From the IMG/VR virus record IMGVR_UViG_3300045922_000174: DNA of 42,869 nucleotides. One strand, given 5' to 3'. This stretch comes from a virus. A model generated the notes under the pieces. The model was not told the DNA's origin, made no database searches, and saw only the letters and a list, made by a program, of their open reading frames with translations. Positions 1 through 42,869 of this stretch are shown here, one piece after another. The translations under genes were made by a program, and so were the position numbers. Within the stretch, counting starts at the first letter, position 1. Every line of letters begins with the position of its first letter.

Positions 1-127
1 CTCCTCAAAGGAATACAATGTGTACTCGATTTTATGGCGGAAGACCTCGTACTTTTCCTTGTCCTGAAGAACGCGATACATGGTAACAATAGAGCCATTG
101 ATGTCATTGTAGAGTTCGGAGGGGTGG
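1..127. repeat. Terminal direct repeat, copy 1 (identical to 42743..42869); probably an assembly overlap of a circular or circularly permuted genome
   Basis: The first 127 nt (ctcctcaaaggaatacaatgtgtactcg...gttcggaggggtgg) recur exactly as the last 127 nt of the window. An ORF reads in frame through the junction. Confidence 0.9.
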
Positions 128-270
128 CGCGGCTTGTTCAGCAACACCCAAGCCGCGCCGCCGAACGGTTCAACATAGAACGTGCCGTAAGGTAAATTCT
201 TCAGGACGAAATCAATGTAGTAGAATTTTCCGCCGAAATACGGTACGGTTATGATTTTTCCGTTCGACAT
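1..270 (-). CDS. N-terminal part of a Dam-like (D12 class) N6-adenine DNA methyltransferase; the gene wraps around the circular junction and continues at 42137..42869
   Basis: A minus-strand ATG at 268..270 is preceded by GGAGGA. The translation MSNGKIITVPYFGGKFYYIDFVLKNLPYGTFYVEPFGGAAWVLLNKPRHPSELYNDINGSIVTMYRVLQDK... carries the GGK, EPFGGAAW (FxGxG-type AdoMet motif I) and NDIN motifs typical of Dam-family enzymes. It runs off coordinate 1 in frame with ORF 42137..42823. Confidence 0.85.
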   Translation of the reverse strand, partial: MSNGKIITVPYFGGKFYYIDFVLKNLPYGTFYVEPFGGAAWVLLNKPRHPSELYNDINGSIVTMYRVLQDKEKYEVFRHKIEYTLYSFEE

Positions 271-463
271 CGTTTTCCTCCTCGAAGTAGACCAACTGCA
301 TGATGAGATGCTTTGCCCCCATCTCTCCGAGCTTGAAGAGTTTTTGGACATACTCAATCCATCGTTTCCACTCGTATCGTTCTTCTTCATCGAGGGACGC
401 AAGGAAGGCGTCAAAGCGTTCAGCGTCTCTTTTCATGATGTTGTCAGACCGTCCCGGTTGCAT
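212..463 (-). CDS. Hypothetical protein (83 aa)
   Basis: Internal ATG at 463 of track ORF 212..517, preceded by GGAGGAG. The 3' end overlaps the methyltransferase start by 59 nt in another frame. I recognise no motif. Confidence 0.5.
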   Translation of the reverse strand: MQPGRSDNIMKRDAERFDAFLASLDEEERYEWKRWIEYVQKLFKLGEMGAKHLIMQLVYFEEENDVERKNHNRTVFRRKILLH

Positions 464-701
464 CGTACTCCTCCTCGTTGGTGACAATCGGAAACCAGAC
501 ATCGAAGCGCATGACACCAGCTACTTTTTTGTACGGGATTTTCTCTTCTTCGAGCTCCTGAATCAGGAAACCCGGGGCGTCTTGCGCAATCTCAACGTAC
601 GGTGGGCGTACGTTGTACTTGCGCATGTAGTGAAACAGGTAATCAAACAGGAGCCCGGGGCTATCCAAGCGGAAGACATGGTATTCGGAATACGGTTTCA
701 T
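444..701 (-). CDS. Hypothetical protein (85 aa)
   Basis: ATG at 701 (MKPYSEYHVF...) preceded by GGAGGC. It abuts the stop of the upstream small ORF (TGAtATG). The longer track ORF 444..773 lacks an RBS. Confidence 0.6.
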   Translation of the reverse strand: MKPYSEYHVFRLDSPGLLFDYLFHYMRKYNVRPPYVEIAQDAPGFLIQELEEEKIPYKKVAGVMRFDVWFPIVTNEEEYDATGTV

Positions 702-702
702 A

Positions 703-858
703 TCAGCCTCCCAGTCTCGAAACCAGAAACTTGAACACGGCAACGATTTGGTCATCAAAGAACACAACTGCAATCAGCACGATTACCCATGTGATGACAC
801 CCATCAGCAGTAAATCGAGGATGGAATAGACTTTTTTGGGAGAGTATTTATTGGACAT
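703..858 (-). CDS. Small single-pass membrane protein (51 aa; below the ORF-track cutoff)
   Basis: My own translation is MSNKYSPKKVYSILDLLLMGVITWVIVLIAVVFFDDQIVAVFKFLVSRLGG. It has a hydrophobic core of about 23 residues and is tightly packed between neighbouring genes. Confidence 0.5.
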   Translation of the reverse strand: MSNKYSPKKVYSILDLLLMGVITWVIVLIAVVFFDDQIVAVFKFLVSRLGG

Positions 859-866
859 GTTACACC

Positions 867-1199
867 TCACGATTTGAATTTGATATTGACGTACTCATCA
901 CCGGGAATGTAGTACTTTTGCTTCATCATTTGCAAATACGATTGGGTAAGGTAAGATTCACACGCTTTGCGAAAATCAGTCGTTGTTTTGGAATACAATC
1001 GCAACACATGTTCGGGAATTTGCGCTTCCTGCGCAATTCTTACGTAATCGTATGAGCCTCTCCCGGAGGAATACGTAGCAACGACACCATCGAACTCGAT
1101 GGTCTTTTTGAGTTGCATCACTTCCTGCCGGATTTCCTGTTCCAGCTCGTCCAGCTCCTTGCGGAGCTGCTTCCATCGTGCAAGTTTTTCAGTTAACAT
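867..1199 (-). CDS. Hypothetical protein (110 aa) with a coiled-coil N-terminus
   Basis: The internal ATG at 1199 (MLTEKLARWKQLRKELDELEQE...) overlaps the clamp stop by 11 nt. The upstream part of track ORF 867..1493 overlaps the clamp gene and is not credible. Confidence 0.6.
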   Translation of the reverse strand: MLTEKLARWKQLRKELDELEQEIRQEVMQLKKTIEFDGVVATYSSGRGSYDYVRIAQEAQIPEHVLRLYSKTTTDFRKACESYLTQSYLQMMKQKYYIPGDEYVNIKFKS

Positions 1200-2244
1200 T
1201 TTCGGTTTCTCCTTTCTGTTGTTGTTCGGGTAACACAATCGGCATGATGACCTCATCGTAGCCGGCATCATTGGTGATGAGGATAGGGCGTTTTGCTTCT
1301 TCAGCGCAAATCCTGATGGAAGCGTCCTTCTGTGTAGCAGAGTTAATCGCATCCAACAGGTATTGCGCATTGACGGTGAACCTGAACTCACCCTCCGCAT
1401 CCACAGGGATATTGTCATAGACCGAACCCTCATCGCCAACGGCGCGCATAGATAGGATGCCGTCACGACATTCGATGGTGACCTCTGTGCCAATCAGTGC
1501 GCAACGGACTGCCGACAATCTCACGTTTTTATCTGCGGCGGCAAATTTGCGGTATCCCTCAACGCTTGCATAAATCCGATTGTAGTCGGGAAAGTGATAC
1601 GTCAGCGGAGCCGCCCAAACCGTTAATCTACCATCCTCGAACCGGATGAGATTTTCGCCGGTCACATAGACTTCATCATCACCGAAGACGGCGGCTACCA
1701 AATCTGCGGTTTTGATGGGGAGCAGGAATGGGACGGTTGCGCTGAATGATGTGCGCGCCACCCGAAATCTATCCGTAGCCACCATGTAGTTTTTGTCGAA
1801 GTAGACACAATCCAGCATACTGTTCTTTTCACCAGCGGCATGGCGCACCCGTTGGAAGGCTGACGAGATACCCTTGACCAGACCGCTTTTGGCGTATGTG
1901 TCTGGTTCTGGTGTCTGCGGGAACTCACTTGCAGGAACGGTTTTCAGGTCAAAGTGTGACGTTCCAGACGTAATGCCAAGCACATTGCCGTCCAGTTCAA
2001 AGCGCACATCATCGTCATCGAGCGTATCGAAAATGCTTTTGAGGATTGCGTAATTGACACAGACTGCATTGTCCCCGTGATTGCCGACTTGGACGGTGAA
2101 CTCAAGGTTTGTTGCCGTAATTGCAACATCCTCTTCGGATTGAGCCGGCGTCAGTTTCACGTTTTGGATGATGGACAGTGGTGATTTGGTGTTGACCACC
2201 TTTGCCATCAGACCCAAATCTCGTTTGATAGCAGAACCATTCAT
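1189..2244 (-). CDS. dnaN: DNA polymerase III beta sliding clamp (DnaN-like)
   Basis: 351 aa with RBS AGGAGG. Clamp-typical stretches are NLEFTVQ, MVATDRFRVA, FPDYNRI, VNAQYLLDAI and RPILITN...IMPI. The length fits a three-domain beta clamp. Confidence 0.9.
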   Translation of the reverse strand: MNGSAIKRDLGLMAKVVNTKSPLSIIQNVKLTPAQSEEDVAITATNLEFTVQVGNHGDNAVCVNYAILKSIFDTLDDDDVRFELDGNVLGITSGTSHFDLKTVPASEFPQTPEPDTYAKSGLVKGISSAFQRVRHAAGEKNSMLDCVYFDKNYMVATDRFRVARTSFSATVPFLLPIKTADLVAAVFGDDEVYVTGENLIRFEDGRLTVWAAPLTYHFPDYNRIYASVEGYRKFAAADKNVRLSAVRCALIGTEVTIECRDGILSMRAVGDEGSVYDNIPVDAEGEFRFTVNAQYLLDAINSATQKDASIRICAEEAKRPILITNDAGYDEVIMPIVLPEQQQKGETENVN

Positions 2245-2300
2245 GTTTAGCCTCCTGTTTTGAATGTTAAGAAATGTTTGTTTGAGCGTTTTTTTAACGT

Positions 2301-2504
2301 TCAGTCCATGTGTTTTTTGGCGTCAAATGGGTGTTCTGAAGTGTTCTCAATCATATTCAAAGTTTCATATATGATTGAATAAAACGGCTTAAATTTCGAT
2401 TTTTTTGGCAAAGACGATATTTGTATCGGCTTTGCGTAGAAAGGCGTCTTCTTGACCGATTTAGACGCCAAATTTTTGAAATTTAAGCATCGTCTTGAAC
2501 CCAT
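2301..2504 (-). CDS. Possible small basic protein (67 aa); weak call
   Basis: ATG at 2504 with GGAGG 7 nt upstream. The product MGSRRCLNFKNLASKSVKKTPFYAKPIQISSLPKKSKFKPFY... is Lys-rich and low in complexity. It lies in an otherwise non-coding-looking 430-bp gap. Confidence 0.3.
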   Translation of the reverse strand: MGSRRCLNFKNLASKSVKKTPFYAKPIQISSLPKKSKFKPFYSIIYETLNMIENTSEHPFDAKKHMD

Positions 2505-2677
2505 TTTTTGACCTCCGGTTTTTGGGGTTTGAGACCGTTGCATTTTGGGCATCCGTCCATCGTTGCATCGCCGCGAAGATGGGTCTGCCAGAGCAACCAA
2601 GCCAGCACGGTTTGGTCTGCATTTGCGCCGTAACGCTTCAGAGCGCGCGCACGTACCTGTCATGCAGGAGTTTGCCT

Positions 2678-3286
2678 TCAGGACACATCGCCATCGTTAC
2701 CTCCCGATTGTTGTTTCTTGACCGCCTGCCCGATGGTCATTGAGCCGCTGATTTGTGCGGTAATTTCGCCCGCTTGCAGTAGTCTCTCGACCGTCTGCCC
2801 AATGGTCAATGAGCCGCTGATTCGTCTGGTCGTTTCCGGGAGCATTTTCTGTTCGTTGGCGGCGCGGTCAACGAGTTGCTGATAAATCTGGTCAAACCGT
2901 TTGCGCACGAACGGCAGTTGTTCGTAATCGGTGTGACAGATTTCACGCCAGCCGGTCAGGACGGCGGCTTCCTGCACAATCGGGTCGTCAAATTCCGGCG
3001 GGTAGTATGCCCCGTAGGTTTCTGCACGCCTCATGACCAGACCCCAAGCCTCGTCAGGTAGCAAATGTGGCGTAGTTTTGAGCGAAAGTGCTTTTTCCCG
3101 TAGTTCTGCCGGCTTGGGAAACCACTTGCTTTCTGCCAGCAATTGCCAGCCGGCGGCTTGGAGTATCTGGTCGTCAATGTCTTCGAGAACGACGTGATAG
3201 ACTTTGACCAGCGTTTCCGTCAGCTCGACAGAATGCACTTCGCCGAAAACTGCAAGGATTTTGGTTACGGTGTCAAGAGTTGCCAT
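2678..3286 (-). CDS. Putative replicative-helicase loader (SPP1 G39P-like N-terminal domain) with a duplicated C-terminal 23-aa segment
   Basis: ATG at 3286 (MATLDTVTKIL...) after GGAGGG. The N-terminal helical domain ending in KWFPKPAELRE resembles the loader/inhibitor-of-G40P family, and the gene sits directly downstream of the DnaD-like organiser. The C-terminus repeats ISGS[LM]TIGQ[TA]V twice. Confidence 0.5.
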   Translation of the reverse strand: MATLDTVTKILAVFGEVHSVELTETLVKVYHVVLEDIDDQILQAAGWQLLAESKWFPKPAELREKALSLKTTPHLLPDEAWGLVMRRAETYGAYYPPEFDDPIVQEAAVLTGWREICHTDYEQLPFVRKRFDQIYQQLVDRAANEQKMLPETTRRISGSLTIGQTVERLLQAGEITAQISGSMTIGQAVKKQQSGGNDGDVS

Positions 3287-4079
3287 TGTTTTGCCCTCCA
3301 AGAATTTTGCGAACGACTTCGGCATTTTTCTCGTGGACTTGTTGACGCTTTGACGGACGTGAATGATTGTGTTGTTTTTTGGGCGCGCGGAAACCGTTCA
3401 CCTTCCAGTTTTTGAGAATGCCCTCGACATACCTCCAGTTTCGCGCGTTGGAGATTGCCGCTTCGCTGATGGCGGCGGTGACCCAATCTACGCCGTAGTC
3501 ATCTACGGCGGCGATGACCTTCTCCGAAATCAAAGGCGTCATGGGCCCAATCTCTTTGTGGTATGCCTGAAATGCCTGTTGCACTTCCGGCGAAACTTGC
3601 GAATTTGCCGCGTCGTCCTTAACAACAACAACAACTTTATTAATATCTGTATTCTTAATATCTTGGTAACGATTTATGTAACGATTCGTTACATGATTCG
3701 TTACATCTTTCGTTACATTTTCTCCTTCAGTTTTTGCATTTTCCATCGCCAATTTTTTAACATTTCGATAACGTCTCACCCGTTCGGCGGTGCTTGATGC
3801 GCGTTGGCGTTCGGCGAAATTCGTCACAACCCATCTCTCAATTTCAGGGTCAAAATGGACGATGCCGATTTCCGACAGGCACTGGAGCTCGTGTTGCAAC
3901 TGGTCGTGGTTTATGTGGAGTATCCACCCCATCTGCTGGAGAGGGGGCAAGACGCCCCCTCTCCGTTCAATGCCAGCAAGAAGGAATAGCTCCACCATGC
4001 GTCTCCAGAGTGTGTCGGACAGCACGCCGACTTTACTGTCTGTAAGGATTTCATGGTAGAGTTTTATCCAGTGCATCAT
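3273..4079 (-). CDS. Replisome organiser / DnaD-like replication initiation protein
   Basis: The N-terminus MMHWIKLYHEILTDSKVGVLSD...WRRMVELFLLAG resembles phage replisome-organiser N-domains. The C-terminus ...AISNARNWRYVEGILKNWKVNG is the DnaD/DnaB_2 signature. Iteron repeats are embedded in the linker-coding region. Confidence 0.85.
   Translation of the reverse strand: MMHWIKLYHEILTDSKVGVLSDTLWRRMVELFLLAGIERRGGVLPPLQQMGWILHINHDQLQHELQCLSEIGIVHFDPEIERWVVTNFAERQRASSTAERVRRYRNVKKLAMENAKTEGENVTKDVTNHVTNRYINRYQDIKNTDINKVVVVVKDDAANSQVSPEVQQAFQAYHKEIGPMTPLISEKVIAAVDDYGVDWVTAAISEAAISNARNWRYVEGILKNWKVNGFRAPKKQHNHSRPSKRQQVHEKNAEVVRKILGGQNNGNS
3666..3717. repeat. Intragenic iteron cluster: 3 direct TCGTTACA copies at 12-bp spacing plus 2 inverted copies (candidate origin)
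   Basis: Direct TCGTTACA copies start at 3686, 3698 and 3710. Inverted GTAACGA/TGTAACGA copies lie at 3666..3672 and 3677..3684. TGTAACGAtTCGTTACA forms a 17-bp palindrome at 3677..3693. Confidence 0.7.
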
Positions 4080-4351
4080 TGCGCTCTCTCCAAATATCCA
4101 ATCAGGATGACGTTCTGGTTGATGAGCTCTGCGCCGGCATCCACTTGCCGTTGCAGGTATCGTTCCGCCATTTTCTGGATGATGCGCTTGAATGGATTGC
4201 GGAATTTCATCTCCTTCAGGTCATTCAGCAAGGTCAGGTTCAGCATGTACATCTCGTGCAAGTCCTGAATGGATGTACCAGATTTAGCCTGAAACAGGTA
4301 AATGATTGACAGAAGGACATATATGGGGTATCGCATAATGACGTATTTCAT
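4076..4351 (-). CDS. Hypothetical protein (91 aa); possibly a small winged-helix DNA-binding protein
   Basis: ATG at 4351 after GGAGGA, with ATGA overlaps to both neighbours. The segment YVLLSIIYLFQAKSGTSIQDLHEMY is reminiscent of wHTH regulators, but the resemblance is weak. Confidence 0.6.
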   Translation of the reverse strand: MKYVIMRYPIYVLLSIIYLFQAKSGTSIQDLHEMYMLNLTLLNDLKEMKFRNPFKRIIQKMAERYLQRQVDAGAELINQNVILIGYLERAQ

Positions 4352-4839
4352 GTTTCCTCCACACGATTGACATCAATCATCGGTGCAAGCGGGATGATGA
4401 GAGGGGTAATCAGTGACCGTGAACCGCTGGTGATGACCGCGGCACAGTACGACAAGAGAAACTGCGTCCACGTCAGCGGAACGTCATTGGGGGTGATTTT
4501 GGCAAAGCCATTCTTCTCGAGCTGGAAGATAAAATCGGCGGCAGTTTTCACGGACATTCCATTGCCATTGCCCATCGCCGCAAGAACCTCACGCGGTTCG
4601 CCGGCTTTGGAGACCACGGCGAAGGCATATCCGCTTCCCTGTTGCCACATATAGACCAGCAACTGTTCGCTTTGCCAGATTGCCGTTCCGACATCGCCGC
4701 GCATTGCGGCTCTCATCCCGGACAACGTGTGATAGAAGTCCACCGGTGAGATGCCGCCTTGCGTTGCGCCGAGTGGAACGCACGCGGTGTTGGACGCCAA
4801 CACCATCAGAACCAAAAAGATTTGAACCAACCGTTTCAT
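4348..4839 (-). CDS. Secreted or membrane-anchored protein (163 aa) with an N-terminal signal peptide and a C-terminal hydrophobic segment
   Basis: ATG at 4839 (MKRLVQIFLVLMVLASNTAC...) after GGAGG. The N-terminus is signal-peptide-like or lipoprotein-like with a Cys at about position 20. The C-terminal stretch FLLSYCAAVITSG...LITPLIIPLAPMI is hydrophobic. Confidence 0.7.
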   Translation of the reverse strand: MKRLVQIFLVLMVLASNTACVPLGATQGGISPVDFYHTLSGMRAAMRGDVGTAIWQSEQLLVYMWQQGSGYAFAVVSKAGEPREVLAAMGNGNGMSVKTAADFIFQLEKNGFAKITPNDVPLTWTQFLLSYCAAVITSGSRSLITPLIIPLAPMIDVNRVEET

Positions 4840-4959
4840 TGTTTCTACCTCCGATTCTTTAACATTTGATTTTGTGTTTTCTTGCTGACACTGATTCGTG
4901 AAAATGGGGTGCGTTTTCTGCACATTTTGTGTTGAATGTGTGAATCATGTAACAAAACA

Positions 4960-5081
4960 TCGTTACACATTCGTTACATAAATCGTTACACATTCGTTAC
5001 ATAAATCGTTACATTAAATGTAACGTTTCGTTACATCATTCGTTACATTAAATGTAACGAATCGTTACATTAATCGTTACA
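4960..5081. repeat. Intergenic iteron array: 9 direct TCGTTACA copies plus 2 inverted copies (candidate replication origin or organiser binding array)
   Basis: Direct copies start at 4960, 4971, 4983, 4994, 5006, 5028, 5040, 5062 and 5074, a spacing of 11-12 bp or 22 bp. Two perfect 19-bp palindromes CGTTACATTAAATGTAACG lie at 5007..5025 and 5041..5059. No ORF is present. Confidence 0.8.
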
Positions 5082-5091
5082 TTGTTAAGGT

Positions 5092-5131
5092 GCAAAAAGA
5101 GTGCCACGTGAATCAAATCACGTGGCACTCT
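5092..5131 (-). terminator. Rho-independent terminator downstream of recT
   Basis: A 14-bp perfect stem pairs 5098..5111 (agagtgccacgtga) with 5118..5131 (tcacgtggcactct) around a 6-nt loop. On the minus strand it is followed by a T-run (complement of aaaaa at 5094..5098, partly shared with the stem base). It begins 3 nt after the recT stop. Confidence 0.8.
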
Positions 5132-5133
5132 GA

Positions 5134-5931
5134 CTATTTCTGCTCCTCACCGAATAACTGTTTGATGGCTTCGTCAGCGGTCAGGGGCTCTTCCGGCTCT
5201 TCGGGAATGGGGGTGACTTCTTCGGGCGCGGGTAATTCGGCGGAGATGCGCGCGGTCAGACTTTGGTTTTCGTCCTCATCACTGACATCATCGTCATCGT
5301 ACAAATTCATGACCGACATGGGCCCGTACTTGAGGAGTTTTCGCAATACAGTCTTCCGCGCCATGTCATCGAAATTTGTAGTCCAAGCACTATCCGGCAT
5401 GCCCCACGACTTGGAATACTTCTTGGCGTGTTCCTTCACCTCGTCTACGGTCATATAGACTGTCTTTTCGAAGCCGTTGACGAGTTTGAAGAATCCGAAA
5501 TAGCCAACGGTTTTCGTCCCTGGGCGAATACGCCGGAAATTGTGCAGACCCGTCTTGATGTCCAGCGTAATCTCCACCCCGTCATCGAGAACAGCATCGT
5601 TGATGTATCGGTATTGGTTTGTCCGCAATGCTAACTGCATTAATCCCTTGTACCCTATTATCAGCGTGCATTTATTCTTGTACGGGACAAGGTATGCCTG
5701 TCCCGTATTCGGATTTACGGACAGTCGAAGGGTTGCGGCGTTCAGCGCGGACGCGATGATGCTTTGTGGCTCACATTGCTGGAGACGCGGGTTCTGCGCC
5801 GCCTGTAAAAGAACATCCGCAATGTACGCATTGGCGTTTCCAGTACCAACGATGGAGGCGAACCGTTCCCGTATCTCCAAACTGTTGGCATACTTTTTCA
5901 AAACCATTTGATTGTTCTGGTTTTCAGCCAT
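5134..5931 (-). CDS. recT: RecT-family single-strand annealing protein
   Basis: 265 aa. RecT-like stretches include ...NPRLQQCEPQSIIASALNAATLRLSVNPNTGQAYLVPYKNKCTLIIGYKGLMQLALR...VYMTVDEVKEHAKKYSKS...ARKTVLRKLLKYGPMS, and the C-terminal tail is acidic. Confidence 0.9.
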   Translation of the reverse strand: MAENQNNQMVLKKYANSLEIRERFASIVGTGNANAYIADVLLQAAQNPRLQQCEPQSIIASALNAATLRLSVNPNTGQAYLVPYKNKCTLIIGYKGLMQLALRTNQYRYINDAVLDDGVEITLDIKTGLHNFRRIRPGTKTVGYFGFFKLVNGFEKTVYMTVDEVKEHAKKYSKSWGMPDSAWTTNFDDMARKTVLRKLLKYGPMSVMNLYDDDDVSDEDENQSLTARISAELPAPEEVTPIPEEPEEPLTADEAIKQLFGEEQK

Positions 5932-5969
5932 CTTTCAGTTCCTTTCTTTTTTATGGGGATTGTGTCTCT

Positions 5970-6008
5970 TTTATACGTCAAAATAAGTTGTTAACTTAAT
6001 TGACGTAT
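5970..6008 (-). promoter_or_regulatory. Candidate promoter/operator upstream of recT: 9-bp inverted repeat ATACGTCAA-N18-TTGACGTAT overlapping a TATAAA -10-like hexamer
   Basis: The inverted-repeat arms lie at 5973..5981 and 6000..6008. On the minus strand the sequence reads TTAAGT-N18-TATAAA (-10 at 5970..5975) about 35 nt upstream of the recT start. The hexamers are only moderate matches. Confidence 0.35.
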
Positions 6009-6037
6009 GTAAGGATTATCAGGTGACAAACGTCACG

Positions 6038-6424
6038 TTATAATCCTTTCGTAAGGCTGAAGATAACCAGTGCTGATAATATGGATAGTGTCATTTTCAG
6101 CATTTCCAGACCGACACGCTCCCATAATGAGTTCCGTTTCTCTTCCTGCTTCCGCGTTTCCTCTAAATGATTATCGAGTGCCTTACTCACATCATCTACC
6201 CGCTCCTCGATGCGCTCAACAGACGCTTGCAGTTCACTATCGCACGCTTCGCGCTCTTTTTCCAGCCGGTCAATTCGCCCAATAAGACCCTCCTTACCAT
6301 TCCCTTCCACGAGTTTTATCAGGCGTTCCACCTTGTCCACAAGCAGTATCAATGTCTCTCTTTCGTTTTGCGGTGTTGCCATCATGGTCTCCTGATTCGC
6401 CTCATCTTCCTGCGGTTCAGCCAT
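6038..6424 (-). CDS. Tail-anchored coiled-coil membrane protein next to the endolysin (XhlA-like architecture; putative lysis accessory protein)
   Basis: 128 aa with an acidic N-terminus, a long coiled coil (RIDRLEKEREACDSELQASVERIEERVDDVSKALDNHLEE) and a single C-terminal TM segment (MLKMTLSILSALVIFSL). An alternative start at 6382/6385 (MMATPQ) has a better AGGAGA RBS. Confidence 0.55.
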   Translation of the reverse strand: MAEPQEDEANQETMMATPQNERETLILLVDKVERLIKLVEGNGKEGLIGRIDRLEKEREACDSELQASVERIEERVDDVSKALDNHLEETRKQEEKRNSLWERVGLEMLKMTLSILSALVIFSLTKGL

Positions 6425-6433
6425 TGAAGAAAT

Positions 6434-7198
6434 TTATTGTTTTCCTTCGATGATGCTTTCGATTTTTGCGATGCGTTTTTCAAGGTCTTCAATTCGCTCC
6501 TCAATCGTTGGTTTGCTTTCTTTCACCCTGCCAAAATACTCATTGACCGCCTTTTCATCTCCATTCCAGCGGTTGTAATCCTGATACATTTTGTCTGTGC
6601 TGGCACAGAACGCCGGGCATTTGTCACCGGTCTGGTGAATCAGCCATGTGCTTGCACCTTTGGGTAATACAGGCGGGCCCGGGTGTTCGTCAGCATAAAT
6701 GCTTCCCGGTTTCGGTTTGAGATACTGCGCCACCCATAACCATAAATTGACATTCGGCATGTCTTTGAGTGAAAGCCGGCGATTGAGAAACTCTGCACGG
6801 CTATACAGAATCGGTGTCCTGCCTGTGCGCCGCTCAATAATCCTTGCTAAATCGTTGACCGTCTTGGTGTATTGGCTGACACTGACATTGTGAACGCCGT
6901 CCTCCAATTCCACGTCCAGAACAAAACGGTCATGTTCGTCAAATGTGCCAACATGGGTAAAAAAGTTATCCGCCTGCCGGATTGCGTCTTCATTGGGATA
7001 GACGACATGATACGCCATCCGGTTGTATCCGCGCTTTCCCGCTTCCGCCCAATTGGCGGCAAAGAACGGGTCACGATACGCCCATGAGATTGTGCAACGA
7101 AACGCAATGAATGTCACTCTTGGTATGTGCGCATCCACCGCATCCCACCTCAAAAATCCATCATACCTTGACACGTCAATACCAAATGCTCTCTCCAT
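6434..7198 (-). CDS. Endolysin, glycoside hydrolase family 25 muramidase-like
   Basis: The N-terminus MERAFGIDVSRYDGFLRWDAV...VTFIAFRCTISWAYRDPFFAANWAEAGKRGYNRMAYHVVYP matches the GH25 pattern (GIDVSxxxGxIxW ... GAYHF-like). The C-terminus is a coiled coil (IEERIEDLEKRIAKIESIIEG). RBS is AAGGAGA. Confidence 0.8.
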   Translation of the reverse strand: MERAFGIDVSRYDGFLRWDAVDAHIPRVTFIAFRCTISWAYRDPFFAANWAEAGKRGYNRMAYHVVYPNEDAIRQADNFFTHVGTFDEHDRFVLDVELEDGVHNVSVSQYTKTVNDLARIIERRTGRTPILYSRAEFLNRRLSLKDMPNVNLWLWVAQYLKPKPGSIYADEHPGPPVLPKGASTWLIHQTGDKCPAFCASTDKMYQDYNRWNGDEKAVNEYFGRVKESKPTIEERIEDLEKRIAKIESIIEGKQ

Positions 7199-7210
7199 AG
7201 CCGTCTCCTT

Positions 7211-8014
7211 TTACAACATATTGAACCTCATCCAGTGTACTGACATAATGGTTGTTCCCGGCACAACCCGACAACAGGCAAGGAAGCCGATATGGGTCGG
7301 CGTCATAAATGACGAAAGATTATAGTCTACGAGTAAAGGACAGATGAAACCATCATAGCCGTAGCCGTAAGTATATCCGGTTGATTTTTTGGCGATGTAT
7401 AAATAGGGATGAAAGTATTGTGTTTCACCTTGAGCTGACGGGTTGCCATTCCAAGATGTTGCTGAGTTCCAATTCTCTACATTTATCGAAATATTGCTTG
7501 AATCCCTGTTATTCATTACCATATTAATCTTGCCGCTGTTCTGGTCATACAAACCAAGCGCGGCTATTGTCCAGTCACTGTATGTTGACCCTCTCGATGT
7601 TGCCGCCATACCCACTTTGGCGTAGCATTCCCAATATCCAGGAGGTATCGGTTTAGCAACACCGCGAAGTTGCAAAGTGTTATGCCCGTCTACCTTCATC
7701 ACCAAAGCACTTTTCTCAACCCATTGCGTGAAATTGCTACTGCCGTTGATAGTTATCCAAGAAGATGACAGGTTATCGTCAAATTCTTCGTTGTATTGCG
7801 ATGCAGGCCACAACTCCCGCGCATCAATGCCAACGTCAATTCCGCCACCACCAATGTCCCATGACCAACCAGCAGACGTGTACATTCCTATTTTCCCTGT
7901 ATCTGTGGCATAGGCAATCATGCCCTCAATCGGCGATGGAGTTGCTTCTATCTGTGATTGGGTGGCTTTGTAAAGTACACCGGGTTTTCCTAATTGTTGG
8001 TCATTCGCTTTCAT
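7211..8014 (-). CDS. Tail fibre / receptor-binding protein candidate (beta-rich, lectin/jelly-roll-like C-terminal part)
   Basis: 267 aa and last in the tail gene run. The N-terminus GMIAYATDTGKIGMYTSAGWSW is typical of fibre-tip proteins. The rest is Ser/Asn/Trp/Tyr-rich and beta-type in composition. Confidence 0.55.
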   Translation of the reverse strand: MKANDQQLGKPGVLYKATQSQIEATPSPIEGMIAYATDTGKIGMYTSAGWSWDIGGGGIDVGIDARELWPASQYNEEFDDNLSSSWITINGSSNFTQWVEKSALVMKVDGHNTLQLRGVAKPIPPGYWECYAKVGMAATSRGSTYSDWTIAALGLYDQNSGKINMVMNNRDSSNISINVENWNSATSWNGNPSAQGETQYFHPYLYIAKKSTGYTYGYGYDGFICPLLVDYNLSSFMTPTHIGFLACCRVVPGTTIMSVHWMRFNML

Positions 8015-8448
8015 ACCATTTCTCCGATTTTCCAGTATTTCTTTTTCCGATACTCCACCTGCAAACCTAGACCAGTGACCCTCGATTCGATTAATTCTCT
8101 ATACTCAACCTGTAGCCCCATGGCAGTAACGATTTTTGTGTTGGGTATCTCGCATTCCACTTGAATACCAATGGCGGTAAGCATTCTGGTATCCGGTGGC
8201 TTGTATTCAAATTGAATGCCCGCACCGGTGACCCTCGTTTCAAGTGGTATATCATGCTCGACCTGTACACCTGTACCAGTTACCCTTGTTTCAAGTGGTA
8301 TATCATGCTCGACCTGTACACCTGTACCAGTAACCCTCGTTTCAAGTGGTGGCTTATGCTCGACCTCAACACCCGCACCGGTGACCCTCGTTGCCAGCGG
8401 GACATCGTGTTCAACTTCAACACCGGTTGCGGTTACACGTCTGGTCAT
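8011..8448 (-). CDS. Repeat protein: about 8 tandem 17-aa units (TRVTGxGVQVEHDIPLE); putative fibre or spike shaft
   Basis: 145 aa with ATGA overlaps to both neighbours. Almost the whole protein is a 17-residue periodic repeat. Confidence 0.7.
   Translation of the reverse strand: MTRRVTATGVEVEHDVPLATRVTGAGVEVEHKPPLETRVTGTGVQVEHDIPLETRVTGTGVQVEHDIPLETRVTGAGIQFEYKPPDTRMLTAIGIQVECEIPNTKIVTAMGLQVEYRELIESRVTGLGLQVEYRKKKYWKIGEMV
8043..8436. repeat. 51-bp tandem repeat array (about 8 units) encoding the 17-aa repeats
   Basis: The units at about 8230..8280 and 8281..8331 are almost identical (...gtttcaagtggtatatcatgctcgacctgtacacctgtaccagt...). Flanking units diverge progressively. Confidence 0.8.
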
Positions 8449-9425
8449 TTAGACATAATCCCCACTTGTAAGTTGTTAATGTCGTCTATCGTCCAATCGT
8501 TCGATGTCGCCGGATTTTTTGTGTATTCATTGCCATAGTAATTGACGTAGTTCGTAGTCAACGGGGTGTCGCTTGCCATCCAGTACTCTTGTGAGTTGGT
8601 TTTCAATCCAATATTGATTGACGCCAAATCCGATGATGTCTTCTTCGCTCTTGCGATTGCCCATACTCGTTTGATAATCGAATTGGACGGCAACGACCAG
8701 TTTTCTAGATTGTATAAATCCTTCTGGTTTGTAGTGTCTGTGGTGACGTAATCCGTGTCGTCATTCGCCGGGAAACCCTCGTCAACACACTCGTAGTTAT
8801 TGCCGCTGGATGGCGTCCATTGGTTTGTATCTCCATTGGCATTGGGTTTTAGCAGAACGATTCTGCCATCGCCGCACCACGAATTGTCTTCCGAACCGTT
8901 GGTGTCGTTAATCGCAATATCGTCCCAATATGTGACGTTCGCTTTGTTGGTGAAGGCTATTCGTAAAATTCCAGTACGATTGTTGGGATTGGTGTTACCA
9001 GTGTATTGAAGTACTAGATTCCCATCCATCTTGACTTCCACGACACCATTTGACGTACCAAGTTTAAAGTGTACTTCCATTAAGTACCAACGATGGTTGA
9101 GATAAAGAGTTGAGTTGGATGCTACGGTTGTTCCTTCAATCCATATTGAATTTGCATGAGCTCTAATTATCGAATTGTTTGAATAGTTATAGTGAGCATG
9201 GATATAAGGAAGATTGCCCAGGTCGGATGACGCGCTATATACTGCGGCGCGGACATAAACTTCCTGTAAAGTACCAACGTTTTTTATATTGGCATAGCTA
9301 AAATCTGTCCAGAACGATGCCACCCCGCTTCTTGCTACGGCTGTTGAAACATGTGCCGCATAATACCAATCATCCCATACTTCCATCGTCCGTTCTTCCG
9401 CTCCAGTTGTGAATAACCTTGCCAT
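8445..9425 (-). CDS. Tail-associated structural protein with a concanavalin/LamG-like jelly-roll signature
   Basis: 326 aa with RBS AAGGAGG. The pattern ...WYLMEVHFKLGTSNGVVEVKMDGNLV...YWDDIAINDTNGSEDN... resembles LamG/laminin-G-like lectin domains often found on phage fibres. Confidence 0.55.
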   Translation of the reverse strand: MARLFTTGAEERTMEVWDDWYYAAHVSTAVARSGVASFWTDFSYANIKNVGTLQEVYVRAAVYSASSDLGNLPYIHAHYNYSNNSIIRAHANSIWIEGTTVASNSTLYLNHRWYLMEVHFKLGTSNGVVEVKMDGNLVLQYTGNTNPNNRTGILRIAFTNKANVTYWDDIAINDTNGSEDNSWCGDGRIVLLKPNANGDTNQWTPSSGNNYECVDEGFPANDDTDYVTTDTTNQKDLYNLENWSLPSNSIIKRVWAIARAKKTSSDLASINIGLKTNSQEYWMASDTPLTTNYVNYYGNEYTKNPATSNDWTIDDINNLQVGIMSK

Positions 9426-9436
9426 CTTTATCCTCC

Positions 9437-10519
9437 TTATCTGTACACAATTGTTACGACCAGATTGTCGCCGCCGTACGTTCCGCCGGCTTGGTCTATA
9501 TCAACTGTAATGTATTGATTCGCATCCCATTCAAACGTTTGTAATGCGGTAGAATACCCACTCATCTGACCGCTGACAATACGTGGACGATTTTGTGCCT
9601 CGAAGATGCTCGTGCCATTGATGTTCACGTCCACAATCAAATCACCACCAACCGGTGGCGACGTTGTGTTGAGATACACACCATACAAGGTGCGCTTTCT
9701 CCCGGTTCGGTTATAAATACGCAATACACCCGTTTCTAATTCAACCGTTCCCTCTTTGGTGAAATAAATTTGCTGGTAGGGTGTTACTGCCGTTGAATCA
9801 ATTTGACCAATCGCAATCACAACTGCCAATTGTGACGCGCCGGTGGCTACCTCGTCAATGTCAAGACGTAATACATCGCCGGCTTGCAATCCGATAATAT
9901 CCGGTGTAGCCGATACCACACCATCAGCATCGTTGTAGGCAATGGTAGGTCTTGCGCTTTGTGCCGTGAAAATGGTTGTCCCGTTCTTGTGAATATCTAT
10001 GATGGTCGAACCGCTTGTCCCGGTTGTTTTGCAGAACGCATAGACACTTGCAATGGCACAATCACGCGGCACGGTGTAATAGGCAACTCCTTCAGTGGCT
10101 TGCAATGCGCCATCCACCCAAAAGGAAATGTCTGCGCCGCCGCCGCCAAGTCCATCGTGTGTGTGGTCTCCGGGAGCCACTTTTCCGCTTTCCATCCCAA
10201 TCCGGTCTTCAGCAACCAAATCACCGTATGCGCTGAAGCGGTCACTACTCAATGACCCCGCATTGATGTTCGAAGCATTCCGATAAAAACTTCCATGCTC
10301 ACCATCGAGTTTATCGGCATCCCGATAATACTCGCCATGATGACCGTCCAGTAAATCAGCGTTCAAACCGGTGACGACACCGGCATTATTCAGCGTGTCT
10401 AAAGCCTCACGTCCTTGTGACCACAGGATAAAAAACTTCTGCCGCAATTCCTCCATTTCCCTGTTGGTCAGGTCACGGCGTGCCAAATCCTTCAACAGAG
10501 AAATGATGTCGTCTATCAT
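9437..10519 (-). CDS. Tail fibre protein
   Basis: 360 aa. The motifs GLNADLLDGHHGEYY, KLDGEHGSFYRNASNINAGSLSSDRF and APGDHTH are the recurring N-proximal motifs of many phage tail fibre proteins. Confidence 0.7.
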   Translation of the reverse strand: MIDDIISLLKDLARRDLTNREMEELRQKFFILWSQGREALDTLNNAGVVTGLNADLLDGHHGEYYRDADKLDGEHGSFYRNASNINAGSLSSDRFSAYGDLVAEDRIGMESGKVAPGDHTHDGLGGGGADISFWVDGALQATEGVAYYTVPRDCAIASVYAFCKTTGTSGSTIIDIHKNGTTIFTAQSARPTIAYNDADGVVSATPDIIGLQAGDVLRLDIDEVATGASQLAVVIAIGQIDSTAVTPYQQIYFTKEGTVELETGVLRIYNRTGRKRTLYGVYLNTTSPPVGGDLIVDVNINGTSIFEAQNRPRIVSGQMSGYSTALQTFEWDANQYITVDIDQAGGTYGGDNLVVTIVYR

Positions 10520-10941
10520 AGTGGCTTCCCCACGCGAAACGTGACCACACGTATCGCATCGTCGAGTGTAGGAATTTCATAATCCCAAATGACGACATAT
10601 TCGGGATATTTGTCTGATAGAAAGGCATCGTCAATAAATTCCTTCTCATCGTTGGAGTGCCAGTATTTTCCCTTGACCGATATAAAACAGGGATGTGGCT
10701 TATAAACGATAATATCCCCCACATACCCGCCGGGAAAATCTCTTCCGCCGAACACGCTTTGTTGGATAAAAATATCTTCTTGTTTGTATCCCAATTGCAG
10801 TAACGCAAGATAGACCATCTGTTCCGGTTTAGTCGTTCCCGGATAATTCATGGATGGTATATCGCCCGATTTTATGGCGGGTGCTGGTTTTGGCGTACCT
10901 TTCGCCTTCCGTTTCGTTGGAAACTGATACGGTTTTAGCAT
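10516..10941 (-). CDS. Hypothetical protein embedded in the tail module; possible Vsr/PD-(D/E)xK-like endonuclease fold
   Basis: 141 aa, translationally coupled on both sides. EQMVYLALLQLGY...GGYVGDIIVYKPHPCFISVKGKYWHS loosely resembles the E...D...(V/I)xG(C/K)(F/Y)WH core of Vsr/DUF559-type nucleases. I judged this by eye only. Confidence 0.3.
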   Translation of the reverse strand: MLKPYQFPTKRKAKGTPKPAPAIKSGDIPSMNYPGTTKPEQMVYLALLQLGYKQEDIFIQQSVFGGRDFPGGYVGDIIVYKPHPCFISVKGKYWHSNDEKEFIDDAFLSDKYPEYVVIWDYEIPTLDDAIRVVTFRVGKPL

Positions 10942-13900
10942 ACGTTATCCAGCTCCAGTCCTTGCAACACTATCCTGCGCTCTGCCGCAAACGAAACGTA
11001 AATCAATGCGTCAATCCTGAAATCGTACGCATTGTGCGGCACATAATCAAAAATACTTGAATTGAAGCCAACCATGATTTGCGGTTCTGCCTGCTGGTTG
11101 GGGTCTGGTGTCCATGTGTCCACAAATGAAACTTCACGGGTCACCGTTCCGCCAACAAGGTCAGGACTTAAATCCTCTCTCCATCGAGGGTCACCCATCA
11201 GGTTATTATTGCGCACCCACAAATTGGTGATTTGGCTTCCTACACCAAACGTTCCCCATGTGGCAATCACTCGATTGCTGATTTTTCCTCCCCAATTCAA
11301 CAATCCCGTATTTTTGAATTTCATCCGGCTGTGCGCCGCCCAAAATCCTAACAGATAATCTGTCCCGGCAGTACCACCCCATCCAGATAGTGTAAATTCA
11401 CGCCGACATCGCCAATTACTTATCCGTCCCCATACACCATAATCCGTATAACCCCACGAGAATTGAACCCCTTCCACAACGTCCCAAGCATCATGGATGG
11501 GGTCATTACTGGTCTCAATGGATTGTGGTCTGAACGGCGTCCCAATAATATGCACACCAATCGAGTAAATACGAGTTGGCGCAATCGTTTCCAGATAGCC
11601 TGTGCGGACATTCGGGTCTGTCACAGGATGTTTTGTCCCGACTGCTACAATGTTGCCAAGACGGTCATAAGCACGCACCTCGTAAAAATCATCATCGGTT
11701 GTCTCTGTCCAAACGTCATTGATTAACTTGTACCATGTGCCGGTAATCCGATATGTCGTCCGATGCGTGTGTTGCGGCGTGCGCAACACTGCTTCCAGCG
11801 GGACACGATAGGTGGTAACCTCATCCGGCTGAATGGTGACATTCATGGTGAAGTTGTGGTTGCTGTTCGCCGGTGCATTCAATGGACAAAATTCGCCTAC
11901 TTCCAACGGTTCGTCCGGCGGTTCTTCCACACCGCGAATGGTCATCTGTGCGTAATGCACTTCACGTCCTTCAAGGGTCAATTCCAGCGGGACAACACCG
12001 GGTCGTTCAATGACCACCTCACGGTTATCCCACAAATCAAAATGGCATCGCATCTGCAACGGGCGGACTGTCCTCGCCCAATAATTAATCAGATTGGAAA
12101 TCTCCTCACTGTCCGGGATTGGCTCATGTGTTCCGTCTCGTGTATATCCAATGTCCTTGATTCGGAAGGCGATTTGCCAGCTCTCTGCATCGTCATCCCT
12201 GCTGATGTAATTGACCGTATATCCTTCCAGAACCGGCGTGCTATCCCCATCGCCAATCAACAGGAATAGGAAACGTATTCTTCGCCCAATGGCGTCCAGC
12301 GTGATATGGTTTGTGTATCCACTGGAAACTTCCCCTGCAAATGTCCAGCGTGAAGCAGTGTTGTCATTGTCGTATTCCTCACCGTTCGACAGTTGGTAAT
12401 AAACGCGGATACGTCTGCTTGGCGATAAATTGGATGCGAAGATACTGATGAAGTCCCACCATTTTTGGGGTAGTAACCGCCCGGTGTCGTACCATCCAGA
12501 GATAAACCATCCATCATATTCAATCCTGTTTGTCTGGTCATAACGTGCATCTTCGGTATAATCCCAAGCCCGTGACGTGTGGGTGTAATGCAGTCCATTG
12601 CGGTCTCCGAACCATATGAAATCCATCTCGTCTTCGAGACGTTGATAAAACGCGGCTTTCATGCTGTTGCCTAGACCGGTAAATGCCATCGGATGCCATC
12701 CGCCTTGACGATAAAGAAACGCACCGCCTTCGGCTTCTGTACTGTACTCGCCGCGCATTCCACCATCTTTGACAATTACCAGACCACCAACCAGCGCAAG
12801 ATTGTCCATTACCAACCCATCGTATCGCGCTGGAAGCCCATAATCCCGTTCGGGCCCGAAGTTCTCCACAAGATTGTTGTAAAGCCGCTGGACACGATTA
12901 CCAAATGGGAACACCAGATAGGGCGGCAGGATTGCCGGACGCCGCCCCGTGTTGAGTGTCCATTGGCTTTCCATGTCAATAGACACCTTGTCAGGAACGC
13001 CGTTGCGCACCATCCAGATACTATCCATTGCGGTTACGACAAATTTGCCATCGTACTCAATCCCGCCGGTCAGGTCTTCGAAATTATCCAAGCCAATATT
13101 GATTTCCGTACCCCACGTCAAATTCGTTCCCCATGACACGGCGGGAGCTTTGGCGATAAATCCATTCCCATTGACGATTTTGTACAGAACCGGGCCCTCT
13201 ACTTGGTCAAAAGCCTGAACCAGAAAATTTGCGCCCGGTAAATCGCCACTCTGATTCTCGTTGGCGAAATGACGTACCCATTCGCCACCTTCTAAACTCT
13301 CGTGCATCCGTTTGATTTGTCGGGTCGAACCCAAAGCAAAATAGACGGTCTCCTCACGAACGGTTTCAGCATCCTGCACATCGGCTTCAAAGTCTGGATT
13401 GACTGTAATCTTTGTCCAGTACGGCGAACCGTGAATCACATACCAGTTGCTGTTGGTCAGTGCCTGTGTCCACGGGCGGTCAACGGTCAGTGTCGTGGCG
13501 GTGTTCCCGACAATCCTTCTCCACCCCAACCGTGCATCATTCAGGACAACGATTGCTCCTACCCATTGATTCGGTATCCAGTTCTTACTGCTATCTACAA
13601 CCAGTGTTGTATCGGAACTGTTATCACATGCGCCACGGTCACCATTCAGTAAAAGCGTCTTGCCGCTGACTGCGTACGTGCCGCGTCTGTATCGGAAGAA
13701 AATCCAATCCTTTGCGTTCTCATCGCTGAAAATCGTAAATAATGGCGGATATGCCGATGACGTTGCCCATGCTGAACCATTGTAGTATTGGGTCGGATAA
13801 TTCGAGTTTTGTACGGTGGCGATTTGGCATGTGTTCAGTGCAGAGATGACGTACCAAAATTCGGCTTGGGCATATTCAAAGATAAACTGATACATCTCAC

Positions 13901-14501
13901 TGCCCAAAGAAACATCGGTGATGGTCACCGATGTTACTTCTGAACCGATATTCCCTGCGTTATCTGTGTGAACTGTCAGGGTAAAAATGTTGTCCGTAAA
14001 TGTCCGTAACAGAACTTCGACACCCCGAATAGGATGATTGGCGTTTGCCTTGAACGCAAATTTGTGATTGACCGGCAATTCCAGCCACGTGATTGGCTTC
14101 TGAACACTATCCCAATTTCCAGTCCGTTTGGGAAATTCTGTGGTTGCGCGGAACACTCTTGGCGCAAGCATCATCCGTTCTGGTACAACACTCCACACGC
14201 GCTTCCCCATAAAATAACGTGTGGCATCCTTGTCGCCATTCATCTGTCCCAATCCACCAGACCAATCCCGTCTTGAAAATTCTCCATACGGCGGCTTCTT
14301 GGTACTGTAATCCCCACTCCCCATGTTGACCCGCAACGTTCCAGTCGGATAACCGGAATAACGAATAGCACTAATGGATGGTGTCCCTTTCTGGTCAACC
14401 GGATTGAAACCTAATGTCACCTGCTCCCCATTCTGGTTGTATCCCGTCAAGGAAAGCAGATGGGTGGGTTCTCGTTCATCGGGGTCAACACGGATTGCCA
14501 T
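10935..14501 (-). CDS. Large tail / nozzle-type structural protein (1,188 aa)
   Basis: ATG at 14501 after GAGGTGG; the track start at 14510 is a GTG. It is the largest ORF in the tail region and sits between an adaptor-like gene and the fibres. Its composition is Trp/Gly/Asn-rich and beta-type. I recognise no enzymatic motif. Confidence 0.6.
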   Translation of the reverse strand: MAIRVDPDEREPTHLLSLTGYNQNGEQVTLGFNPVDQKGTPSISAIRYSGYPTGTLRVNMGSGDYSTKKPPYGEFSRRDWSGGLGQMNGDKDATRYFMGKRVWSVVPERMMLAPRVFRATTEFPKRTGNWDSVQKPITWLELPVNHKFAFKANANHPIRGVEVLLRTFTDNIFTLTVHTDNAGNIGSEVTSVTITDVSLGSEMYQFIFEYAQAEFWYVISALNTCQIATVQNSNYPTQYYNGSAWATSSAYPPLFTIFSDENAKDWIFFRYRRGTYAVSGKTLLLNGDRGACDNSSDTTLVVDSSKNWIPNQWVGAIVVLNDARLGWRRIVGNTATTLTVDRPWTQALTNSNWYVIHGSPYWTKITVNPDFEADVQDAETVREETVYFALGSTRQIKRMHESLEGGEWVRHFANENQSGDLPGANFLVQAFDQVEGPVLYKIVNGNGFIAKAPAVSWGTNLTWGTEINIGLDNFEDLTGGIEYDGKFVVTAMDSIWMVRNGVPDKVSIDMESQWTLNTGRRPAILPPYLVFPFGNRVQRLYNNLVENFGPERDYGLPARYDGLVMDNLALVGGLVIVKDGGMRGEYSTEAEGGAFLYRQGGWHPMAFTGLGNSMKAAFYQRLEDEMDFIWFGDRNGLHYTHTSRAWDYTEDARYDQTNRIEYDGWFISGWYDTGRLLPQKWWDFISIFASNLSPSRRIRVYYQLSNGEEYDNDNTASRWTFAGEVSSGYTNHITLDAIGRRIRFLFLLIGDGDSTPVLEGYTVNYISRDDDAESWQIAFRIKDIGYTRDGTHEPIPDSEEISNLINYWARTVRPLQMRCHFDLWDNREVVIERPGVVPLELTLEGREVHYAQMTIRGVEEPPDEPLEVGEFCPLNAPANSNHNFTMNVTIQPDEVTTYRVPLEAVLRTPQHTHRTTYRITGTWYKLINDVWTETTDDDFYEVRAYDRLGNIVAVGTKHPVTDPNVRTGYLETIAPTRIYSIGVHIIGTPFRPQSIETSNDPIHDAWDVVEGVQFSWGYTDYGVWGRISNWRCRREFTLSGWGGTAGTDYLLGFWAAHSRMKFKNTGLLNWGGKISNRVIATWGTFGVGSQITNLWVRNNNLMGDPRWREDLSPDLVGGTVTREVSFVDTWTPDPNQQAEPQIMVGFNSSIFDYVPHNAYDFRIDALIYVSFAAERRIVLQGLELDNVC

Positions 14502-14503
14502 GA

Positions 14504-15265
14504 TTACCACCTCGCCAAAACAGGTTCTCTATCCATCAACTTGGGTCTGCGATGGTTCATTTCAAGGAATTTACTCATGTAGTAATTCAGCATTTCGCTG
14601 GTCGTTGCTTCATCGCGTCCCACCTTGTATGTCCGCCACAATAAAATGTGCATACAGGCGGCAACGGTCAGCAATTCAAAATCAATCTGTGGTTCTATCA
14701 GGTCAGTGGGATTTGCCGGAATGATTGGCGCACGAACGTAATGCAGTCGTAGGGTCTGGTCGGGTGTTGGCTCATCGGCGAAAACAAGATTATTCTCCAG
14801 TATTCTCCAATGACTGATGCGCCTGGCATTGCCATCCTCGTCCACAACTTCTACCCGCCGCACATCCTCACAACCGGTTGGGATAGGATACGATAGTGTA
14901 TCCGCCACGGTGGTAATCGTTTCGTTGACCGACATACGATAACCGACATCGTGAAACGCCTGCCATACACCGCGCTGAATCACATCCAGCGGAAATCGCG
15001 GGCCCGATGCCGTGAAACTCGTTCCAGACGAAACCGATACACCAATGTTCGCAAAGGTGAATGTCTGTGTGGCAGAGTTCCAGTTGTCAATGGTGACCAT
15101 CACCGGCGATGACAGGTTAATAAACAACACGCCGTTATTGTAGTATCCGTTCGGCTCAACGATATGGCTGGTGGTCAATGTCGTGTTCGAACCACCAGTG
15201 GAAACACCAGAACGAGTATCGCCCAAACGATTGGCAATTGCCTTGCATAAGTCGTAAAGGTTCAT
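14504..15265 (-). CDS. Virion structural protein (putative head-tail adaptor / tail tubular-type protein)
   Basis: 253 aa, positioned between the capsid block and the large tail protein. There is no motif-level identification. Confidence 0.5.
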
Positions 15266-15423
15266 TTGCCTTTGCCCTTGCCTTTGCTCTTATTTTTGTC
15301 TTTGCTCATGCCGGCTTCATTCATGGCAATAGCCACGGCTTGGTCTCGTTTGTAACCGGCTTTGATAAGTTCGGCGATATTCTCGCTGATAACCTGTTTG
15401 CTTTTACCTTTCTTCAGCGGCAT
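15262..15423 (-). CDS. Small conserved-looking phage protein (53 aa; below the ORF-track cutoff)
   Basis: My own translation is [53 protein letters not shown]. It has an ATGA overlap with the next gene and a Lys/Gly-rich tail. Confidence 0.5.
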
Positions 15424-15436
15424 GTTGACCTCGCTT

Positions 15437-15736
15437 TCAGGGGGAATAATTATCTACGGGTTCGACAACATACCCCAAATCCCGAACGATTGGGATGATG
15501 TCTGGTGCTTTCTCTTCCGACAAAAACGCTTCGCCATTCTTGAACATCAGACCGACAAATTCACCGCTGATGGGTTGCGGCGTGCGAACGATAAAACCGT
15601 TGATGCCGGTTTTCTTGCCGCGCTTCTCCAGTTTTGCGGTCAGTTCTTCGACTTCCCTTTGTAATCGTTGTTTCTCCAACGTTAAGTCGTTGATTTTGTC
15701 GTACAGTTCTTGGATTTCTAAATCACTGATTGCCAT
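15437..15736 (-). CDS. Hypothetical coiled-coil protein (99 aa)
   Basis: Internal ATG at 15736 ([38 protein letters not shown]...) after AAGGAG. The longer track ORF 15437..15820 overlaps the upstream gene. Confidence 0.6.
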
Positions 15737-15995
15737 ATCTACGCTCCTTTTCATAAGTTTCACGTTCTGCTTCGGCGCGTGCCGGGTCTCGTTTATCTTT
15801 GAGATAATGATAAATCTCACGCGCCTTTCGTTGTCCGGTATCAGTTATCTGCACATGATAGGCAAAGGGTTGCGGAATGCGCCGGACATCACTGCCCCCG
15901 CAACGTGGGCAAGAGACCTGAATCACCTCCTTCATCCTTGCGTGAACAGAAAACTTATCGTCACAATTCTCACACTGATACACATATATCGGCAT
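15723..15995 (-). CDS. FmdB-family zinc-ribbon protein
   Basis: MPIYVYQCENCDDKFSVHARMKEVIQVSCPRCGGSDVRRI matches the YxYxCxxCxxxFE...CPxCG(S) signature of FmdB/CxxC_CxxC_SSSS zinc ribbons. It has a TAATG overlap with the upstream glycosyltransferase. Confidence 0.75.
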   Translation of the reverse strand: MPIYVYQCENCDDKFSVHARMKEVIQVSCPRCGGSDVRRIPQPFAYHVQITDTGQRKAREIYHYLKDKRDPARAEAERETYEKERRYGNQ

Positions 15996-16695
15996 TATGT
16001 TTCGTCACCTCCACGATATGAGTAAATAAAGAACTCCCGTAAGCCAATGGTCACATTGTCCCCGGCAATATGTCCAGTATGAACCGCATAATTGACATAA
16101 ATCGGGAAGCCGGCTTCTTTGACCTTACGGCAGAACCAAAAATCCTCACCAGCGCTTGGCGGGTGAGTAACCTTGTAATGCGGCGGTTCAATCGCTTGCA
16201 GAACGTCTTTGCGTATCAACACAAAGTGACTACCACAAGCGTCCACTTCCTCAACGACATCTTCTTCGAATATTGGCGGAACCCATGTTTCATCGCTTGG
16301 CTCGTATTTATTCTGCAATGCCACTTCAATCACACGTTCTGAAGCGTGTTTGAACGAGTAGTAGGCATCGCCATTCTCGTCCACCCTGTCCAGTGTTCCT
16401 GCAAACGGAACGGTTGGAAATCGTCTCTGATAAACAACGGCACTGACCACAGGAAGATTGAGGTGTACCAAACGCTTCAGCGCGTCAGGATGCCACGATG
16501 CGTCTGAATCGTGCATCAGCAGGAAGTCAAAATCGTTTTCTAACGCATATTCAACGATTTTATTTCTAGCAATATCAATGGGAAGACCGCGCACACAATA
16601 CCAGAAAGTAGGAAAATCCGTAGCAATTCCCCACAATGACCTGACATAATCAAGGGGAAAGTCTCGTGTCGTTGGAACACCAAGCATGACACGCA
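15995..16695 (-). CDS. GT-A fold glycosyltransferase (family 2-like)
   Basis: ATG at 16695 (MRVMLGVPTTRDF...) after GGAGGTG. LLMHDSDASW supplies a DxD motif. EDFWFCRKVKEAGFPIYVNYAVHTGH resembles the C-terminal ED...F..R....G signature of GT2 enzymes. Confidence 0.7.
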
Positions 16696-16756
16696 TAAAC
16701 ACCTCCCAATCGGTTGGGCAGGTCGGGGGGCGCGACCTGCCCAACCATACCAGTAA

Positions 16757-17149
16757 TTAACTCCAGTTGGTTTTGCGGGTGTACTCGAAGCCCGGGTTGG
16801 GAACGATGCCCGCATAGACACCGGTGTAATTCTTGGTTGTAGCAGTTACCACCAGCTCAATCTTGACATAGTTCTTGCCCGGCTTGACCGGAAACGGCAC
16901 AATAAACTCCGCACCGCCCTTGACCGTTTTAGAAGGCCCGGTCGAGACCAGCTGGTAAGTTGTGCCGTCTTCGGAGATGTACACGCGCGGTTGCATGGTG
17001 TCGTCGGATGCGTGGGCATCGGCTACGACAACACGTGCGGCTAACCCGGCACGAATGCCACCATACACCAGAAGTGCCGGAGAAGACACGTTCTGGGTAA
17101 CGGTTGCATTCTCCAAGACCATTAAATCTTTATCGAACACATAGGTCAT
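16757..17149 (-). CDS. Head-associated protein (possible capsid decoration / auxiliary protein)
   Basis: 130 aa, immediately downstream of the major capsid gene. RBS is GGAGGTG and the composition is beta-rich. Confidence 0.5.
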   Translation of the reverse strand: MTYVFDKDLMVLENATVTQNVSSPALLVYGGIRAGLAARVVVADAHASDDTMQPRVYISEDGTTYQLVSTGPSKTVKGGAEFIVPFPVKPGKNYVKIELVVTATTKNYTGVYAGIVPNPGFEYTRKTNWS

Positions 17150-17160
17150 GGTGTCACCTC

Positions 17161-18165
17161 CTATTCAGTCCATCCGGCAAGGTTCTTCAGGTTGCGGACG
17201 CGGACAATGCCATATCGCCCGAAACTTGCAATGCCGTTCCACCAGTCAATGCGCATCATCTTGGCAGGACGTGCCTCCATCTCACCGCCATTCAGCGGGT
17301 CGTAGGGGTCGAACTGGTTCTTCTGAATACCATACACACCGTCTTCGGTGTTGATGGATATTAGATAGAAACTCATGGCAACGTTGGATGCCGTGCCATC
17401 GGGTTCGTTTTCGGGAATAATCTCGGTGGTTCGGTCTTGCAGTAAGCCAACGTCAATGAACTTGACACCGCGATAACTCACCTCTTCGCGCCCGTAATTG
17501 TCACGGGTTACATCCAGATAGTTGCCGTAGCCCTGTAGGAGTGCCAAAACCCGTGAGAAACCGATGATGAACGATTCGTTGCACAGGATGGCATTGACAT
17601 TCCCCTTATTGCAGTATCGCCAAGCCATGTTGAAGGTGTTGATGAATTTGCGCGCATTGGCGGCACTTACAGTTGGGTTAAGCGCGGCGGCTGAAGAGCC
17701 ACCAAGCCAGATGGTTTGACGCGATGGCATAGCCGCCACACGCTTTTTCAAACCGTTGAAGCCTTTCGGGTCAACCGCAACGTCACCGTTAATCAGGTAA
17801 TTGTTCCACGTGATTGCCATGCTTTCCAAACGCCCATCCACTTGCGTTTTGATGGGGTCAACGACGACGTTGCTCAAACCTTCAAGGACTTTATCGAACA
17901 CAATATCCCCACCGAAGCCGTAGAGATGCTCGAACCCGTCGCCAAGTTGTCCATCTTGTGCGGCAGGATAACCCTCGTTCACCATACGGAACGCACCACC
18001 AGTGGGTAATTTCTCCCACCATAAGGCGCGCACCTCCAGTGCCGACACGTTCTCGAAGGGAAGCAGTTCCCATAGTTTCACGTGCCGGAGGAGTTGCATC
18101 CCGATATACTTCTTAAGGGGGTCTTTCTCAAGTTGCGCTACTTGCGCTAACGTGATACCCGCCAT
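17161..18165 (-). CDS. Major capsid protein (HK97-fold type)
   Basis: 334 aa with RBS AGGAGG, positioned directly after a scaffold-like gene. The N-terminus MAGITLAQVAQLEKDPLKKY... and the overall pattern fit phage major capsid families. Confidence 0.75.
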   Translation of the reverse strand: MAGITLAQVAQLEKDPLKKYIGMQLLRHVKLWELLPFENVSALEVRALWWEKLPTGGAFRMVNEGYPAAQDGQLGDGFEHLYGFGGDIVFDKVLEGLSNVVVDPIKTQVDGRLESMAITWNNYLINGDVAVDPKGFNGLKKRVAAMPSRQTIWLGGSSAAALNPTVSAANARKFINTFNMAWRYCNKGNVNAILCNESFIIGFSRVLALLQGYGNYLDVTRDNYGREEVSYRGVKFIDVGLLQDRTTEIIPENEPDGTASNVAMSFYLISINTEDGVYGIQKNQFDPYDPLNGGEMEARPAKMMRIDWWNGIASFGRYGIVRVRNLKNLAGWTE

Positions 18166-18167
18166 GA

Positions 18168-18839
18168 TTATCTACCTCCTGATTTGATTTTCTGCTTCGC
18201 CAGTTCCCAAATTTGGTCTGGGTGTTTGACACCGGCAAGAGGGTCTGCCGCTGGTTGTGTGCCAACGGTAATCGGCAGCCCGCCTGTCGGCTTTGAAGCG
18301 GAGGTACGTTCTGACTTACTTTGCGCGGCTTTGATGACATTCACCAGTAATTCGGAAGGCGTCTTGGATTGCGCAATGATAGCCGCTTCTGGGTCTGTGT
18401 CGTCAATCGTCACGCCAAAGTGTGTCAGTATCTTGGCAACCGCATCCTGCATCACGTCTTGGGATTGTCCAACCGGTTTTTCCGTCTGCCCACTAGCCGG
18501 AACACTCGATTGGGTTTGTTCCTCTCGTCTTACCTGCTCTTCAGCCTTTTGGCGTAGTTTCTTCTCAACGTCCGGCGTCATTTCCTGCCCAATGTCTCTG
18601 AAAGCAGATGAGAGTTCCTCAAAACGCTGGTTGATACGGTGCATCATTTTGTCACGTGCGCTCTGTTGACGCTTATCGTACTCGCTCAAGGCGTTTGTGA
18701 TGGCGTCTGGTAGAACTTGTTTGACAACTTCTTGCACACGCTGGAGAATAACATCCGCGCCGCCATCCACAGGCTGTTGCTGTGAATGGTTTTCGTTGGG
18801 CTGGGCTCGTCCCACTAGGTCTTGAATATTATCTGTCAT
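18168..18839 (-). CDS. Scaffolding protein (putative)
   Basis: 223 aa, highly charged, helical and Gln-rich, immediately upstream of the major capsid gene. RBS is GGAGGAGG. Confidence 0.55.
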   Translation of the reverse strand: MTDNIQDLVGRAQPNENHSQQQPVDGGADVILQRVQEVVKQVLPDAITNALSEYDKRQQSARDKMMHRINQRFEELSSAFRDIGQEMTPDVEKKLRQKAEEQVRREEQTQSSVPASGQTEKPVGQSQDVMQDAVAKILTHFGVTIDDTDPEAAIIAQSKTPSELLVNVIKAAQSKSERTSASKPTGGLPITVGTQPAADPLAGVKHPDQIWELAKQKIKSGGR

Positions 18840-18876
18840 ACCTCCTCCTAAACTTTATTATAACCATTCTCTACTT

Positions 18877-21800
18877 TTATTCAATAGTTGGCAGAACCGC
18901 ATTGTCAATCCAATCTTCCAGATTGCCCCACGGCTCTCCTAAACTGCGCCAAATGCGTTCGATTTCTAATCGCGCTCCCGGTAATAACGCCTCTCTACGA
19001 TACTTCAATGCGTACAACTGCATAATCAATCCTCTGGAGAAGCGTCTTAACTCGCTTGGCGTCAGATACGGACGCGCCGGCTTCGGCGATACACTTCGTG
19101 ATGTTCCTCCTGTGCCTGTTCCTGTGCTGGTTCTTCCACCTCCTCTTTCTCCTAAAATACTCCGTGCTAAACTTTCGTCTGTCAAAATGTACGGTGCGGC
19201 TTTGGGATATTGCGCCGCGAAATTGCGCTGGAACTCCCAATACTGTTCCAGTTCAGGATGCGCCGCTCTGAATGCACGCCGTTGCTGTTGCGGCAATGCG
19301 AAATAACGCTCCTGCAACTGGAAGATGTCCGGGAATAATTCGTCCCTCATCGCACGGTACATATAAACATACTGCTGAATTTCAGCAGGCAGACCGGCTA
19401 ACCGATTATTCTCGCCAATAACATACGGAATAATCTCTGGGTTTTCAGCAAGATACTTGTTCTGCCAACGAATAAACTCTTCGTTGTTCTCCGGTTGCTT
19501 CTCGAATAAAGCCCGCAAGGGGTCTGTCTGTTGCGGCGTCTCGCTCCGCGGGAACAGTCTATCGCGCTCTTCATAGTACTGCTTCACCTTCGCTCGCACA
19601 TTTTCGGGAAGCCAATTTATCTCCATCTTTGCATCATGGACATTCTCCAATGGCTTTTCCCCTAACGTGTTCGCCCACAGTGCTAACGTATCGGTGTCAA
19701 TACTGCCGTACGAACGTGTCTTCTTATCCAAGAATAACTCGGTGAACTTGTTTCCAGCCATCTGCTTGAACATACGCTGGGAAGCCGGGTCGAGGTCAAG
19801 GTATCGTTCCCAAATTCTCGAAATCAGGAATGCACGCAGTCGGCTTTGCGGGTTTTTCATCGCCATTCGCCGCGCATCATATTCAGGATATTTCTCCCAA
19901 AACTTGTTCACCGCTTGCGTGTCACCCTTTTCCTGCGCCTCATACGCTTTGGTCAATTCGTTCTTCAGCGCACGCATTTCGGCTTCGCCTTCCGGGAAGA
20001 TGTCCAGTGCTACACCAGCACCAAGCATCCGTACGAAACCGGTTTGCGATACGCGCCGTTGTGCTTCTTCGAATGCTTCTCCTTTCCGCTCAATCATGGC
20101 ACGAATGGCGGTCTGCTCATCCAGAAGACCATCCGCAACCATGTTGGATAATTCACGGTCAACACGATAATCTTCCCAACGGTCAATCTTGGGCAAGCCG
20201 GTGGCTGTTCTCACAAGACCTTCGATGTTGATGCCACGCGGGCCCCCAATGCCAAGCGCACCAGTAATGTTCTGGATGGTTCTGGTCAATGGCATTTGAC
20301 CAATGCGTTCCGGTGTTCCCATTGCATACTGATACGCAATGCCAATCGGCAGACTGGGCCCGTAAATGCTGAACAACATATCGGCACTATTGCGATATTC
20401 TCGTTCGGTCTCATTCTCCGCCTGTGCGTACGCTCGCTTCCAGATGGGCGTATTCCGCTTCCGCAAGGCTTCCTGTAATTGCGCATCGGTGATTTCCTCG
20501 TTGTCACGCATCTCTTTCAAGATGCTCTCTGTCTTGCGTATCAGCATGTTGCGCTCTTCGGCGATTTCTACAAACGGTGTCGCCAATTGCAGGAACGGGA
20601 ATATCTGCCTGTATGGGTCAACATATCCATACTGACCCATCCACTCCGGCAGGAACGGCAACGGAATAGGTACTTTCCCTTTCAATCGTTGCGGGAAGCC
20701 ATCCTTTTCCTCGCGGCGGGAAGCCATGCGCATCAGACGGTAGTAATTCGCCAAGATGGACGGCTTGTTCGCCATGCGAAGCAACCAGTTTATCATCGTG
20801 CGGGTGTACCAGAACTGGTATGGGAACACCGCCGATAGCAACGTATCGTAGCCATGCCGTCTGTCGTAATTCAGCAAAGCGAAATCACGGCGGGTTTCAC
20901 CCCAACGGATTGCGCCCATTCGAGTATCCGCAAGATTGGAGTACACACCACCCAAGTATCGCCATAAATTGTCTTCGGTCTCTTTCGGAATGCGGACGCC
21001 GCCGGCTTTCTCTGGACTGAACGCATCCAATGCCCGGTTTTTGGCTCTGTCCAGAATTGGCAACACATCTCGCAATGTGCCTTCCAGCATCGCATCACGC
21101 ATGGGCGCGTCTCTCATGCTATCGTATGTGCCTAATGGCGCGCCGACTGCATCGGCTACTCTTGGCTGTTCTCCGGCTGGTTGCTCTCCGGTTGGCTGTT
21201 CTCCAACGGGTTCTCCAACGGGTTGTTCTCTGACTGGTTGCTCTCCGAAGAGTTCGGTGATGGGTTCTCCGGCTGGCTCTGGCTGTCTTCCAGCGGTACT
21301 GTCCATGACCTCACCAACGGGCGCAACGGGGGCAGTTTCTGCGGGTGGTTCTGTGACGGTTCGTGCTGTTTCTCTTGGTACATCTTGTATCACCTCAAAT
21401 CGCACATTGTTTCTGGATGCCGCCGCATCGAACAAATCTTGCTTGCTTATCCTGCCAACGTCAAACATGGTCATCTGGTTTGCTGGCGGCTGTTTCAATG
21501 CCATGTCTACATACGTGCGGATAACCGCATCCAGCTTGCGTGTCTCACGTCCAACATCGTCAATCATCTTGACTAAACTGCGCTGAAAGCCGGTCAGGTC
21601 ATCGGTTGGGAACAACGTGGCTTGGCTCAAAAATTCCTTGACGGACATGCCCTGTTGCTTCAGTCTGGCTATCACGTCCACCGCGGCACTCAAATCATTG
21701 GCAATGCTGTATTCTGGTGAGACCACACCCATCCCGATTTGCGCTTCCAAATTCGCCATTGCTGGAAGCGTGCGGAATAACACGCTTTGCAGGGAACGGA

Positions 21801-24800
21801 TGCTCACGTCTAGACTTTCGGAGAATGCGGTAATCAATCTCGCGCCGGCTTCATTGGCATAAACCCGCGCAAACATGGCATTGATGATGCGCTGGGCTCC
21901 AACAGAAGACAATCTGCCGCTTGCGTCCATCATCGAAGCGCGTTCGTTGGCTGGCAACTGTTGAACGAAACTGCGCACAAAATCGGCATTCTTCGAGGAT
22001 GCGATAATCGGGACAACCTCATTGACGTTCTCCGGGAATTGGATATTCTTCAATGCTTCGTCACTGATAAATTTCGCATCCTGTAATGCCTTTTCGGCAG
22101 GTGACATTGCCATCACCGCGATTTGATTGGCTTCACGTGCAAATGCCGCCCGGTCAACGTCATCTTTTCGTACTCGAACCAATATCGGATTTTCTATTCC
22201 GCTGATGTCTATGCCTAGCTCTTGGGCGCGCATTGCCAAAGCATTTTGATACTGTTGCCATTTATCAGGATAATTCTCCTTTGCAAAGCGTAATGCCATT
22301 GCACGTCCGTTCCCGCTCTCAACAACGAAATCGGGCCCGACAATTATGGGGCCCCGGTCAATATATGGACTGTCATTCAGCAATTCGCCTGGGCTTAATT
22401 CGGACGCAATGCGATTAACTTGGTCACGGCTTGCGGCGCGTCCACGAACACGCGGTTGCAGTTCGCTGGGATACGCTGGATTTTCGCTGAAATTATCCAG
22501 ATGGCTGATGACCAACTGGTCAAGCGGGACAACCTGATATTCAAAGTGATACACCTTATTCACGTCTTGACCACGTGCCGTAGTCAGCCGCGATGCCTGT
22601 TCTGGTTGTGGAACTTCCTGCCGCAACACCGGCACTTCAGGTTGGCTCATCAGGTCATGAACGTATGTGGCGTTCTCAAATTCCTTGTCAACCTTTGTCT
22701 TGGGCAGTCCATACGGTTCTTCAGACAACCACTTGTCGAACACCGAACGGATGTTTTCGTCCAGTACAATCGGTTCTCCTCCCGATATGATGTTGCGAAT
22801 GCTCTTGTAAATATCCAGTAGCCATCGTTTGAACTTCTCAAAGATAGACTTCATGCGATGATTGGGTGCTTTCCCTTCGGCAAGATATTTCTCGAATGCC
22901 GTTGCAAATAATTCTTTCTCTCTTCGATGGGTGCGCGTGCCATACTGCCATCCTTCGGGAAGGTCTTCAATCTGGTAGACGCTTTTCAACCAGCGTTCGA
23001 CTGCGGCAATATCGTCCTTTGGAAGCATGGTCAGGAACGAGTGCGCCGTTTCGTGGACGAGTGTAGAAATGTCTCCACTTTGCTTGAAGATGGTAATCAA
23101 CGCCTTACCATCTTTCATGAATTGCGTCATACCTTTGGGAATGTCCTCGTCTGCCGGTCTTCTGCTGAAGAGTGGCTGTCCTTCCAGCACGCTCCTGCGC
23201 ATGGCATCGGTAATGGGGACGAACAGGAACTCGTTTGGTTCTCCCGGCAAATACATTGCTTCTGGCTCAACGCCCCATTTCTTCACATAGTCTTCGATTT
23301 TACGCGGCAGAATTTCATCGTAGAACTTCTTCAATCCACCGTGCGTAGTGTCGTAGGAAAGCCGGTTGAATGTTATGTTGCCTTCTTTCAAGAGACGATT
23401 GATATGTTCCAGCGAAAATTCTCCATCCACAAGTGATTTATTTAGCCTGTCATGCAAGACTTGTGCGGCATTTTCCACTGGAAGACGAACATATTCACTG
23501 AAAAGATACTCGTATCCTTCATCAGGTGTGTACACGTAGTATTCCAGTTTGTGAAAACCGTCCCCTGTGTTCCGTATTTCAATTTTCTCTATTGGAACGG
23601 CATATCTTCTGGTATGAATATCACCGCTTGCTATAAGAATGCCATCCATTTTCCGTTCGGCGGCGTAGTGAAGCATCCGCTTGAACACCAAAATATCCCA
23701 TTTCTTCGCAAATGGCATTTCTTGGTAGCCAAATTCTCGCAATATCTTATCTGCCATTTGCGGTGATGTTTTTGTTTCTTTATCCGCTTCGAACTGTTTT
23801 TGCTTTTGACGTAGCTCTTCGAAGAAGTCACTTTGGATTTCATCCACGTAAAGTACGCGCTCGCCGGTGTCTAATGTCAGTTCTTTGGTTCGTGCATGGG
23901 CAACTATGCCGTAATCTTCAAAATGCGTAGAACGATAAATAGCAGTTCTCGCATCTGGCATTTTTTCTTTTTCATAAGTTATCTTGAAAATATTATCTGG
24001 CTTTTCCGAACTTCGAAATCTCAATTCGACTTTTCCATCCGGTTCGACTTTGTAGTCTATTAAGTTTTCCAAACCATAAACTCTGAATGTGTCATAAATG
24101 TTAAGTTTCAAACTATGAACATCCAACGTTTTTGTTATATCGGGCATACCTGCTCTTTCAATGCGAATAGTTCCCCGATAGGCGTCTCTCATTGTTATAG
24201 GTACAAGCACGAACTCACGATAATTTTTACCACTGCCATATTTCAATTCGGAGAATTTTGGCATGTACTGTTCATATTTTGTTCGTCCCAATCCCATCTG
24301 TTCTTCTAACAATCTTTTCCAGACAGTGGGTCTTTCTTCTCTAAATTGAGGATTTTTCTCCTTCAGAGACCGCATAATGTCGTCCACTTTCAGGACTAAC
24401 TTTTCTAAATTTTTCCTCGTCAACCCCTCTATTTTTGTCAATGTAGCCAATTCGACAGAGTTTCTTTGCAGATACTCCATCAGCTCTGCTTTTGTGACGT
24501 AATCTTTTCGGGCAATATATTCGTCCAATCCCGTCCAAAGCATTTCTTCTCGTGACAGACCACGCTTTTTGAGATAACCCAAGAATTGCCCGCTGGACAT
24601 GCGCTCCTGCGGCATGGTCTCCACTGCCCTGAAAGTCGGAGAATAGTACCAGCTCGCCGGCTCATCCGGCGATTTTCTACGCTGGAACAACGGCAAACCC
24701 TCTTCTACGCTGTGTCTCATTTCCCACGTGATGGGGATTTTTGTCAGGTCAACCTTGCCCAACTTTTCCGTTTTTACGGTTTCTGTTTCGGGAACAACAT

Positions 24801-27800
24801 TCCATTTTTTGAATAACTTTGTAGCCACACTCTGGACAACTTTGTCGTAGAAATAGACCAGACCGGGATTTTCTGTAATGACAACGCCATTATCCTTTGG
24901 TAGTTTTATTGTGACAGTCAGATAATTGAAGTAGTCCGCTTTTCCTTCCGTATATTTTCCGCTTTGTAATTGTTTGACCAATGCGTCTAAAATCTGGTCA
25001 ATCATGTGTTCGTGCGGAATGTATTCTTTCAGCTGGTTTTTGAGGAAGGCGCGATGTTCAGGATTGTTGACCAGCGTGATTGCCGTGTTCGTTTCCGGGT
25101 CAGAAGGTAAGTAATTAACCCTTCCGTATCCGAATATTCCTTTGGAATAGTCATCATCCACAAGAAGTTGGTACAGATACGGCGCATTTTTGGCAATCAT
25201 TATTTCTATTTTTTCGGGTGATTTCTTTGTGTTGTAATACAAAGCGGCGTTCATTACGCCGGACGGAAGGATAAAGTAGTCTGCATCAGTGGCTTTAACG
25301 GCATAGTGCAACGCTCTTTTGAGACCAAGCTCAACCCATTTCTTGGTATCGCTGAATGGAAAATCATTTACAAAGTTTCTAAAATACCTTTCAGGGTCGT
25401 AATATAAATCTGATTCATCCGCAAAGAAAAGAACTTTTTTCCCATATATAACATAGGTGAAATCTTTTTTTTGTTCGAGATATGAAATTATCTCGTCCGG
25501 GTTTTCCTTGAAACGTTCCACAAGCCATCCTGCAGCTTGTCTACCTGTTTTGATGCCGTTATAGTATATATCGTATAACGCCACTTCAGGCTCTCGTGGT
25601 AATGCATAGTCGTCAATCGTTTTCTCAAAATGCAACTGGAAACTAAATTTGGTGGGGTCAAGTCGCTCAACACGCTGTGGTAACCCGTCTTCTGCATTGA
25701 CAAATTCCAATTTTTTCGCTTGGAATAAATCGCTTTGAATTTCCTCTGCAAAGAACGCTTTTTTGCCGTTCTTCGTTCGGATTTTCCCTCCGCGTACGTG
25801 CAAGAACGGGAGTGGTTCATTCTTATCGAGAAGTCTGTCTGCCCAATAACCCGCTTTTCTCCAATGAGTTCCTGCCACATCCGACCAGGCGTGTCTAAAA
25901 TTAATATTCAATTGTGCTGATGCTAAAAGCTCTCTGTCTACATAGACTTCAATGCTTCTTCCGTCTTTGGATGTTCTCCATTCGACATCCAGTTTTTCTC
26001 CATGCAAGCGCGCCCAACGTTCTTTTTGGCGTACGGCTGTCCGTAAAAGTTCAAGTGCTTCTAATTTCGTGACATCGTACGGGTTGTCTGCAAATACCCT
26101 TGCGTCACCGGCTACAGACCACGTTCTTCCTTGATGCTCATTGAGTAACAGTAACTCAACGTAATCCCCACCCGATTGCGCAACATAACTATACTCACCG
26201 TATATGGGCTTTCCGCTTTGTTCAATGTCTGCGATTTTCTCTTTCTCTCTGCCAAAGCGTTTGGCACGGTTATAAAGCGTTTTGACGTCCGGGTATCTAT
26301 ATTCAATTTCTTGCCGCAACCATCCACGCGTGAGGATGTCATTGTCATCGAACAGGTCAAAAACTCCAGACCAGTAAATTTCGTTCTCGCTGACACCGCG
26401 CCCAAGTAAATATCGTTTCCACTCACCGATTGTCGCTTTATTGACGCGCGCCTTGTCAATCTCCTCCAATAACTTGGATGAATACCACTTATTGCCAACA
26501 CGCTGGAATAATGGCTGACCCGCAAGTAAGTCATCTATCATCCGTGGTTCATCTACATCAAGCACCCACGCCCCGGGCTCCCATAAAAACGGAAGGGCAT
26601 CTTCTTTGTATTGGAACGCCTTGCCCCACTTCTTCAGGTACTTGTTGGCAGTGGCAATCAATCGTTCATCATAGAACTTTCCAACACCAGCATTGGCGGT
26701 TTTCAGCATCTCTTTGTCAACGTCTATGAGAATTTGTCCTTCATCGGCTTTTTGCATAACATGCTCTGTTAATTTTTCGCCGATATAACTTGGCAATTCC
26801 CTGTAAGTATTTACTCTTTCTATTTCGTTCTTTCCTTCTGTTGGATAGATTAGCAACGTAACTGATTTTGTAAAGTCTGGTTTTCCTGTTCCGTCATCTT
26901 CAAATGTAACTTGTAGTCTTTCAATCCCCTTTGATAAATCCCATCGCTCCTCATGAACTTTGCCCGGAGAAATAGCAATCATGCTGTACCCTTCTTCAAT
27001 TGCATAACGCAACATTCTCTTTATAGCCAATTCATCCCAATTCTTGCTGAAAGGAGCCGGCGGTACTTTATTTTCAACTTGCGCTATCCATAATGCGGCA
27101 TATCTTGGCAGTATTCCAGTTTCTTGGTATCTCTCAAAATCACCGCTGTCAATTTGTGTAATCGCTAACCCTCGTTTGTCGAGAATGGCATAAATGCGTT
27201 TTTCTCCTAATGTATCGCCTGTATCTACAATTTTATAGCCTTCCGGCAAAGTTCTATCGAGCTCCCCAAAATAACCATACCTCCGCCCTGCTTGATGCCA
27301 ATCACTTTGAATCTCGTCTATGTATAAAATCGTACGTCCTGCATGTTGAAAACCCGTATAACGAACGTGAACAATCGGATTGAGTTCAGACCAATGCGGA
27401 CTTTGATAAACATAATTACCAAGTATAAAATTTCGTATTGCTTCATGAGGCGTCTTGTCCACCTCATAAACCGTGCCATAATATTTATCTCGAATGGCGT
27501 ATCCCCCTTTAAGTACATTATCAGGCACTAACTCGACATCTGGCGGAAGAGAATCAGTGTAATACAATGGCAATTGTAGTAAAAGCTCATTATATCCAAG
27601 AAATTTTTCACGTAAATCAGCAGAGTCTTTTCCTCTCCTTATTGTTTCCCTATAAGTACTATATAGTTCGTATTTAGGAAAATATTTTCTCCGTATAGAG
27701 AAGTCCTTTACGCTCATTACTTGTGTGGCTTCCGTTTCAAGATAATCAATCAAATCTTGTTTCGTCACCACCTCATTGCCTTTGCTGGCAAGATAATTCG

Positions 27801-30800
27801 AAAGACCCATCCAGCGAAGCTCTTCATCCTTCACCTGCGCGCTTTTCAGAATGTTTAGCCATTGATTCGCCGGTGCTTTCTCAACTTTTGCCCCCTCAAT
27901 CGCCTGTTGCGATTTCAAGTAATACCATTGACTACTTACGTAACGGGACTGTTTCAAATCCTCTTCGTCAACCGGTAAATCCTTGTACTGGATAATAAAT
28001 CTTTCGTAGAACGCATCCGGTGTCGTGTTGTATTCTCTTGCGTAATGGCTCGCCATCGCATCCCAAATCTTCAGCATGGCATCGGCTTGCTCTAACGCTT
28101 TCCGCTCGTCTCTCATCCGCTCCGTGAGAAACTCCAGAACCCCTTGATAAGCCACCTGTCGGGCATACTCCGGCTCATCTGCCCGCGCCAAGACATCATT
28201 CATGTTCAGCTCAATCACGCGCGCCATCTGTTCTGCCTGTTGCATCCAATTGCCTTGCGCAAGCGGTTCGGACGGCGGTTCTGTCGTTTCTCCTTCCACC
28301 TTCTCCAGAGAGTATGTGGAACGGTCATACTTCATAAAATTCGGGTCGGCGTTTCGTTGCGCCTCGGACGCCTTCAATACTTGATATACATCCTCAATAG
28401 ACGGGATGTCGCTCAACTTCCCAACGGCATAGTGCATCATCATTCCGGTATATCGCTCGATTTGCCCGGTCTCGCTGTTTTTCATGGTCAGTGTGCCATG
28501 CAACACCCGTTCCTGAATTTGCTTGGCGTAATTTTCGGCGTCCTTTTTCTTCTCGAAAATCGCCGCAAATTCATCACCACCAATCCGATATAGACTGACA
28601 CCTAAACTGTCCGCCACATCCCCAATGTACTGAATGTATGCGTTCCCAACCAAATCACCAAATTTCTTATTGGTGAGATGCAGACCGCGCAAATCAAACG
28701 CAATAGTCCAGTATGACTTCGGCTTCTTTGCCCTTTTATTCTGCTCCGCCAATTTCTCAAGGTCTTTTATCATCCGCCCTTTGTTGCGGAAACCGTACGT
28801 ATCATGGTCGGCTTCAAAATCTCTGCTCTCCAACGCCCGCGCCATATACACCGCTTGCTCGGACAATGCGTCTTTCGGCATTTGCCCAACGTCTTGAAGC
28901 GGCGCAATGTCATAACCGGCATTGAATCGGTCAATCCGTTTCGTTTTCTTTTTCTCTTGAATGGCGCGCAATAAGACCGGAACAGTAATATCTTTGATGC
29001 TCCGAACGTATTCATATTGTGCATAGGCTCTCACGAAATTAATCAAATGCTGTTCAGAACCTTTCAACGGTCTGCCTTGCGCATCCACCTGTCTGAATTC
29101 TGGTAATTCCTGTGCAACCAGTTTCCAGATAATTTGCTCTTGCCGTCTTTGCTCTTCAAATACGGCATCGTATGGTTGCGATGGAACGTATGTAGACTGC
29201 GGCTTTTCTTCTGCCGGCTTGACCTCCGCCGTTTCGGCTACGGGTTGTGCCTGTTCGGTCTGCGCCCGTGTTTCTGGTCTCAAATTTAATTCCGGCTTTT
29301 CCAGTGACGTGCTTCCCACCGCATTTCGATTGGACGTGTCCAGCAGTTCGGCAATCAAAGGCTGATAAATCGTCTGATAGAATATCTGATTGATTCTTTC
29401 CCTTTCGCGGACTGCAATCCGATGAATGGGAACGCCCTGATTCAGCTCAAGGATTCTCTGCTTCACCTCCGGTTCGAGTAAATCGCCCCACTCATCCAGA
29501 AACTCTTGCGGGATTTGTCCTTCCCGGAAGAGTAACGTTGCTTGTTGCGTGCGGCGGCGAACACGTTGTACGCTTTCACGCCAACGCATCGCATCCAGAT
29601 AGGCTTGTGGGTCACCATTCATCTGTTGCTGATACTGCCGTGCAAACGACTTGTTCAGACTGTCTTGTAGCAAATCTTCGGCAAGTATCATGAAGCGATA
29701 CTCTCTGGCAACTTGGGCATTCACTTCTTCCCAAGCCGTAGCACGCGCTTCGGCGCGCATGTTTTCCGGCATCGTTTCATCCGCATCAATTCGTTCAATG
29801 ACGCTCCAGTAGTTATCAAACGCATCCTTGCGTGTCTGATAAAAATTCCGGTAGGTGGCGTAAATATTCAGCAAGGTGGTTTCTGCGCTAACGTATTCCG
29901 GGCTTGCCTCCTCCGCGCCAAGTCCCTTGAAGATGCCCAACCACGTTGCCCCTTCCTGATTTTGGTACAACGTCCAGAAAGCATCTTGCTGTTCAAATAA
30001 TTTGCGCCATTCTCTTGCACGTTCTGCACCGGTTAAATTGCGGATTTCTTCGGCACGCATCTCCATCTGGAACATGTGATTCAGCCACACTTCGGCAAGC
30101 ATGGACGTTGCTCTATCGGCTTCATCCAGCACCGCTTGTGTCTTCTCCACATGCGCTTTTTGTGCGGCTTCCTCCACCCGCCCTTCAATGTTGCGCATTG
30201 TCTCATTGACCAAATCACGAACCAAACCACTGCGCGCTCTTTCAAATACATCTGCAATGTCTTGCTTCGAACGTGCATTGCGCAACCCCTCATCCAACTC
30301 ATCGTACATTTCGGGGAAATGCTGTTTCAAGAAATTCCGTTCTTGCCGGGTCAGAACATCGTCAAGCGAACGGGTGTCAATCTCCTTGAAAATCTTCCTC
30401 TCAATCGCTTCTTTGCTCATCCCGCTTTCGATGGCGCGCTTCACCTTATCCGCAAGACCGGGCTTGACCGTATCCAGCGCAAGGCGAAGTTCATCGCTCA
30501 TCCGCTCAAAGGCAACACCTTCTCGCCATGCGTTCTTGAAATACTCATCTATGCCATTTATCATGGCAATTTCGCTTGCCCATCGCTCTACCTTCTGCGA
30601 TAGAATGCCAAATACCTGCGCTTTCTTTCCCTTCTTCAGGAAATTGATGACACCTGCCATTGCGCCTTGCGCTTCTTTGGCTTCCTCGATATGTCGCCCA
30701 ATCCGTTCGCCTTTGGCAATCCCTTTCTTCCCGACAATCTCCTCCACACGCCCAAATTCAACATCGCCAATCTCTGCCGCACCAATACCCTGACGCAAAC

Positions 30801-33228
30801 GGGTGGGCTCCATGTCGAAATCACGCAAGAACTTCATGCGCGCTTTCGGACTGCGCCGGTTGAGTAAGCCGTCCCACGCCAACGTGACAATGTTGTTCAA
30901 TGCATTGTTCACGAAATAAGTCGGGTTCAACCCCAACAGTAAATAGCCTTGAACGCGCTTGTTGATGTCTATCAACGCTTCGCCCAAGCCCATCTTCTTC
31001 AAGCCGAAATATCGCGCTGACCATTCGTCTGCATGGTCAGCAAGCAAGGTAATCAGATGATAACGAAATACATCCGGGTCAAAAGCCGGCGCTTTCGCTC
31101 CATAGAAACCATCCGCAATTTGTTTCAGTTTCTTTGCACCGTCCGGGTCAACCGTAAAAGCGTTTAGCACCTCATACGTTCGCTTCCCCGCATCTGACAG
31201 TTTCTGATAATCCCCCAATGACTGTATCGCATCACGCAAGAGGGCTTGCGCTTTCGCATTGTCCCCAACGTGCAGGTCACGCAATACGGCGTATGGCTCT
31301 TGTCCCAATGCCAATGCCAATACATGAATCACCCGTCTTTCTGGCTCCGCCTTCTGGTAATTCGCCAACAACTCTTCCACCTTTGGCATGGCGTCACGAA
31401 TTGCCAACGGAACGTGTTGCGCCTCTGTGCTGGAGAACCAGCGCGGCAATGGCGCATCTACCAATTTGCCGCCAACACTCATCTTTATCGTCCCGGTTGC
31501 GGCTTGCACTGCATCTTCGGGTGTAAGATTAGCAATGCTCCTGACCAAATCCACCATGTTTTCGGGACTTTTCTTCTCCAGCGTCATCAGATTGGTCAAG
31601 CCGTCCACCGTGTTCTGTAACACGGACACGGCACGCGCTTTTGGCGTCAGACCGAAAACATTGGCATACAGACTGCTGACTAAATTCTTGTTTTCCGGTT
31701 TGGTGAAGTCAATCACACGCCCTTGACTGTCCAAGCCGGCGATGAAGCGTGCCAACGGATTGAGTTTTGCGGCTTGGTCAACCGGCAACTGGCGTGCTAA
31801 ATGGGCATAATATCGCGCTCCGGTCAATAAATCGGGAACACGCCCGGGCTGTTTCAAAAATGCTTCTGCCGCCATCGGATGTCCGGTGAGTTGTGCCGTT
31901 TTCCCAATCGCCTTTGAACCGACAACACCGGTCAAATCCAATGGGTCAAGGACGTAACCGCCAATCAAATCAGCAAATTCACCGCTGAAGCCAAACTGCA
32001 TCGTGTACCAGTTCAGGACTTCATCCGGTGTTATATCGCCGCGTGCCAATGCACGGCGCATTTCGGTCAACGCCCATTGGGTTGGCATTCCCTTTGGCGT
32101 GATAATGCTCTCATCTTGTGGTCTGGTGAGTTCAATTCGTGTAAATCCCGGCGTTCCTTTTCCGGTGAGTTGCTCCAGAAGCACTTCAATTTGCGCTGGA
32201 ACAGTGGCGTACAAACCACGTCCAGCCGCCGCGGCGGCTTCCCAATTCTTCAAAATCTCTTCGACTGAACCGTACTGTTCAGGGTCAATTGCTGAATACA
32301 ATAATTGCGTCAAAATACCAAGCAATTCCTGACTTTTACGGTACGGCTCATCTAGCAATGCCAATGCTTTCAACCAACCGGGCTCTTGATACACGCCGCC
32401 GCTGGCAATGATTTGTTGGGCGCGCTCCATCTCCTTGTACTGCGCCACGCCAAGTCCAGCACCACCCGCCAATCCGATGACACCACCAACCGGGCCCGCA
32501 AAAGCAAGACCTAAAATCCCGAAATTGAGTGCCGATTGTGCCGCCTGACCGGGCATGGTGCGGAAGATTGCCAATGCGGCTTTCTTCCAATCCGGCAATT
32601 GCTTCCACGTTTCCTCGTCAATCCCATACTGCGTCCAGGGCCCCACTGTGCCAACCTGTTTTGGCGGCACATACAAGCCAATATTCTTGGCTACCTCGAA
32701 CGACCGTGCCAATTGCTGACGTTCCCAATCCGGTATCGCTTCAATCGGCGGTGCAGGCATTTGCTTTACAAAATCGTGAAGCGGGTCATCCTTGCTGATT
32801 TGTCCCCAATTTATCCAGTCATCGCCGTATCTGGCGGTCAATTCTTTGTAAGCGGCTTCCAGTTTCGGCATGTCCAGCCATGCAGGCGGTTGAATGTCCG
32901 GCATGGTCTTGATGGCATTGTAGTATCGTCCAATCCGGCGTGCATCCGTCCAGAAATTCCCACCGGAGTTCCGGTCTTGCGCCACCCAATATTCTCCCAT
33001 CGGGCCCGGAATTTGCGGACGCGCAATTTCCATGCCCATTTCGGCGAACCGTTGTTGTACCAACGGATTATTGATGAACTCCTGCGATACATTCCAGAAA
33101 TACTCACCACCCGGCAGGTTAAAACGACCCACACCGGGCGATTTCTGATACTGCTCCGGCGTGTATTTGGGTGCTGGAATAGGAGTAATTTTGTTTGTCG
33201 GTGCGCCGTATGGGATTTTGGTTGCCAT
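18877..33228 (-). CDS. Giant multidomain virion-associated 'polyvalent' protein (4,783 aa) in the minor-head-protein (MuF) slot
   Basis: An uninterrupted reading frame of 14.35 kb. The likely start is ATG 33228 (MATKIPYG...) after GGAGGAT, overlapping the upstream stop (TGATG); the track start at 33261 has no RBS. It lies between the portal block and scaffold/capsid. It contains a glycine-zipper TM segment, a GGDEF-like domain, three repeated modules, an HExxH zincin and a ParB-like domain. Confidence 0.85.
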   Translation of the reverse strand: MATKIPYGAPTNKITPIPAPKYTPEQYQKSPGVGRFNLPGGEYFWNVSQEFINNPLVQQRFAEMGMEIARPQIPGPMGEYWVAQDRNSGGNFWTDARRIGRYYNAIKTMPDIQPPAWLDMPKLEAAYKELTARYGDDWINWGQISKDDPLHDFVKQMPAPPIEAIPDWERQQLARSFEVAKNIGLYVPPKQVGTVGPWTQYGIDEETWKQLPDWKKAALAIFRTMPGQAAQSALNFGILGLAFAGPVGGVIGLAGGAGLGVAQYKEMERAQQIIASGGVYQEPGWLKALALLDEPYRKSQELLGILTQLLYSAIDPEQYGSVEEILKNWEAAAAAGRGLYATVPAQIEVLLEQLTGKGTPGFTRIELTRPQDESIITPKGMPTQWALTEMRRALARGDITPDEVLNWYTMQFGFSGEFADLIGGYVLDPLDLTGVVGSKAIGKTAQLTGHPMAAEAFLKQPGRVPDLLTGARYYAHLARQLPVDQAAKLNPLARFIAGLDSQGRVIDFTKPENKNLVSSLYANVFGLTPKARAVSVLQNTVDGLTNLMTLEKKSPENMVDLVRSIANLTPEDAVQAATGTIKMSVGGKLVDAPLPRWFSSTEAQHVPLAIRDAMPKVEELLANYQKAEPERRVIHVLALALGQEPYAVLRDLHVGDNAKAQALLRDAIQSLGDYQKLSDAGKRTYEVLNAFTVDPDGAKKLKQIADGFYGAKAPAFDPDVFRYHLITLLADHADEWSARYFGLKKMGLGEALIDINKRVQGYLLLGLNPTYFVNNALNNIVTLAWDGLLNRRSPKARMKFLRDFDMEPTRLRQGIGAAEIGDVEFGRVEEIVGKKGIAKGERIGRHIEEAKEAQGAMAGVINFLKKGKKAQVFGILSQKVERWASEIAMINGIDEYFKNAWREGVAFERMSDELRLALDTVKPGLADKVKRAIESGMSKEAIERKIFKEIDTRSLDDVLTRQERNFLKQHFPEMYDELDEGLRNARSKQDIADVFERARSGLVRDLVNETMRNIEGRVEEAAQKAHVEKTQAVLDEADRATSMLAEVWLNHMFQMEMRAEEIRNLTGAERAREWRKLFEQQDAFWTLYQNQEGATWLGIFKGLGAEEASPEYVSAETTLLNIYATYRNFYQTRKDAFDNYWSVIERIDADETMPENMRAEARATAWEEVNAQVAREYRFMILAEDLLQDSLNKSFARQYQQQMNGDPQAYLDAMRWRESVQRVRRRTQQATLLFREGQIPQEFLDEWGDLLEPEVKQRILELNQGVPIHRIAVRERERINQIFYQTIYQPLIAELLDTSNRNAVGSTSLEKPELNLRPETRAQTEQAQPVAETAEVKPAEEKPQSTYVPSQPYDAVFEEQRRQEQIIWKLVAQELPEFRQVDAQGRPLKGSEQHLINFVRAYAQYEYVRSIKDITVPVLLRAIQEKKKTKRIDRFNAGYDIAPLQDVGQMPKDALSEQAVYMARALESRDFEADHDTYGFRNKGRMIKDLEKLAEQNKRAKKPKSYWTIAFDLRGLHLTNKKFGDLVGNAYIQYIGDVADSLGVSLYRIGGDEFAAIFEKKKDAENYAKQIQERVLHGTLTMKNSETGQIERYTGMMMHYAVGKLSDIPSIEDVYQVLKASEAQRNADPNFMKYDRSTYSLEKVEGETTEPPSEPLAQGNWMQQAEQMARVIELNMNDVLARADEPEYARQVAYQGVLEFLTERMRDERKALEQADAMLKIWDAMASHYAREYNTTPDAFYERFIIQYKDLPVDEEDLKQSRYVSSQWYYLKSQQAIEGAKVEKAPANQWLNILKSAQVKDEELRWMGLSNYLASKGNEVVTKQDLIDYLETEATQVMSVKDFSIRRKYFPKYELYSTYRETIRRGKDSADLREKFLGYNELLLQLPLYYTDSLPPDVELVPDNVLKGGYAIRDKYYGTVYEVDKTPHEAIRNFILGNYVYQSPHWSELNPIVHVRYTGFQHAGRTILYIDEIQSDWHQAGRRYGYFGELDRTLPEGYKIVDTGDTLGEKRIYAILDKRGLAITQIDSGDFERYQETGILPRYAALWIAQVENKVPPAPFSKNWDELAIKRMLRYAIEEGYSMIAISPGKVHEERWDLSKGIERLQVTFEDDGTGKPDFTKSVTLLIYPTEGKNEIERVNTYRELPSYIGEKLTEHVMQKADEGQILIDVDKEMLKTANAGVGKFYDERLIATANKYLKKWGKAFQYKEDALPFLWEPGAWVLDVDEPRMIDDLLAGQPLFQRVGNKWYSSKLLEEIDKARVNKATIGEWKRYLLGRGVSENEIYWSGVFDLFDDNDILTRGWLRQEIEYRYPDVKTLYNRAKRFGREKEKIADIEQSGKPIYGEYSYVAQSGGDYVELLLLNEHQGRTWSVAGDARVFADNPYDVTKLEALELLRTAVRQKERWARLHGEKLDVEWRTSKDGRSIEVYVDRELLASAQLNINFRHAWSDVAGTHWRKAGYWADRLLDKNEPLPFLHVRGGKIRTKNGKKAFFAEEIQSDLFQAKKLEFVNAEDGLPQRVERLDPTKFSFQLHFEKTIDDYALPREPEVALYDIYYNGIKTGRQAAGWLVERFKENPDEIISYLEQKKDFTYVIYGKKVLFFADESDLYYDPERYFRNFVNDFPFSDTKKWVELGLKRALHYAVKATDADYFILPSGVMNAALYYNTKKSPEKIEIMIAKNAPYLYQLLVDDDYSKGIFGYGRVNYLPSDPETNTAITLVNNPEHRAFLKNQLKEYIPHEHMIDQILDALVKQLQSGKYTEGKADYFNYLTVTIKLPKDNGVVITENPGLVYFYDKVVQSVATKLFKKWNVVPETETVKTEKLGKVDLTKIPITWEMRHSVEEGLPLFQRRKSPDEPASWYYSPTFRAVETMPQERMSSGQFLGYLKKRGLSREEMLWTGLDEYIARKDYVTKAELMEYLQRNSVELATLTKIEGLTRKNLEKLVLKVDDIMRSLKEKNPQFREERPTVWKRLLEEQMGLGRTKYEQYMPKFSELKYGSGKNYREFVLVPITMRDAYRGTIRIERAGMPDITKTLDVHSLKLNIYDTFRVYGLENLIDYKVEPDGKVELRFRSSEKPDNIFKITYEKEKMPDARTAIYRSTHFEDYGIVAHARTKELTLDTGERVLYVDEIQSDFFEELRQKQKQFEADKETKTSPQMADKILREFGYQEMPFAKKWDILVFKRMLHYAAERKMDGILIASGDIHTRRYAVPIEKIEIRNTGDGFHKLEYYVYTPDEGYEYLFSEYVRLPVENAAQVLHDRLNKSLVDGEFSLEHINRLLKEGNITFNRLSYDTTHGGLKKFYDEILPRKIEDYVKKWGVEPEAMYLPGEPNEFLFVPITDAMRRSVLEGQPLFSRRPADEDIPKGMTQFMKDGKALITIFKQSGDISTLVHETAHSFLTMLPKDDIAAVERWLKSVYQIEDLPEGWQYGTRTHRREKELFATAFEKYLAEGKAPNHRMKSIFEKFKRWLLDIYKSIRNIISGGEPIVLDENIRSVFDKWLSEEPYGLPKTKVDKEFENATYVHDLMSQPEVPVLRQEVPQPEQASRLTTARGQDVNKVYHFEYQVVPLDQLVISHLDNFSENPAYPSELQPRVRGRAASRDQVNRIASELSPGELLNDSPYIDRGPIIVGPDFVVESGNGRAMALRFAKENYPDKWQQYQNALAMRAQELGIDISGIENPILVRVRKDDVDRAAFAREANQIAVMAMSPAEKALQDAKFISDEALKNIQFPENVNEVVPIIASSKNADFVRSFVQQLPANERASMMDASGRLSSVGAQRIINAMFARVYANEAGARLITAFSESLDVSIRSLQSVLFRTLPAMANLEAQIGMGVVSPEYSIANDLSAAVDVIARLKQQGMSVKEFLSQATLFPTDDLTGFQRSLVKMIDDVGRETRKLDAVIRTYVDMALKQPPANQMTMFDVGRISKQDLFDAAASRNNVRFEVIQDVPRETARTVTEPPAETAPVAPVGEVMDSTAGRQPEPAGEPITELFGEQPVREQPVGEPVGEQPTGEQPAGEQPRVADAVGAPLGTYDSMRDAPMRDAMLEGTLRDVLPILDRAKNRALDAFSPEKAGGVRIPKETEDNLWRYLGGVYSNLADTRMGAIRWGETRRDFALLNYDRRHGYDTLLSAVFPYQFWYTRTMINWLLRMANKPSILANYYRLMRMASRREEKDGFPQRLKGKVPIPLPFLPEWMGQYGYVDPYRQIFPFLQLATPFVEIAEERNMLIRKTESILKEMRDNEEITDAQLQEALRKRNTPIWKRAYAQAENETEREYRNSADMLFSIYGPSLPIGIAYQYAMGTPERIGQMPLTRTIQNITGALGIGGPRGINIEGLVRTATGLPKIDRWEDYRVDRELSNMVADGLLDEQTAIRAMIERKGEAFEEAQRRVSQTGFVRMLGAGVALDIFPEGEAEMRALKNELTKAYEAQEKGDTQAVNKFWEKYPEYDARRMAMKNPQSRLRAFLISRIWERYLDLDPASQRMFKQMAGNKFTELFLDKKTRSYGSIDTDTLALWANTLGEKPLENVHDAKMEINWLPENVRAKVKQYYEERDRLFPRSETPQQTDPLRALFEKQPENNEEFIRWQNKYLAENPEIIPYVIGENNRLAGLPAEIQQYVYMYRAMRDELFPDIFQLQERYFALPQQQRRAFRAAHPELEQYWEFQRNFAAQYPKAAPYILTDESLARSILGERGGGRTSTGTGTGGTSRSVSPKPARPYLTPSELRRFSRGLIMQLYALKYRREALLPGARLEIERIWRSLGEPWGNLEDWIDNAVLPTIE
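21160..21255. repeat. Short imperfect tandem repeats encoding a Pro/Glu/Gly-rich linker (GEQPx units)
   Basis: The protein reads ELFGEQPVREQPVGEPVGEQPTGEQPAGEQPRV. The DNA shows reiterated ggctgttctcc / ggttgctctcc / gggttctcc units. Confidence 0.7.
22160..22557 (-). other. ParB/sulfiredoxin-fold (ParB-like nuclease, DdrB-type) domain
   Basis: VPLDQLVISH...ELQPRVRGRAASRDQVNRIASELSPGELLNDSPYIDRGPIIVGPDFVVESGNGRAMALRFA contains the LQPRxR and (S)GNGR motifs characteristic of ParB-like domains in polyvalent proteins. Confidence 0.6.
22800..23140 (-). other. Zincin-like metallopeptidase domain (HExxH) of the type found in phage/plasmid polyvalent proteins
   Basis: ISTLVHETAHSFL places HETAH at 23041..23055. 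It is followed by ELFATAFEKYLAEGKAPNHRMKSIFEKFKRWLLDIYKSI, which matches the HExxH ... ExFAxxFExY pattern I associate with polyvalent-protein metallopeptidases. Confidence 0.6.
23158..24651 (-). other. Repeated module copy 3 (about 498 aa) in the giant protein
   Basis: Ordered motifs are WYYSPTFRAVE...QFLGYLKKRGLSREEMLWTGLDEYI, then AHART...VLYVDEIQSDFFE, PFAKKWDILVFKRMLHYAAERKMDGILIASG, KFYDEILPRKIEDYVKKWG and GQPLFSRR. Confidence 0.7.
24652..26495 (-). other. Repeated module copy 2 (about 614 aa) in the giant protein
   Basis: Ordered motifs are WYSSKLLEEIDKA...EWKRYLLGRGVSENEIYWSGVFDLF, then LHVRG...FFAEEIQSDLFQ, PFSDTKKWVELGLKRALHYAVKATDADYFILPSG, YFYDKVVQSVATKLFKKWN and GLPLFQRR. Confidence 0.7.
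26496..27936 (-). other. Repeated module copy 1 (about 480 aa) of unknown function in the giant protein
   Basis: Ordered motifs are WYYLKSQQAIEG...QWLNILKSAQVKDEELRWMGLSNYL, then HVRY...ILYIDEIQSDWHQ, PFSKNWDELAIKRMLRYAIEEGYSMIAISPG, KFYDERLIATANKYLKKWG and GQPLFQR. Confidence 0.7.
28420..28820 (-). other. GGDEF-type (diguanylate-cyclase-like) nucleotide cyclase domain within the giant protein
   Basis: HDTYGFRNKGRMIKDLEKL (compare DxLTGLxNRR) ... YWTIAFDLRGLHLTNKKFGDLVGNAYIQYIGDVA (compare DIDxFKxxNDxxGHxxGD) ... VSLYRIGGDEFAAIF (a literal GGDEF at 28567..28581) ... MMHYAVGK (compare SIGVA). Confidence 0.75.
32440..32590 (-). other. Glycine-zipper / hydrophobic segment within the giant protein
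   Basis: ALAIFRTMPGQAAQSALNFGILGLAFAGPVGGVIGLAGGAGLGVAQY is the only strongly hydrophobic Gly-rich stretch near the N-terminus (roughly residues 215-260). Confidence 0.5.
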
Positions 33229-33740
33229 CAAATCCTCCAATTCATGACCGCAAGATACCATTCAGGTAGTTGATTTGTGCCGGCTCCGCCGCCATAGCCG
33301 CCACCATAGCCACCACCGCCACCACCGGCGAAATTGACCGGAGATGGTCTGGTTTCCTGCATCGGATAATTCAATGCCATCGCCGTCAGCCGCTGACCAT
33401 AGGTACGCCATCCACGTTGATTGGCATAATACCTTGCCCAATCCATCGGCGTCCAGTACTTCTGCTGGTAAGTGTAACGGTTGACCATTTCTTTATTGGT
33501 GTAGTAACGCGCCAATGCGTTCATCCGTGCAGAATACGCCTGTTGTGGTCTGTACGTCTGCGCCAACCCTGTCATCCGTTGGGCATACGCATTCTGCGAA
33601 CGCGATTGTTGCGTTAACGTCTGTGCTGTCGGTGCAAAAGACGGTGGTCTGGTGTAATTCCCCAATCCAGTACTGCCACCGCCACCCGTAGAAACACGGT
33701 CAATCAAATTCCTCATCCATTCAGGAATATTGCTTGCCAT
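33228..33740 (-). CDS. Hypothetical head-module protein (170 aa) with three 13-aa repeats and a Gly/Tyr-rich tail
   Basis: ATG at 33740 (MASNIPEWMRN...) after GGAGGAG. The repeats are AYAQRMTGLAQTY, AYSARMNALARYY and TYGQRLTAMALNY. The C-terminus reads FAGGGGGGYGGGYGGGAG. Confidence 0.65.
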   Translation of the reverse strand: MASNIPEWMRNLIDRVSTGGGGSTGLGNYTRPPSFAPTAQTLTQQSRSQNAYAQRMTGLAQTYRPQQAYSARMNALARYYTNKEMVNRYTYQQKYWTPMDWARYYANQRGWRTYGQRLTAMALNYPMQETRPSPVNFAGGGGGGYGGGYGGGAGTNQLPEWYLAVMNWRI

Positions 33741-33942
33741 TTTCTCCTCCTTCCACAATCTCCAGCAACTCCGGCGGGGCAATTATGCGCATTATCCTTT
33801 TGATTTCCTCCGGTATGTTCTGCCACGCAATATCTACAAGTTTCATGTCCGGCGCGTTCCACTCCGCCTCGAACTTCTCCCGCCATTCCAGCACCTGATT
33901 CATACCAAACAGTATCGCATCACTGGCTCGTAAGGCATCCAT
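33721..33942 (-). CDS. Hypothetical protein (73 aa)
   Basis: The ATG at 33942 overlaps the portal stop (TGATG) and has GAGGAGGA upstream. I recognise no motif. Confidence 0.55.
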   Translation of the reverse strand: MDALRASDAILFGMNQVLEWREKFEAEWNAPDMKLVDIAWQNIPEEIKRIMRIIAPPELLEIVEGGENGKQYS

Positions 33943-35696
33943 CACAATTCCTCCTCGCCCGGTAATCCGCGCTCAAATAATGGTTTGACCGGCTCCTGTA
34001 ACGGAAATCCTTGCAATCCCATTTGTGCTTCACCGCCATTCGCCCCGGGCGGCATCGGCGGCATCTCACCCGGCGGTTGTTGCGGCGGCATCTGCTCCAT
34101 TCCAGCCGGCGGCATCCCACCCGGCGGCATTCCACCTTGCATCATCTGTTGTGCCATCTGTTGTTGCTGTTGCGCCTGCATCATCTCTTCCTGTAGCATT
34201 TGCATAAAGCGCATTTGTGCCGCACGCTCACTCCATACGCGGTATTGCTCCATGTCCGGTTGCTCAATGCCCAAGAACTTACTGCGGGCATATTCCAGAC
34301 TGGCTAACGGATTTTCTCCTTGTGTCAACTGCAGGGCAATCATCGCATTCACGCGTTCATCCTGCGGCAAATCAATATCTAATTGTACGCTTACCTCAAA
34401 TTCATCGGGAATGTCATTGACATCATAATCAATATATCCATCATCTGTCACCACCCGTCCGCTCTCCCCCACCGTCTTCAGTATCTTGAAAGCGCACTTC
34501 AGCGCATCGCCAATTGCCCACGAAATCGTCCGCTGGTACGGCACTAACGGCAAGCGTCCAGACTGCGAAAGTAATGCCACCATGCTGAACGGCGCATTTG
34601 CACCCAACGGCTCACCCAACGTTTGACGATAAATTGTGCTATCCGCCGACAATTTATCGTACATCTCATTCATCTGCATCAGACTTGGGTCAAGTACCTG
34701 CTTCGCCAACGGCTGATAATCCTCATCGGCATCTATCGTCACCCGCCCGCCCGGCTGACTGAAGTCCATGTCCGGCGCGGTTTTGTCAGGACGGTTGCGC
34801 TTGTACAGGAACAACGGATTTGCACCTATCGCAAAGGCAAGCGATGACTGCAACGTCAATGATAAATTCTGTCGAAATACTAAATTGCTCTTCCACAACG
34901 TGTACAAAAACGGCTGGCGTGTCTGGTACACATCGCGCCCAAATTGGGAAGCAGAAAATAACTCGCTCCCTTCGCACACCTGACAAATGACGGGAATGTA
35001 CCCCCACGGGTTTTCCTCGTCAATCGCCGGTCTTTCCTGCCCTTCCACCCAAACCACATGCTGGTCAAAATCCCAATACTCGTACACCTTTATATCATCG
35101 GTGTCTTTCCGCCCTTCGATATTCTCCAACTTCAGAATGTCCCGCATGTCACCAACCCGCCGCATCTGCGCCGATACATACGCTTTCAATCCCATCTCAT
35201 CCATCACCGGATACCCCGCCGTTGGATTGATGACATCAAAAATAATCGGCGTCCGCTTCGCCAATTCCTGCAATCGCCTGTTCTTCGGATTGGACTGCAA
35301 CATCTGAACCGTGCTTTTTACGGCTATCTGGACTTCACTGTACAACAATCCAGACAACACGGCGTCATAATGCACCGGCTTCCCGCGAATACGACCAGCG
35401 GCACGCCATAAGACGTTCCCTAATCGCTCAATCTTGGACGCTTGCTCTGTCTTATAGTCCTGATTGTATTCTTCCGCAATCGAGATTTTCGGGTCTGCCG
35501 CCGTCAATAACCTGACCGCACCAACCAGCGCATTTCGCGCGTCAGGATGACGTGTCGGCTTTATCCAGTCATTGTCCGGCAAATCCCCCATGTCCTCCAG
35601 CAGGTAAATCTTCTCCATCTCTCGAAACATCTTGTCTCGATTGGAGTATCCAGAGATTACATCACTGGCATAACGTTTCACTTCATCAAAATTCAT
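33942..35696 (-). CDS. Portal protein (putative) with a Q/M/P/G-rich low-complexity C-terminus
   Basis: 584 aa, immediately downstream of terL and of typical portal size. The C-terminal 90 aa are low in complexity (MQAQQQQQMAQQMMQGGMPPGGMPPAGMEQMPPQQPPGEMPPMPPG...). Confidence 0.7.
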   Translation of the reverse strand: MNFDEVKRYASDVISGYSNRDKMFREMEKIYLLEDMGDLPDNDWIKPTRHPDARNALVGAVRLLTAADPKISIAEEYNQDYKTEQASKIERLGNVLWRAAGRIRGKPVHYDAVLSGLLYSEVQIAVKSTVQMLQSNPKNRRLQELAKRTPIIFDVINPTAGYPVMDEMGLKAYVSAQMRRVGDMRDILKLENIEGRKDTDDIKVYEYWDFDQHVVWVEGQERPAIDEENPWGYIPVICQVCEGSELFSASQFGRDVYQTRQPFLYTLWKSNLVFRQNLSLTLQSSLAFAIGANPLFLYKRNRPDKTAPDMDFSQPGGRVTIDADEDYQPLAKQVLDPSLMQMNEMYDKLSADSTIYRQTLGEPLGANAPFSMVALLSQSGRLPLVPYQRTISWAIGDALKCAFKILKTVGESGRVVTDDGYIDYDVNDIPDEFEVSVQLDIDLPQDERVNAMIALQLTQGENPLASLEYARSKFLGIEQPDMEQYRVWSERAAQMRFMQMLQEEMMQAQQQQQMAQQMMQGGMPPGGMPPAGMEQMPPQQPPGEMPPMPPGANGGEAQMGLQGFPLQEPVKPLFERGLPGEEEL

Positions 35697-35699
35697 CGC

Positions 35700-37172
35700 C
35701 TACCTCGCTTTCAACCACGGGTTATTCCGCTCCATTTTACCCTTCGCCGGCTGACCGGCGTAATCTACCAGCGTATTGAACGCCGTTGACGCGGCATCTA
35801 CCATGTCATCATGAATCTTATCGGGAAAACCGTGTAACTGCGATAAGAACGCATCTACCCATCGCCCGGCAACCAGACGCACCAAACCCTGCTCCGCCGC
35901 GCTGGAAAATCCCATCGCACGTTGCACTTTGTCCCCATACGCCGGGACACCATCACAATTGATTGTCCCGAATTTGCTCGTCAGCAACCGCTTCAACCGC
36001 TCCGTTTCCCGTATTCCTGCACTACCCGGCTCCACTTCCCACCGCAACACGTAATGCGCTCCCGCCGCTTCAGCAAGTTTCCGGTCACGTTCAGCGGTCA
36101 AGGCTATCACATCGTCTAATTCACCGGCACTGTATCGCTCATTGATTACGTCCATGACGTAATAATACCCGCCTACCTTCCTCATCTTCACGCCCGCCGT
36201 GTAGTCCGGGTCATTATTCCGCAAACTGCGCAACGTTGCCGCAAAATCCCATGCCCGGCATTCCACACCACCATCAGGAACGTAATTCACCACTTCGAAC
36301 CACTGTGAATTGAACACTTTGCCGGCTTCCGCGCGGATTTTCCAGTTCCCGCCGCGCTTTGCGTCACCCAAAAAACGCTCACGCTCCACATATTGTAACA
36401 TCTGCAAGCGTGACAGGTAATTGGGGTCTTTCTCTAACAACAATTTATTGTCATACACCGTAGCAGGGATAAACGTCATGCTTAATGTCTTGACGCCCGG
36501 ATACTCGTTCAGTATCACGTTCTCGTTTTCCGCCATCTTCAATTCATCGTTTATCCGCGCTATCCATACAATCTTCCCCGCTTTGGATAAATCGGCATAC
36601 CCATCATCGCCTATCCAGTATGACAATAATTGCGGTAGCCAATCTGAACCCTCATCCCGCGGGTCAGGAGGGTTACACGTGGCGCGCACACGCGGAGGAA
36701 CGCCGCATGTCGTGCGGTTGCGCGCCATTAAGTACCAGAATGCACGCTCCGAAAAATGCTCCAACTGGTCAAACGCAAGCAAAGCAATTTGCGCGCCATC
36801 ATACTTGTACAAATCGCCGTCCGACTGGCAGTGACCAAACGCCACCACCGCGCCGGACGGAAAACGCCATTCCATGTCCTTTTCGGACGCACGCGCCCCC
36901 AACAACGGGTATATCCGGGACGCTTCATCCCACAACCCGCCCGGCTTCGTCACGTCCGCATACGTCCGCCGGAATATCAGCGCACGAAAACCGGGAACAT
37001 TTATATCCCGCAACGGGTCAAGCAGTAATGCCCATGTCTTCCCGCCGCCCGCCGCGCCGCCATAAATGGCAATATCGGCAGGTGTGGACAGGAATTCTTC
37101 CTGCCGTCCGGGTTGCGGTTTGATAATAACCGCTTCGGCGTCACTCGTTGTCACCGGTGGGCGGTAGAACAT
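35700..37172 (-). CDS. terL: Terminase large subunit
   Basis: 490 aa. The Walker A motif is IYGGAAGGGKTWALL. The Walker B/coupling region is LLAFDQLEHF, followed by ATCNP. A C-terminal nuclease-like region contains ...CRAWDFAAT... and ...HDDMVDA. Confidence 0.9.
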   Translation of the reverse strand: MFYRPPVTTSDAEAVIIKPQPGRQEEFLSTPADIAIYGGAAGGGKTWALLLDPLRDINVPGFRALIFRRTYADVTKPGGLWDEASRIYPLLGARASEKDMEWRFPSGAVVAFGHCQSDGDLYKYDGAQIALLAFDQLEHFSERAFWYLMARNRTTCGVPPRVRATCNPPDPRDEGSDWLPQLLSYWIGDDGYADLSKAGKIVWIARINDELKMAENENVILNEYPGVKTLSMTFIPATVYDNKLLLEKDPNYLSRLQMLQYVERERFLGDAKRGGNWKIRAEAGKVFNSQWFEVVNYVPDGGVECRAWDFAATLRSLRNNDPDYTAGVKMRKVGGYYYVMDVINERYSAGELDDVIALTAERDRKLAEAAGAHYVLRWEVEPGSAGIRETERLKRLLTSKFGTINCDGVPAYGDKVQRAMGFSSAAEQGLVRLVAGRWVDAFLSQLHGFPDKIHDDMVDAASTAFNTLVDYAGQPAKGKMERNNPWLKAR

Positions 37173-37722
37173 CTATCACCTCTTGCGCTTGCGCCATTCT
37201 GCGGTGATTGTCAGGTATGTACACCACAACGTTATTGGTCGTCTCTACGCGGTCAACCATCATCCCGTACATCCGCGCCAATGCCAATAACGCCGTCAAC
37301 TTATCGTACATCTCCACATCTACGCTCCCGTCACGATTTAGCCGGATTTTACGGATAAGACCGGTCAACCCCTTTTCCTTCGCCGCTTTCAGGTTGAATT
37401 TGCCGTCCTCATCTATGAACTCCCCGATGTCACCGCGCGCAATCTCCGCAATCCGGGATTTGACCTCGTCCGCACTCATGCTCATCTTCTGGAGATGATA
37501 CATGACCGCTTCGCGGACAATGGGTATCATCATCAGGGAACGCCCCTTATCCTGCTTGTCTTTCAGGTCGTAGCCGGCTAGTTTAACCGCTTCAACGTAG
37601 GATGACGTTTGGGCGTAGTACTTGGCAAATAGCCAAGTCTTGTAATCCATGCGCTGGAAGTATGCCGGCCGGTCATCCACGACCGGACTTTGTTCGTCAG
37701 CAGGTTTCAGACGGTTTGTCAT
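37141..37722 (-). CDS. terS: Terminase small subunit (Terminase_2-like)
   Basis: 193 aa. WLFAKYYAQTSSYVEAVKLAGYDLKDKQDKGRSLM is an HTH region as in small terminases. ...MSADEVKSRIAEIARGD... and KLTALLALARMYGM also fit, and the gene sits directly upstream of terL. Confidence 0.8.
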   Translation of the reverse strand: MTNRLKPADEQSPVVDDRPAYFQRMDYKTWLFAKYYAQTSSYVEAVKLAGYDLKDKQDKGRSLMMIPIVREAVMYHLQKMSMSADEVKSRIAEIARGDIGEFIDEDGKFNLKAAKEKGLTGLIRKIRLNRDGSVDVEMYDKLTALLALARMYGMMVDRVETTNNVVVYIPDNHRRMAQAQEVIDVLPPTGDNE

Positions 37723-38099
37723 TCCTCACCATGCATAACGCCGTTATCCGGTTTGGCAGGGAACATCTCCCCATAAATCGCTTTGGCGTTACCTACGATT
37801 GACGACACGACACGCGCCACCGCGGCAAGCCAAGCCGCAGTGACGACGGTATCGCTGGCGATGTAGGCGTAATCGCCCATGGTGTCAGGAACGGCGGCAC
37901 GCGCAAGAATGGCGAACGCCGCCCAACCGACAAGCAAGGGTAATACGCTTGTCTGGTAAAACCGCGCCAATTCGTAAAACGAGAATTGACCGCGCTTGAT
38001 AGCCAGTGCTACGCCTAGGATGACGTCAGCGGCTATGAGTGCAAGCAACGTCTGAATCTGCGTCCCGAACGCGGATAGAACGTTTAGGGTAATCTCCAT
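37719..38099 (-). CDS. Three-TM membrane protein, holin-like (phage holin family 4 / LL-H-like pattern)
   Basis: 126 aa with RBS AGGAGGTG. TM1 LLALIAADVILGVALAIKRGQFS resembles the (I/L)DxxTG(V)xxAxxxxxxxS motif of toxin-secretion/phage-lysis holins. Two further TM segments follow. It is the first gene after the leftward promoter. Confidence 0.5.
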   Translation of the reverse strand: MEITLNVLSAFGTQIQTLLALIAADVILGVALAIKRGQFSFYELARFYQTSVLPLLVGWAAFAILARAAVPDTMGDYAYIASDTVVTAAWLAAVARVVSSIVGNAKAIYGEMFPAKPDNGVMHGEE

Positions 38100-38118
38100 G
38101 CGTCACCTCCTACCACCC

Positions 38119-38147
38119 ATTATAACTATCGCTTCTCCAGTTTTCAA
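38119..38147 (-). promoter_or_regulatory. Near-consensus sigma70-type promoter for the leftward gene train (TTGAAA-17-TATAAT)
   Basis: The minus strand reads TTGAAA (38147..38142), a 17-nt spacer, then TATAAT (38124..38119). AGGAGG and the ATG at 38099 follow about 20 nt downstream. Confidence 0.7.
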
Positions 38148-38154
38148 TCATTCA

Positions 38155-38690
38155 CGGCACGCACAGGAAGCGGCGATACCTGCAAACGGCGCGCGGTCAC
38201 GCTGGACGCCGAACACAGGAAGCCGGCAGGACGCGCCGCGCATACGCGCGGCGGCGGCGCGCGAAGCGCGCCGCACTGCCACAGTCTGGACGCCACCAGA
38301 CCGGATAACAGGAACTCCCGCCCCGGGCGCGGAACGCGCGCACTGGAACGCTGGACGCTGGACGCTCCAGCAGGTATCCGAACGCGCGCACTGGACGCCG
38401 CGCCACACAGGAACACGCGCCGCGCGTATGGTCACGCTCCAGCAAGACAGGGAACGGCGAACGCTCCGGCCGGCTTCCTGCGTTTCATTCTTACTTGCGT
38501 TTCACGCACTGCGCCGCGCCGCTCCGCGCAAGCAAAAACCGCTTGCGCTCCGCTTGCGCGTGTTCGTCCTCTCCCTGCCAAAAAGACGCTTCCTGCACAG
38601 GAAGAGAGAACGCCGCGCGCTGGAACGCACAGGAACGCGCCGAAACGCCGCACAGGATGACGCCCCGCGCGCGCGCTGGACGATGAACAA
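38155..38690. repeat. GC-rich non-coding island densely packed with short direct and inverted motifs (CACAGGAA and CTGGA(A)CGC families)
   Basis: (C/A)ACAGGAA-type motifs start at 38162, 38214, 38307, 38406, 38446 (degenerate), 38596, 38628 and 38651, with inverted CTTCCTG at 38474 and 38589. CTGGA(A)CG(C/A) starts at 38202, 38286, 38343, 38351, 38358, 38391, 38620 and 38676. A 13-nt long-range inverted repeat pairs CATACGCGCGGCG (38241..38253) with CGCCGCGCGTATG (38417..38429). A hairpin GCGCAAGC-N7-GCTTGCGC lies at about 38525..38547. All six frames are open only because stop codons are rare in GC-rich DNA. Confidence 0.8.
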
Positions 38691-38784
38691 ATGTAACAAC
38701 AGAATGTTACAAATGATAACGGACATTGCGCGCGCGGAAAGTTTCCAGTGAGAGACACTCTCAAAACTGGTGAATTTTGGGGAC

Positions 38785-38813
38785 TTGCAAATTACAATAT
38801 TGTTTGTTACAAT
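38785..38813 (+). promoter_or_regulatory. Near-consensus sigma70-type early promoter for the rightward block (TTGCAA-17-TACAAT)
   Basis: TTGCAA lies at 38785..38790, followed by a 17-nt spacer and TACAAT at 38808..38813. The upstream flank is AT-rich. AAAGGAGA and the ATG at 38852 follow. Confidence 0.7.
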
Positions 38814-38851
38814 AGTGTAAAACACATTCCCAAACAGAAAGGAGATAAACC

Positions 38852-39169
38852 ATGAGCAAGATAGAGGAGTTTTTAGAAAGACTGAACGAAAGTGTGGAGG
38901 GGTTGAACGTAAGCGAAGAATACTTTGTGGACGGCGTTTTGAATCTGCTTTGTGACCTAGAAGACTTTTCGGAAAGCCGGCGGAATGCTGAAGAGATTAT
39001 CGAGAAAGCGCGCAAGGTGAACGCGAGCGGAAAGAAAGTGCCGCGTTTCGTGAAAGTTCTTGCGACGTGCGAAGATTACCCGGAAAAGCGAACGGCGGTT
39101 TGGGTTGCGTATTTTACTGCGGACAATGACTGCTACGATTGTCTGCTACCCAAACCGGAAGCGGTCTAG
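38852..39169 (+). CDS. Hypothetical early protein (105 aa) with a strongly acidic N-terminal half
   Basis: It is the first gene after the early promoter, with RBS AAAGGAGA. The product begins MSKIEEFLERLNESVEGLNVSEEYFVDGVLNLLCDLEDFSE... Confidence 0.75.
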   Translation: MSKIEEFLERLNESVEGLNVSEEYFVDGVLNLLCDLEDFSESRRNAEEIIEKARKVNASGKKVPRFVKVLATCEDYPEKRTAVWVAYFTADNDCYDCLLPKPEAV

Positions 39170-39190
39170 AGTTAAGTAATCAATTCAAAC

Positions 39191-39223
39191 CCTAGCCGGG
39201 TAGGCGGTCAGACCCGGCAAAGG
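39191..39223 (+). promoter_or_regulatory. Conserved RNA hairpin, copy 1, able to pair with the Shine-Dalgarno sequence of the downstream gene
   Basis: The stem pairs GCCGGGT (39195..39201) with ACCCGGC (39212..39218) around the loop aggcggtcag. Flanking CCT (39191..39193) can pair with AGG (39221..39223) of the AAAGGAG RBS of the gene starting at 39231. Confidence 0.5.
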
Positions 39224-39230
39224 AGAAACA

Positions 39231-39725
39231 ATGAAAATCAAGATGAGCGATAGACACGGCGTGATAGAGGAGTGGAACGTCAAGTCTCACTACTACGACA
39301 TGGAGTTCCCGGTTGTAATATGCGTCAATGGCGATGAGGAAGCAGAGTTCATCCTTGCCCGGCATGACGAACACGCGGGCGAACTTGCTAAACTCCACTG
39401 GTTATATATGGCAATGTCCGACCCGCGGGAATTTGCGGAAATCATCGGCATTGAAACAATGGTGTCGTGGTTGCTTGGCGATTGGGCAGGGCCCGGGAAC
39501 GAACACGCGCGGTCATTTGAGGAATGGTTGAATGATGTTGTTTCAAGGTATCCTGCAGAAACCCTGTCCGTTGACGACATGGCGCGAACGGTGTTTGAAA
39601 ACGAGGAACTAGAAGCGGAAGTTGGCTTCATGCCGCGATTAGCCTATCGGCGCGCACAAAGCGATAAATCTATTCATCCTGTTGAAGCCTTCGCCGGGTG
39701 GGCGGTGAAACCCGGCAGGAGATAA
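39231..39725 (+). CDS. Hypothetical early protein (164 aa), paralog of 39908..40315
   Basis: Good RBS. It shares with the 135-aa ORF the pattern A..AG..A......A..DP.EF....G..T...W..G......(S)..EWL.....E......GF.P..AY. Confidence 0.75.
   Translation: MKIKMSDRHGVIEEWNVKSHYYDMEFPVVICVNGDEEAEFILARHDEHAGELAKLHWLYMAMSDPREFAEIIGIETMVSWLLGDWAGPGNEHARSFEEWLNDVVSRYPAETLSVDDMARTVFENEELEAEVGFMPRLAYRRAQSDKSIHPVEAFAGWAVKPGRR
39688..39719 (+). promoter_or_regulatory. Conserved RNA hairpin, copy 2, able to pair with the Shine-Dalgarno sequence of the downstream gene
   Basis: The stem pairs GCCGGGT (39693..39699) with ACCCGGC (39710..39716) around the loop gggcggtgaa. CCT (39688..39690) can pair with AGG (39717..39719) of the AGGAGA RBS of the gene starting at 39728. 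It lies inside the 3' end of the preceding CDS. Confidence 0.5.
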
Positions 39726-39727
39726 AA

Positions 39728-39904
39728 ATGGACTATGACGAATTGCCCGAATGGGCAATGGAATATCCCGATGTAATCTGGTTGTGCGCAAGAGACGTCC
39801 CGTTCCGTTTTGACGTTTTGTGTGCAGAAGACGAGGACGAGCGGGACTACCTAATCAACCTTGCTGAATCGGTCAGAATCTATCACATACCAAGAGGAGA
39901 GTAA
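39728..39904 (+). CDS. Hypothetical early protein (58 aa), acidic
   Basis: ATG at 39728 (MDYDELPEWAMEYPDVIWLCARDVPFRFDVLCAEDEDERDYL...) after AGGAGA. The track start at 39698 lacks an RBS. Confidence 0.6.
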   Translation: MDYDELPEWAMEYPDVIWLCARDVPFRFDVLCAEDEDERDYLINLAESVRIYHIPRGE

Positions 39905-39907
39905 GCC

Positions 39908-40315
39908 ATGAGAATAAAAATTGACGGAATAGAGTACATCGCATGGAACATCTGGACGTATGGTGAGTATCTCCCGCTTGTGGAGATGGAGTACGGCGCA
40001 AAATACAGGGTTGCCGCAGACAAAGAAAGCGCAGGGATGGCGGCACAGGCGTATTTTGCTGACCTTGCTCACCGTGACCCCTACGAGTTTATCTTGATGG
40101 TTGGCGCGAAGACCATAATCAATTGGGCGCAGGGATGCCGCGGCGAAGCCTTCGGCATTGAGGCGTACTCGATGACCGAATGGCTGGAAAAGGCAACCGC
40201 AATTCCAGAAGTGGCATTCGGATTGAACATGCAGGAATACAAAGTTGATGAGGTGGATGAAGAAGTTATCAAAGCTCTTGGTTTTCGTCCAACCGTAGCA
40301 TATGAAACCTACTAA
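39908..40315 (+). CDS. Hypothetical early protein (135 aa), paralog of 39231..39725
   Basis: RBS is GAGGAGA. See the paralog pattern under 39231..39725. Confidence 0.75.
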   Translation: MRIKIDGIEYIAWNIWTYGEYLPLVEMEYGAKYRVAADKESAGMAAQAYFADLAHRDPYEFILMVGAKTIINWAQGCRGEAFGIEAYSMTEWLEKATAIPEVAFGLNMQEYKVDEVDEEVIKALGFRPTVAYETY

Positions 40316-40335
40316 TACAGAAAGGAGATGAGAAA

Positions 40336-40782
40336 ATGAAAATCAAATACACCCCCATCATTGACGTTGAAGCACAAATGGAAGCCGATGAGTTCGTGGG
40401 AGGGCTTGTCGAGAAGAGTAACGATGGACGTTACTACTTCGAACTCGAACACGATGACAACATCGAGACAATCCAGTTTGAGGTGAGAAAGAACGGGGTA
40501 AATGGGTATAACATTGTTTGGAAATGCCCAAAGTGCCTGATGAGAGTAATTCATTTTGGGGTTCGAAATCCGAAATTAAAGCGGGATGACCTCCTGCACC
40601 TCTCACATAAAATTATCGAACACCGGCACAGTTACTGCCTTGCCGACCGATTCGGAAATATGGAGAAAATCAGAAGGGAATTTTTCTCCCACCTCCACGA
40701 CAGCGAAAGTCCAGAGCCGGCGGCGGTGGCTATTTTTTACCTAGCAAACGCCCTGATGACGCTTCTTGACAAGGGAGAATAG
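40336..40782 (+). CDS. Hypothetical early protein (148 aa) with a possible Cys/His metal site
   Basis: RBS is AAAGGAGA. WKCPKCLMRVIHFG...HLSHKIIEHRHSYC suggests a zinc-binding element. Confidence 0.7.
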   Translation: MKIKYTPIIDVEAQMEADEFVGGLVEKSNDGRYYFELEHDDNIETIQFEVRKNGVNGYNIVWKCPKCLMRVIHFGVRNPKLKRDDLLHLSHKIIEHRHSYCLADRFGNMEKIRREFFSHLHDSESPEPAAVAIFYLANALMTLLDKGE

Positions 40783-40784
40783 CC

Positions 40785-41024
40785 ATGCGGAAAAGACCAT
40801 TCTCCAACGGTGCTGAATTTGTAGCATGGAAAGCGCGCAACTGCAACCGGTGCGCGCTGGAGTGGACGCCAGCCGATGGCTGGTCATGCGAAATAGAACG
40901 CGCGCTTGACTTCGCCGCCATGACGGGCGGGAAAGTGGACGAGGAAATCCTTGTCCGCATGGGGCAGGTCAATCACGCAAATAATTTGGTGTGGGATTGT
41001 CCCGAACGAAAGGAGATTACATGA
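40785..41024 (+). CDS. Hypothetical Cys-containing early protein (79 aa)
   Basis: RBS is AAGGGAGA. The product begins MRKRPFSNGAEFVAWKARNCNRCALEW...WDCPERK. It has an ATGA overlap with the next gene. Confidence 0.65.
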   Translation: MRKRPFSNGAEFVAWKARNCNRCALEWTPADGWSCEIERALDFAAMTGGKVDEEILVRMGQVNHANNLVWDCPERKEIT

Positions 41025-41536
41025 TAATCCGATTTGAAAATGAAGAGACTGCCGGGCGCGCGCTTGCGCGCGCCCATTCTACGCTTAAATGGCGCGCATT
41101 CATCAATCGGGTTGAGGATAGCATCGCCGTATGCCCGACCAATCCACAAATCAATGCGGAGACACTGCGCGCCGTCCGCCCCATGCGTCCCGTCTGCGCG
41201 TTCTTCGATGATAAACCGGTGTTCGAGGACAACATCATCGAAACGTGGGCAATCTGCGCCTCGTTCGGGGAGAACGCAAATTGGAAAGTCTTGAAGGGGA
41301 ACATCTACTATGTCCCCCTGTACATGGACATCCGCACATCCCGCCAATGGTACGCATTGTTACCTGTAGGCAATGAGGCGGTGGTCAGGATAAAAAACGT
41401 GGACGACTTCAGTCCAACCCACAAGTATCCGTTGTCGTTCAACGGCACAGTAAAACTTATAAAGGGATATATCCCAAGAAAGGAGGAAGAAAATGATACA
41501 ACAGCGTCCTACTTTATCCATCTATTGCGACCGTAA
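41021..41536 (+). CDS. Hypothetical early protein (171 aa)
   Basis: ATG at 41021 (MIIRFENEETAGRALARA...) after AAAGGAGA. The track start at 40991 is not supported by an RBS. Confidence 0.65.
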   Translation: MIIRFENEETAGRALARAHSTLKWRAFINRVEDSIAVCPTNPQINAETLRAVRPMRPVCAFFDDKPVFEDNIIETWAICASFGENANWKVLKGNIYYVPLYMDIRTSRQWYALLPVGNEAVVRIKNVDDFSPTHKYPLSFNGTVKLIKGYIPRKEEENDTTASYFIHLLRP

Positions 41537-41825
41537 AACCCTCGAACGTGTCCGCCAAGTTGCGCGCGCGCACGGCTTCACCCACCTTCGAGGAAGCCGC
41601 ACAGGACATGGGTCTCCAAACCAAATCTTTGAAGCAATCGGCAAGGGAGACTTGGCACTGGTCAGGGTAGAAGGGATACGGCACGAGATATTGAGAGAAA
41701 TCGCCAAAGAGATTGAGAAAACTGCAGACACCACAGAACACGACCTCGAGGGCGTGTTGTTGCGAAAATTCGCACGCGCCCTCGAAGTTGCCGCATTATC
41801 GAAAATTAGGCTTGAACAATTATAA
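41493..41825 (+). CDS. Hypothetical protein (110 aa); possible ribbon-helix-helix-type DNA-binding N-terminus
   Basis: RBS is AAAGGAGGAA. TLSIYCDRKTLERVRQVARAHGF has a strand-helix pattern like RHH/CopG proteins, though weakly. It overlaps the preceding ORF by 44 nt. Its 3' end overlaps the convergent DUF1064 gene by 20 nt. Confidence 0.55.
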   Translation: MIQQRPTLSIYCDRKTLERVRQVARAHGFTHLRGSRTGHGSPNQIFEAIGKGDLALVRVEGIRHEILREIAKEIEKTADTTEHDLEGVLLRKFARALEVAALSKIRLEQL

Positions 41826-42144
41826 ATATACGCTCTGGATAGAGCATGTTTGCGAGACGCCACTTGAGTTTAAAGAGTGGCGTCTCGACACCTTTAACAT
41901 CCTCCACAAAGACCTTGCCGTCCGGCGTCTTGTACTCGAAATCCGCCTCGTAGAATACTGCCCGATAACGCTTGTCGTTGATAAACATGAATGGAACAAT
42001 CTCATATTTGGGATGAACGATAAGGTCTTTGATTTCACCGGCTTTCAGCAGAATGAGCAGTTCCGCATAACGATTTGCTTCAGCGGCACTGTCAAAGGTA
42101 ATGTTGTCAACAGACGTTCTGCGTGCATGATATTTGTTACTCAT
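41806..42144 (-). CDS. DUF1064-family protein (PD-(D/E)xK-like nuclease, putative resolvase-type)
   Basis: ATG at 42144 (MSNKYHARRTSVDNITFDSAAEANRYAELLILLKAGEIKDLIVHPKYEI...YEADFEY...VFVEDVKG) reproduces the KYxAxKTxxDGxxFDSxxEAxRYxxL ... YxADFxY ... EDVKG pattern of DUF1064. RBS is AAAGGAGA. Confidence 0.75.
   Translation of the reverse strand: MSNKYHARRTSVDNITFDSAAEANRYAELLILLKAGEIKDLIVHPKYEIVPFMFINDKRYRAVFYEADFEYKTPDGKVFVEDVKGVETPLFKLKWRLANMLYPERIFIIVQA
41853..41887 (+). terminator. Strong 12-bp hairpin just downstream of the rightward block (candidate terminator or RNA-end structure, no U-tract), inside the antisense DUF1064 CDS
   Basis: CGAGACGCCACT (41853..41864) pairs with AGTGGCGTCTCG (41876..41887) around an 11-nt loop. 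It starts 28 nt after the stop at 41825. Confidence 0.4.
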
Positions 42145-42869
42145 CGAATAGTCTCCTTTGCCCATACTTTCCGGGCTTGATGTAAAGCACTTCCTCTCTG
42201 TGAAGGAACTCTTCCCATTCCGGGCTTTCCATCTTTTCTTTGTCTGCCTTCTTGGCAGAATGCGCCACTCCGTCCTTGACCACCTTATAGCACAACCCCG
42301 CTTCGACCAGCCGGTTGTAAATCGGGTTGTCGTATGAGGAAAGCGCAAATGAACCCTTCACCTGAAGCAACAGGTCAACCAACTCCTCATGCTTTTCATC
42401 GCTCATCTCATGGGTATATACGATTTTTTCCTTGCGTGTTCCAGTCGGATACGGCGGGTCTAAATAGAACACGGTGTCAGGCGTGTCGTAACGTCGGATT
42501 ACATCGAGGGCGTCACGGTTATCAATGATGACATACTGCAGGCGTTCATGTATCCGTTGCAGACTTTCTTTGCGATGGGAAAATGCTATGGGAACGTTGG
42601 TTTTAACTGCGAACCTGAAACTGCCAGGGCGGTTTTGTTGAATACCTGAAAGCGCCATTGAAAGCATCACAAAAACTGCCCAAGCGCGGTCAACATCATC
42701 CGCTTCGACACGTCCGTCGTAAATATCAACTGCTTTCCTGTACTCCTCAAAGGAATACAATGTGTACTCGATTTTATGGCGGAAGACCTCGTACTTTTCC
42801 TTGTCCTGAAGAACGCGATACATGGTAACAATAGAGCCATTGATGTCATTGTAGAGTTCGGAGGGGTGG
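42137..42869 (-). CDS. C-terminal part of the Dam-like (D12 class) N6-adenine DNA methyltransferase (continues from 1..270 across the circular junction)
   Basis: It contains VFYLDPPYPTG (DPPY catalytic motif IV). The frame stays open upstream of the annotated Met at 42823 to the window end and joins the N-terminal part through the 127-bp overlap, giving a total of about 291 aa. Confidence 0.85.
   Translation of the reverse strand, partial: HPSELYNDINGSIVTMYRVLQDKEKYEVFRHKIEYTLYSFEEYRKAVDIYDGRVEADDVDRAWAVFVMLSMALSGIQQNRPGSFRFAVKTNVPIAFSHRKESLQRIHERLQYVIIDNRDALDVIRRYDTPDTVFYLDPPYPTGTRKEKIVYTHEMSDEKHEELVDLLLQVKGSFALSSYDNPIYNRLVEAGLCYKVVKDGVAHSAKKADKEKMESPEWEEFLHREEVLYIKPGKYGQRRLFDE
42743..42869. 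repeat. Terminal direct repeat, copy 2 (identical to 1..127)
   Basis: Exact 127-nt identity with the window start. The unique genome length is therefore 42,742 bp. Confidence 0.9.

Follow-up and report, generated by a model that had tools for sequence, protein, structure and literature searches.

The window analysed here, a single stretch of 42,869 bases of viral DNA, contains no GATC, and this is the most extreme among the many Type II restriction sites that the phage avoids. The likely explanation is a purge of GATC and of a wider set of Type II sites by host nucleases, the D12-class methyltransferase of the phage being no canonical Dam and most likely having another target. The D12 or Dam-like label does not predict GATC specificity, and therefore a GATC-free genome that carries such a gene is not paradoxical; it reflects anti-restriction of a kind ordinary among phages.

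The ends of the window are an exact 127-bp repeat, and the window is therefore a circular assembly with 42,742 unique bp. The features discussed are listed in Table 1. A string count gave 0 GATC, where base composition predicts 164.9 and a second-order Markov model 174.9; an independent count gave 0 against 190.6 ± 12.2 in 100 dinucleotide-preserving shuffles. No GATC is formed across the circular junction. The depletion lies far beyond both the composition-based and the Markov-corrected expectation, as in site avoidance. The total absence reported by an earlier sequence-only reading, which had allowed for sites missed by eye, is thus borne out by computation. The same phage was found in assemblies of other samples (L001, L002 and L008), each with 0 GATC, so the absence is no artefact of a single assembly, and the GATC-free sequence was recovered from independent JGI and Logan/SRA assemblies.

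Table 1. Features of the phage genome, in window coordinates.
Feature	Position	Strand	Remark
Complete circular phage genome	1..42869		No GATC, Type II motifs broadly depleted (motif counts)
Terminal overlap, left copy	1..127		Identical to 42743-42869; marks circular assembly
Methyltransferase, N-terminal 90 codons	1..270	-	PYFGGK; AdoMet motif EPFGGAA; NDIN
GGGCCC sites (14)	3543..39494		Starts 3543, 5320, 6675, 12852, 13192, 15000, 20240, 20356, 22333, 22349, 32492, 32638, 33002, 39489; hold 28/29 GGNCC and 14/18 GGCC left in the genome
Giant ORF, 4,794 aa	18877..33261	-	ddrB-ParB domain, GGDEF-like domain, HExxH motif
DUF1064/Holliday-junction-resolvase-like gene	41806..42348	-	PF06356, E=5.7e-22; PHROG 190
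Methyltransferase, C-terminal part	42137..42869	-	Residues 48-291 and stop; 42743-42869 duplicates 1-127
Catalytic motif IV, DPPY	42449..42460	-	Residues 185-188 of methyltransferase
Predicted DNA-recognition hairpin/loop	42575..42667	-	Residues 116-146; hypervariable across methyltransferase family
Terminal overlap, right copy	42743..42869		Exact 127-bp end repeat

Codon usage at codon junctions accounts for the missing sites. Before a codon that starts with C, aspartate is encoded 103 times by GAC and never by GAT, which elsewhere makes up 59% of Asp codons. After a codon that ends in G, none of 209 isoleucine codons is ATC (45% elsewhere), and after NGA codons serine is encoded by AGY (10) and never by TCN. 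Because these junction statistics show synonymous choice, GATC avoidance works at the DNA level and is independent of protein sequence.

At least a dozen restriction motifs besides GATC are depleted by 85-100%. GGWCC and GGYRCC are absent (observed/expected 0/69 and 0/38), and depletions of 85-99% were found for CTNAG (1/82), GAGTC (1/55), GCWGC (3/78), YGGCCR (2/52), RGCGCY (3/38), CCWWGG (3/34), CCWGG (8/59) and GGCC (18/152). Milder depletion affects the 4-mers AGCT (34 observed vs 81 expected) and CTAG (17 vs 30). The sequence-only reading correctly noted that other 4-bp palindromes are present, but it overlooked the depletion of GGCC, AGCT and CTAG, and its treatment of GATC as unique does not hold. 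Among palindromic 6-mers 19 of 64 (30%) are missing, a fourfold difference from the 7.1% of non-palindromic 6-mers; the median observed/expected ratios are 0.79 and 1.0, respectively. The loss prefers palindromic, Type II-like motifs over k-mers in general, which marks it as site avoidance.

An unusual feature is that nearly all remaining GGNCC lies within GGGCCC, encoding Gly-Pro dipeptides for which the site is unavoidable. GGGCCC itself is not depleted (14 observed vs 8.5-11.7 expected). Every GGGCCC encodes Gly-Pro, seven as GGG CCC and seven as G|GGC|CCN, and 14 of the 15 Gly-Pro dipeptides form exactly this hexamer. The dipeptides are themselves rare, with 1 Trp-Pro against 13.5 expected and 15 Gly-Pro against 46. 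The GGGCCC exemption was sought in the relatives of the phage, none of which shows it.

The methyltransferase gene encodes 291 aa and crosses the assembly junction on the minus strand (270..1, then 42742..42137). The enzyme named in the sequence-only reading is thus present, though split by the window ends. A 228-aa ORF (42137-42823) was rejected as giving the true start, being an internal-Met artefact of the window break. The protein matches Pfam PF02086 (D12) over residues 11-230 with 65.4 bits (cut-off 22; E=8.4e-18) and has an FxGxG-type AdoMet motif (EPFGGAA, residues 34-40), a recognition region and DPPY (185-188), in that order. Its score for the Dam family TIGR00571 is 65.3 bits, below the cut-off of 114.85, and that for NF008152 (PRK10904) is 37 bits against a cut-off of 441. 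Residues K9, R124 and P134 of EcoDam and their beta-hairpin neighbours, which from the EcoDam and T4Dam structure papers we take to be the GATC contacts, are not retained: P stands opposite K9, a gap or Q opposite R124 and A opposite P134, in an alignment that at 18-20% identity is indicative rather than proof. Searches with the family profile gave E-values of 7e-20 for EcoDam (74 bits), 6e-18 for DpnM, 6e-15 for M.CbeI (58 bits) and 2e-9 for T4Dam; in single-sequence comparison M.CbeI is a weak match (E=0.004). The AlphaFold model (pLDDT 92.6) has TM scores of 0.61-0.67 to EcoDam and 0.62 to M.CbeI, and the predicted fold matches those of EcoDam, DpnM, T4Dam and M.CbeI at 0.6-0.67. The D12 assignment made by the sequence-only reading therefore stands, but with a score under the cut-off, lost Dam contacts and a likeness to M.CbeI its equation of D12 with Dam and GATC fails here.

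Among 79 homologues both the length and the sequence of the recognition loop are hypervariable. Compared with that of the orthologue P0002 (86% identity), the loop appears to have been swapped, dS being 0.85 in the loop and 0.18 across the rest of the gene; dN/dS outside the loop is 0.23, a sign of purifying selection. The phage that carries this orthologue is also nearly without GATC (1/19.5) despite its different loop; loop identity and GATC avoidance are therefore uncoupled. Syntenic orthologues occur in phages with GATC observed/expected ratios of 1.0 (L090), 0.39 (L091), 0.28 (L093) and 0.05 (L089), and the median ratio among 80 viral contigs with family members is 0.97, three of these contigs being essentially GATC-free. 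In an Acinetobacter prophage a family member adjoins a separate PF05869 Dam gene, a pairing that weakly suggests different specificities. Avoidance among relatives of the phage also differs by lineage: L003 has GATC at 1/31 and normal GGCC, L004 has normal GATC, and L006 has GGCC at 0/54 and normal GATC.

No methyltransferase other than the D12 enzyme was detected in the phage. The DUF1064 gene lies directly downstream of it, an arrangement shared by L008 and L089, and by its domain assignment is a predicted member of a replication-recombination module and not a restriction enzyme. The methyltransferase is classed not as a canonical Dam but as a phage-type orphan alpha-class amino-methyltransferase of that module, and most likely targets a motif other than GATC; specificity predicted from homology frequently proves mistaken, one way or the other (PMC6329791). 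The 4,794-aa product of the giant ORF is probably a virion-delivered "polyvalent" anti-defence protein, and in this context the phage appears to invest heavily in counter-defence.

All named lysin homologues are from Chloroflexi or Anaerolineaceae, and the top TerL genome matches are Anaerolineales. The host is probably an uncultured bacterium of the Chloroflexota/Anaerolineae, an assignment to phylum or class. GANTC, TTAA and GCWGC, which carry methylation in Anaerolineae genomes (PMC6329791), are all depleted in the phage.

In the preferred explanation, GATC-directed host nucleases would select against GATC within a wider purge of Type II sites, the host being likely rich in restriction-modification systems. 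Selection would act on the DNA, and synonymous codons keep the codon junctions free of GATC; with Gly-Pro (GGNCC) and Trp-Pro (TGGCC), for which the site is unavoidable, it is the dipeptide that is depleted. The D12 enzyme with its variable loop would most likely methylate another motif present in the genome and so complement site avoidance. The agent selecting on GATC, the identity of the host and the non-GATC target of the enzyme are the parts of this explanation that we infer. The pressure on GATC may come from nucleases of the MboI/DpnII type, which cut unmethylated sites, or of the methyl-dependent DpnI/Mrr type, and the sequence fits both. GATC-directed restriction as the driver of avoidance had been proposed in the sequence-only reading and holds, as does its zero count; of the three options which that reading gave for the enzyme, a different specificity is best supported, while action on host DNA and methyl-GATC nuclease pressure are conceivable but not needed.

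It is rather unlikely that GGGCCC, or a motif containing it, is the target of the enzyme, which would then act as an N4-cytosine or other amino-methyltransferase and protect the GGNCC forced by Gly-Pro. The concentration of the remaining GGNCC and GGCC in non-depleted GGGCCC, the near-exclusive coding of Gly-Pro by this hexamer and the lack of such an exemption in any relative speak for this reading, as do the existence of D12-annotated DPPY m4C enzymes for GGCC, M.CbeI and DmtB (PMC3425538), the nearly equal similarity of the family to M.CbeI and Dam, and the status of the enzyme as sole methyltransferase detected. Nothing links it directly to GGGCCC, however; the pattern could equally result from an orphan methylase common to the host population or from a preference of the host nuclease for certain flanks, and M.CbeI is a weak match in single-sequence comparison. 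If the reading were true, with a product that is probably m4C as for M.CbeI and DmtB, avoidable sites would have been deleted and unavoidable ones funnelled into modifiable GGGCCC. An unlikely reading is also that of a true GATC-specific Dam-type methylase which acts on host DNA, for instance upsetting gene expression, mismatch repair or the timing of replication, in a phage that is GATC-free to escape GATC nucleases. The enzyme belongs to D12, its AdoMet and DPPY motifs are intact, and EcoDam leads its PDB matches, if narrowly; purifying selection maintains its gene in a GATC-free genome, so that a substrate must exist somewhere, and full removal of GATC is the only escape from both kinds of GATC nuclease (cf. 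pneumococcal DpnI/DpnII). Against this stand the score below the Dam cut-off, the loss of the contacts K9, R124 and P134, the GATC-poor phage with a different loop in its orthologue and the separate Dam gene in the Acinetobacter prophage; the other avoided motifs would be left unexplained.

A phage-encoded GATC nuclease that degrades host DNA while the phage spares itself, the methylase being unrelated or vestigial, is very improbable. Many ORFs are without an assigned function and the giant protein has a domain of the ParB-like nuclease superfamily, but no restriction-endonuclease family was detected among the ORFs scanned, the neighbour of the methylase is the resolvase-like DUF1064 protein, and neither the dozen further avoided motifs nor the lineage-specific patterns of the relatives would be explained. 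An assembly or library artefact can be practically discounted, given the agreement of the JGI and Logan/SRA assemblies, the circularisation of the contig and the systematic codon compensation.

What the phage avoids amounts to a read-out of the restriction repertoire deployed by an uncultured, probably Anaerolineae, host population. To our knowledge there is no cultured phage-host pair for such hosts, and the repertoire would otherwise be hard to obtain. The depletion of Trp-Pro and Gly-Pro and the rescue of Gly-Pro by GGGCCC mean that restriction pressure reaches the protein sequence, and they give a testable hint as to what protects GGGCCC.

Depletion of palindromic Type II sites is shared with classical phage restriction-site avoidance, from which this phage differs in the unusual breadth of the effect (at least 12 motifs, and the missing palindromic hexamers) and in its extension to dipeptides. 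Staphylococcus phage K is likewise GATC-free, which has been linked with Sau3AI. Where the host encodes nucleases specific for GATC, the site is under-represented in 46 of 46 phages (Rusinov et al. 2018, PMC6286503). Like the present phage, the HF1 group of haloviruses (HF1, HF2, HRTV-5 and Hardycor2) lacks GATC wholly and encodes methyltransferases, N6 enzymes which according to the authors "must target other motifs" (PMC7230728). These are, however, archaeal myoviruses of haloarchaea with zero CTAG, whereas here the host is probably a member of the Chloroflexota, CTAG is reduced only slightly, far more motifs are avoided and the methylase is of D12 lineage. With EcoDam, T4 Dam and DpnM the enzyme shares the fold, motif order, FxGxG-type AdoMet motif and DPPY, but it differs in its low identity, its score below the TIGR00571 cut-off and the non-conserved residues taken to read GATC. 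M.CbeI, which is D12-annotated, has DPPY and makes m4C at GGCC (PMC3425538), and together with DmtB it illustrates that neither GATC nor adenine as a target follows from membership of D12 (PMC3425538, PMC8616854). These two are comparable to the present enzyme in profile and structure but not closely related to it; M.CbeI differs in adjoining its restriction enzyme, whereas the present one stands as an orphan among phage replication genes. Orphan D12 methyltransferases of Acinetobacter baumannii and Hydrogenibacillus prophages resemble it at 33-44% identity and equal size, and they also lie among replication or packaging genes with no nuclease adjacent; unlike this phage, genomes with such prophage-type homologues are mostly not GATC-depleted.

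The window contains no GATC in a direct count of its 42,869 bases, against 164.9 copies expected from base composition and 174.9 under a second-order Markov model. A second, independent pattern search likewise returned 0, compared with 190.6 ± 12.2 in dinucleotide-preserving shuffles, which bears out the sequence-only reading that the tetranucleotide is missing. The first and last 127 bases are identical, so the assembly closes into a circle with 42,742 unique bp; no GATC is formed at the junction of the circle. GATC is also 0 in independent assemblies of the same phage (L001 and L002 from IMG/VR, and L008 from Logan, SRR30649436). The absence is real and far outside chance. A megablast search with 25 kb of the window against GenBank phages gave no match, hence no annotated relative there, and neither tRNAs nor Rfam families were found in the phage.

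Expected values were calculated with a second-order Markov model for 4-mers and a dinucleotide model for other motifs. The depleted motifs (observed/expected) are GGWCC (0/69), GGYRCC (0/38), CTNAG (1/82), GAGTC (1/55), GCWGC (3/78), YGGCCR (2/52), RGCGCY (3/38), CCWWGG (3/34), CCWGG (8/59), GWGCWC (5/36), CGRYCG (8/54), GGCC (18/152) and AGCT (34/81). Palindromic hexamers are missing in 19 of 64 cases (30%), among them GATATC, GGCGCC, TCCGGA, ATCGAT, GTCGAC, GTGCAC, GGTACC and AAGCTT, compared with 7.1% of non-palindromic hexamers. TCGA, ACGT, CCGG, GCGC, GTNAC, GCNGC, CCSGG, GRCGYC and GRGCYC occur at normal frequency. The pattern has the appearance of broad Type II restriction site avoidance, in which GATC is no special case. 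The missing non-palindromic hexamers include CCCCAG, GTAAAC, ACGCTA and CCGCTA. All forms of RTCGAY (ATCGAT, GTCGAC and ATCGAC/GTCGAT) are missing from the whole genome, 0 versus about 41 expected in total, while TCGA itself is not depleted (137 versus 115 expected), which suggests that a degenerate site of the RTCGAY type is under pressure; we know of no classical enzyme of this specificity. GAGCT, which accounts for 28 of the 34 AGCT, was rejected as a protected AGCT context and largely ascribed to the common Glu-Leu codon pair.

All codon-junction routes to GATC were checked in 38 ORFs that do not overlap and together span 95% of the genome. Before a codon starting with C, Asp is encoded by GAC 103 times and never by GAT, which elsewhere accounts for 59% of Asp codons. 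Ile following a G-ending codon is never ATC (0/209; 45% elsewhere), and Ser following an NGA codon is AGY in ten cases and TCN in none (TCN 62% elsewhere). The dipeptides that could yield GATC remain allowed in the proteins and the choice of DNA dodges the tetramer, a codon-junction pattern that indicates selection acting on the nucleotide sequence.

The proteins themselves are affected elsewhere. Trp-Pro can be encoded only as TGGCCN and was counted once versus 13.5 expected; Gly-Pro (GGN CCN) yields GGNCC in every codon pair and was counted 15 times versus 46 expected. The depletion of both dipeptides in the proteome shows that restriction avoidance has shaped protein sequence. Fourteen of the 15 Gly-Pro are encoded as exact GGGCCC, half of them (seven) as GGG CCC, the other seven as GGC CCN with a preceding G, so that GGGCCC accounts for 28 of the genome's 29 GGNCC and for 14 of its 18 GGCC. 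Each GGGCCC site encodes one Gly-Pro dipeptide, and the hexamer is not depleted (14 versus 8.5-11.7 expected). In the window phage GGGCCC is either protected or tolerated; something renders it safe. This exemption was seen in none of the relatives compared. The solution in L170, a contig carrying the same methyltransferase family, is the opposite one: its residual GGCC is TGGCCN, with Trp-Pro kept and no GGGCCC. GGWCC is 0 in L170, and GGGCC and GGCCC are entirely missing, so its 20 kb hold no Gly-Pro dipeptide.

Among related phages the avoided set differs by lineage: GATC is 1/31 with normal GGCC in L003 (TerL 70% identical), GATC is normal in L004 (56%), and GGCC is 0/54 with normal GATC in L006 (39%). 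Joint depletion of GATC and GGCC was also seen in prophage-like regions with related terminases in Pyrinomonadaceae MAGs (L018, with GATC 10/76 and GGCC 0/91, and L020), Lachnospiraceae (L052) and Clostridia (L077); the GATC/GGCC avoided pair thus recurs across unrelated host phyla.

The methyltransferase matches Pfam PF02086 (D12 class, E=8e-18); on the NCBIfam model TIGR00571 'dam' it scores 65 bits, under the cut-off of 114.85. The 228-aa ORF of the ORF list was rejected as its gene, being an artefact of the window break. As a single sequence its best solved relative is EcoDam (E=1.6e-6), and a profile from 79 homologues finds EcoDam (7e-20), DpnM (6e-18), M.CbeI (6e-15) and T4 Dam (2e-9). 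The AlphaFold model (pLDDT 92.6) superposes roughly equally on EcoDam (TM 0.61-0.67), M.CbeI (0.62), DpnM (0.62) and T4 Dam (about 0.6). EcoDam K9, R124 and P134, the GATC-contacting residues of the EcoDam and T4Dam structures, align with Pro, with a gap or Gln, and with Ala, respectively. M.CbeI, a DPPY enzyme that had been annotated as an adenine methylase of the D12 class, was shown by experiment to form N4-methylcytosine at GGCC, and the homologous DmtB does likewise (PMC3425538; PMC8616854); D12 membership therefore foretells neither GATC nor adenine. Nearly all homologues differ in the length and sequence of the loop that separates the conserved GF(S/G)G and GxW(G)R elements. P0002, an orthologue at 86% identity and the nearest one in a different phage, has most of its differences in the recognition loop, where dS is 0.85 versus 0.18 in the remaining gene, as if a recognition cassette might have been exchanged; outside the loop a dN/dS of 0.23 points to purifying selection.

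The gene order of the replication/recombination module is RecT, DnaD-like, DnaN, methyltransferase and DUF1064 resolvase-like, and a nuclease partner is absent from the module. No second methyltransferase or restriction enzyme was found in the ORFs scanned, namely the giant one and 25 more, some of the latter searched by just one of Pfam, PHROGs and PADLOC. Contigs with orthologues in the same position range in GATC observed/expected from 53/52 (L090) through 23/59 (L091) and 7/25 (L093) to 1/19.5 (L089), and the median GATC O/E is 0.97 across 80 IMG/VR contigs with family members; three others are essentially GATC-free (L170, IMGVR_UViG_3300022538_000701, 1/55; L102, 2/52; L149, 0/24). Orthologues across such widely differing GATC contents show that presence of the enzyme is uncoupled from GATC avoidance. 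In L091 (8683-10438), as in L092, two tandem D12 paralogues occupy this position, one of 305 aa with 45% identity to the window enzyme, the other of 287 aa with 49%; GATC and GGCC are only partly depleted in L091 (O/E about 0.4). In bacterial genomes the homologues sit in prophages as orphans; one Acinetobacter prophage also has, two genes from the homologue, a separate PF05869 Dam.

All named homologues of the GH25 endolysin come from Chloroflexi, Chloroflexota or Anaerolineaceae MAGs. TerL matches genome contigs of many phyla at 40-48% identity and is not diagnostic of the host; its best genomic matches are Anaerolineales MAGs (47-48%). In Anaerolineae of Lake Biwa, metaepigenomics detected methylation of GANTC, TTAA and GCWGC (PMC6329791), and all three are depleted in the window (46/170, 59/88 and 3/78). 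Circumstantially, Chloroflexota/Anaerolineae is the likely host clade. A Herpetosiphon host was considered on account of similar GC content and the avoidance of GGWCC, GGYRCC, GTCGAC and GWGCWC, all sites of Herpetosiphon (Hgi) enzymes; it is unsupported, since GRCGYC and GRGCYC are unavoided and the lysin evidence favours Anaerolineaceae.

Within the giant ORF lie a GGDEF-like domain (aa 1491-1615), a ddrB-like ParB domain (aa 3569-3699) and an HExxH motif (LVHETAHSF); the scan revealed no methyltransferase domain there. The protein resembles virion-delivered 'polyvalent' anti-defence proteins. The SU10-type adaptor suggests a podovirus-like virion. The GC-rich non-coding region carries dense short degenerate repeats (CACAGGAA, CTGGA(A)CGC and two copies of GAACGCGCGCACTGGA) and long-range inverted repeats, gave no Rfam match, and may be an origin or a regulatory region.

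Features of the window phage and their positions
Feature	Coordinates	Strand	Remarks
SU10-type adaptor protein	14504-15265
Family-2 glycosyltransferase	15995-16744	-	PF13641, E=2.6e-7; structural module, adjoins major capsid gene
Major capsid gene	17161-18165
Giant ORF, 4,794 aa	18877-33261	-	One third of genome; between portal and capsid genes
GC-rich non-coding region, 750 bp	38100-38850		Separates two divergent gene blocks, one leftward (packaging/structural), one rightward (early?)
Inverted repeat, 20 nt	38212/38465
Inverted repeat, 13 nt	38241/38418
Methyltransferase gene, 291 aa	270..1 continuing 42742..42137	-	PYFGGK, EPFGGAA, NDIN, DPPY; split by window ends
GGGCCC sites (14)	3543-39494		Starts 3543, 5320, 6675, 12852, 13192, 15000, 20240, 20356, 22333, 22349, 32492, 32638, 33002, 39489

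Restriction-site avoidance is long established, and GATC is under-represented in 46 of 46 phages whose hosts carry GATC-specific nucleases (PMC6286503). The missing GATC is best explained as avoidance under GATC-directed restriction; the sequence-only reading had named it, and that part stands. The apparent paradox of a GATC-free phage with a Dam-class enzyme stems from reading too much into the D12 label. Among the proposals of the sequence-only reading for the methylase (a different specificity, action on host DNA, or a DpnI-like host system), different specificity is the best: the gene remains intact in genomes without GATC, and the simplest reading is that the enzyme recognises something other than GATC. 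That it is GGGCCC-specific and shields the unavoidable sites is improbable. Reading its target from the unavoided motifs is not workable; many A-containing palindromes, such as TCGA, ACGT, AATT, GTAC and CATG, have normal frequencies.

The avoided motifs give a glimpse of an uncultured host's restriction landscape. A published precedent for a GATC-free genome with a methyltransferase exists in the HF1-group haloviruses, in which GATC and CTAG are both zero and N6 methyltransferases are encoded that, according to the authors, must target other motifs (PMC7230728). The window phage follows the same logic, but stands out for the breadth of its avoidance, the dipeptide effect, the exemption of GGGCCC and its probable host clade.

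What the first reader, a model, noticed from the sequence alone, without database searches (positions are those of the whole stretch)
18877..33228. One uninterrupted 14.35-kb ORF (4,783 aa, one third of the genome) in the MuF slot: candidate ejected multi-effector polyvalent protein
The ORF sits where SPP1-like head modules carry the minor head protein: after the portal and two small genes, before scaffold and capsid. It has no internal stops, and its start is coupled to the upstream gene. By eye it contains, in order: an N-terminal region with a glycine-zipper hydrophobic segment; ~1,300 aa of helical sequence; a GGDEF-type cyclase-like domain; three tandem copies of an unrecognised large module; an HExxH zincin; a ParB-like domain; a PE-rich repeat linker; and a ~1,150-aa C-terminal region with hydrophobic stretches. 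Zincin and ParB-like domains fused into very large head-packaged proteins define the 'polyvalent protein' class, which is proposed to be injected with the DNA to counter host defences. This example is exceptionally large for a 42.7-kb podovirus-like genome. Most of its length is unassigned.
Basis: partly seen in the sequence, partly recalled or inferred. Interest (0 to 1): 0.85.

Follow-up and report, generated by a model that had tools for sequence, protein, structure and literature searches.

The report
Giant cargo-carrying phage head protein
One third of this small phage genome is a single real gene whose conserved ends form an uncharacterised carrier and whose middle holds swappable enzyme cargo, probably packed into the virus head and shot into the host; the general type is known, but this carrier and one of its cargo modules are not.

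Summary
The 14,352-nt ORF (minus strand, 18877-33228, 4,783 aa) is real. An identical product comes from an independent assembly, and two allelic variants keep the frame open. It takes up 33.6% of a circularly closed 42,742-bp podovirus-like genome and lies between a probable portal and the scaffold/capsid genes. GGDEF, ddrB-ParB, a lethal-factor-like HExxH zincin, three tandem modules, a PE-rich linker and an N-terminal Gly-zipper are all confirmed.

It fits the polyvalent proteins of Iyer et al. 2017. It is not exceptional in size. Its first 1,200 aa define a family of at least 389 clusters, typically 2,000-5,560 aa long. Conserved N-terminal (~1,240 aa) and C-terminal (~700 aa) parts flank a variable centre of 92-3,885 aa. 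That centre carries ParB, ART, GGDEF, helicase or methylase domains, or the unnamed module.

The backbone has no Pfam, PHROG or PDB relative and no detectable MuF, T7 or P22 homology. Zincin presence tracks cargo size. The ~500-aa module folds confidently without a PDB match. The three copies are divergent paralogues. Copies 2-3 are the only part of the protein where the alleles differ.

Packaging and ejection are inferred, not shown. Verdict: a new variant of a known kind; interest 0.58.

The parts
18877..33228 (-). Giant ORF, 4,783 aa plus stop codon
   Evidence: An identical product occurs in an independent assembly.
33226..33240 (-). Ribosome-binding site GGAGG and the start ATG, which overlaps the TGA of the upstream gene (translational coupling)
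31657..33228 (-). N1, aa 1-524: N-terminal carrier region with no family assignment
   Evidence: The word-indexed search and Pfam/PHROGs find nothing. Local phmmer nevertheless finds it in 100 of 150 family representatives.
32452..32532 (-). Gly-zipper hydrophobic segment, aa 233-259. This is the only strongly hydrophobic stretch in the protein.
   Evidence: A Gly-zipper-like pattern occurs in the first 500 aa of 102 of 150 relatives. The family consensus reads GAxxGxxxxGPxGAxxGxxxGxG.
29506..31656 (-). N2, aa 525-1241: conserved N-terminal backbone of the carrier
   Evidence: It aligns to aa 386-1081 of the MW202608 2,156-aa protein. It is the core of the 389-member family.
28792..29505 (-). 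L1, aa 1242-1479: start of the variable centre, including an acidic, Pro-rich linker
   Evidence: no family. Found in 20 of 150 relatives.
28417..28791 (-). GGDEF nucleotide-cyclase domain, aa 1480-1604. The GGDEF motif is at aa 1550. Two family-consensus Asp residues near the base site are replaced by K and N.
   Evidence: Pfam PF00990, 28.6 bits against a cut-off of 23.8. Motif register; family consensus.
27952..28416 (-). L2, aa 1605-1759: unassigned spacer
   Evidence: no family. Found in 10 of 150 relatives.
26491..27951 (-). Module copy 1, aa 1760-2246: unnamed ~500-aa domain with motifs DEIQSD, PF..K.W, FYD..KKWG and GQPLFQR
   Evidence: AF2 model with pLDDT 81.5 and pTM 0.80. No PDB match. 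25 BFVD matches.
24670..26490 (-). Module copy 2, aa 2247-2853: the most divergent copy and the allelic hot spot
23152..24666 (-). Module copy 3, aa 2855-3359: also an allelic hot spot
22609..23151 (-). Zincin region, aa 3360-3540, with HETAH at aa 3392 (window 23041-23055) and ELFATAF at aa 3439
   Evidence: phrog_9880, E 1e-21. Motifs. Family-wide conservation of HE..H and AEExFAxxFERYLAEG. No Pfam model hit.
21394..22608 (-). ddrB-type ParB block, aa 3541-3945. The Pfam core is aa 3558-3688 (window 22165-22557).
   Evidence: PF18763, E 6e-27. phrog_5143, E 3e-60. VESGNGR and ELQPRVRGRAAS are intact. The block is absent from the closest relative, P0051.
20962..21393 (-). PE-rich repeat linker, aa 3946-4089
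18880..20961 (-). C-terminal backbone of the carrier, aa 4090-4783, predicted all-helical
   Evidence: E 2e-78 to aa 1510-2050 of the MW202608 protein. Present at the extreme C-terminus of 134 of 150 family representatives. AF2 pLDDT 67.
33942..35696 (-). Probable portal protein, 584 aa
   Evidence: Weak phrog_64 hit, E 5.5e-4, and its position after TerL.
33228..33782 (-). Small upstream gene with a Gly/Tyr-rich C-terminus, translationally coupled to the giant ORF. It was called as 170 aa in L044.
18168..18839 (-). 223-aa gene, scaffold by position only
   Evidence: No family hit. Its position is conserved in L005, L006 and L044.
17161..18165 (-). Major capsid protein
   Evidence: phrog_212, E 2e-30.

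Best explanation
The ORF encodes a carrier-plus-cargo polyvalent protein.

Carrier. The conserved N-terminal ~1,240 aa (with a conserved Gly-zipper hydrophobic segment) and the C-terminal ~700 aa (helical) together form a ~2,000-aa backbone. Every phage of this lineage encodes it between the portal and the scaffold/capsid genes. I infer that this backbone gets the protein built into the procapsid. I also infer that it is expelled through the short tail at infection and does the work of an ejection protein in crossing the cell envelope.

Cargo. The 2,850-aa centre is a cargo bay. It holds a GGDEF nucleotide cyclase, three divergent paralogues of an unnamed and probably enzymatic ~500-aa module, a lethal-factor-like zincin, and a DdrB-type ParB domain. 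These parts are separated by Pro/Glu-rich linkers.

Release and action. I infer that the zincin cuts the polyprotein, either in the head or after entry. The freed pieces would then act in the first minutes of infection on host nucleotide signalling, host DNA or restriction, and other defences.

What is shown: the architecture, the gene position, the intact catalytic motifs, the link between zincin and cargo, and the allelic hot spot.

What is inferred: packaging, ejection, cleavage and the targets.
For: Real gene in the late head operon. It is translationally coupled to the upstream gene, and the same position is seen in relatives.

Bipartite carrier.
- aa 525-1241 and aa 4090-4686 match one 2,156-aa protein of podovirus MW202608, where only ~430 aa lie between the two matches.
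- 389 representatives match the N-terminal part.
- 134 of the best 150 also end with the C-terminal part, a median of 1 aa from the protein's end. The centre between the two parts is 92-3,885 aa long.

Cargo varies. ddrB-ParB, ART-PolyVal, GGDEF, SNF2/Sno-type helicases, a methyltransferase and SLT all occur. The ParB block is missing from the closest relative.

Zincin tracks cargo. The 92 members with the zincin have a median centre of 1,549 aa. The 41 members without it have a median of 458 aa and no HExxH in the centre at all.

Catalytic motifs are intact in the GGDEF, zincin and ParB parts and in all three module copies.

Links to ejection.
- A conserved hydrophobic Gly-zipper.
- An SLT lytic transglycosylase fused to the C-terminus of the backbone in six relatives.
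- No other ejection-protein candidate among the late genes.
- The module also occurs in gp34 of the isolated pelagiphage HTVC028P. That gene lies between two genes annotated as internal virion proteins.

Precedent. The polyvalent protein gp47 of podovirus phi24B (2,811 aa) was found in virions by proteomics and proposed to be an ejection protein. Iyer et al. argue that late-encoded polyvalent proteins are packaged and then processed by their metallopeptidase.

Arms-race signature. All differences among three alleles fall in modules 2-3 and form mosaic blocks. dS there is 0.10-0.48 against 0.004-0.009 elsewhere, with dN/dS of 0.4-0.7.
Against: - There are no virion proteomics, no isolate and no known host.
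- The backbone shows no detectable homology to T7 gp14/15/16, P22 gp7, HTVC028P gp33/35, SPP1 gp7 or Mu F. The only hint is one weak PF16928 Inj_translocase hit in 1 of 13 minimal relatives.
- The C-terminal model is of moderate quality and has no structural match.
- The zincin could itself be an effector rather than a processing enzyme. No cleavage site is known, and the zincin matches no Pfam metallopeptidase model.
- The module's function is unknown.
- The GGDEF copy departs from the family consensus at two Asp positions, so it may have a different product or weak activity.
- A 530-kDa protein has to fit into a presumably T=7 head together with 42.7 kb of DNA, so the copy number must be low. 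This is my inference.
Confidence: 0.6

Rival explanations
1. The protein is essentially structural. In this view the backbone is an internal core or ejectosome, and the enzyme-like domains serve genome delivery rather than host manipulation. The ParB block would hold or pilot the phage DNA end, the zincin would cut peptidoglycan peptides or mature the head, and the modules would be spacers.
For: Cargo-free members of ~2,000 aa exist, so the backbone alone is sufficient. Some relatives carry an SLT. The phi24B authors propose an envelope-degrading role for their protein's metallopeptidase. SPP1 gp7 and Mu F are described as DNA-pilot or minor head proteins.
Against: The cargo repertoire in the family (ART-PolyVal, SNF2 helicase plus methylase, GGDEF, DdrB-ParB) is the classic host-directed, counter-defence set of polyvalent proteins. 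Cargo is gained and lost between close relatives. Modules 2-3 are the fastest-diverging part, which is not expected of spacers.
Confidence: 0.2
2. The protein is not packaged. It would be a late-expressed cytoplasmic multi-enzyme, for example for superinfection exclusion, late host manipulation or virion modification.
For: No direct evidence of packaging exists. A glycosyltransferase gene also sits inside the structural module, so not every gene in this block has to be a virion component.
Against: The gene is translationally coupled inside the portal-scaffold-capsid block, and this position is conserved across divergent relatives. DdrB-ParB domains are typical of head-packaged proteins such as those of the P1 Dar system. 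A Gly-zipper and SLT fusions make little sense for a cytoplasmic enzyme.
Confidence: 0.1
3. The backbone is a very divergent MuF-family head protein, so the whole protein is an ordinary MuF-anchored polyvalent protein.
For: Its position immediately after the portal matches SPP1 gene 7 and Mu gene F. The module is fused to a MuF_C domain in one unrelated protein, P0017.
Against: No Phage_Mu_F signal appears in this protein or in 27 relatives. BLASTP, HMM search and hhalign against SPP1 gp7 and Mu F give nothing, with hhalign probability at or below 0.4%. The backbone is ~2,000 aa and bipartite, unlike a ~110-aa MuF domain.
Confidence: 0.08
4. The giant ORF is an assembly chimera or hides frameshifts. 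The low-GC module block would be the suspicious part.
For: The module block has GC 0.41-0.45 and GC3 0.37-0.45, against about 0.50 and 0.54-0.60 in the flanks. All the data come from short-read assemblies.
Against: An identical 4,783-aa product comes from an independent Logan assembly, a full-length allele exists, and a third contig spans both junctions of the block. The relative P0051 has modules in the same place. Hundreds of relatives are 2-5.5 thousand aa long. Purifying selection is visible.
Confidence: 0.02

Closest known systems
Phage-type polyvalent proteins (Iyer, Burroughs, Anand, de Souza and Aravind 2017, PMC5512222), for example the Acetonema longum prophage protein with GGDEF + SNF2 + MTase + zincin + ART
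   Same: Many unrelated effector domains in one late-encoded polypeptide. It contains ddrB-ParB, GGDEF and a zincin-like peptidase. Packaging, ejection and self-processing are predicted for it. Domain content is mosaic and turns over fast.
   Different: The carrier here is not MuF, portal, DarA-N or an N4 RNAP. It is an undescribed bipartite backbone (N-terminal ~1,240 aa plus C-terminal ~700 aa) with the cargo inserted in the middle. Neither the backbone nor the ~500-aa module hits any Pfam model, including the LPD models that Pfam holds.
Phage P1 DdrB/DarB head-packaged anti-restriction proteins
   Same: The ParB block is homologous to P1 DdrB (tblastn E 2e-29; PF18763). DdrB also carries a metallopeptidase and is packaged into the head.
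   Different: P1 is a myovirus with separate Dar proteins. Here the ParB is one optional insert in a 4,783-aa protein and is absent from the closest relative.
phi24B gp47 (bioRxiv 10.64898/2026.04.10.717836)
   Same: A very large (2,811 aa) polyvalent protein of a podovirus with a metallopeptidase. It was found in virions by proteomics, is invisible in cryo-EM, and was proposed to be an encapsidated ejection protein.
   Different: It has different domains (LPD5, LPD1, LPD38, MuF-C). The backbone searches of the phage collection did not recover it.
Ejection (internal virion) proteins of podoviruses: T7 gp14/15/16 and P22 gp7/20/16
   Same: The inferred role is the same: stored in the head, expelled, spanning the envelope. 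A hydrophobic segment is present, and some family members carry an SLT lytic transglycosylase, as T7 gp16 does.
   Different: No sequence or profile similarity was found. There is one polypeptide instead of three. The gene lies upstream of scaffold and capsid rather than after the tail genes.
N4-like virion RNA polymerase (~3,500 aa)
   Same: A giant single protein that a podovirus encapsidates and ejects. Iyer et al. note a zincin domain in it.
   Different: No RNA polymerase domain was detected here. The cargo is a set of unrelated enzymes.
MuF minor head proteins (SPP1 gp7, Mu F) and MuF-toxin fusions
   Same: The gene position is the same, directly after the portal. Conceptually, both are a head anchor with effectors attached.
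   Different: No detectable homology. Here the effectors lie between two carrier halves, not at the C-terminus.
Pelagibacter phage HTVC028P gp34
   Same: It contains the same unnamed module (profile E 1.5e-71), and it lies among genes annotated as internal virion proteins.
   Different: It is 954 aa long with a single module copy, in T7-like gene order, and has no homologue of the bipartite backbone.

Membership tests
Polyvalent proteins (Iyer et al. 2017) | Several domains of unrelated biochemical activity in one polypeptide | tested here: met
   GGDEF, ddrB-ParB, an HExxH zincin and three copies of an unnamed module.
Polyvalent proteins (Iyer et al. 2017) | Encoded among virion or late genes of a phage with a portal-terminase system | tested here: met
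   TerS, TerL, probable portal, giant ORF, capsid, adaptor. The same order is seen in relatives.
Polyvalent proteins (Iyer et al. 2017) | Contains family-typical marker domains such as DdrB-ParB, ART-PolyVal or MPTase | tested here: met
   PF18763, E 6e-27. Relatives with the same backbone carry ART-PolyVal and SNF2 plus MTase.
Polyvalent proteins (Iyer et al. 2017) | Delivered into the host with the DNA | not testable with these tools
   This needs virion proteomics and ejection assays.
MuF / Phage_Mu_F (PF04233) minor head proteins | Presence of the MuF domain | tested here: not met
   No hit in the protein, even at E<5 on separate segments, nor in 14 plus 13 relatives. BLASTP, HMM search and hhalign against SPP1 gp7 and Mu F are negative.
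MuF / Phage_Mu_F (PF04233) minor head proteins | Gene located just downstream of the portal gene | tested here: met
   Two small ORFs intervene.
GGDEF diguanylate cyclases (PF00990) | Match above Pfam's gathering score and an intact GG(D/E)EF motif | tested here: met
   28.6 bits against a cut-off of 23.8. RIGGDEF at aa 1548-1554.
GGDEF diguanylate cyclases (PF00990) | Canonical guanine-contacting Asn and Asp | tested here: inconclusive
   The Asn is kept. The family-consensus TND..G..AGD reads TNKKFGDLVGN here. The PleD register was taken from a sequence recalled from memory.
GGDEF diguanylate cyclases (PF00990) | c-di-GMP synthesis | not testable with these tools
   This needs an enzyme assay.
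DdrB-like ParB domains (PF18763) | Profile match and the conserved active-site Arg in the G-x-G-R loop | tested here: met
   E 6e-27 over 118 of the 121 profile positions (4-121). VESGNGR is conserved in about 90% or more of 27 family copies and is intact here.
Zincin metallopeptidases | HExxH plus a downstream third zinc ligand | tested here: met
   HETAH at aa 3392 and E3439 in ELFATAF. HE..H and AEExFAxxFERY are conserved across 98 family copies. The resemblance to the anthrax lethal factor motif is from memory.
Zincin metallopeptidases | Membership of a curated peptidase family, for example Pfam's MPTase-PolyVal | tested here: not met
   No Pfam hit for aa 3360-3540 at E<5. The only match is phrog_9880, of unknown function.
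Podovirus ejection proteins (T7 gp14-16, P22 gp7/20/16) | Sequence or profile homology | tested here: not met
   hmmsearch finds nothing, and hhalign probability is at or below 3%. The P22 gp16 and gp20 hhalign runs timed out. One of 13 relatives hits PF16928 weakly, E 0.0045.
Podovirus ejection proteins (T7 gp14-16, P22 gp7/20/16) | Membrane-active segment and/or a peptidoglycan hydrolase | tested here: inconclusive
   One conserved Gly-zipper hydrophobic segment. An SLT is found only in six relatives, not in this protein.
   No such hit in Pfam, PHROGs or PDB.

The most novel reading that the evidence does not exclude
The ~2,000-aa bipartite backbone is a previously unrecognised single-chain DNA ejectosome. 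It would be used by a large, wholly uncultivated clade of ~40-kb podoviruses in place of the three-protein T7/P22 system. Its middle would be a plug-in cargo bay whose contents a co-inherited zincin releases inside the host. The unnamed ~500-aa module would be a new enzyme fold that forms the main arms-race interface with host defences. It is present here as three specificity variants that recombine between co-circulating strains.
Probability: 0.3. Interest if true: 0.78.

Novelty: new variant of a known kind. Interest (0 to 1): 0.58.

Why it matters
Polyvalent proteins are thought to be the first viral proteins to act in an infected cell, yet very few have been studied experimentally.

- **A comparative data set.** This family gives hundreds of natural variants with one constant carrier and exchangeable cargo. 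They show which domains phages choose to deliver. The family also shows that a metallopeptidase travels with the cargo, which is a testable prediction about processing.
- **Uncharted parts.** Roughly 2,000 aa of carrier and a confidently folded ~500-aa module have no Pfam model and no PDB relative. PHROGs has nothing for the carrier and only one weak hit for the module (phrog_7348).
- **A pointer to selection.** The allelic mosaic confined to modules 2-3 marks the part under the strongest selective turnover, so it is the best candidate for a new counter-defence activity.
- **Possible application.** The carrier could in principle be adapted to load foreign proteins into phage heads.

Tried and rejected
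**Searches that found nothing**
- Megablast of 20 kb of the window against 50,697 phage records: no match.
- Whole protein, GGDEF segment and zincin+ParB segment against PDB sequences: nothing.
- Profiles of the module, the C-terminal backbone and the minimal backbone against PDB: only chance-level hits.
- PADLOC defence models: none.
- Word-indexed homology search with aa 1-524: nothing. The exhaustive HMMER scan later showed this region is conserved, so that negative was a sensitivity limit.

**Structure searches**
- Foldseek of the module model against PDB: best E 0.05 and TM at or below 0.11. The weak GNAT/chimallin-like hits have probability below 0.3, so I rejected them as evidence.
- Foldseek of the C-terminal model against PDB: nothing, but the model is only pLDDT 67.

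**Homology to known head and ejection proteins**
- hhalign and HMM search against T7, P22 and HTVC028P ejection proteins and against SPP1 gp7 and Mu F: negative. Two hhalign runs (P22 gp16 and gp20) timed out.

**Other negatives**
- The genome scan for hosts returned only two MAG contigs (Chloroflexota and WWE3 bins). These may be binned phage DNA, so I make no host call.
- BLAST self-comparison at E<=1e-3 missed the repeats. Pairwise comparison of the excised copies found them.
- I rejected recent tandem duplication as the origin of the three modules. m1 and m3 are closer to modules in other phages than to each other.
- I rejected the assembly-chimera reading.


Full report
**1.

The window contains one uninterrupted ORF on the minus strand.
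- The longest version starts at 33261. The start at 33228 has a GGAGG 5 nt upstream, and its ATG shares the A of the upstream gene's TGA. This gives 4,783 aa.
- The window ends repeat 127 bp exactly. The genome is therefore a closed circle of 42,742 bp, and the gene fills 33.6% of it.

Independent assemblies support contiguity.
- A Logan assembly of run SRR30649436 carries a gene with the identical 4,783-aa product, between the same neighbours.
- A full-length allele, P0200, is 98.1% identical.
- IMG/VR contig L002 is 95-99% identical at the DNA level and keeps the frame open over all 3,902 codons it covers.

The neighbours are TerS, TerL, a probable portal, two small genes, the giant gene, a 223-aa unassigned gene, the major capsid protein and an SU10-type adaptor. 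No isolated phage is close at the DNA level, and the best TerL match is 44% identical.

**2. Anatomy of the protein**

- **ParB and GGDEF.** Pfam finds ddrB-ParB (aa 3558-3688, E 6e-27) and GGDEF (aa 1480-1604, above the gathering score).
- **Zincin.** The only HExxH in the protein is HETAH at aa 3392, and ELFATAF follows at aa 3439. From memory, this arrangement resembles the HExxH...ExFAxxF of anthrax lethal factor. No Pfam peptidase model matches. The region does match phrog_9880.
- **Modules.** Three tandem modules (aa 1760-2246, 2244-2853, 2855-3359) are related at BLAST E 5e-21, 2.5e-10 and 1.6e-6. They share (D/E)EIQSD, PF..K.W, FYD..KKWG and a terminal G(Q/L)PLF(Q/S)R.
- **Hydrophobic segment.** The one strongly hydrophobic stretch is a Gly-zipper at aa 233-259.
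- **Linker.** A Pro/Glu-rich repeat linker precedes the last ~700 aa.

**3. The ends are one conserved carrier, and the enzymes sit in an insert**

tblastn against phages found a 41.8-kb uncultured podovirus, MW202608. Its 2,156-aa protein lies in the same slot (TerL, portal-like gene, LysM protein, this protein, small gene, scaffold-like gene, capsid). It matches our aa 525-1241 and aa 4090-4686 (E 2e-78). Only ~430 aa lie between the two matches there, against ~2,850 aa here.

An exhaustive HMMER scan with aa 1-1200 against 1.84 billion representatives found 389 proteins at E<=1e-3 and 129 at E<=1e-30. The match is at or near the N-terminus of the hit in almost every case. Among the best 150, the median length is 3,076 aa and the maximum is 5,560 aa. 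Twelve are at least 4,783 aa long, counting this protein's own entry.

- In 134 of those 150 the C-terminal backbone is also present, and it ends a median of 1 aa from the protein's end.
- The stretch between the two backbone parts ranges from 92 to 3,885 aa, with a median of 1,291. Ours, at 2,849, ranks 14th of 133.
- Thirty IMG/VR loci carry the backbone, mostly on 36-45-kb contigs. A homologue of our capsid protein lies 0.7-4 kb downstream in at least 12 of them.

So this protein is an upper-range member of a large family, not an outlier.

**4. What the variable centre carries**

- Truncated relatives of the C-terminal part have ddrB-ParB, ART-PolyVal or GGDEF just upstream of it, or SLT after it.
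- Among 14 full-length members, Pfam finds ddrB-ParB in 4, ART-PolyVal in 4 and GGDEF in 2. One member each carries Sno/SNF2-type helicase domains, ResIII/Helicase_C and a methyltransferase.
- Local searches with our own segments against the 150 find the zincin in 98, the module in 31, ParB in 27 and GGDEF in 18.

This is the domain repertoire of the polyvalent proteins described by Iyer et al. 2017. They already report GGDEF, zincin MPTase and DdrB-ParB in such proteins. They also propose packaging, injection and metallopeptidase processing.

The zincin goes with cargo. The 92 members that have it show a median centre of 1,549 aa. The 41 without it show a median of 458 aa and contain no HExxH in the centre. 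HE..H and AEExFAxxFERYLAEG are strongly conserved across the family, as are ParB's VESGNGR and ELQPRxRxRAAS, and all are intact here. Our GGDEF keeps the GGDEF motif but replaces two family-consensus Asp residues near the base-binding site (TND..G..AGD becomes TNKKFGDLVGN).

**5. The carrier is uncharacterised**

- Thirteen cargo-free members (~2,000 aa) have no credible Pfam family. There is one weak Inj_translocase hit (P22 injectosome, E 0.0045) and one C19orf12-like (Gly-zipper) hit.
- PHROGs has nothing for either backbone half. Sequence profiles find nothing in the PDB.
- HMM search and hhalign against T7 gp14/15/16, P22 gp7, HTVC028P gp33/35, SPP1 gp7 and Mu F are all negative.
- The C-terminal 694 aa are predicted all-helical at moderate confidence and have no fold match.

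The gene is therefore in the MuF position but is not a recognisable MuF protein, and it is not a recognisable homologue of the classical ejection proteins.

**6. The module**

- A profile of the three copies finds 35 unannotated relatives. One is fused to MuF_C, one to ART-PolyVal, and one carries a precomputed ParBc annotation that a direct Pfam scan did not reproduce.
- Across 34 sequences the invariant residues are E213, Q215, S216, D217, P300, W305, R312, G330 and Y427. H186, H195, R197, H219, K311 and D428 are nearly invariant. This looks like an active site. Most of these residues, including E213, Q215, S216, D217, H195, R197, K311, R312, Y427 and D428, are identical in all three of our copies.
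- AlphaFold2 gives pLDDT 81.5 and pTM 0.80. Foldseek finds no significant PDB match. It does find 25 matches in viral predicted structures (best E 9e-21). All are very large proteins of uncultured tailed phages, and several are labelled as polyvalent-associated, ART-PolyVal or lytic transglycosylase proteins.
- In the isolated pelagiphage HTVC028P the module forms aa 306-928 of gp34. That gene lies between genes annotated as internal virion proteins.
- Ours is the only family representative with three copies. The closest relative, P0051 (backbone 49-67% identical), has two, and the rest have at most one.
- The copies are not recent duplicates. m1 and m3 score higher against modules from other phages than against each other, and m2 is very divergent.
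- The block has lower GC3 (0.37-0.45 against 0.54-0.60), and the relative shows the same trend more weakly.

**7. An allelic hot spot**

Among three alleles (ours, P0200 and the L002/P0201 contig), essentially all protein differences lie between aa ~1750 and 3250, and nearly all of them in modules 2-3.
- P0200 shares the divergent blocks at aa 2251-2500 and 2751-3250 with P0201 but not the block at aa 2501-2750. This is a mosaic pattern.
- dS is 0.22 in m2 (0.48 in aa 2401-2600) and 0.10 in m3, against 0.004-0.009 elsewhere in the gene. dN/dS is 0.43-0.69.

This indicates recombinational exchange of diverged module segments between co-circulating strains, under relaxed but real constraint.

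**8. Mechanism**

*Shown:* late-operon position, translational coupling, the bipartite carrier, exchangeable cargo, intact catalytic motifs, and the link between zincin and cargo.

*Inferred:* the backbone directs incorporation into the procapsid and is expelled at infection. The arguments are as follows.
- A protein made late can act early only if it travels in the virion.
- The Gly-zipper is conserved.
- Six relatives carry an SLT at the C-terminus of the backbone.
- The remaining late genes include a fibre-like protein, an endolysin and replication genes, and none matches an ejection or internal virion protein.
- phi24B gp47 shows by proteomics that a podovirus can carry a polyvalent protein of ~2,800 aa in its virion.

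I further infer that the zincin releases the cargo. The GGDEF domain would then perturb nucleotide signalling, the DdrB-type ParB would act on DNA or restriction as in the P1 Dar system, and the three modules would target fast-evolving host factors. At about 530 kDa, only a few copies should fit in a presumably T=7 head. This estimate is my own.

**9. Verdict**

The kind of protein is known. The carrier family, the cargo-in-the-middle design, the zincin-cargo association, the unnamed module and its allelic mosaic are new details worth experimental follow-up.

Noticed in passing
window 1-127 and 42743-42869: An exact 127-bp terminal overlap. The contig is a circularly closed (or terminally redundant) genome of 42,742 bp.
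   Followed up: yes
window ~23500-26500 (aa ~2250-3250 of the giant protein): Three alleles of the gene differ almost only here, in mosaic blocks. dS is up to 0.48 against <0.01 elsewhere, and dN/dS is 0.4-0.7. This is a recombination hot spot inside modules 2-3.
   Followed up: partly
window 23152-27951: The module block has GC 0.41-0.45 and GC3 0.37-0.45, against GC3 0.54-0.60 in the rest of the gene. The relative L006 shows the same trend more weakly. The cargo is compositionally foreign.
   Followed up: partly
window 15995-16744 (-): A family-2 glycosyltransferase gene sits inside the structural module, two genes after the capsid gene. It is conserved in L006 and L044. The relative L004 has a glycosyltransferase plus several methyltransferases after its backbone gene. 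This may indicate virion glycosylation.
   Followed up: no
window 33228-33782 (-): The small upstream gene ends in a Gly/Tyr-rich low-complexity tail (GGGGGGYGGGYGGGAG...) and is translationally coupled to the giant ORF. It has no family hit. Its position is conserved in L006 and L044.
   Followed up: no
window 28417-28791 (aa 1480-1604): The GGDEF copy keeps the GGDEF motif but replaces two Asp residues of the family consensus near the base-binding site (TND..G..AGD becomes TNKKFGDLVGN). It also lacks an RxxD I-site upstream of the motif. Nucleotide specificity may be altered.
   Followed up: partly
L004:1001-4510 (P0007); also P0009, P0011, P0171, P0176, P0179: In six relatives an SLT lytic transglycosylase is appended to the C-terminus of the backbone. 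In L004 the C-terminal backbone is called as a separate 1,169-aa gene that starts at the stop of a preceding ORF running off the contig, so the gene may be split there.
   Followed up: partly
L039:7072-9936 (Pelagibacter phage HTVC028P gp34): An isolated pelagiphage carries the unnamed module (E 1.5e-71) in a 954-aa protein among its internal virion protein genes. This is a cultivable system in which the module could be studied.
   Followed up: partly
window 10935-14510 (-): The 1,191-aa protein directly after the SU10-type adaptor has no Pfam or PHROG match. By position it is probably the nozzle or tail body. It is conserved in L006 (1,181 aa).
   Followed up: no
window 1189-5931 (-) and 38098-42180 (+): RecT-like annealase, a DnaD-like loader and a sliding-clamp-like processivity factor lie on the same strand as the late genes. 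A block of small plus-strand ORFs at 38.1-42.2 kb is transcribed divergently from TerS, with a GC-skew switch near 38 kb.
   Followed up: no
L007 (Chloroflexota MAG contig) and L008 (WWE3 MAG contig): The only hits for the backbone in species-representative genomes are short MAG contigs. These are probably phage fragments binned with the MAGs, so they are not reliable host evidence.
   Followed up: no
window 23152-27951, module C-termini (aa 2239-2245, 2846-2852, 3352-3358): Each module ends with G(Q/L)PLF(Q/S)R, and GQPL is also conserved at the module's end in unrelated proteins. This is a candidate recognition or cleavage site for the adjacent zincin. It has not been tested.
   Followed up: no

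What the first reader, a model, noticed from the sequence alone, without database searches (positions are those of the whole stretch)
23158..27936. Three tandem, diverged copies of a ~480-615-aa module with motifs I cannot assign (WY..S / H.R-(D/E)EIQSD / PF..KW..L..KR.L.YA / KFYD...KKWG / G.PLFQR)
Copies at 27936..26496, 26495..24652 and 24651..23158 share the same ordered motifs. (i) An N-terminal WY(Y)S...W...L...GV/L..EE..W.GL..Y. (ii) a beta-strand-like xHxR followed by hhh(D/E)EIQSD(W/L/F). (iii) PF(S/A)xKW(D/V)xLxxKRxLxYAxxxxxxxhhhxxG. (iv) (K/Y)FYDxxhxxxxxxxxKKW(G/N). (v) a terminal G(Q/L)PLF(Q/S)R(R). Protein identity is low enough that the DNA is no longer repetitive, so the triplication is ancient and maintained. 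Copy 2 carries a ~130-aa insertion. The invariant acidic EIQSD after a hydrophobic strand, together with the conserved His/Arg, looks catalytic (nuclease- or transferase-like), but I cannot name the family. Together the modules make up ~1,600 aa of the giant protein, between the cyclase-like domain and the zincin.
Basis: seen in the sequence. Interest (0 to 1): 0.7.

Follow-up and report, generated by a model that had tools for sequence, protein, structure and literature searches.

The report
Triple effector module in giant phage protein
A 4,794-residue protein of a phage, encoded between the portal and capsid genes, carries three diverged copies of a protein module that is very common in uncultured phages but has no curated family, solved structure or known function; it looks like an enzyme with a loosely acetyltransferase-like fold.

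Summary
Giant ORF 18877..33261 (-) holds three adjacent homologous modules, aa 1776-2255, 2256-2862 and 2863-3368. Pairwise BLASTP gives E 6e-21 to 2e-6.

The module is not an orphan. A profile search finds 15,605 cluster representatives, 10,108 of them at E<=1e-30. Most of the top hits are 1-7 kaa phage proteins. Stand-alone versions lie just after the portal gene or among internal virion protein genes. Pfam, NCBIfam, PADLOC and PDB sequences have no model for it. PHROGs covers it only inside one giant profile labelled "endolysin".

AlphaFold models (pTM 0.74 and 0.81) show a small helical N-domain, an alpha/beta core and variable inserts. For the minimal core, 47 of the top 50 Foldseek PDB hits are GNAT acetyltransferases, but none is significant (best E 0.04). 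Profile-profile comparison with GNATs is also not significant.

All three copies keep the family's invariant polar residues.

The "ancient, maintained triplication" reading is only partly supported. The copies are 23-26% identical, and each is closer to modules in other proteins. They have aberrant GC3 (0.36-0.45 against 0.55-0.59 in the flanks). Against a near-identical relative, they are the only divergent part of the protein, with whole insert cassettes replaced.

Best reading: virion-delivered, probably enzymatic effector modules with swappable specificity inserts.

The parts
18877..33261 (-). Giant ORF of 4,794 aa. It is a phage polyvalent-type protein encoded between the portal gene and the scaffold and major head genes.
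   Evidence: It is identical to library protein P0035.
26497..27936 (-). Module copy 1 (aa 1776-2255, 480 aa). Its helical N-domain is aa 1776-1852 and its alpha/beta core is about aa 1888-2255.
   Evidence: BLASTP; HMM; AlphaFold model with pLDDT 77 and pTM 0.74. It keeps 18 of the 18 columns that are >=90% conserved in the family.
24676..26496 (-). Module copy 2 (aa 2256-2862, 607 aa). It is the most divergent copy and has six extra inserts.
   Evidence: It keeps 15 of the 18 conserved columns.
23158..24675 (-). Module copy 3 (aa 2863-3368, 506 aa).
   Evidence: It keeps 16 of the 18 conserved columns.
27301..27315 (-). EIQSD motif of copy 1 (aa 1983-1987). It lies at the end of a beta-strand and is the invariant E-x-Q-S-D of the family.
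25729..25743 (-). EIQSD motif of copy 2 (aa 2507-2511).
23827..23841 (-). EIQSD motif of copy 3 (aa 3141-3145).
25369..25701 (-). Variable cassette of copy 2 (aa ~2521-2631), lying between the EIQSD motif and the PF..KW motif. In the near-identical relative L009 it is replaced by an allele of about 35% identity, with sharp boundaries.
   Evidence: dS 0.97, dN 0.34
24052..24417 (-). Variable cassette of copy 3 (aa ~2949-3070), lying around and after the NYRE strand. It is diverged in L009.
   Evidence: dS 0.38, dN 0.22
28417..28791 (-). GGDEF domain upstream of the modules (aa 1491-1615), with an intact GGDEF motif at aa 1561-1565.
22726..23100 (-). Zincin-like region immediately after copy 3 (aa 3388-3512), with HETAH at aa 3403-3407. 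It is a candidate processing peptidase.
   Evidence: phrog_9880, E 1.2e-21; motif seen in the sequence; no Pfam hit
22165..22557 (-). ddrB-like ParB domain (aa 3569-3699).
   Evidence: Pfam PF18763, E 5.8e-27
33942..37722 (-). Packaging genes upstream of the giant gene: putative portal (33942-35696), large terminase (35700-37172) and small terminase (37141-37722).
   Evidence: The portal assignment is weak (phrog_64, E 5.5e-4).
17161..18165 (-). Major head protein gene downstream of the giant gene. The 223-aa ORF at 18168-18839 between them is a likely scaffold gene.
   Evidence: phrog_212, E 1.9e-30

Best explanation
The three units are paralogous copies of a widespread, uncurated effector module of phage 'polyvalent' proteins.

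Anatomy of each unit:
- a ~75-aa helical, possibly winged-helix-like N-domain (FYS...W.GL);
- an alpha/beta core whose conserved strands and helices carry an invariant polar cluster. The cluster comprises E of NYRE; H...H.R; E.QSD followed by W.Q.GR..GY; PF..W..L..KR...A; G..QA.RY; GG.G..FYD; and K(K/Q)WG;
- variable subdomains inserted between these conserved blocks.

Inferred mechanism:
1. The giant protein is packaged in the capsid, because its gene lies between the portal and head genes.
2. It enters the cell with the DNA.
3. It may be cut into units by the adjacent HExxH peptidase.
4. Each module then acts as an enzyme on a host target.

The most likely chemistry is GNAT-like acyl transfer. 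In this reading E214 on the strand acts as the base, R224-x-x-G227 forms a degenerate pyrophosphate loop, and Y331 acts as the acid. The variable inserts would set acceptor specificity, so the three copies would hit three different targets.

Shown here: homology of the copies, the size of the family, the phage structural-gene context, conservation of the polar residues in all copies, and cassette replacement in the inserts.

Inferred: packaging, proteolytic processing, enzymatic activity, and the acyltransferase chemistry. For the chemistry alone my confidence is about 0.35.
For: Homology of the three copies.

Family size and architecture:
- 15,605 representatives at E<=1e-3 and 10,108 at E<=1e-30, mostly giant proteins.
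- Partner domains include ART-PolyVal, MuF_C, LPD3, ParB and RadC. These belong to the polyvalent-protein repertoire of Iyer et al. 2017 (PMC5512222).

Genomic context:
- In the window the order is terminase, portal, giant gene, major head gene.
- A stand-alone 737-aa version lies directly after a P22-type portal gene and upstream of the coat gene (L004).
- Another lies between the terminase and capsid genes (L005).
- In pelagiphage HTVC028P the module is in gp34, among the internal virion protein genes.

Enzyme-like conservation: E214, Q216 and A311 are 100% conserved; R197 99%; S217 96%; H186 95%; D218 92%; Y409 97%; D410 95% over 242 instances. All are kept in copies 1, 2 and 3.

Fold:
- The minimal-core model has pLDDT 85 and pTM 0.81.
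- 47 of its top 50 Foldseek PDB hits are GNAT acetyltransferases.
- The independent copy 1 model also draws GNAT, Eis-like and chimallin hits.
- A viral N-acetyltransferase appears among the sub-threshold BFVD hits.
- hhalign places the family's W.EL..KR.LR.A..GYD-IAWTTG-..QA.RY segment on GNAT alpha3-beta5-alpha4.

Inserts as specificity elements: against relative L009, the flanks have dS ~0.005, while the insert cassettes of copies 2 and 3 have dS 0.97 and 0.38, with sharp boundaries at the conserved motifs.
Against: - No Foldseek PDB hit is significant. The best has E 0.04 and probability 0.6-0.7, TM scores are <=0.36 and rmsd values are large.
- hhalign against a 116-sequence GNAT profile gives a probability of only 3-12% (P 0.003-0.013). 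The reversed-sequence control gives P 0.012-0.025.
- No GNAT Pfam model matches any of the 40 members scanned, even at E<=1.
- The canonical Q/R-x-x-G-x-G/A motif is not fully present. The last position is K/R/Q/A/S.
- In the models a variable insert separates the R..GY segment from the helix that would be alpha3.
- Most of the invariant residues (H186, H195, R197, Q216, S217, D218, Y409, D410) have no GNAT counterpart.
- Packaging, processing and activity are all untested.
Confidence: 0.5

Rival explanations
1. The module is an enzyme of a different, new class, not CoA-dependent. It would use the H/H.R + E.QSD + YD + KR cluster for phosphoryl or nucleotidyl transfer, or for hydrolysis. Examples are a nuclease in the PD-(D/E)xK 'D...ExQ' style, a nucleotide-modifying enzyme, or an enzyme that degrades defence signals. 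The GNAT resemblance would then be only a generic alpha/beta sandwich likeness.
For: - The polar constellation is richer than in typical GNATs and includes residues common in phosphate chemistry: His, Arg, Lys, Ser, Asp and a Gly-rich loop (GGEGM) before a helix.
- GNAT sequence tests fail.
- E-x-Q after a hydrophobic strand, with D200 14 residues upstream, recalls the BglII-type D...E.Q site. This rests on my own knowledge, not on a test.
- The module neighbours nucleotide-signalling and DNA-binding domains (GGDEF, ParB).
Against: - Neither Foldseek run returned nucleases or nucleotidyltransferases in any number. Three of the 50 hits were non-GNAT, and each was a different fold. Class II tRNA synthetase hits to the copy 1 model have probabilities of 0.01-0.02.
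- In a beta-hairpin, D200 lies at the turn, far from E214 and Q216. This follows from the strand positions.
- No nuclease or NTase family matches in Pfam or NCBIfam.
Confidence: 0.25
2. The modules are non-catalytic. They would be structural or adaptor units of the internal virion or ejection apparatus, or DNA- or portal-binding spacers. Their tandem number would set the size or reach of the ejected protein, and the conserved polar residues would be structural or binding residues. Chimallin is a precedent for a non-enzymatic GNAT-like fold.
For: - The gene position is typical of internal or ejection proteins.
- Chimallin appears among the weak fold hits.
- The N-domain is helical, with one sub-threshold winged-helix hit in a homologue's module (MCM4_WHD, E 5.9e-4).
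- Copies abut directly, without linkers, in many proteins.
Against: - Invariance of a cluster of charged and polar residues across 242 instances that share a median of only ~30% identity is more typical of catalysis.
- The family is usually fused to bona fide enzymes, in the effector-type architectures described for polyvalent proteins (PMC5512222).
- No similarity to solved ejectosome or core proteins appeared in the PDB search.
Confidence: 0.12
3. On origin, the first reader's view: a single ancestral module was triplicated in situ long ago. The three copies have since been kept in place by selection and diverged only by point mutation.
For: - The copies are adjacent, collinear and all intact, and each retains the conserved residues.
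- Tandem arrays of 2-3 modules recur in other giant proteins. Within-protein identities range from 20% to 69%, so in-situ duplications of various ages do happen.
- dN/dS is below 1 in every copy.
Against: - Each copy's best match is a module in another protein. For copy 1 the best sister copy ranks 128th of 241 instances.
- GC3 is 0.36, 0.45 and 0.445 in the copies against 0.55-0.59 in the rest of the same gene. It returns to ~0.56-0.61 at the module junctions.
- The only substantial divergence from the near-identical relative L009 is inside the modules. dS there is up to 0.97 against 0.005 in the flanks, so recombinational import is ongoing.
- Of 79 related IMG/VR ORFs, only L009 has more than one copy.
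Confidence: 0.25

Closest known systems
[quoted passage not shown]
   Same: - It is a giant multidomain protein of a terminase-portal phage, encoded in the head gene cluster.
- It combines GGDEF, a zincin-like HExxH region and DdrB-ParB with uncharacterised globular domains.
- Family members are fused to ART-PolyVal, MuF_C, LPD3 and RadC.
- The paper proposes capsid packaging, injection and processing by the metallopeptidase.
   Different: - No Pfam LPD model matches the module.
- Whether it equals one of the LPDs that never reached Pfam (for example LPD4, LPD19 or LPD21) could not be checked, because the paper's supplement is not held.
- Three tandem copies of one uncharacterised module, with cassette-like inserts, are not described in the text I read.
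GNAT (GCN5-related N-acetyltransferase) superfamily, for example Naa10/Naa50, GCN5, RimI, AtNATA2
   Same: - The predicted core has a three-strand antiparallel meander, then helix, strand, helix, then C-terminal strands.
- 47 of the top 50 PDB fold hits are GNATs.
- The segment W.EL..KR.LR.A..GYD / IAWTTG / ..QA.RY aligns with GNAT alpha3-beta5-alpha4.
- An acidic residue on the strand before an R-x-x-G loop resembles the GCN5 arrangement. This is from my own knowledge.
   Different: - There is no significant structural or profile score.
- There is no Pfam GNAT hit.
- The Q/R-x-x-G-x-G/A motif is incomplete.
- Large inserts split the core.
- Many invariant residues have no GNAT equivalent.
- The family is distinct from the two RimI-like GNAT families that Iyer et al. 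report in polyvalent proteins.
P1 Dar-type internal head (antirestriction) proteins and T7-like internal core proteins
   Same: - The proteins are encoded with the head or internal-protein genes.
- The giant protein contains a DdrB-like ParB domain.
- The module occurs in gp34 of the internal-protein cluster of pelagiphage HTVC028P.
   Different: - There is no sequence or fold similarity of the module itself to solved core or ejection proteins.
- An antirestriction role is only an analogy.
phrog_7348 (PHROGs v4, annotated 'endolysin')
   Same: Positions ~1600-2076 of this 2,564-position profile match the module in copy 1 and in nine homologues.
   Different: The PHROG is a whole giant-protein profile, and its label comes from another domain. 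It gives no information on the module's function.

Membership tests
Polyvalent proteins (Iyer et al. 2017) | A large polypeptide that combines several effector-type domains from the polyvalent repertoire | tested here: met
   GGDEF (E 1.4e-6) and ddrB-ParB (E 5.8e-27) occur in one 4,794-aa ORF. There is an HExxH region. Homologues of the module are fused to ART-PolyVal, MuF_C and LPD3.
Polyvalent proteins (Iyer et al. 2017) | Encoded by a terminase-portal phage, next to virion structural genes | tested here: met
   Small and large terminase, putative portal, giant gene, then major head protein. Stand-alone homologues have the same placement.
Polyvalent proteins (Iyer et al. 2017) | Packaged in the capsid, injected, and processed by the zincin peptidase | not testable with these tools
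   This needs virion proteomics and mapping of cleavage sites.
Pfam LPD families / any curated domain family | A match to a curated profile over the module | tested here: not met
   Pfam at E<=10 on the three copies, and at E<=1 on 40 family members, gives no recurrent family. NCBIfam gives none. PADLOC gives none. PDB sequence profiles give none. LPDs absent from Pfam could not be checked.
GNAT superfamily | GNAT fold (mixed sheet with a beta2-3-4 meander, alpha3, beta5, alpha4, beta6/7) | tested here: inconclusive
   47 of the top 50 Foldseek PDB hits to the core model are GNATs, but the best has E 0.04 and TM <=0.36. The copy 1 model also draws weak GNAT hits.
GNAT superfamily | The Q/R-x-x-G-x-G/A pyrophosphate-binding motif after beta4 | tested here: inconclusive
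   The family has R224 (R/K 94%)-x-x-G227 (97%)-Y-x after the E.QSD strand. The final position is K/R/Q/A/S, not G/A. A variable insert follows before the next core helix.
GNAT superfamily | Detectable sequence-profile relationship to bona fide GNATs | tested here: not met
   hhalign against a profile of 116 PF00583 proteins gives probability 3-12% and P 0.003-0.013. The reversed control gives P 0.012-0.025.
GNAT superfamily | Acyl-CoA binding and acyl transfer | not testable with these tools
   This needs a biochemical assay.
PD-(D/E)xK nucleases | A D...(D/E)xK catalytic motif on a restriction-endonuclease-like alpha-beta-beta-beta-alpha-beta core | tested here: not met
   The motif is E-x-Q with no Lys. 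No nuclease fold appears among the Foldseek hits. There is no nuclease Pfam hit.
Diversity-generating retroelement target (as an explanation of the hypervariable cassettes) | A template repeat near the variable region, and adenine-specific changes | tested here: not met
   There is no second copy of either cassette in the window (blastn word 9). Synonymous divergence of ~1 indicates allele replacement rather than targeted mutagenesis. No reverse transcriptase appeared among the window ORFs that were scanned; not every ORF was scanned.

The most novel reading that the evidence does not exclude
The module defines a new, very abundant enzyme family of phage-injected effectors. It has a GNAT-derived or convergent alpha/beta scaffold and a novel E.QSD/H.R/YD active site, and its substrate range is re-programmed by recombinational swapping of inserted specificity cassettes. 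A tandem array such as the triple one here would be a multi-target anti-defence or host-takeover battery delivered with the DNA.
Probability: 0.3. Interest if true: 0.8.

Novelty: new variant of a known kind. Interest (0 to 1): 0.6.

Why it matters
More than ten thousand sequence clusters of phage proteins carry this module, yet no curated database names it and no structure or function is known. If it is an enzyme injected with the DNA, it is probably one of the commonest uncharacterised tools phages use in the first minutes of infection.

This window offers a convenient entry point:
- It has three intact, diverged copies side by side.
- It has a clear candidate active site to mutate.
- It has natural allelic cassettes, seen against the near-identical relative, that point to the parts likely to decide target specificity.

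The work also makes the polyvalent-protein hypothesis (packaging, peptidase processing, multiple effectors) directly testable on a 43-kb phage genome segment that spends a third of its length on one gene.

Tried and rejected
- Pfam, NCBIfam and PADLOC scans of the copies and of canonical homologues gave no family. PHROGs gave only the giant profile phrog_7348.
- PDB sequence searches with 3- and 40-sequence profiles gave nothing except a chance FkpA helix match.
- Foldseek of the whole copy 1 model against PDB gave no significant hit. Class II lysyl-tRNA synthetase and cytolysin hits (probability <=0.05) were rejected as noise.
- Foldseek against BFVD gave only uncharacterised giant phage proteins, named after their other domains.
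- hhalign against a purpose-built GNAT profile, with the variable regions removed and with reversed controls, was not significant. I therefore do not file the module as a GNAT.
- megablast of the region against phage genomes found no match. tblastn found only weak hits in seven phage records.
- A literature search for the motif string found nothing relevant. The supplement of the polyvalent-protein paper is not held.
- An exact-sequence look-up of the giant protein's contig found nothing on record.
- A DGR explanation for the variable cassettes was rejected.
- I considered a beta-clamp-binding reading of the terminal GQPLF motif and rejected it. The Q is only 69% conserved and the spacing differs from QL(S/D)LF (the consensus is from my own knowledge).
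- A PD-(D/E)xK reading of D200...E214.Q216 was considered and judged unlikely. See the rival explanations.

Full report
**1. What is in the sequence**

The region lies inside one uninterrupted ORF, 18877..33261 on the minus strand, encoding 4,794 aa.

- EIQSD at aa 1983, 2507 and 3141
- KR.L.YA at aa 2081, 2648 and 3194
- FYD at aa 2196, 2804 and 3313
- KKW(G/N) at aa 2210, 2818 and 3327
- PLF(Q/S)R at aa 2250, 2857 and 3363

The three units are homologous by pairwise BLASTP: c1-c3 E 5.7e-21, c2-c3 E 2.7e-10, c1-c2 E 1.6e-6. A family HMM delimits them at aa 1777-2256, 2257-2863 and 2867-3370. The in-frame window coordinates are 26497-27936, 24676-26496 and 23158-24675.

The copies share 23-26% identity and have no detectable DNA similarity. 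Copy 2's extra length is spread over six inserts (16, 16, 13, 40, 23 and 21 aa), not one insertion.

- A GGDEF domain at aa 1491-1615, with an intact GGDEF motif.
- An HExxH (HETAH) region right after copy 3.
- A ddrB-type ParB domain at aa 3569-3699.

**2. Genomic setting**

The window is a tailed-phage genome segment. The gene order is small terminase, large terminase, putative portal, the giant gene, a likely scaffold gene, then the major head protein. Tail-fibre-like genes, a GH25 lysin, RecT and a DnaN-like clamp follow. The giant gene occupies 14.4 kb, a third of the window.

**3. The module is a very large, uncurated family**

A word-indexed search with the three copies found only 34 relatives. 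An exhaustive profile search of 1.84 billion cluster representatives found far more: 15,605 at E<=1e-3 and 10,108 at E<=1e-30. The window's own protein is in that library as P0035.

Most top hits are proteins of 1,000-7,000 aa. Arrays of two or three modules recur among them. In a sample of 79 IMG/VR ORFs, however, only the window's close relative has more than one copy.

Hundreds of 550-900-aa stand-alone versions also exist. They sit in three kinds of place:
- directly after a P22-type portal gene (L004);
- between the terminase and capsid genes (L005 and L006);
- next to an integrase in bacterial contigs.

In the cultured pelagiphage HTVC028P, the module lies in gp34, among the internal virion protein genes. 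A pattern scan of one genome per GTDB species found 199 loci in many bacterial phyla.

Partner domains are ART-PolyVal, MuF_C, LPD3, ParB and RadC. This is the repertoire of 'polyvalent proteins' (PMC5512222).

No curated resource names the module:
- Pfam gives nothing for the three copies at E<=10, nor for 40 members at E<=1.
- NCBIfam gives nothing.
- PADLOC gives nothing.
- PDB sequences give nothing.
- PHROGs covers it only inside a 2,564-position giant profile labelled endolysin.
- The BFVD structural neighbours are all 'uncharacterized' giant phage proteins.

Whether it corresponds to one of the LPDs of Iyer et al. that never entered Pfam could not be checked.

**4. Anatomy and conservation**

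I made two AlphaFold models. One is of copy 1 (pLDDT 77, pTM 0.74). The other is of the shortest homologous core (P0016; pLDDT 85, pTM 0.81). Together they give this layout:

- A confident ~75-residue helical N-domain. A homologue's copy gives one sub-threshold winged-helix hit.
- A low-confidence linker.
- An alpha/beta core, in this order:
  1. strand (NYRE.LL.LP)
  2. variable insert
  3. strand (LAH.R..DR)
  4. strand (L.IEEIQS)
  5. short helix (DWHQ.GR..GY)
  6. variable insert
  7. P-rich loop (VP.APF)
  8. helix (W.EL..KR.LR.A..GYD)
  9. strand (IAWTTG)
  10. helix (..QA.RY)
  11. variable insert
  12. Gly-rich loop (GGEGM)
  13. long helix (FYD..LP....KY.KKWG)
  14. two strands
  15. 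a final helix
  16. the GQPLF tail

Over 242 instances with a median identity of ~30%, the columns conserved at >=90% include E119, H186, R197, E214, Q216, S217, D218, Q221, G227, P294, W299, A311, G324, R330, Y409 and D410 (HMM numbering). Copies 1, 2 and 3 keep 18, 15 and 16 of the 18 such columns, and all keep the E.QSD, H, R and YD residues. This pattern is that of an active site and argues that all three copies are functional.

**5. Fold and family tests**

Against the PDB, the minimal-core model returns GNAT acetyltransferases in 47 of its top 50 places: Naa10, Naa50, GCN5, RimI, AtNATA2, agmatine and polyamine N-acetyltransferases, and others. The best E-value is 0.04, probabilities are <=0.7 and TM scores <=0.36. 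The independent copy 1 model also draws GNAT, Eis-like, HAT1 and chimallin hits, again without significance.

To test this lead by sequence, I built a profile of 116 bona fide PF00583 proteins and compared it with the family by hhalign. The best alignment puts the family's helix-strand-helix (W.EL..KR.LR.A..GYD / IAWTTG / ..QA.RY) on GNAT alpha3-beta5-alpha4. The probability is only 3-12% (P 0.003-0.013), hardly better than the reversed-sequence controls (P 0.012-0.025).

The canonical Q/R-x-x-G-x-G/A motif is only approximated by R-x-x-G-Y-x.

I therefore treat 'GNAT-like fold' as the best lead and do not file the module as a GNAT. No nuclease, nucleotidyltransferase or ART fold was retrieved.

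**6. Evolution of the three copies**

Three observations bear on the 'ancient, maintained triplication' reading.

- *Similarity.* Each copy is more similar to modules in other proteins (best 35%, 26% and 32%) than to its sisters.
- *Composition.* GC3 is 0.36, 0.45 and 0.445 in the copies, against 0.55-0.59 elsewhere in the same gene. It returns to 0.56-0.61 across the module junctions. The drop is also visible in the raw GC profile.
- *Comparison with a near-identical relative.* The IMG/VR contig L009 covers aa 897-4794.
  - Outside the modules, the two proteins differ at one residue in ~2,300, with dS ~0.005.
  - 171 of the 172 amino-acid differences fall in aa 1850-3250.
  - dS is 0.22 in copy 2 and 0.10 in copy 3.
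  - It peaks at 0.97 in the copy 2 segment between EIQSD and PF..KW, and at 0.38 in the copy 3 segment around and after the NYRE strand.
  - The boundaries are sharp and lie at the conserved motifs.
  - Such high synonymous divergence means allele replacement by recombination, not local hypermutation. No template repeat exists in the window.
  - Copy 1 shows 14 nonsynonymous and 5 synonymous changes.

The array is therefore a mosaic that is still being re-assorted, with the variable inserts as the exchanged cassettes. An old in-situ triplication is not excluded, but it is not the simplest reading.

**7. Most likely function**

Four lines point the same way: placement between the portal and head genes, the polyvalent-type partner domains, the adjacent HExxH region, and the enzyme-like conservation. 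The best-supported explanation is that the giant protein is packaged in the capsid and enters the cell with the DNA. It may then be cut into units by its zincin. Each module would act enzymatically on a host target, and the swappable inserts would set specificity. Three diverged copies would then mean three targets or target variants.

The most likely chemistry is GNAT-like acyl transfer. My confidence in that chemistry alone is about 0.35. My confidence in the overall picture is about 0.5.

Rivals are:
- a new non-CoA enzyme, hydrolase or phosphotransferase (0.25);
- a non-catalytic structural or adaptor role in the ejection apparatus (0.12).

**8. Verdict**

This is a real, intact, triple array of a hugely abundant but uncurated phage module, with a candidate active site and a weak GNAT-like fold signal. 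It is a new variant within the known class of polyvalent-protein domains rather than a categorically new system. It is worth experimental follow-up because of the family's size and the clear, testable predictions.

Noticed in passing
window 23158-27936 compared with L009 (IMGVR_UViG_3300045912_000185): Between two otherwise near-identical phages (flank dS ~0.005, one amino-acid change in ~2,300 residues), 171 of 172 amino-acid differences fall inside the three modules. Two insert cassettes are replaced outright: aa ~2521-2631 and aa ~2949-3070, with dS up to 0.97.
   Followed up: yes
window 23158-27936: The module region has GC 41-43% and GC3 0.36-0.45, against 51% and 0.55-0.59 in the rest of the same gene. 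GC3 recovers in the 100-codon windows that span the module junctions.
   Followed up: partly
window 28567-28581 (aa 1561-1565): The GGDEF domain of the giant virion-type protein has an intact RIGGDEF signature. A phage-delivered cyclic-nucleotide synthase is therefore plausible.
   Followed up: no
window 32443-32532 (aa 244-273): There is a glycine-rich hydrophobic stretch (ALNFGILGLAFAGPVGGVIGLAGGAGLGVA) near the N-terminus of the giant protein. It could be a membrane-inserting segment. The first ~1,400 aa and the last ~1,000 aa match no family.
   Followed up: no
window 21163-21267 (aa 3999-4033): There is a degenerate tandem peptide repeat (GEQPV/REQPV/GEPV/GEQPT/GEQPA/GEQP). It is probably a flexible linker in the C-terminal third of the giant protein.
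   Followed up: no
window 8011-8448 (-): A 145-aa ORF between the tail-fibre-like genes is built almost entirely of a repeated ~17-aa unit (RVTGTGVQVEHDIPLET...).
   Followed up: no
window 15995-16744 (-): A family-2 glycosyltransferase gene (Pfam E 2.6e-7) sits between the head and tail genes.
   Followed up: no
window 1189-2244 (-) and 5134-5931 (-): The phage encodes its own DnaN-like sliding clamp (DNA_pol3_beta, E 3.4e-14) and a RecT recombinase (E 1.5e-42). The recombinase may be relevant to the cassette exchange seen in the modules.
   Followed up: no
module C-termini: aa 2248-2254, 2855-2862, 3361-3368 (window about 26500-26520, 24676-24699, 23158-23181): Each module ends with G(Q/L)PLF(Q/S)R(R), and the next module starts 3-9 residues later. 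The G.P(L/M)(F/Y) tail is conserved family-wide (G 96%, P 81%), including in stand-alone proteins. It lies after the last helix, where model confidence is lower. It could be a processing or docking motif.
   Followed up: partly
P0036 (3,239 aa) and other homologues: Some relatives combine three modules with five ART-PolyVal repeats in one protein. Within-protein module identities range from 20% to 69%, so arrays have arisen repeatedly and at different times.
   Followed up: partly
L090 and L149 (genome contigs): Module-bearing contigs are binned with Nitrosotalea and Nitrosopumilus (archaeal) MAGs. This could mean archaeal viruses carry the module, or it could be a binning artefact.
   Followed up: no

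Follow-up and report, generated by a model that had tools for sequence, protein, structure and literature searches.

The window, by which we mean the whole 42,869-nucleotide stretch of viral DNA analyzed, contains a complete phage genome of ~42.7 kb with one exceptionally long gene on its minus strand (Table 1). The product of this gene is also present, as P0001, in a library of 1.84 billion proteins, and the same virus is recorded as contig UViG_000185 of IMG metagenome 3300045912. The giant gene lies downstream of the genes for terminase L and terminase S, and it is located between a portal-size gene (33942-35696), which has a weak portal match to phrog_64, and the gene for the major head protein (17161-18165). 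The gene order is terminase S, terminase L, portal, small ORF, giant, scaffold-size ORF, and major head protein. We find the same order in two independent viral contigs, L005 and L006, and in MW202608, and the order terminase, portal, giant, and major head protein recurs in L001 as well.

Table 1. Features of the giant gene and its product, with window coordinates and the evidence for each.
Feature	Residues	Window coordinates	Strand	Evidence
Giant polyvalent-protein gene	1-4794	18877..33261	minus	single ORF, 4,794 aa, 33.6% of genome
Conserved N-terminal module	~100-1330	29272..32964	minus	family identity 22-49%
Helix before DxLT-like turn, possible dimerizing stalk	1468-1485	28807..28860	minus	AF2 helix 4-21
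GGDEF nucleotide cyclase domain	~1483-1655	28297..28815	minus	PF00990, hhalign, AF2 + Foldseek
HDTYGFRNKG (DxLT-like turn)	1486-1495	28777-28806	minus	motif position in ORF
AFDLRGLHLTNKKFGDLVGN	1521-1540	28642-28701	minus	motif position in ORF
First metal-binding Asp	Asp1523	28693..28695	minus	invariant in A1 and A2
Base and sugar-face contact	Asn1531	28669..28671	minus	invariant in A1 and A2
Watson-Crick-face specificity position	Asn1540	28642..28644	minus	three alignments
SLGV in place of RxxD I-site		28597..28608	minus	three alignments
RIGGDEFAAIF	1559-1569	28555-28587	minus	motif position in ORF
R-x-GGDE active-site loop, Arg-Ile-Gly-Gly-Asp-Glu (then Phe1565)	1559-1564	28570..28587	minus	A1 conservation
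HYAVGK	1610-1615	28417-28434	minus	motif position in ORF
Probable phosphate-binding Lys	Lys1630	28372..28374	minus	hhalign, provisional
Three tandem ~500-aa modules, motif (D/E)E(I/V)QSD		23161..27933	minus	sequence repeats
Zincin-like region, HETAH at 3403-3407		22726..23100	minus	phrog_9880, E=1.2e-21
ddrB-like ParB domain	3569-3699	22165..22557	minus	Pfam PF18763, E=5.8e-27, 94.7 bits
Conserved C-terminal module	4030-4794	18880..21174	minus	family identity 29-67%

Several unrelated domains are combined in this one large polypeptide. The N-terminal module, which contains a Gly-zipper/TM-like segment at residues 228-275, is common to P0002, P0003, P0005, P0006, P0018, P0019, P0025, P0062, and P0095 and has no Pfam, PHROG, or PDB-sequence match. 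The three tandem DEIQSD modules are encoded by DNA of low GC content (0.38-0.46), and an AF2 model of the module, of mediocre confidence (pLDDT 65.5), has no fold match in the PDB. The zincin-like region also occurs in other family members, and the ddrB-like ParB domain is a hallmark of polyvalent proteins. The C-terminal module is found in the giant protein of a Manatee Spring podovirus, encoded at the same gene position, and in giant ORFs of Chloroflexota metagenome-assembled genome (MAG) contigs; a PDB sequence search with it returned nothing meaningful. The host of the phage is probably a member of the Chloroflexota. We detected no Pfam or PHROG match in the giant protein to the MuF head-attachment domain, which is common but not obligatory in polyvalent proteins. 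Because the zincin-like HExxH motif and the ddrB-ParB domain (PF18763) share a polypeptide, here together with a GGDEF domain, we assign the giant protein to the polyvalent class, and its gene has the head and portal-terminase context expected of that class.

The segment at residues ~1483-1655 is a genuine GGDEF-fold domain. All four of its motifs lie within the single 4,794-residue ORF; on the plus strand, stops interrupt the interval throughout, and that reading was discarded. Pfam PF00990 matches residues 1491-1615 at 28.6 bits (E=1.4e-6, profile positions 9-133 of 161), above the gathering cut-off of 23.8 bits, and reaches 44.5 bits in the closest relative, P0002. Matches to TIGR00254 and several Dgc models fall below their cut-offs. 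When a domain alignment of ten giant proteins is compared with canonical GGDEF domains by hhalign, the probability is 99.75% (E=1.9e-27). The AF2 model of the domain (pLDDT 89.6, pTM 0.81) has the palm-like beta-alpha-alpha-beta-beta-alpha-beta fold, and its top 50 Foldseek matches in the PDB are all GGDEF diguanylate cyclases, the best being 6ttr, the "coiled coil and GGDEF domain of DgcB" (E=1.4e-10, TM 0.70). The first-pass annotation, which had recognized a GGDEF-type domain from its hallmark motifs, was thus correct on this point, and the comparison of structures that could have placed the segment in a non-cyclase fold returned only GGDEF structures in the top 50. The extent it gave, residues 1,460-1,610, is too short at the C-terminal end: the domain continues to residue ~1655 (window ~28297) and takes in strand beta6 and helix alpha4 with Lys1630. 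A chance motif is dismissed by the Pfam, hhalign, and Foldseek matches and by the expectation for a literal GGDEF, 0.004 in a protein of this composition. Assignment to the mCpol/Cas10 palm or to class III cyclases was likewise rejected, as the profile and fold searches matched GGDEF proper in every case.

Relatives of the domain came only from an exhaustive HMMER search. A word-index search with the single GGDEF domain and a tblastn search with it against GenBank phages gave no matches, and a word-index search with the profile of the domain alignment of ten family members (A1) returned 86 proteins, all with PF00990, that are ordinary small GGDEF proteins, with no giants among them. PF00990 is present in 14 of the 15 related giant proteins scanned, which together carry ART-PolyVal, LPD1, InPase, MuF_C (in one of the 15), RadC, and Strawberry-notch helicase domains. 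Some relatives with the same C-terminal module have an ART, helicase, or ParB domain in place of the GGDEF domain, and this substitution leads us to regard the GGDEF domain as swappable cargo.

The catalytic core is strongly conserved in these proteins. An active diguanylate cyclase carries a metal-binding Asp and a GG[D/E]EF loop, and both are present here (D1523 and GGDEF at residues 1561-1565), as the first-pass annotation had proposed for the Asp, the Asn, and the loop. In A1, the Arg, second Gly, Asp, and Glu of the R-x-GGDEF loop are invariant, and the first Gly and the Phe are nearly so. D1523, N1531, R1559, and the G-D-E residues are unchanged in ten giant proteins whose GGDEF segments are 18-51% identical (18-33% for family members relative to the domain described here), and the same columns are unchanged in an alignment of 15 giant proteins (A2). 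This invariance suggests selection on the active site. We take D1523 to be the equivalent of PleD D327 and N1531 that of N335, with N1540 at the position of D344. The numbering and roles of the PleD residues follow in part Chan et al. 2004 and Wassmann et al. 2007. The role of N1531 is taken from its equivalent in GacA, N339 (PMC6456294).

Two features depart from the canonical enzymes in a way that could affect regulation and substrate choice. The first is the inhibitory site. Product-inhibited enzymes have an RxxD motif five residues upstream of GGDEF; here, three alignments place SLGV at this position, where the loop is shortened by 3-4 residues, in agreement with the I-site absence described in the first-pass annotation. 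RxxD is found in none of the giant-protein GGDEF domains and in only one of 32 viral GGDEF relatives. The second is the residue that reads the base. Guanine is recognized by an Asn and Asp pair, of which the Asn is present (N1531) and the Asp is replaced by N1540. The replacement, also noted earlier, holds in three independent alignments that set N1540 opposite the Asp of GHxxGD (phmmer-to-PDB, MAFFT with 25 canonical domains, and hhalign). Within the family, the position is Asn in 4/10 members and Asp in 6/10; among the nine relatives, six have Asp. Because one of these six is the closest relative, P0002, we consider the Asn a within-family polymorphism, not a family trait. Over all matches, giant-protein GGDEF domains have 14 Asp and nine Asn (9/23), whereas small GGDEF proteins have 138 Asp, eight Asn, one His, and one Gly (Asn in 8/148); Asn occurs in 4 of the 32 viral loci.

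The corresponding residue of GacA, S348, controls the choice between GTP and ATP, and the Hypr-defining substitution is a Ser or Thr at this position combined with GGDEF (PMC6456294). Like GacA of Geobacter and Bd0367, the giant-protein domain has a non-Asp specificity residue and GGDEF, not GGEEF, but it has Asn where the Hypr enzymes have Ser/Thr, and it lacks their Rec domain. The Hypr analogy is therefore weak, and the first-pass annotation, which drew on it, overstated the likeness. The reading favored there is that Asn1540 directs the enzyme to ATP, or to ATP with GTP, yielding cGAMP, c-di-AMP, or linear pppNpN that serves as an immune decoy or trigger. The location of the Asn at the Watson-Crick face, its enrichment in giant-protein domains, and the GGDEF motif, which the "Goldilocks" model demands of non-Asp variants (PMC6456294), all speak for this explanation. 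Nevertheless, a literature search for characterized Asn-variant GGDEF enzymes found nothing relevant, and P0002 and five other members carry Asp in an otherwise conserved site, from which it follows that Asp and Asn may be functionally near-equivalent. Moreover, single-residue predictions of specificity are unreliable, since D-to-S changes inactivate most canonical enzymes (PMC6456294). On balance, we consider this explanation unlikely.

Other positions raise the question of whether the domain is active at all. By hhalign, the VLK containing K1630 pairs with the AAK of canonical helix alpha4, but MAFFT places it three residues off, so this assignment is provisional. Neither method aligns an equivalent of the GRN Arg, with R1636 the nearby residue. 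K1630 probably corresponds to PleD K442, and the GRN Arg is PleD R446. The position equivalent to PleD K332 is occupied by His (H1528) in the giant protein and is variable in the family. In the hhalign alignment, the upstream helix pairs with the one found ahead of DxLTGL in canonical enzymes; its counterparts in P0018, P0062, and P0095 are longer and show a clear heptad pattern. Diguanylate cyclases must dimerize to be active, frequently through a coiled coil running up to the DxLT motif, and a fusion of the WspR GGDEF domain to a GCN4 zipper is reported to be highly active (PMC8041772). Because the helix has only 18 residues here, dimerization is not assured. Together with the replaced Asp344, the altered K332 and R446 positions and the short stalk would fit a catalytically dead or weak domain, retained as a nucleotide-binding, dimerization, or packaging module. 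Many bacterial GGDEF domains are indeed non-catalytic. In degenerate domains, however, it is normally the GGDEF loop or the metal-binding Asp that has been lost, whereas here the core residues are invariant despite the low identity of the segments, and a dead domain acting as a c-di-GMP sensor would have no I-site with which to do so. We regard such a loss of activity as rather improbable.

The reading we prefer, with a probability of about 0.55, is that the domain is a catalytically competent GGDEF cyclase carried as interchangeable cargo of the polyvalent protein, and that, delivered alongside the phage DNA, it would act as a purine cyclic-dinucleotide synthase free of regulation. The giant protein would be made late, together with the head proteins. 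Judging from gene order and the polyvalent-protein paradigm, it probably enters the capsid and leaves it together with the DNA. With no MuF domain detected and no function assigned to the N- and C-terminal modules, synteny is what points to packaging; the earlier description of a virion protein is upheld as to the location of the gene in the head-gene block, and its word "virion" derives from gene order only. Once in the host, the domain would dimerize, perhaps by means of the helix that precedes it, with one purine NTP-Mg2+ bound per copy via Asp1523, Asp1563/Glu1564, Asn1531, Arg1559, and Lys1630, and the dimer would make a 3',5'-cyclic dinucleotide. Since the RxxD I-site is missing, the predicted enzyme would escape inhibition by its product. 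In relatives with Asp at the specificity position, c-di-GMP is the most likely product. Asn1540 can serve as a hydrogen-bond donor as well as an acceptor and therefore may relax purine choice or shift it toward ATP, in which case the domain may produce cGAMP or c-di-AMP. A rapid, unregulated rise in second messenger at the start of infection could then reprogram the host or disturb a nucleotide-based defense.

A more specific proposal is that the ejected Asn-variant, I-site-less domain makes a product other than c-di-GMP (cGAMP, c-di-AMP, or a mixture) that pre-empts or mis-triggers defense or reprograms the host. We hold this to be a long shot. If true, it would be the first virion-delivered second-messenger synthase, acting within seconds of infection, and the recurrent Asp/Asn switch in giant-protein GGDEF domains would mark two product classes; our literature searches found no experimentally shown virion-delivered cyclic-dinucleotide synthase. 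Least probable, and in our view very unlikely, is an active enzyme that is not delivered by the virion but modulates biofilm or motility as a late or prophage moron-like function, e.g., in superinfection exclusion via receptor removal: prophage-type relatives of the scaffold protein do occur in large Chloroflexota MAG contigs, and stand-alone, non-structural phage GGDEF proteins of ~150 aa exist, but in every member examined the domain is embedded in a giant protein of the head-morphogenesis operon (4,794 aa here), and those ORFs of the window that were scanned showed no integrase or repressor. Nor did the scanned ORFs include a phage-encoded c-di-GMP effector or phosphodiesterase.

The first-pass annotation had presented a GGDEF domain in a phage polyvalent protein as novel, but the arrangement was described by Iyer et al. 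2017 (J Bacteriol; PMC5512222), who list GGDEF among polyvalent-protein domains, predict that polyvalent proteins are packaged and injected, and cite a giant protein with GGDEF from an Acetonema longum prophage (WP_004096050.1). Both functions suggested in the first-pass annotation, interference with nucleotide signaling in the host or with defense, were put forward there as well. The giant-protein domain is a further example of this catalogued arrangement, not a new kind. Like the systems of Iyer et al., it is part of a giant of phage origin that combines GGDEF, zincin-like peptidase, and ParB-type domains, is encoded with portal and terminase, and is expected to be injected and to disrupt nucleotide signaling. 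Unlike those systems, it has no detected MuF, SNF2 helicase, methylase, or ART domain and has instead the conserved N- and C-terminal modules and three copies of the DEIQSD module. The logic proposed here, of a head-packaged enzyme that is ejected with the DNA and acts ahead of phage gene expression, is the same as for T4 Alt ADP-ribosyltransferase, the N4 virion RNA polymerase, and P1 DarB/DdrB, although the enzymology of these differs and their delivery has been demonstrated, whereas that of the giant protein is predicted.

The locus and its relatives offer a defined family for testing the 2017 prediction of phage-injected GGDEF enzymes, with the advantages of a conserved catalytic core, no feedback site, and a base-reading position that varies naturally between Asp and Asn. 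If activity and delivery were shown, "second-messenger injection" would join the known early phage takeover strategies and would bear on how phages handle cyclic-nucleotide-based immunity.

Compared with canonical PleD, WspR, DgcB, DgcR, and DgcZ, the giant-protein domain has the same fold (TM 0.6-0.7) and shares the DxLT-like turn, the metal-binding Asp, the sugar-face Asn, R-x-GGDEF, the probable alpha4 Lys, and a stalk-like helix. It differs in having Asn for Asp, no RxxD and a shorter loop, His at the K332 position, no GRN Arg, and no sensory input domain, and it is 13-21% identical to the solved structures. The GGDEF fold is also encoded by other phages, as annotated in Bacillus phages G (gp350) and SP-15 and in Bordetella phage CN1 ("diguanylate-cyclase GGDEF domain protein"). 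Viral versions, like the domain described here, generally lack the I-site, but the CN1, SP-15, and phage G proteins are separate and small (about 146-254 aa) and do not form part of a head-module giant.

The segment at about residues 1483-1655 of the giant protein is a GGDEF domain, on four independent lines of evidence: Pfam, an exhaustive HMMER search, structure comparison, and viral structures. The first-pass annotation had proposed a GGDEF-type cyclase fold at 28420-28820, an interval that falls within one minus-strand ORF of 4,794 codons (18877-33261); the plus strand of the interval offers no reading, with stops throughout its translation. All of the motifs it had quoted were located in this ORF, where a literal GGDEF is expected 0.004 times given the composition of the protein. 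The proposed end at residue 1610 moves to a C-terminal limit of ≈1655. Positions 9-133 of the 161 in the PF00990 profile match residues 1491-1615 with 28.6 bits (E = 1.4e-6), above the curated cut-off of 23.8 bits, the comparison that had been suggested as a check. The NCBIfam GGDEF and Dgc models cover the same stretch with scores below their own cut-offs, and a PDB sequence search with the domain gives weak matches only, all diguanylate cyclases. Among 1.84 billion representatives, the exhaustive HMMER search finds 98 matches at E ≤ 1e-3, with giant proteins scoring best. When the domains of ten of these giant proteins are aligned (A1) and used as a query, 86 proteins are returned, every one carrying PF00990, and hhalign pairs A1 with canonical GGDEF domains at 99.75% probability (E = 1.9e-27). 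The AlphaFold2 model from A1 (pLDDT 89.6, pTM 0.81) has GGDEF diguanylate cyclase structures as its top 50 PDB matches (50/50), led by 6ttr, which covers the DgcB coiled coil and GGDEF domain (E = 1.4e-10, TM 0.70). The viral structure matches are annotated phage GGDEF proteins.

We favor, at a probability of roughly 55%, an active, feedback-insensitive purine cyclic-dinucleotide synthase that is built into a polyvalent protein and delivered together with the DNA. The giant protein would be packaged and then ejected with the DNA, the GGDEF domain would dimerize and make a purine cyclic dinucleotide without feedback inhibition, and a physiological effect in the host would follow.

N1540 aligns in all three alignments with the Asp that reads the guanine Watson-Crick face, which we take to be PleD D344, and the replacement previously proposed here is thereby upheld. 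Within the ten-member family, the residue is Asp in six proteins, including the closest relative, P0002, and Asn in four (the giant protein and its relatives P0018, P0062, and P0095); the latter three form one clade in clustering, and the giant protein is basal in the Asp clade. At least one Asp/Asn switch, and possibly two, occurred in the family, and this recurrent alternation is modestly new. Asn occupies the position in 9/23 giant-protein GGDEF domains versus 8/148 small-protein matches (all matches), and in 4/32 viral loci. The Hypr rule, for enzymes that make cGAMP such as GacA, is Ser or Thr at this position together with GGDEF (PMC6456294, also our source for GacA residue roles), whereas the giant protein combines Asn with GGDEF. 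A literature search for a characterized Asn-variant GGDEF enzyme found none. Because Asn both accepts and donates hydrogen bonds, a relaxed purine choice by the Asn1540 form is chemically plausible; that Asn1540 gives an altered product is, in our estimate, unlikely.

The catalytic core is conserved. In PleD numbering, we take D1523 to be the metal-binding D327, N1531 the sugar-face contact N335, R1559 the R366 that precedes the motif, and G1561-G-D-E-F1565 the active-site loop GGEEF 368-372. D1523, N1531, R1559, and the second G, D, and E of the loop are invariant across the ten giant proteins at only 18-51% domain identity, the first G and the F are nearly so, and the same invariance appears in a 15-protein alignment. 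K1630 is presumably the phosphate-binding K442 in the profile-profile alignment of hhalign, MAFFT placing the lysine three residues off; most family members have a basic residue there. H1528 replaces the transition-state K332, at a position variable in the family, and phosphate-binding R446 has no aligned equivalent. We judge a degenerate binding or structural domain slightly less likely than an altered product. In the AlphaFold2 model, an 18-residue helix (residues 1468-1485) directly before the DxLT-like turn resembles the coiled-coil stalk of diguanylate cyclases, which dimerizes many of these enzymes (PMC8041772).

The absence of an inhibitory I-site is confirmed: SLGV, within a loop that falls 3-4 residues short of the usual length, replaces the RxxD that we take to be PleD 359-362, and the family as a whole lacks the site. 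RxxD is missing from 31/32 viral loci, a near-universal loss that is modestly new and extends to a second viral class of minimal stand-alone GGDEF proteins (≈148-176 aa). Judged from sequence, phage GGDEFs in general seem to have lost product inhibition.

The exact 127-bp terminal overlap indicates a complete phage genome, circular or terminally redundant, of ≈42,742 bp (≈42.7 kb), of which the giant gene makes up 33.6%. The minus-strand order is terminase small, terminase large, portal-size gene, small ORF, giant gene, scaffold-size ORF, and major head protein, followed by tail-fibre-like genes, endolysin, RecT, DnaD-like loader, and sliding clamp. In two independent viral contigs a giant-gene homolog likewise lies between terminase/portal and capsid gene, and a Manatee Spring podovirus has at this position a giant protein with the C-module and without GGDEF. 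Given this head-module setting, a GGDEF enzyme that is active without virion delivery is very unlikely. Of the nine small plus-strand ORFs (≥100 aa) between 38 and 42 kb, eight were compared with Pfam, and none has a match. A 184-aa ORF (33228-33782, minus) without a family match overlaps the annotated giant-gene ATG (33261) by 34 bases; the homology of the giant protein to P0002 starts at residue 14, and its translation may really begin at the second Met, residue 12 (MATKIPYG). The 28.6-kb IMG/VR contig IMGVR_UViG_3300045912_000185 appears to be the same virus because its GGDEF segment is 100% identical.

Features of the genome and giant protein, with related viral loci
Feature	Window	Residues	Strand	Remark
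Identical terminal 127 bases	1-127 and 42743-42869
RecT-like annealing protein gene	5134-5931		minus
Endolysin gene	6434-7198		minus
Holin gene	37719-38099		minus
D12-class DNA adenine methyltransferase gene	42137-42823		minus
Glycine-zipper, transmembrane-like segment NFGILGLAFAGPVGGVIGLAGGAGLGVAQY	32437-32580	228-275	minus	within conserved N-module
HDTYGFRNKG		1486-1495	minus
AFDLRGLHLTNKKFGDLVGN		1521-1540	minus
RIGGDEFAAIF	28555-28587	1559-1569	minus
HYAVGK		1610-1615	minus
Three tandem ≈500-aa modules	23161-27933	1777-3367	minus
Zincin-like HETAH region, then directly ddrB-like ParB domain	22165-23100	3388-3699	minus	phrog_9880; PF18763 E = 5.8e-27
Low-complexity GEQP-type repeat linker GEQPVREQPVGEPVGEQPTGEQPAGEQP	21163-21246	4006-4033	minus	just before C-module
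Stand-alone viral GGDEF genes				IMG/VR loci L009, L010, L014, L016, L018, L022, L023, L024, L026, L032

Polyvalent proteins were defined by Iyer et al. 2017, who predicted their packaging and injection and suggested functions that match those proposed in the first-pass annotation (PMC5512222). Its statement that the domain is undescribed in such proteins is incorrect because the same study explicitly lists GGDEF, citing a giant prophage protein from Acetonema longum (PMC5512222), and annotated phage-encoded GGDEF proteins already exist; its observation holds, and its interpretation is partly supported. The finding itself would not surprise a specialist in phage conflict systems; the family is a clean test case for the 2017 prediction. 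Modestly new is a scaffold family in which GGDEF has a set place behind the N-module: the giant protein and nine others share the N-module (residues ≈100-1330), the GGDEF domain, and the C-module (residues 4030-4794), and differ in the central region. PF00990 occurs in 14 of 15 related giants, across which ART-PolyVal, LPD1, InPase, ddrB-ParB, MuF_C, RadC, and Strawberry-notch helicase domains are also found. C-module relatives in bacterial assemblies, including loci L034, L035, L036, L037, and L040, have Strawberry-notch helicase, ART-PolyVal, or ddrB-ParB in place of GGDEF, which is thus one of several interchangeable cargoes of a conserved scaffold in the head module. Bacterial-assembly relatives of the C-module are mostly Chloroflexota MAGs, and the host phylum is probably Chloroflexota. 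The long contigs of L035 (Chloroflexia MAG, 326 kb) and L040 (uncultured Chloroflexi, 130 kb) suggest candidate prophage copies; the giant gene of L035 is split into three ORFs.

Phage P1 DdrB has the same zincin-like and ddrB-ParB domains and is proteolytically processed before packaging, a hint by analogy at possible self-cleavage of the giant protein. The glycine-zipper segment, also seen in the consensus of related giants, may bear on membrane insertion at ejection. Each tandem module consists of a ≈70-aa head domain and a core bearing the motifs HVR, DGKKxLFI(D/E)E(I/V)QSDW, PPAPFxKxWxELAxKRxLRYA, FYDE, KKWG, and GQPLFQR. The modules have no Pfam or PHROG match, and the AF2 model (pLDDT 65.5) has no PDB fold match; with relatives in P0002, P0006, P0062, P0081, and P0092, they look like an undescribed polyvalent-protein domain, probably enzymatic. 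GC over the three modules (23300-28100) is 0.38-0.46 versus 0.48-0.55 elsewhere in the giant gene, GGDEF segment included, which suggests that the repeat cargo came from a lower-GC source and that the GGDEF domain is compositionally at home.

Follow-up and report, generated by a model that had tools for sequence, protein, structure and literature searches.

T5-like phages carry an untranslated repeat region, the injection stop signal, that acts in cis as DNA; the order of its repeats is conserved in all T5-like phages and it includes eight DnaA boxes (bioRxiv 10.1101/866236). The locus described here, positions 38155..38690 of the window (the whole 42,869-nt stretch of viral DNA that was analysed, IMG/VR record IMGVR_UViG_3300045922_000174), resembles that region in its position beside a short run of early genes. 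In contrast to the T5 region, this island belongs to a single narrow lineage, is GC-rich, gives no match in a DnaA-box pattern search and shows no sign of a nearby genome end. A T5-type injection-stop region was rejected on the lineage restriction and the missing DnaA boxes.

Known packaging sites also hold short repeats by the terminase genes, as in the R sites of lambda cosB, the hexamers of P1 pac and pacL/pacR of SPP1. These sites are essential and travel with their own TerS, whereas the island is missing near closely related TerS and TerL proteins and its copies show no significant phasing. The omega sites of pSM19035 and ParR-parC of R1 share with the island many 7-11 nt words, direct and inverted, in a promoter region, but those arrays are contiguous, regular and beside par or regulator genes, while the island copies are mostly dispersed. 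No ParA, ParB, ParM or ParR turned up when the neighbouring and other genes were scanned with Pfam, and a partition centromere was dropped. The CsrB and RsmZ RNAs are likewise non-coding, a few hundred nucleotides long and furnished with about 16-20 irregular GGA words, several of them CAGGA(U/A/C)G; the island differs in having no promoter on the motif strand, motifs outside the predicted loops and no Rfam match. REP/BIME elements are similar in that short, perfect, GC-rich palindromes follow one another along an extragenic spacer, but REP elements are multi-copy in a genome, and the island is a single locus with an additional non-palindromic oriented motif.

The phage is podovirus-like and uncultured, and the island stands at the meeting point of its early and late programmes. 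The assembly is circular (127-nt overlap) with an arbitrary start point. Runs that contain the phage are SRR30649436, SRR30649429/33, SRR35365466 and SRR35364754, together with JGI 3300044959/60 and 3300045912. By TerL, the nearest named genomes are Anaerolineales, Slackia and Geobacteraceae at 47-50% identity, which does not fix the host. Along the direction of the late operon, the island is followed by the holin gene, by terS after 430 nt and by terL after about 1 kb; its motif copies are oriented toward terS. The island coincides with an exact synteny break and falls outside the conserved late module. Two divergent promoters flank it, as a previous reading of the sequence alone (the sequence-only reading) had described. 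The features are as follows.

38119..38147, minus strand: near-consensus late promoter TTGAAA-17-TATAAT (11/12 positions) of the holin-terS-terL operon
38155..38465, plus strand: part A, an array poor in T and dense in the motif, with 11 CWGGA-type copies in forward orientation (38164, 38202, 38216, 38227, 38286, 38309, 38343, 38351, 38358, 38391, 38408)
38195 and 38430: the two occurrences of the GGTCACGCT unit
38234..38274: two neighbouring all-GC perfect hairpins, CGCCGCGC-atac-GCGCGGCG and GCGGCGCGC-gaa-GCGCGCCGC
38241-38253 and 38418-38430: inverted repeat of 13 nt
38284..38301: perfect hairpin GTCTGG-acgcca-CCAGAC
38343-38370: heptad run CTGGAACG-CTGGACG-CTGGACG-CTCCAG, three tandem heptads plus one inverted
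38357..38371: perfect palindrome GCTGGA-cgc-TCCAGC, a forward and an inverted motif copy
38466..38595: part B, a T-richer core without the forward motif, with inverted TTCCTG at 38475 and 38590
38479 and 38496: direct repeat TGCGTTTCA of part B
38526..38548: hairpin GCGCAAGC-aaaaacc-GCTTGCGC of part B
38589..38604: palindrome CTTCCTG-ca-CAGGAAG, followed on the minus strand by CGTCTTTTT
38596..38690, plus strand: part C, with five forward copies (38598, 38620, 38630, 38653, 38676) spaced 22, 10, 23 and 23 nt apart
38665-38674: (CG)n run in part C
38690..38719, minus strand: promoter-like site TTATCA-18-TGtTACATT, predicted to start near 38683 and reading into the island
38692-38711: palindrome TGTAACA-N6-TGTTACA, overlapped by that promoter-like site
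38745..38770: hairpin CCAGT-GAGAG-aca-CTCTC-aaa-ACTGG, followed on the plus strand by TGAATTTT
38785..38813, plus strand: early promoter TTGCAA-17-TGtTACAAT of a rightward operon of small proteins
38821..38794, minus strand: second, weaker leftward promoter-like site

The island is compositionally foreign to the rest of the genome. Its GC content is 68.3% against 49.3% for the genome (+19 GC points), the highest of all 536-nt segments (mean 0.493, sd 0.041; about +4.5 sd), and the CpG observed/expected ratio is 1.45 compared with 1.18, which agrees with the GC- and CpG-rich block first noted by eye. The plus strand is poor in T (A112 C197 G169 T58). Both the high GC and the T depletion reach past the motif, and protein binding leaves both unaccounted for.

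A single degenerate oriented motif, CRCWGGA(A)CG, occurs in 16 copies on the plus strand and 4 inverted; along the late-operon direction it reads (T)TCCWGYG. The sequence-only reading had distinguished two families. At least eight copies of (C/A)ACAGGAA were claimed, a number that holds only with near-copies: six are exact (38162, 38214, 38307, 38406, 38596, 38628) and two are one-off variants (ACAGGAT at 38652, ACAGGGA at 38447). The two inverted copies were as described, one of them forming the palindrome at 38589-38604. CTGGA(A)CG(C/A), also put at eight or more, was counted eight times, always on the plus strand, and the genome total is also eight. The unit of about 30 nt present twice, the 13-nt inverted repeat and the hairpin at 38526-38548 were all located, but a fixed composite unit of the two words finds no support, the spacers between the halves being 5, 14, 8 and 1 nt.

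Counts were compared with 1000 dinucleotide-preserving shuffles of the island. ACAGGAA was observed 6 times (0.02 expected), CTGGA(A)CG 8 times (0.11 expected) and the core CWGGA 16 times on the plus and 4 times on the minus strand (0.75 expected), and none of the 1000 shuffles matched these counts. The repeat enrichment is real and far above chance, and it survives the composition-matched null to which the sequence-only reading had exposed it. Perfect hairpins with stems of at least 6 bp number 12 where 2.9 are expected (P about 0.008); the local hairpins are all perfect Watson-Crick palindromes with no G-U pairs. Helical phasing of the copies was not significant (Rayleigh power inside the null), and their spacing is irregular. 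Tandem Repeats Finder (TRF) reported only micro-arrays in the island (period 5-13 nt, 2-4 copies), so that a ToxI-like antitoxin or CRISPR-like array, with tandem repeats of about 30-36 nt, was rejected; the motif copies are scattered with unique spacers and form no tandem minisatellite. An inverted repeat of 12 nt around the whole region (38133-44 and 38763-74) is at about chance level and is lost in L016.

The island is non-coding, as had been supposed, because none of its six open reading frames matched a Pfam family, the 217-aa plus-strand frame had no homologues among 5.8e9 proteins, and the indels that separate the window from the near-identical phage L010 (-2, +2, +5, +1 and -5 nt) break the frame. 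Large non-coding blocks are seldom explained because phage annotation is gene-centred. Rfam 15 at gathering thresholds gave no match in the whole window, and permissive thresholds over 37900-39000 gave two chance-level matches only (E 2.7 and 7.5); no tRNA or tmRNA was found. A blastn search with the island retrieved nothing from 50,697 phage records or from 72,556 plasmids. Exact-word scans of IMG/VR with GAACGCGCGCACTGGA and with CTGGACGC-N(0-20)-CACAGGAA yielded single chance matches only, and the core word CGCAAGTAAGAATGAAACGCAGG matched the L001 contig only. TerL-profile scans of metagenome and genome collections recovered 160 loci, none with the motif cluster, and a holin-profile scan of IMG/VR added nothing further.

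Every close relative carries the island, which is limited to one narrow phage lineage. The intergenic region is full-length in six genomes of three haplotypes (window/L016, L010/L015, L011/L013), each with 16 oriented copies, and this number persists through substitutions, indels and motif-to-motif conversions. TTCCTG and GTCCAG are swapped at an identical position in sister genomes; because the words replace each other in place, both sets of words belong to one degenerate family. In L008, about 200 nt of part A are missing or rearranged, and motif cores are kept while their flanks are altered. The conserved unit looks like the short motif rather than the sequence around it. Part B is the best conserved part against L008, with about 10% mismatches, and is less diverged than synonymous sites (flanking-gene dS 0.21-0.36). 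The island is absent from relatives with a 70-80% identical holin, TerS or TerL; beside the same holin-terS-terL module it is lacking in L003/L183 (148-nt spacer), L184 (224-nt spacer), L004 and L023. Natural comparisons with fewer copies (L008) and with none (L003, L184) are at hand. Since relatives manage without the island, its function, if any, is dispensable.

These comparisons bear on whether the island does anything at all. It may be a GC-rich spacer without function, prone to recombination, which slippage and gene conversion enlarged where the exchangeable early and late modules join and which is simply tolerated, a view we hold to be rather unlikely. Its absence outside the immediate lineage, its position exactly at the synteny break and the loss or rearrangement in L008 all fit such a spacer. 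So does the patchy, conversion-like variation within it, where contigs of several assemblies break. Template switching can yield perfect palindromes and seemingly compensatory changes without selection, and could have done so here. Against it stand the 16:4 orientation bias, a count constant over haplotypes, cores kept amid changing flanks and a part B below synonymous divergence, and the dispersed copies with unique spacers are unlike a tandem minisatellite. A further argument against it comes from L185, where an analogous long spacer has its own strand-specific motif, GCGCGTT (6 copies versus 1). If functionless, the island would be a record of the way in which GC-rich repeat spacers expand where modules join.

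The single best explanation, to which we give a probability of roughly 0.35, is that the island serves, as duplex DNA, as an accessory landing pad where a sequence-specific protein would bind and act on the promoters beside it. It would be an accessory, lineage-specific, non-coding cis element in which a multivalent array, built from a single short oriented motif and with perfect GC-clamp palindromes in between, gathers many copies of a DNA-binding protein, which could be one of the phage's early proteins or come from the host. The landing site would adjoin the promoter of holin-terS-terL on one side and the early promoter with its operator region on the other, and the nucleoprotein block could control or insulate the two back-to-back promoters. 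We infer both the binding and the transcriptional effect. The reading is favoured by motif statistics that beat the composition-matched null, by 16 of 20 copies in one orientation, and by swaps between motif classes that leave 16 oriented copies while cores survive against L008. The first copy is some 52 nt ahead of the predicted late start and the array terminates at an operator-like palindrome, which also favours this reading. Should the island have a protein or RNA partner, it would offer a compact model of a multivalent nucleic-acid platform that times or insulates two promoters, or alternatively a model for titration of a host factor.

As to the protein, the sequence-only reading had offered the ParB-like domain of the giant protein. 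The only ParB-type match is the ddrB-ParB domain, of the type found in polyvalent virion proteins, within the 4794-aa giant protein. Nothing links this domain to the motif, and the giant protein gave no PDB sequence relative; the landing pad stays the best reading, but this candidate is not supported. The run of three tandem heptads and one inverted heptad (38343-38370) resembles arrays read by ribbon-helix-helix (RHH) proteins, and the last gene of the early operon encodes a 110-aa protein at 41493-41825, one of eight early proteins, with a sub-threshold RHH_1 match (E 0.027), two points that favour the landing pad. In L003, a weak relative of this protein directly adjoins the holin promoter. 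The lead stayed below threshold and the structure model of the protein is poor (pLDDT 62), which weakens the landing-pad reading. Further points against that reading are a spacing that is irregular and shows no significant phasing, in contrast to the classical arrays of iterons, parC or heptads, the excess of GC and T depletion over the motif, and the relatives without the island, which may after all have no function.

The landing-pad reading is also weakened by signs of transcription. Neither flanking consensus promoter transcribes the island, as had been claimed, but the statement is incomplete, since the two weaker leftward sites (38821..38794 and 38719..38690) could do so. RNA is a serious rival because of these sites, one of which shares the 8-mer TTGTTACA, its extended -10, with the early promoter. 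Leftward transcription of the island may yield a small RNA or a structured leader ahead of the late operon, which we regard as doubtful though well worth weighing. Such an RNA could start at the operator-overlapping promoter (38719..38690) or at 38821..38794, and its 16 UCCWG words could serve to titrate an RNA-binding factor, to base-pair with sequences of the GGA type or to regulate how far transcription reads through into holin-terS-terL. Promoter-like sites occur on the minus strand only, and the extended -10 TGtTACATT is nearly identical to that of the early promoter. These sites are weak, with 8-9 of 12 consensus positions, and a near-consensus promoter already lies downstream of the island.

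Folding bears on the same question. The minus strand folds better than its shuffles (z -3.75 to -4.6, compared with -2.2 to -2.5 for the plus strand), and the strand-wide A depletion is consistent with selection on one strand. The palindrome at 38589..38604 is terminator-like on the minus strand, a hairpin followed by U5, but the U run begins 4 nt past the stem, and the palindrome is weakened in L011/L013/L022 and degraded as a hairpin in L011. Compensatory changes speak for an RNA stem at two places: L008 has GCGGACGC-N7-GCGTCCGC in place of the 38526-38548 hairpin, with two compensatory double changes, and L016/L012 show one compensatory C-G to G-C change at 38745..38770. A small hairpin of L022 tolerates two substitutions solely as G-U pairs on the minus strand, and L185 has GC-hairpin plus U-run elements in this orientation too. 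On the other side, the motifs are just a little more exposed than the average in the predicted ensemble (unpaired 0.40 versus 0.28), the RNAalifold covariation term is unfavourable, and no Rfam family matches. The long-range helix proposed by RNA folding (38212-31 with 38465-84) is broken in L010/L011. Long-range helices from inverted repeats I1 and I3 were dropped, I1 being broken in L010/L011. The local stems are perfect palindromes and carry no strand information. Compensatory changes suit RNA as well as duplex DNA, yet perfect palindromes free of G-U pairs, together with the broken long helix, fit symmetry at the DNA level better than selection on a single-stranded RNA.

A plus-strand RNA of the CsrB/RsmZ type, in which 16 GGA motifs (CAGGAAG, CAGGAUG, CUGGACG) would sequester a CsrA-like protein, is very improbable. 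The plus strand holds 16 GGA-containing copies, and 4 of the 16 CWGGA copies read CAGGA(A/T)G, exactly the E. coli CsrB repeat CAGGA(U/A/C)G. Segments with the motif are bordered by GC clamps, and a hairpin followed by TTTT (UUUU in the RNA) stands at 38745-38782. No plus-strand promoter scoring at least 8/12 was found upstream of the array; the want of an acceptable promoter entering the island on this strand counts against such an RNA and in favour of the landing pad. In addition, the GGA triplets are not preferentially unpaired (mean 0.38, 0.36 for the whole RNA), the plus-strand z is only about -2.3, Rfam gave no match, and a literature search returned no phage-borne example.

The sequence-only reading had placed a packaging or terminus region first among its suggestions. 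We find it improbable that the island is a pac/cos region or holds the genome termini, with repeats bound by TerS, even though it lies upstream of holin-terS-terL with its copies aimed at terS and short repeats are used by known pac and cos sites. An essential pac/cos site is disfavoured because phages whose holin, TerS or TerL is 70-80% identical do without the island. Exchange of the late module would part TerS from a site outside it, and for TerS proteins of the Terminase_2 type the recognition site usually falls within or beside their own gene. The non-significant phasing, the circular assembly and contig ends that do not cluster at a fixed point add to this. The second origin also suggested fares no better. 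A regular iteron array of TCGTTACA is found elsewhere, beside a DnaB_2/DnaD-like gene, its 12 copies standing 11-12 nt apart within 3686-3717 and 4960-5081, and an iteron-type origin in the island was rejected on its irregular spacing, 68% GC, lack of an AT-rich unwinding region and lack of DnaA boxes.

The copies could act by attracting host factors. That the island is a phage-borne multivalent decoy, RNA or DNA, whose 16 oriented CWGGA/UCCWG words, set between GC clamps, titrate a host factor is unlikely; the factor could be a post-transcriptional regulator, a nuclease or helicase, or a defence sensor. If true, such a decoy would be a non-coding counter-measure of a kind undescribed for phages. 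The proposal of decoy or protective DNA, with oriented sites for a host nuclease or helicase (Chi-like) or for a defence or methylation system, strikes us as about as improbable as packaging; it would reduce degradation or time a methylation-dependent switch. In its favour, the dense, irregular cluster of an oriented short motif recalls the logic of Chi and the GATC clusters of oriC and P1 pac, and the G-rich holin-sense strand carries GCGCGTT- and AGCGG-like words reminiscent of Firmicutes Chi sites. The genome strongly avoids restriction sites (GATC 0 versus 174 expected, GGCC 17 versus 150 expected) and encodes an orphan D12 methyltransferase. Against it, the motif is degenerate where Chi sites are exact. 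Look-alikes of ECF-sigma, sigma-54, LexA, cre and DnaA-box sites were examined by eye or pattern search and dropped, and a GC-rich repeat in L298 proved to be a coding tandem repeat.

The window is an assembly closed into a circle of about 42,742 bp, since bases 1-127 are repeated exactly at 42743-42869; its start, inside the methyltransferase gene, is arbitrary. The source is an uncultured tailed phage (genome GC 49.3%) to which cultured phages are very distant (top TerL match 44% identical). A single long leftward operon begins immediately left of the island, the gene-free block at 38155-38690.

18877-33261, - strand: polyvalent protein, 4794 aa, single ORF, with ddrB-ParB (residues 3569-3699) and GGDEF (1491-1615) domains
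33942-35696, leftward operon: portal
35700-37172, leftward operon: TerL
37141-37722, leftward operon: TerS
37719-38099, leftward operon: Phage_holin_4_1-type membrane protein, 126 aa (Pfam match exactly at threshold)
further genes of the leftward operon: capsid, SU10-type adaptor, GH25 lysin, RecT, DnaB_2/DnaD-like protein, sliding clamp
38147..38119, - strand: late promoter, driving holin-terS-terL
38785..38813, + strand: early promoter
from 38852, + strand: rightward operon, eight small proteins of unknown function

No integrase, ParA/ParB operon or repressor was recognised among the genes scanned. The 4794-aa ORF occupies one third of the genome, and ddrB-ParB and GGDEF are its only recognisable domains; no PDB sequence relative was found, and the protein has the look of a polyvalent protein carried in the virion.

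The island is real. Its GC content of 68.3% is the maximum among all 536-nt windows of the genome (about +4.5 sd), and its + strand holds only 58 T in 536 nt. The GC-rich composition, the palindromes and hairpins, and the two flanking promoters are all as the sequence-only reading described them. Its repeat enrichment also survives a composition-matched null of 1000 dinucleotide-preserving shuffles, in which the observed counts were reached in 0/1000 (expected 0.02 for ACAGGAA and 0.11 for CTGGA(A)CG). Its counts of eight CTGGA(A)CG and two inverted TTCCTG stand; the ACAGGAA word comes to six exact copies, plus the variants ACAGGAT and ACAGGGA. Perfect hairpins with stems of at least 6 bp number 12, against 2.9 expected (P about 0.008).

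Judged by alignment, these two words are one family, (G/A)C(A/G)C(A/T)GGA(A)(C/G), of which the + strand carries 16 copies, with 4 more inverted; the two classes interchange at the same position between sister genomes (GTGTTCCTGTG to GGCGTCCAGTG, and CGTTCCAGTG to CGTTCCTGTG). There is no second cluster of the motif elsewhere in the genome. A reading of the island as a Chi-like, decoy or methylation cluster is very improbable. The copies are distributed as follows.

38155-38465, Part A: 11 motif copies, T-poor
38466-38595, Part B: no forward copies; inverted copies, TGCGTTTCA direct repeat, GCGCAAGC hairpin
38596-38690, Part C: 5 motif copies

The proposal that the island is non-coding held. 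Six ORFs are left open by the GC-rich sequence; none of the six has a Pfam family, a search of 5.8 billion proteins found no homologue for the 217-aa + strand ORF, and the related contig L010 differs from the window here by indels of -2, +2, +5, +1 and -5 nt. The island gave no match in an Rfam search or in blastn against phage and plasmid collections.

All contigs in the JGI and Logan assemblies that encode an identical holin or an identical first early protein carry the island. Five haplotypes were found among related contigs: three are complete (window/L009/L016/L012, L010/L015 and L011/L013), and those of L022 and L008 are known only in part. Divergence within the island is patchy (89-100% identity per 200-nt window) and of the same order as patches in terL, and exactly 16 oriented copies are present in six of six full-length intergenic copies, representing three haplotypes. 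L008, the most distant carrier (dS 0.21-0.36 in flanking genes), lacks about 200 nt of part A or has them rearranged; it retains part B at about 10% mismatches, where the hairpin GCGCAAGC shows two compensatory double changes. The conserved unit appears to be a short oriented word whose number is kept, and conversion among the copies turns over the sequence around it.

Outside this lineage the island is lost: it is absent from L003/L183 (148-nt spacer instead; holin 78%, TerL 70% identical), L184 (224-nt spacer), L004 and L023. The synteny break falls exactly at the island, and the divergent neighbour differs in L003. L016 keeps the island yet lacks the 105-aa first early gene, which is absent altogether from the L016/L012 haplotype; the early promoter there has a better -35 (TTGACA). 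In a more distant relative, L185 (holin identity 56%), the corresponding place is taken by a gene-free spacer of 678 nt (L185 604-1281) with its own strand-specific word, GCGCGTT (6 copies in holin sense, 1 antisense), and GC-hairpin/U-run elements. GCGCGTT occurs three times in the window, on the same strand as in L185. The L185 spacer also repeats CTAGCGCGTTTTT, the 22-nt GACCGGTGGTRGRCTTRAGTAC and TGTAAC, each twice. No comparable motif cluster was found in 160 TerL-related loci and 126 pattern-hit loci. That the island has no function is unlikely.

Two of the uses suggested earlier, packaging and replication, are disfavoured. A packaging site would need to move together with TerS, but the island is missing from phages whose TerS/TerL are close relatives; because it is also not part of the conserved late module and its motif copies show no significant phasing, a packaging initiation or terminus signal is improbable. 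A second origin is unlikely, as the island has irregular spacing, no AT-rich region and no DnaA boxes, and a textbook iteron array lies elsewhere, next to the DnaD-like gene: at 3686-3717 and 4960-5081, TCGTTACA occurs twelve times at intervals of 11-12 nt. This array is the likely replication origin. Two inverted copies are present as well. The array (3677-3717 and 4948-5081) lies partly within the DnaB_2/DnaD-like gene (3273-4079) and partly a short way downstream of it; one Logan contig from this phage is broken within the array. Nor did the ParB-like domain of the giant protein hold up as reader of the motif: it is of the ddrB-ParB type of polyvalent virion proteins, and nothing ties it to the motif.

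Whether the island acts as DNA or RNA is a question on which the evidence points both ways. Two leftward promoter-like sites were obtained with a relaxed promoter scan, and a hairpin lies beside them.

38821..38794, leftward: promoter-like site TTTACA-16-TATTGT
38719..38690, leftward: promoter-like site TTATCA-18-TGtTACATT
38745-38782, just upstream of the early promoter: two-tier hairpin CCAGT-GAGAG-aca-CTCTC-aaa-ACTGG, then TGAATTTT

The -10 region of the 38719..38690 site has TTGTTACA in common with the early promoter and overlaps a perfect palindrome, TGTAACA-N6-TGTTACA, at 38692-38711, which reads as a putative extended -10 element on both strands. The GTTACA core of this palindrome is common to the origin iterons and is also found in the early promoter -10 region (TTGTTACAAT). 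The hairpin at 38745-38782 has one pair changed from C-G to G-C in L016/L012 and could be a + strand terminator or operator.

These leftward sites would allow a minus-strand leader or sponge RNA, and minus-strand folding is stronger than in shuffles (z -3.75 to -4.6; + strand about -2.3); compensatory changes in two hairpins also favour RNA. However, the local stems are all perfect palindromes with no G-U pairs, which argues against RNA or for DNA, and perfect palindromes can arise by template switching without selection. Furthermore, the sole long helix of the RNA fold is not conserved, the alignment covariation term is unfavourable, neither strand clearly exposes the motifs, and at 38604-38589 a gap of 4 nt separates the stem of the hairpin plus U5 from its U run; this hairpin is degraded in L011. 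Such an RNA is doubtful, although the island may be transcribed. A CsrB-like sponge from the + strand, which has no usable promoter, is highly improbable.

At one end the array adjoins the late promoter, at the other the operator-like palindrome and promoter-like sites. Because of these flanks, the kept number of words and the turnover around them, we tentatively read the island as a multivalent platform of an accessory kind. Its most probable form is duplex DNA (probability roughly 0.35), on which a sequence-specific protein would load in many copies and would thereby control or insulate the two divergent promoters. The sequence-only reading is thus partly supported: the island is non-coding and possibly a landing pad, with transcription as a rival. 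A ribbon-helix-helix protein is a candidate class for the putative motif reader, a lead rather than a result: the run CTGGAACG-CTGGACG-CTGGACG-CTCCAG resembles a heptad array, and the 110-aa product of the last early gene (41493-41825, +) gives a sub-threshold RHH_1 match and begins with a beta-strand/helix in a low-confidence structure model. In L003, which has no island, a weak relative (25% identical; 8-310, -) is the immediate neighbour of the holin promoter.

The nearest described elements include the untranslated repeat and palindrome regions of T5-like phages (10.1101/866236). Others are terminase recognition regions, RHH/partition-protein heptad or iteron arrays, protein-sponge RNAs and REP-like palindrome clusters. 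Each of these has one or more defining features that the island lacks, and it is therefore assigned to none of them; its general kind is a repeat-rich cis element. The original observation is confirmed and sharpened: the island is clean and unexplained, and natural copy-number variants exist. It is, however, restricted to a rare uncultured lineage and dispensable in relatives, and any partner is putative.

The phage encodes a DNA polymerase III beta (sliding clamp) homologue (1189-2244, - strand); despite this, the scans that were run picked up no polymerase. Early proteins e164 (39231-39725) and e135 (39908-40315) appear to be paralogues, because one L016 protein (L016 3-278) matches both (49% and 40% identity). 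The gene of a D12-class N6-adenine methyltransferase extends from 42137 across the junction of the circle into the beginning of the window. Across the whole window, GATC is absent (about 174 expected), GGCC strongly depleted (17 versus 150), AGCT reduced (34 versus 80) and GGCGCC absent; this pattern is a strong restriction-avoidance signature.
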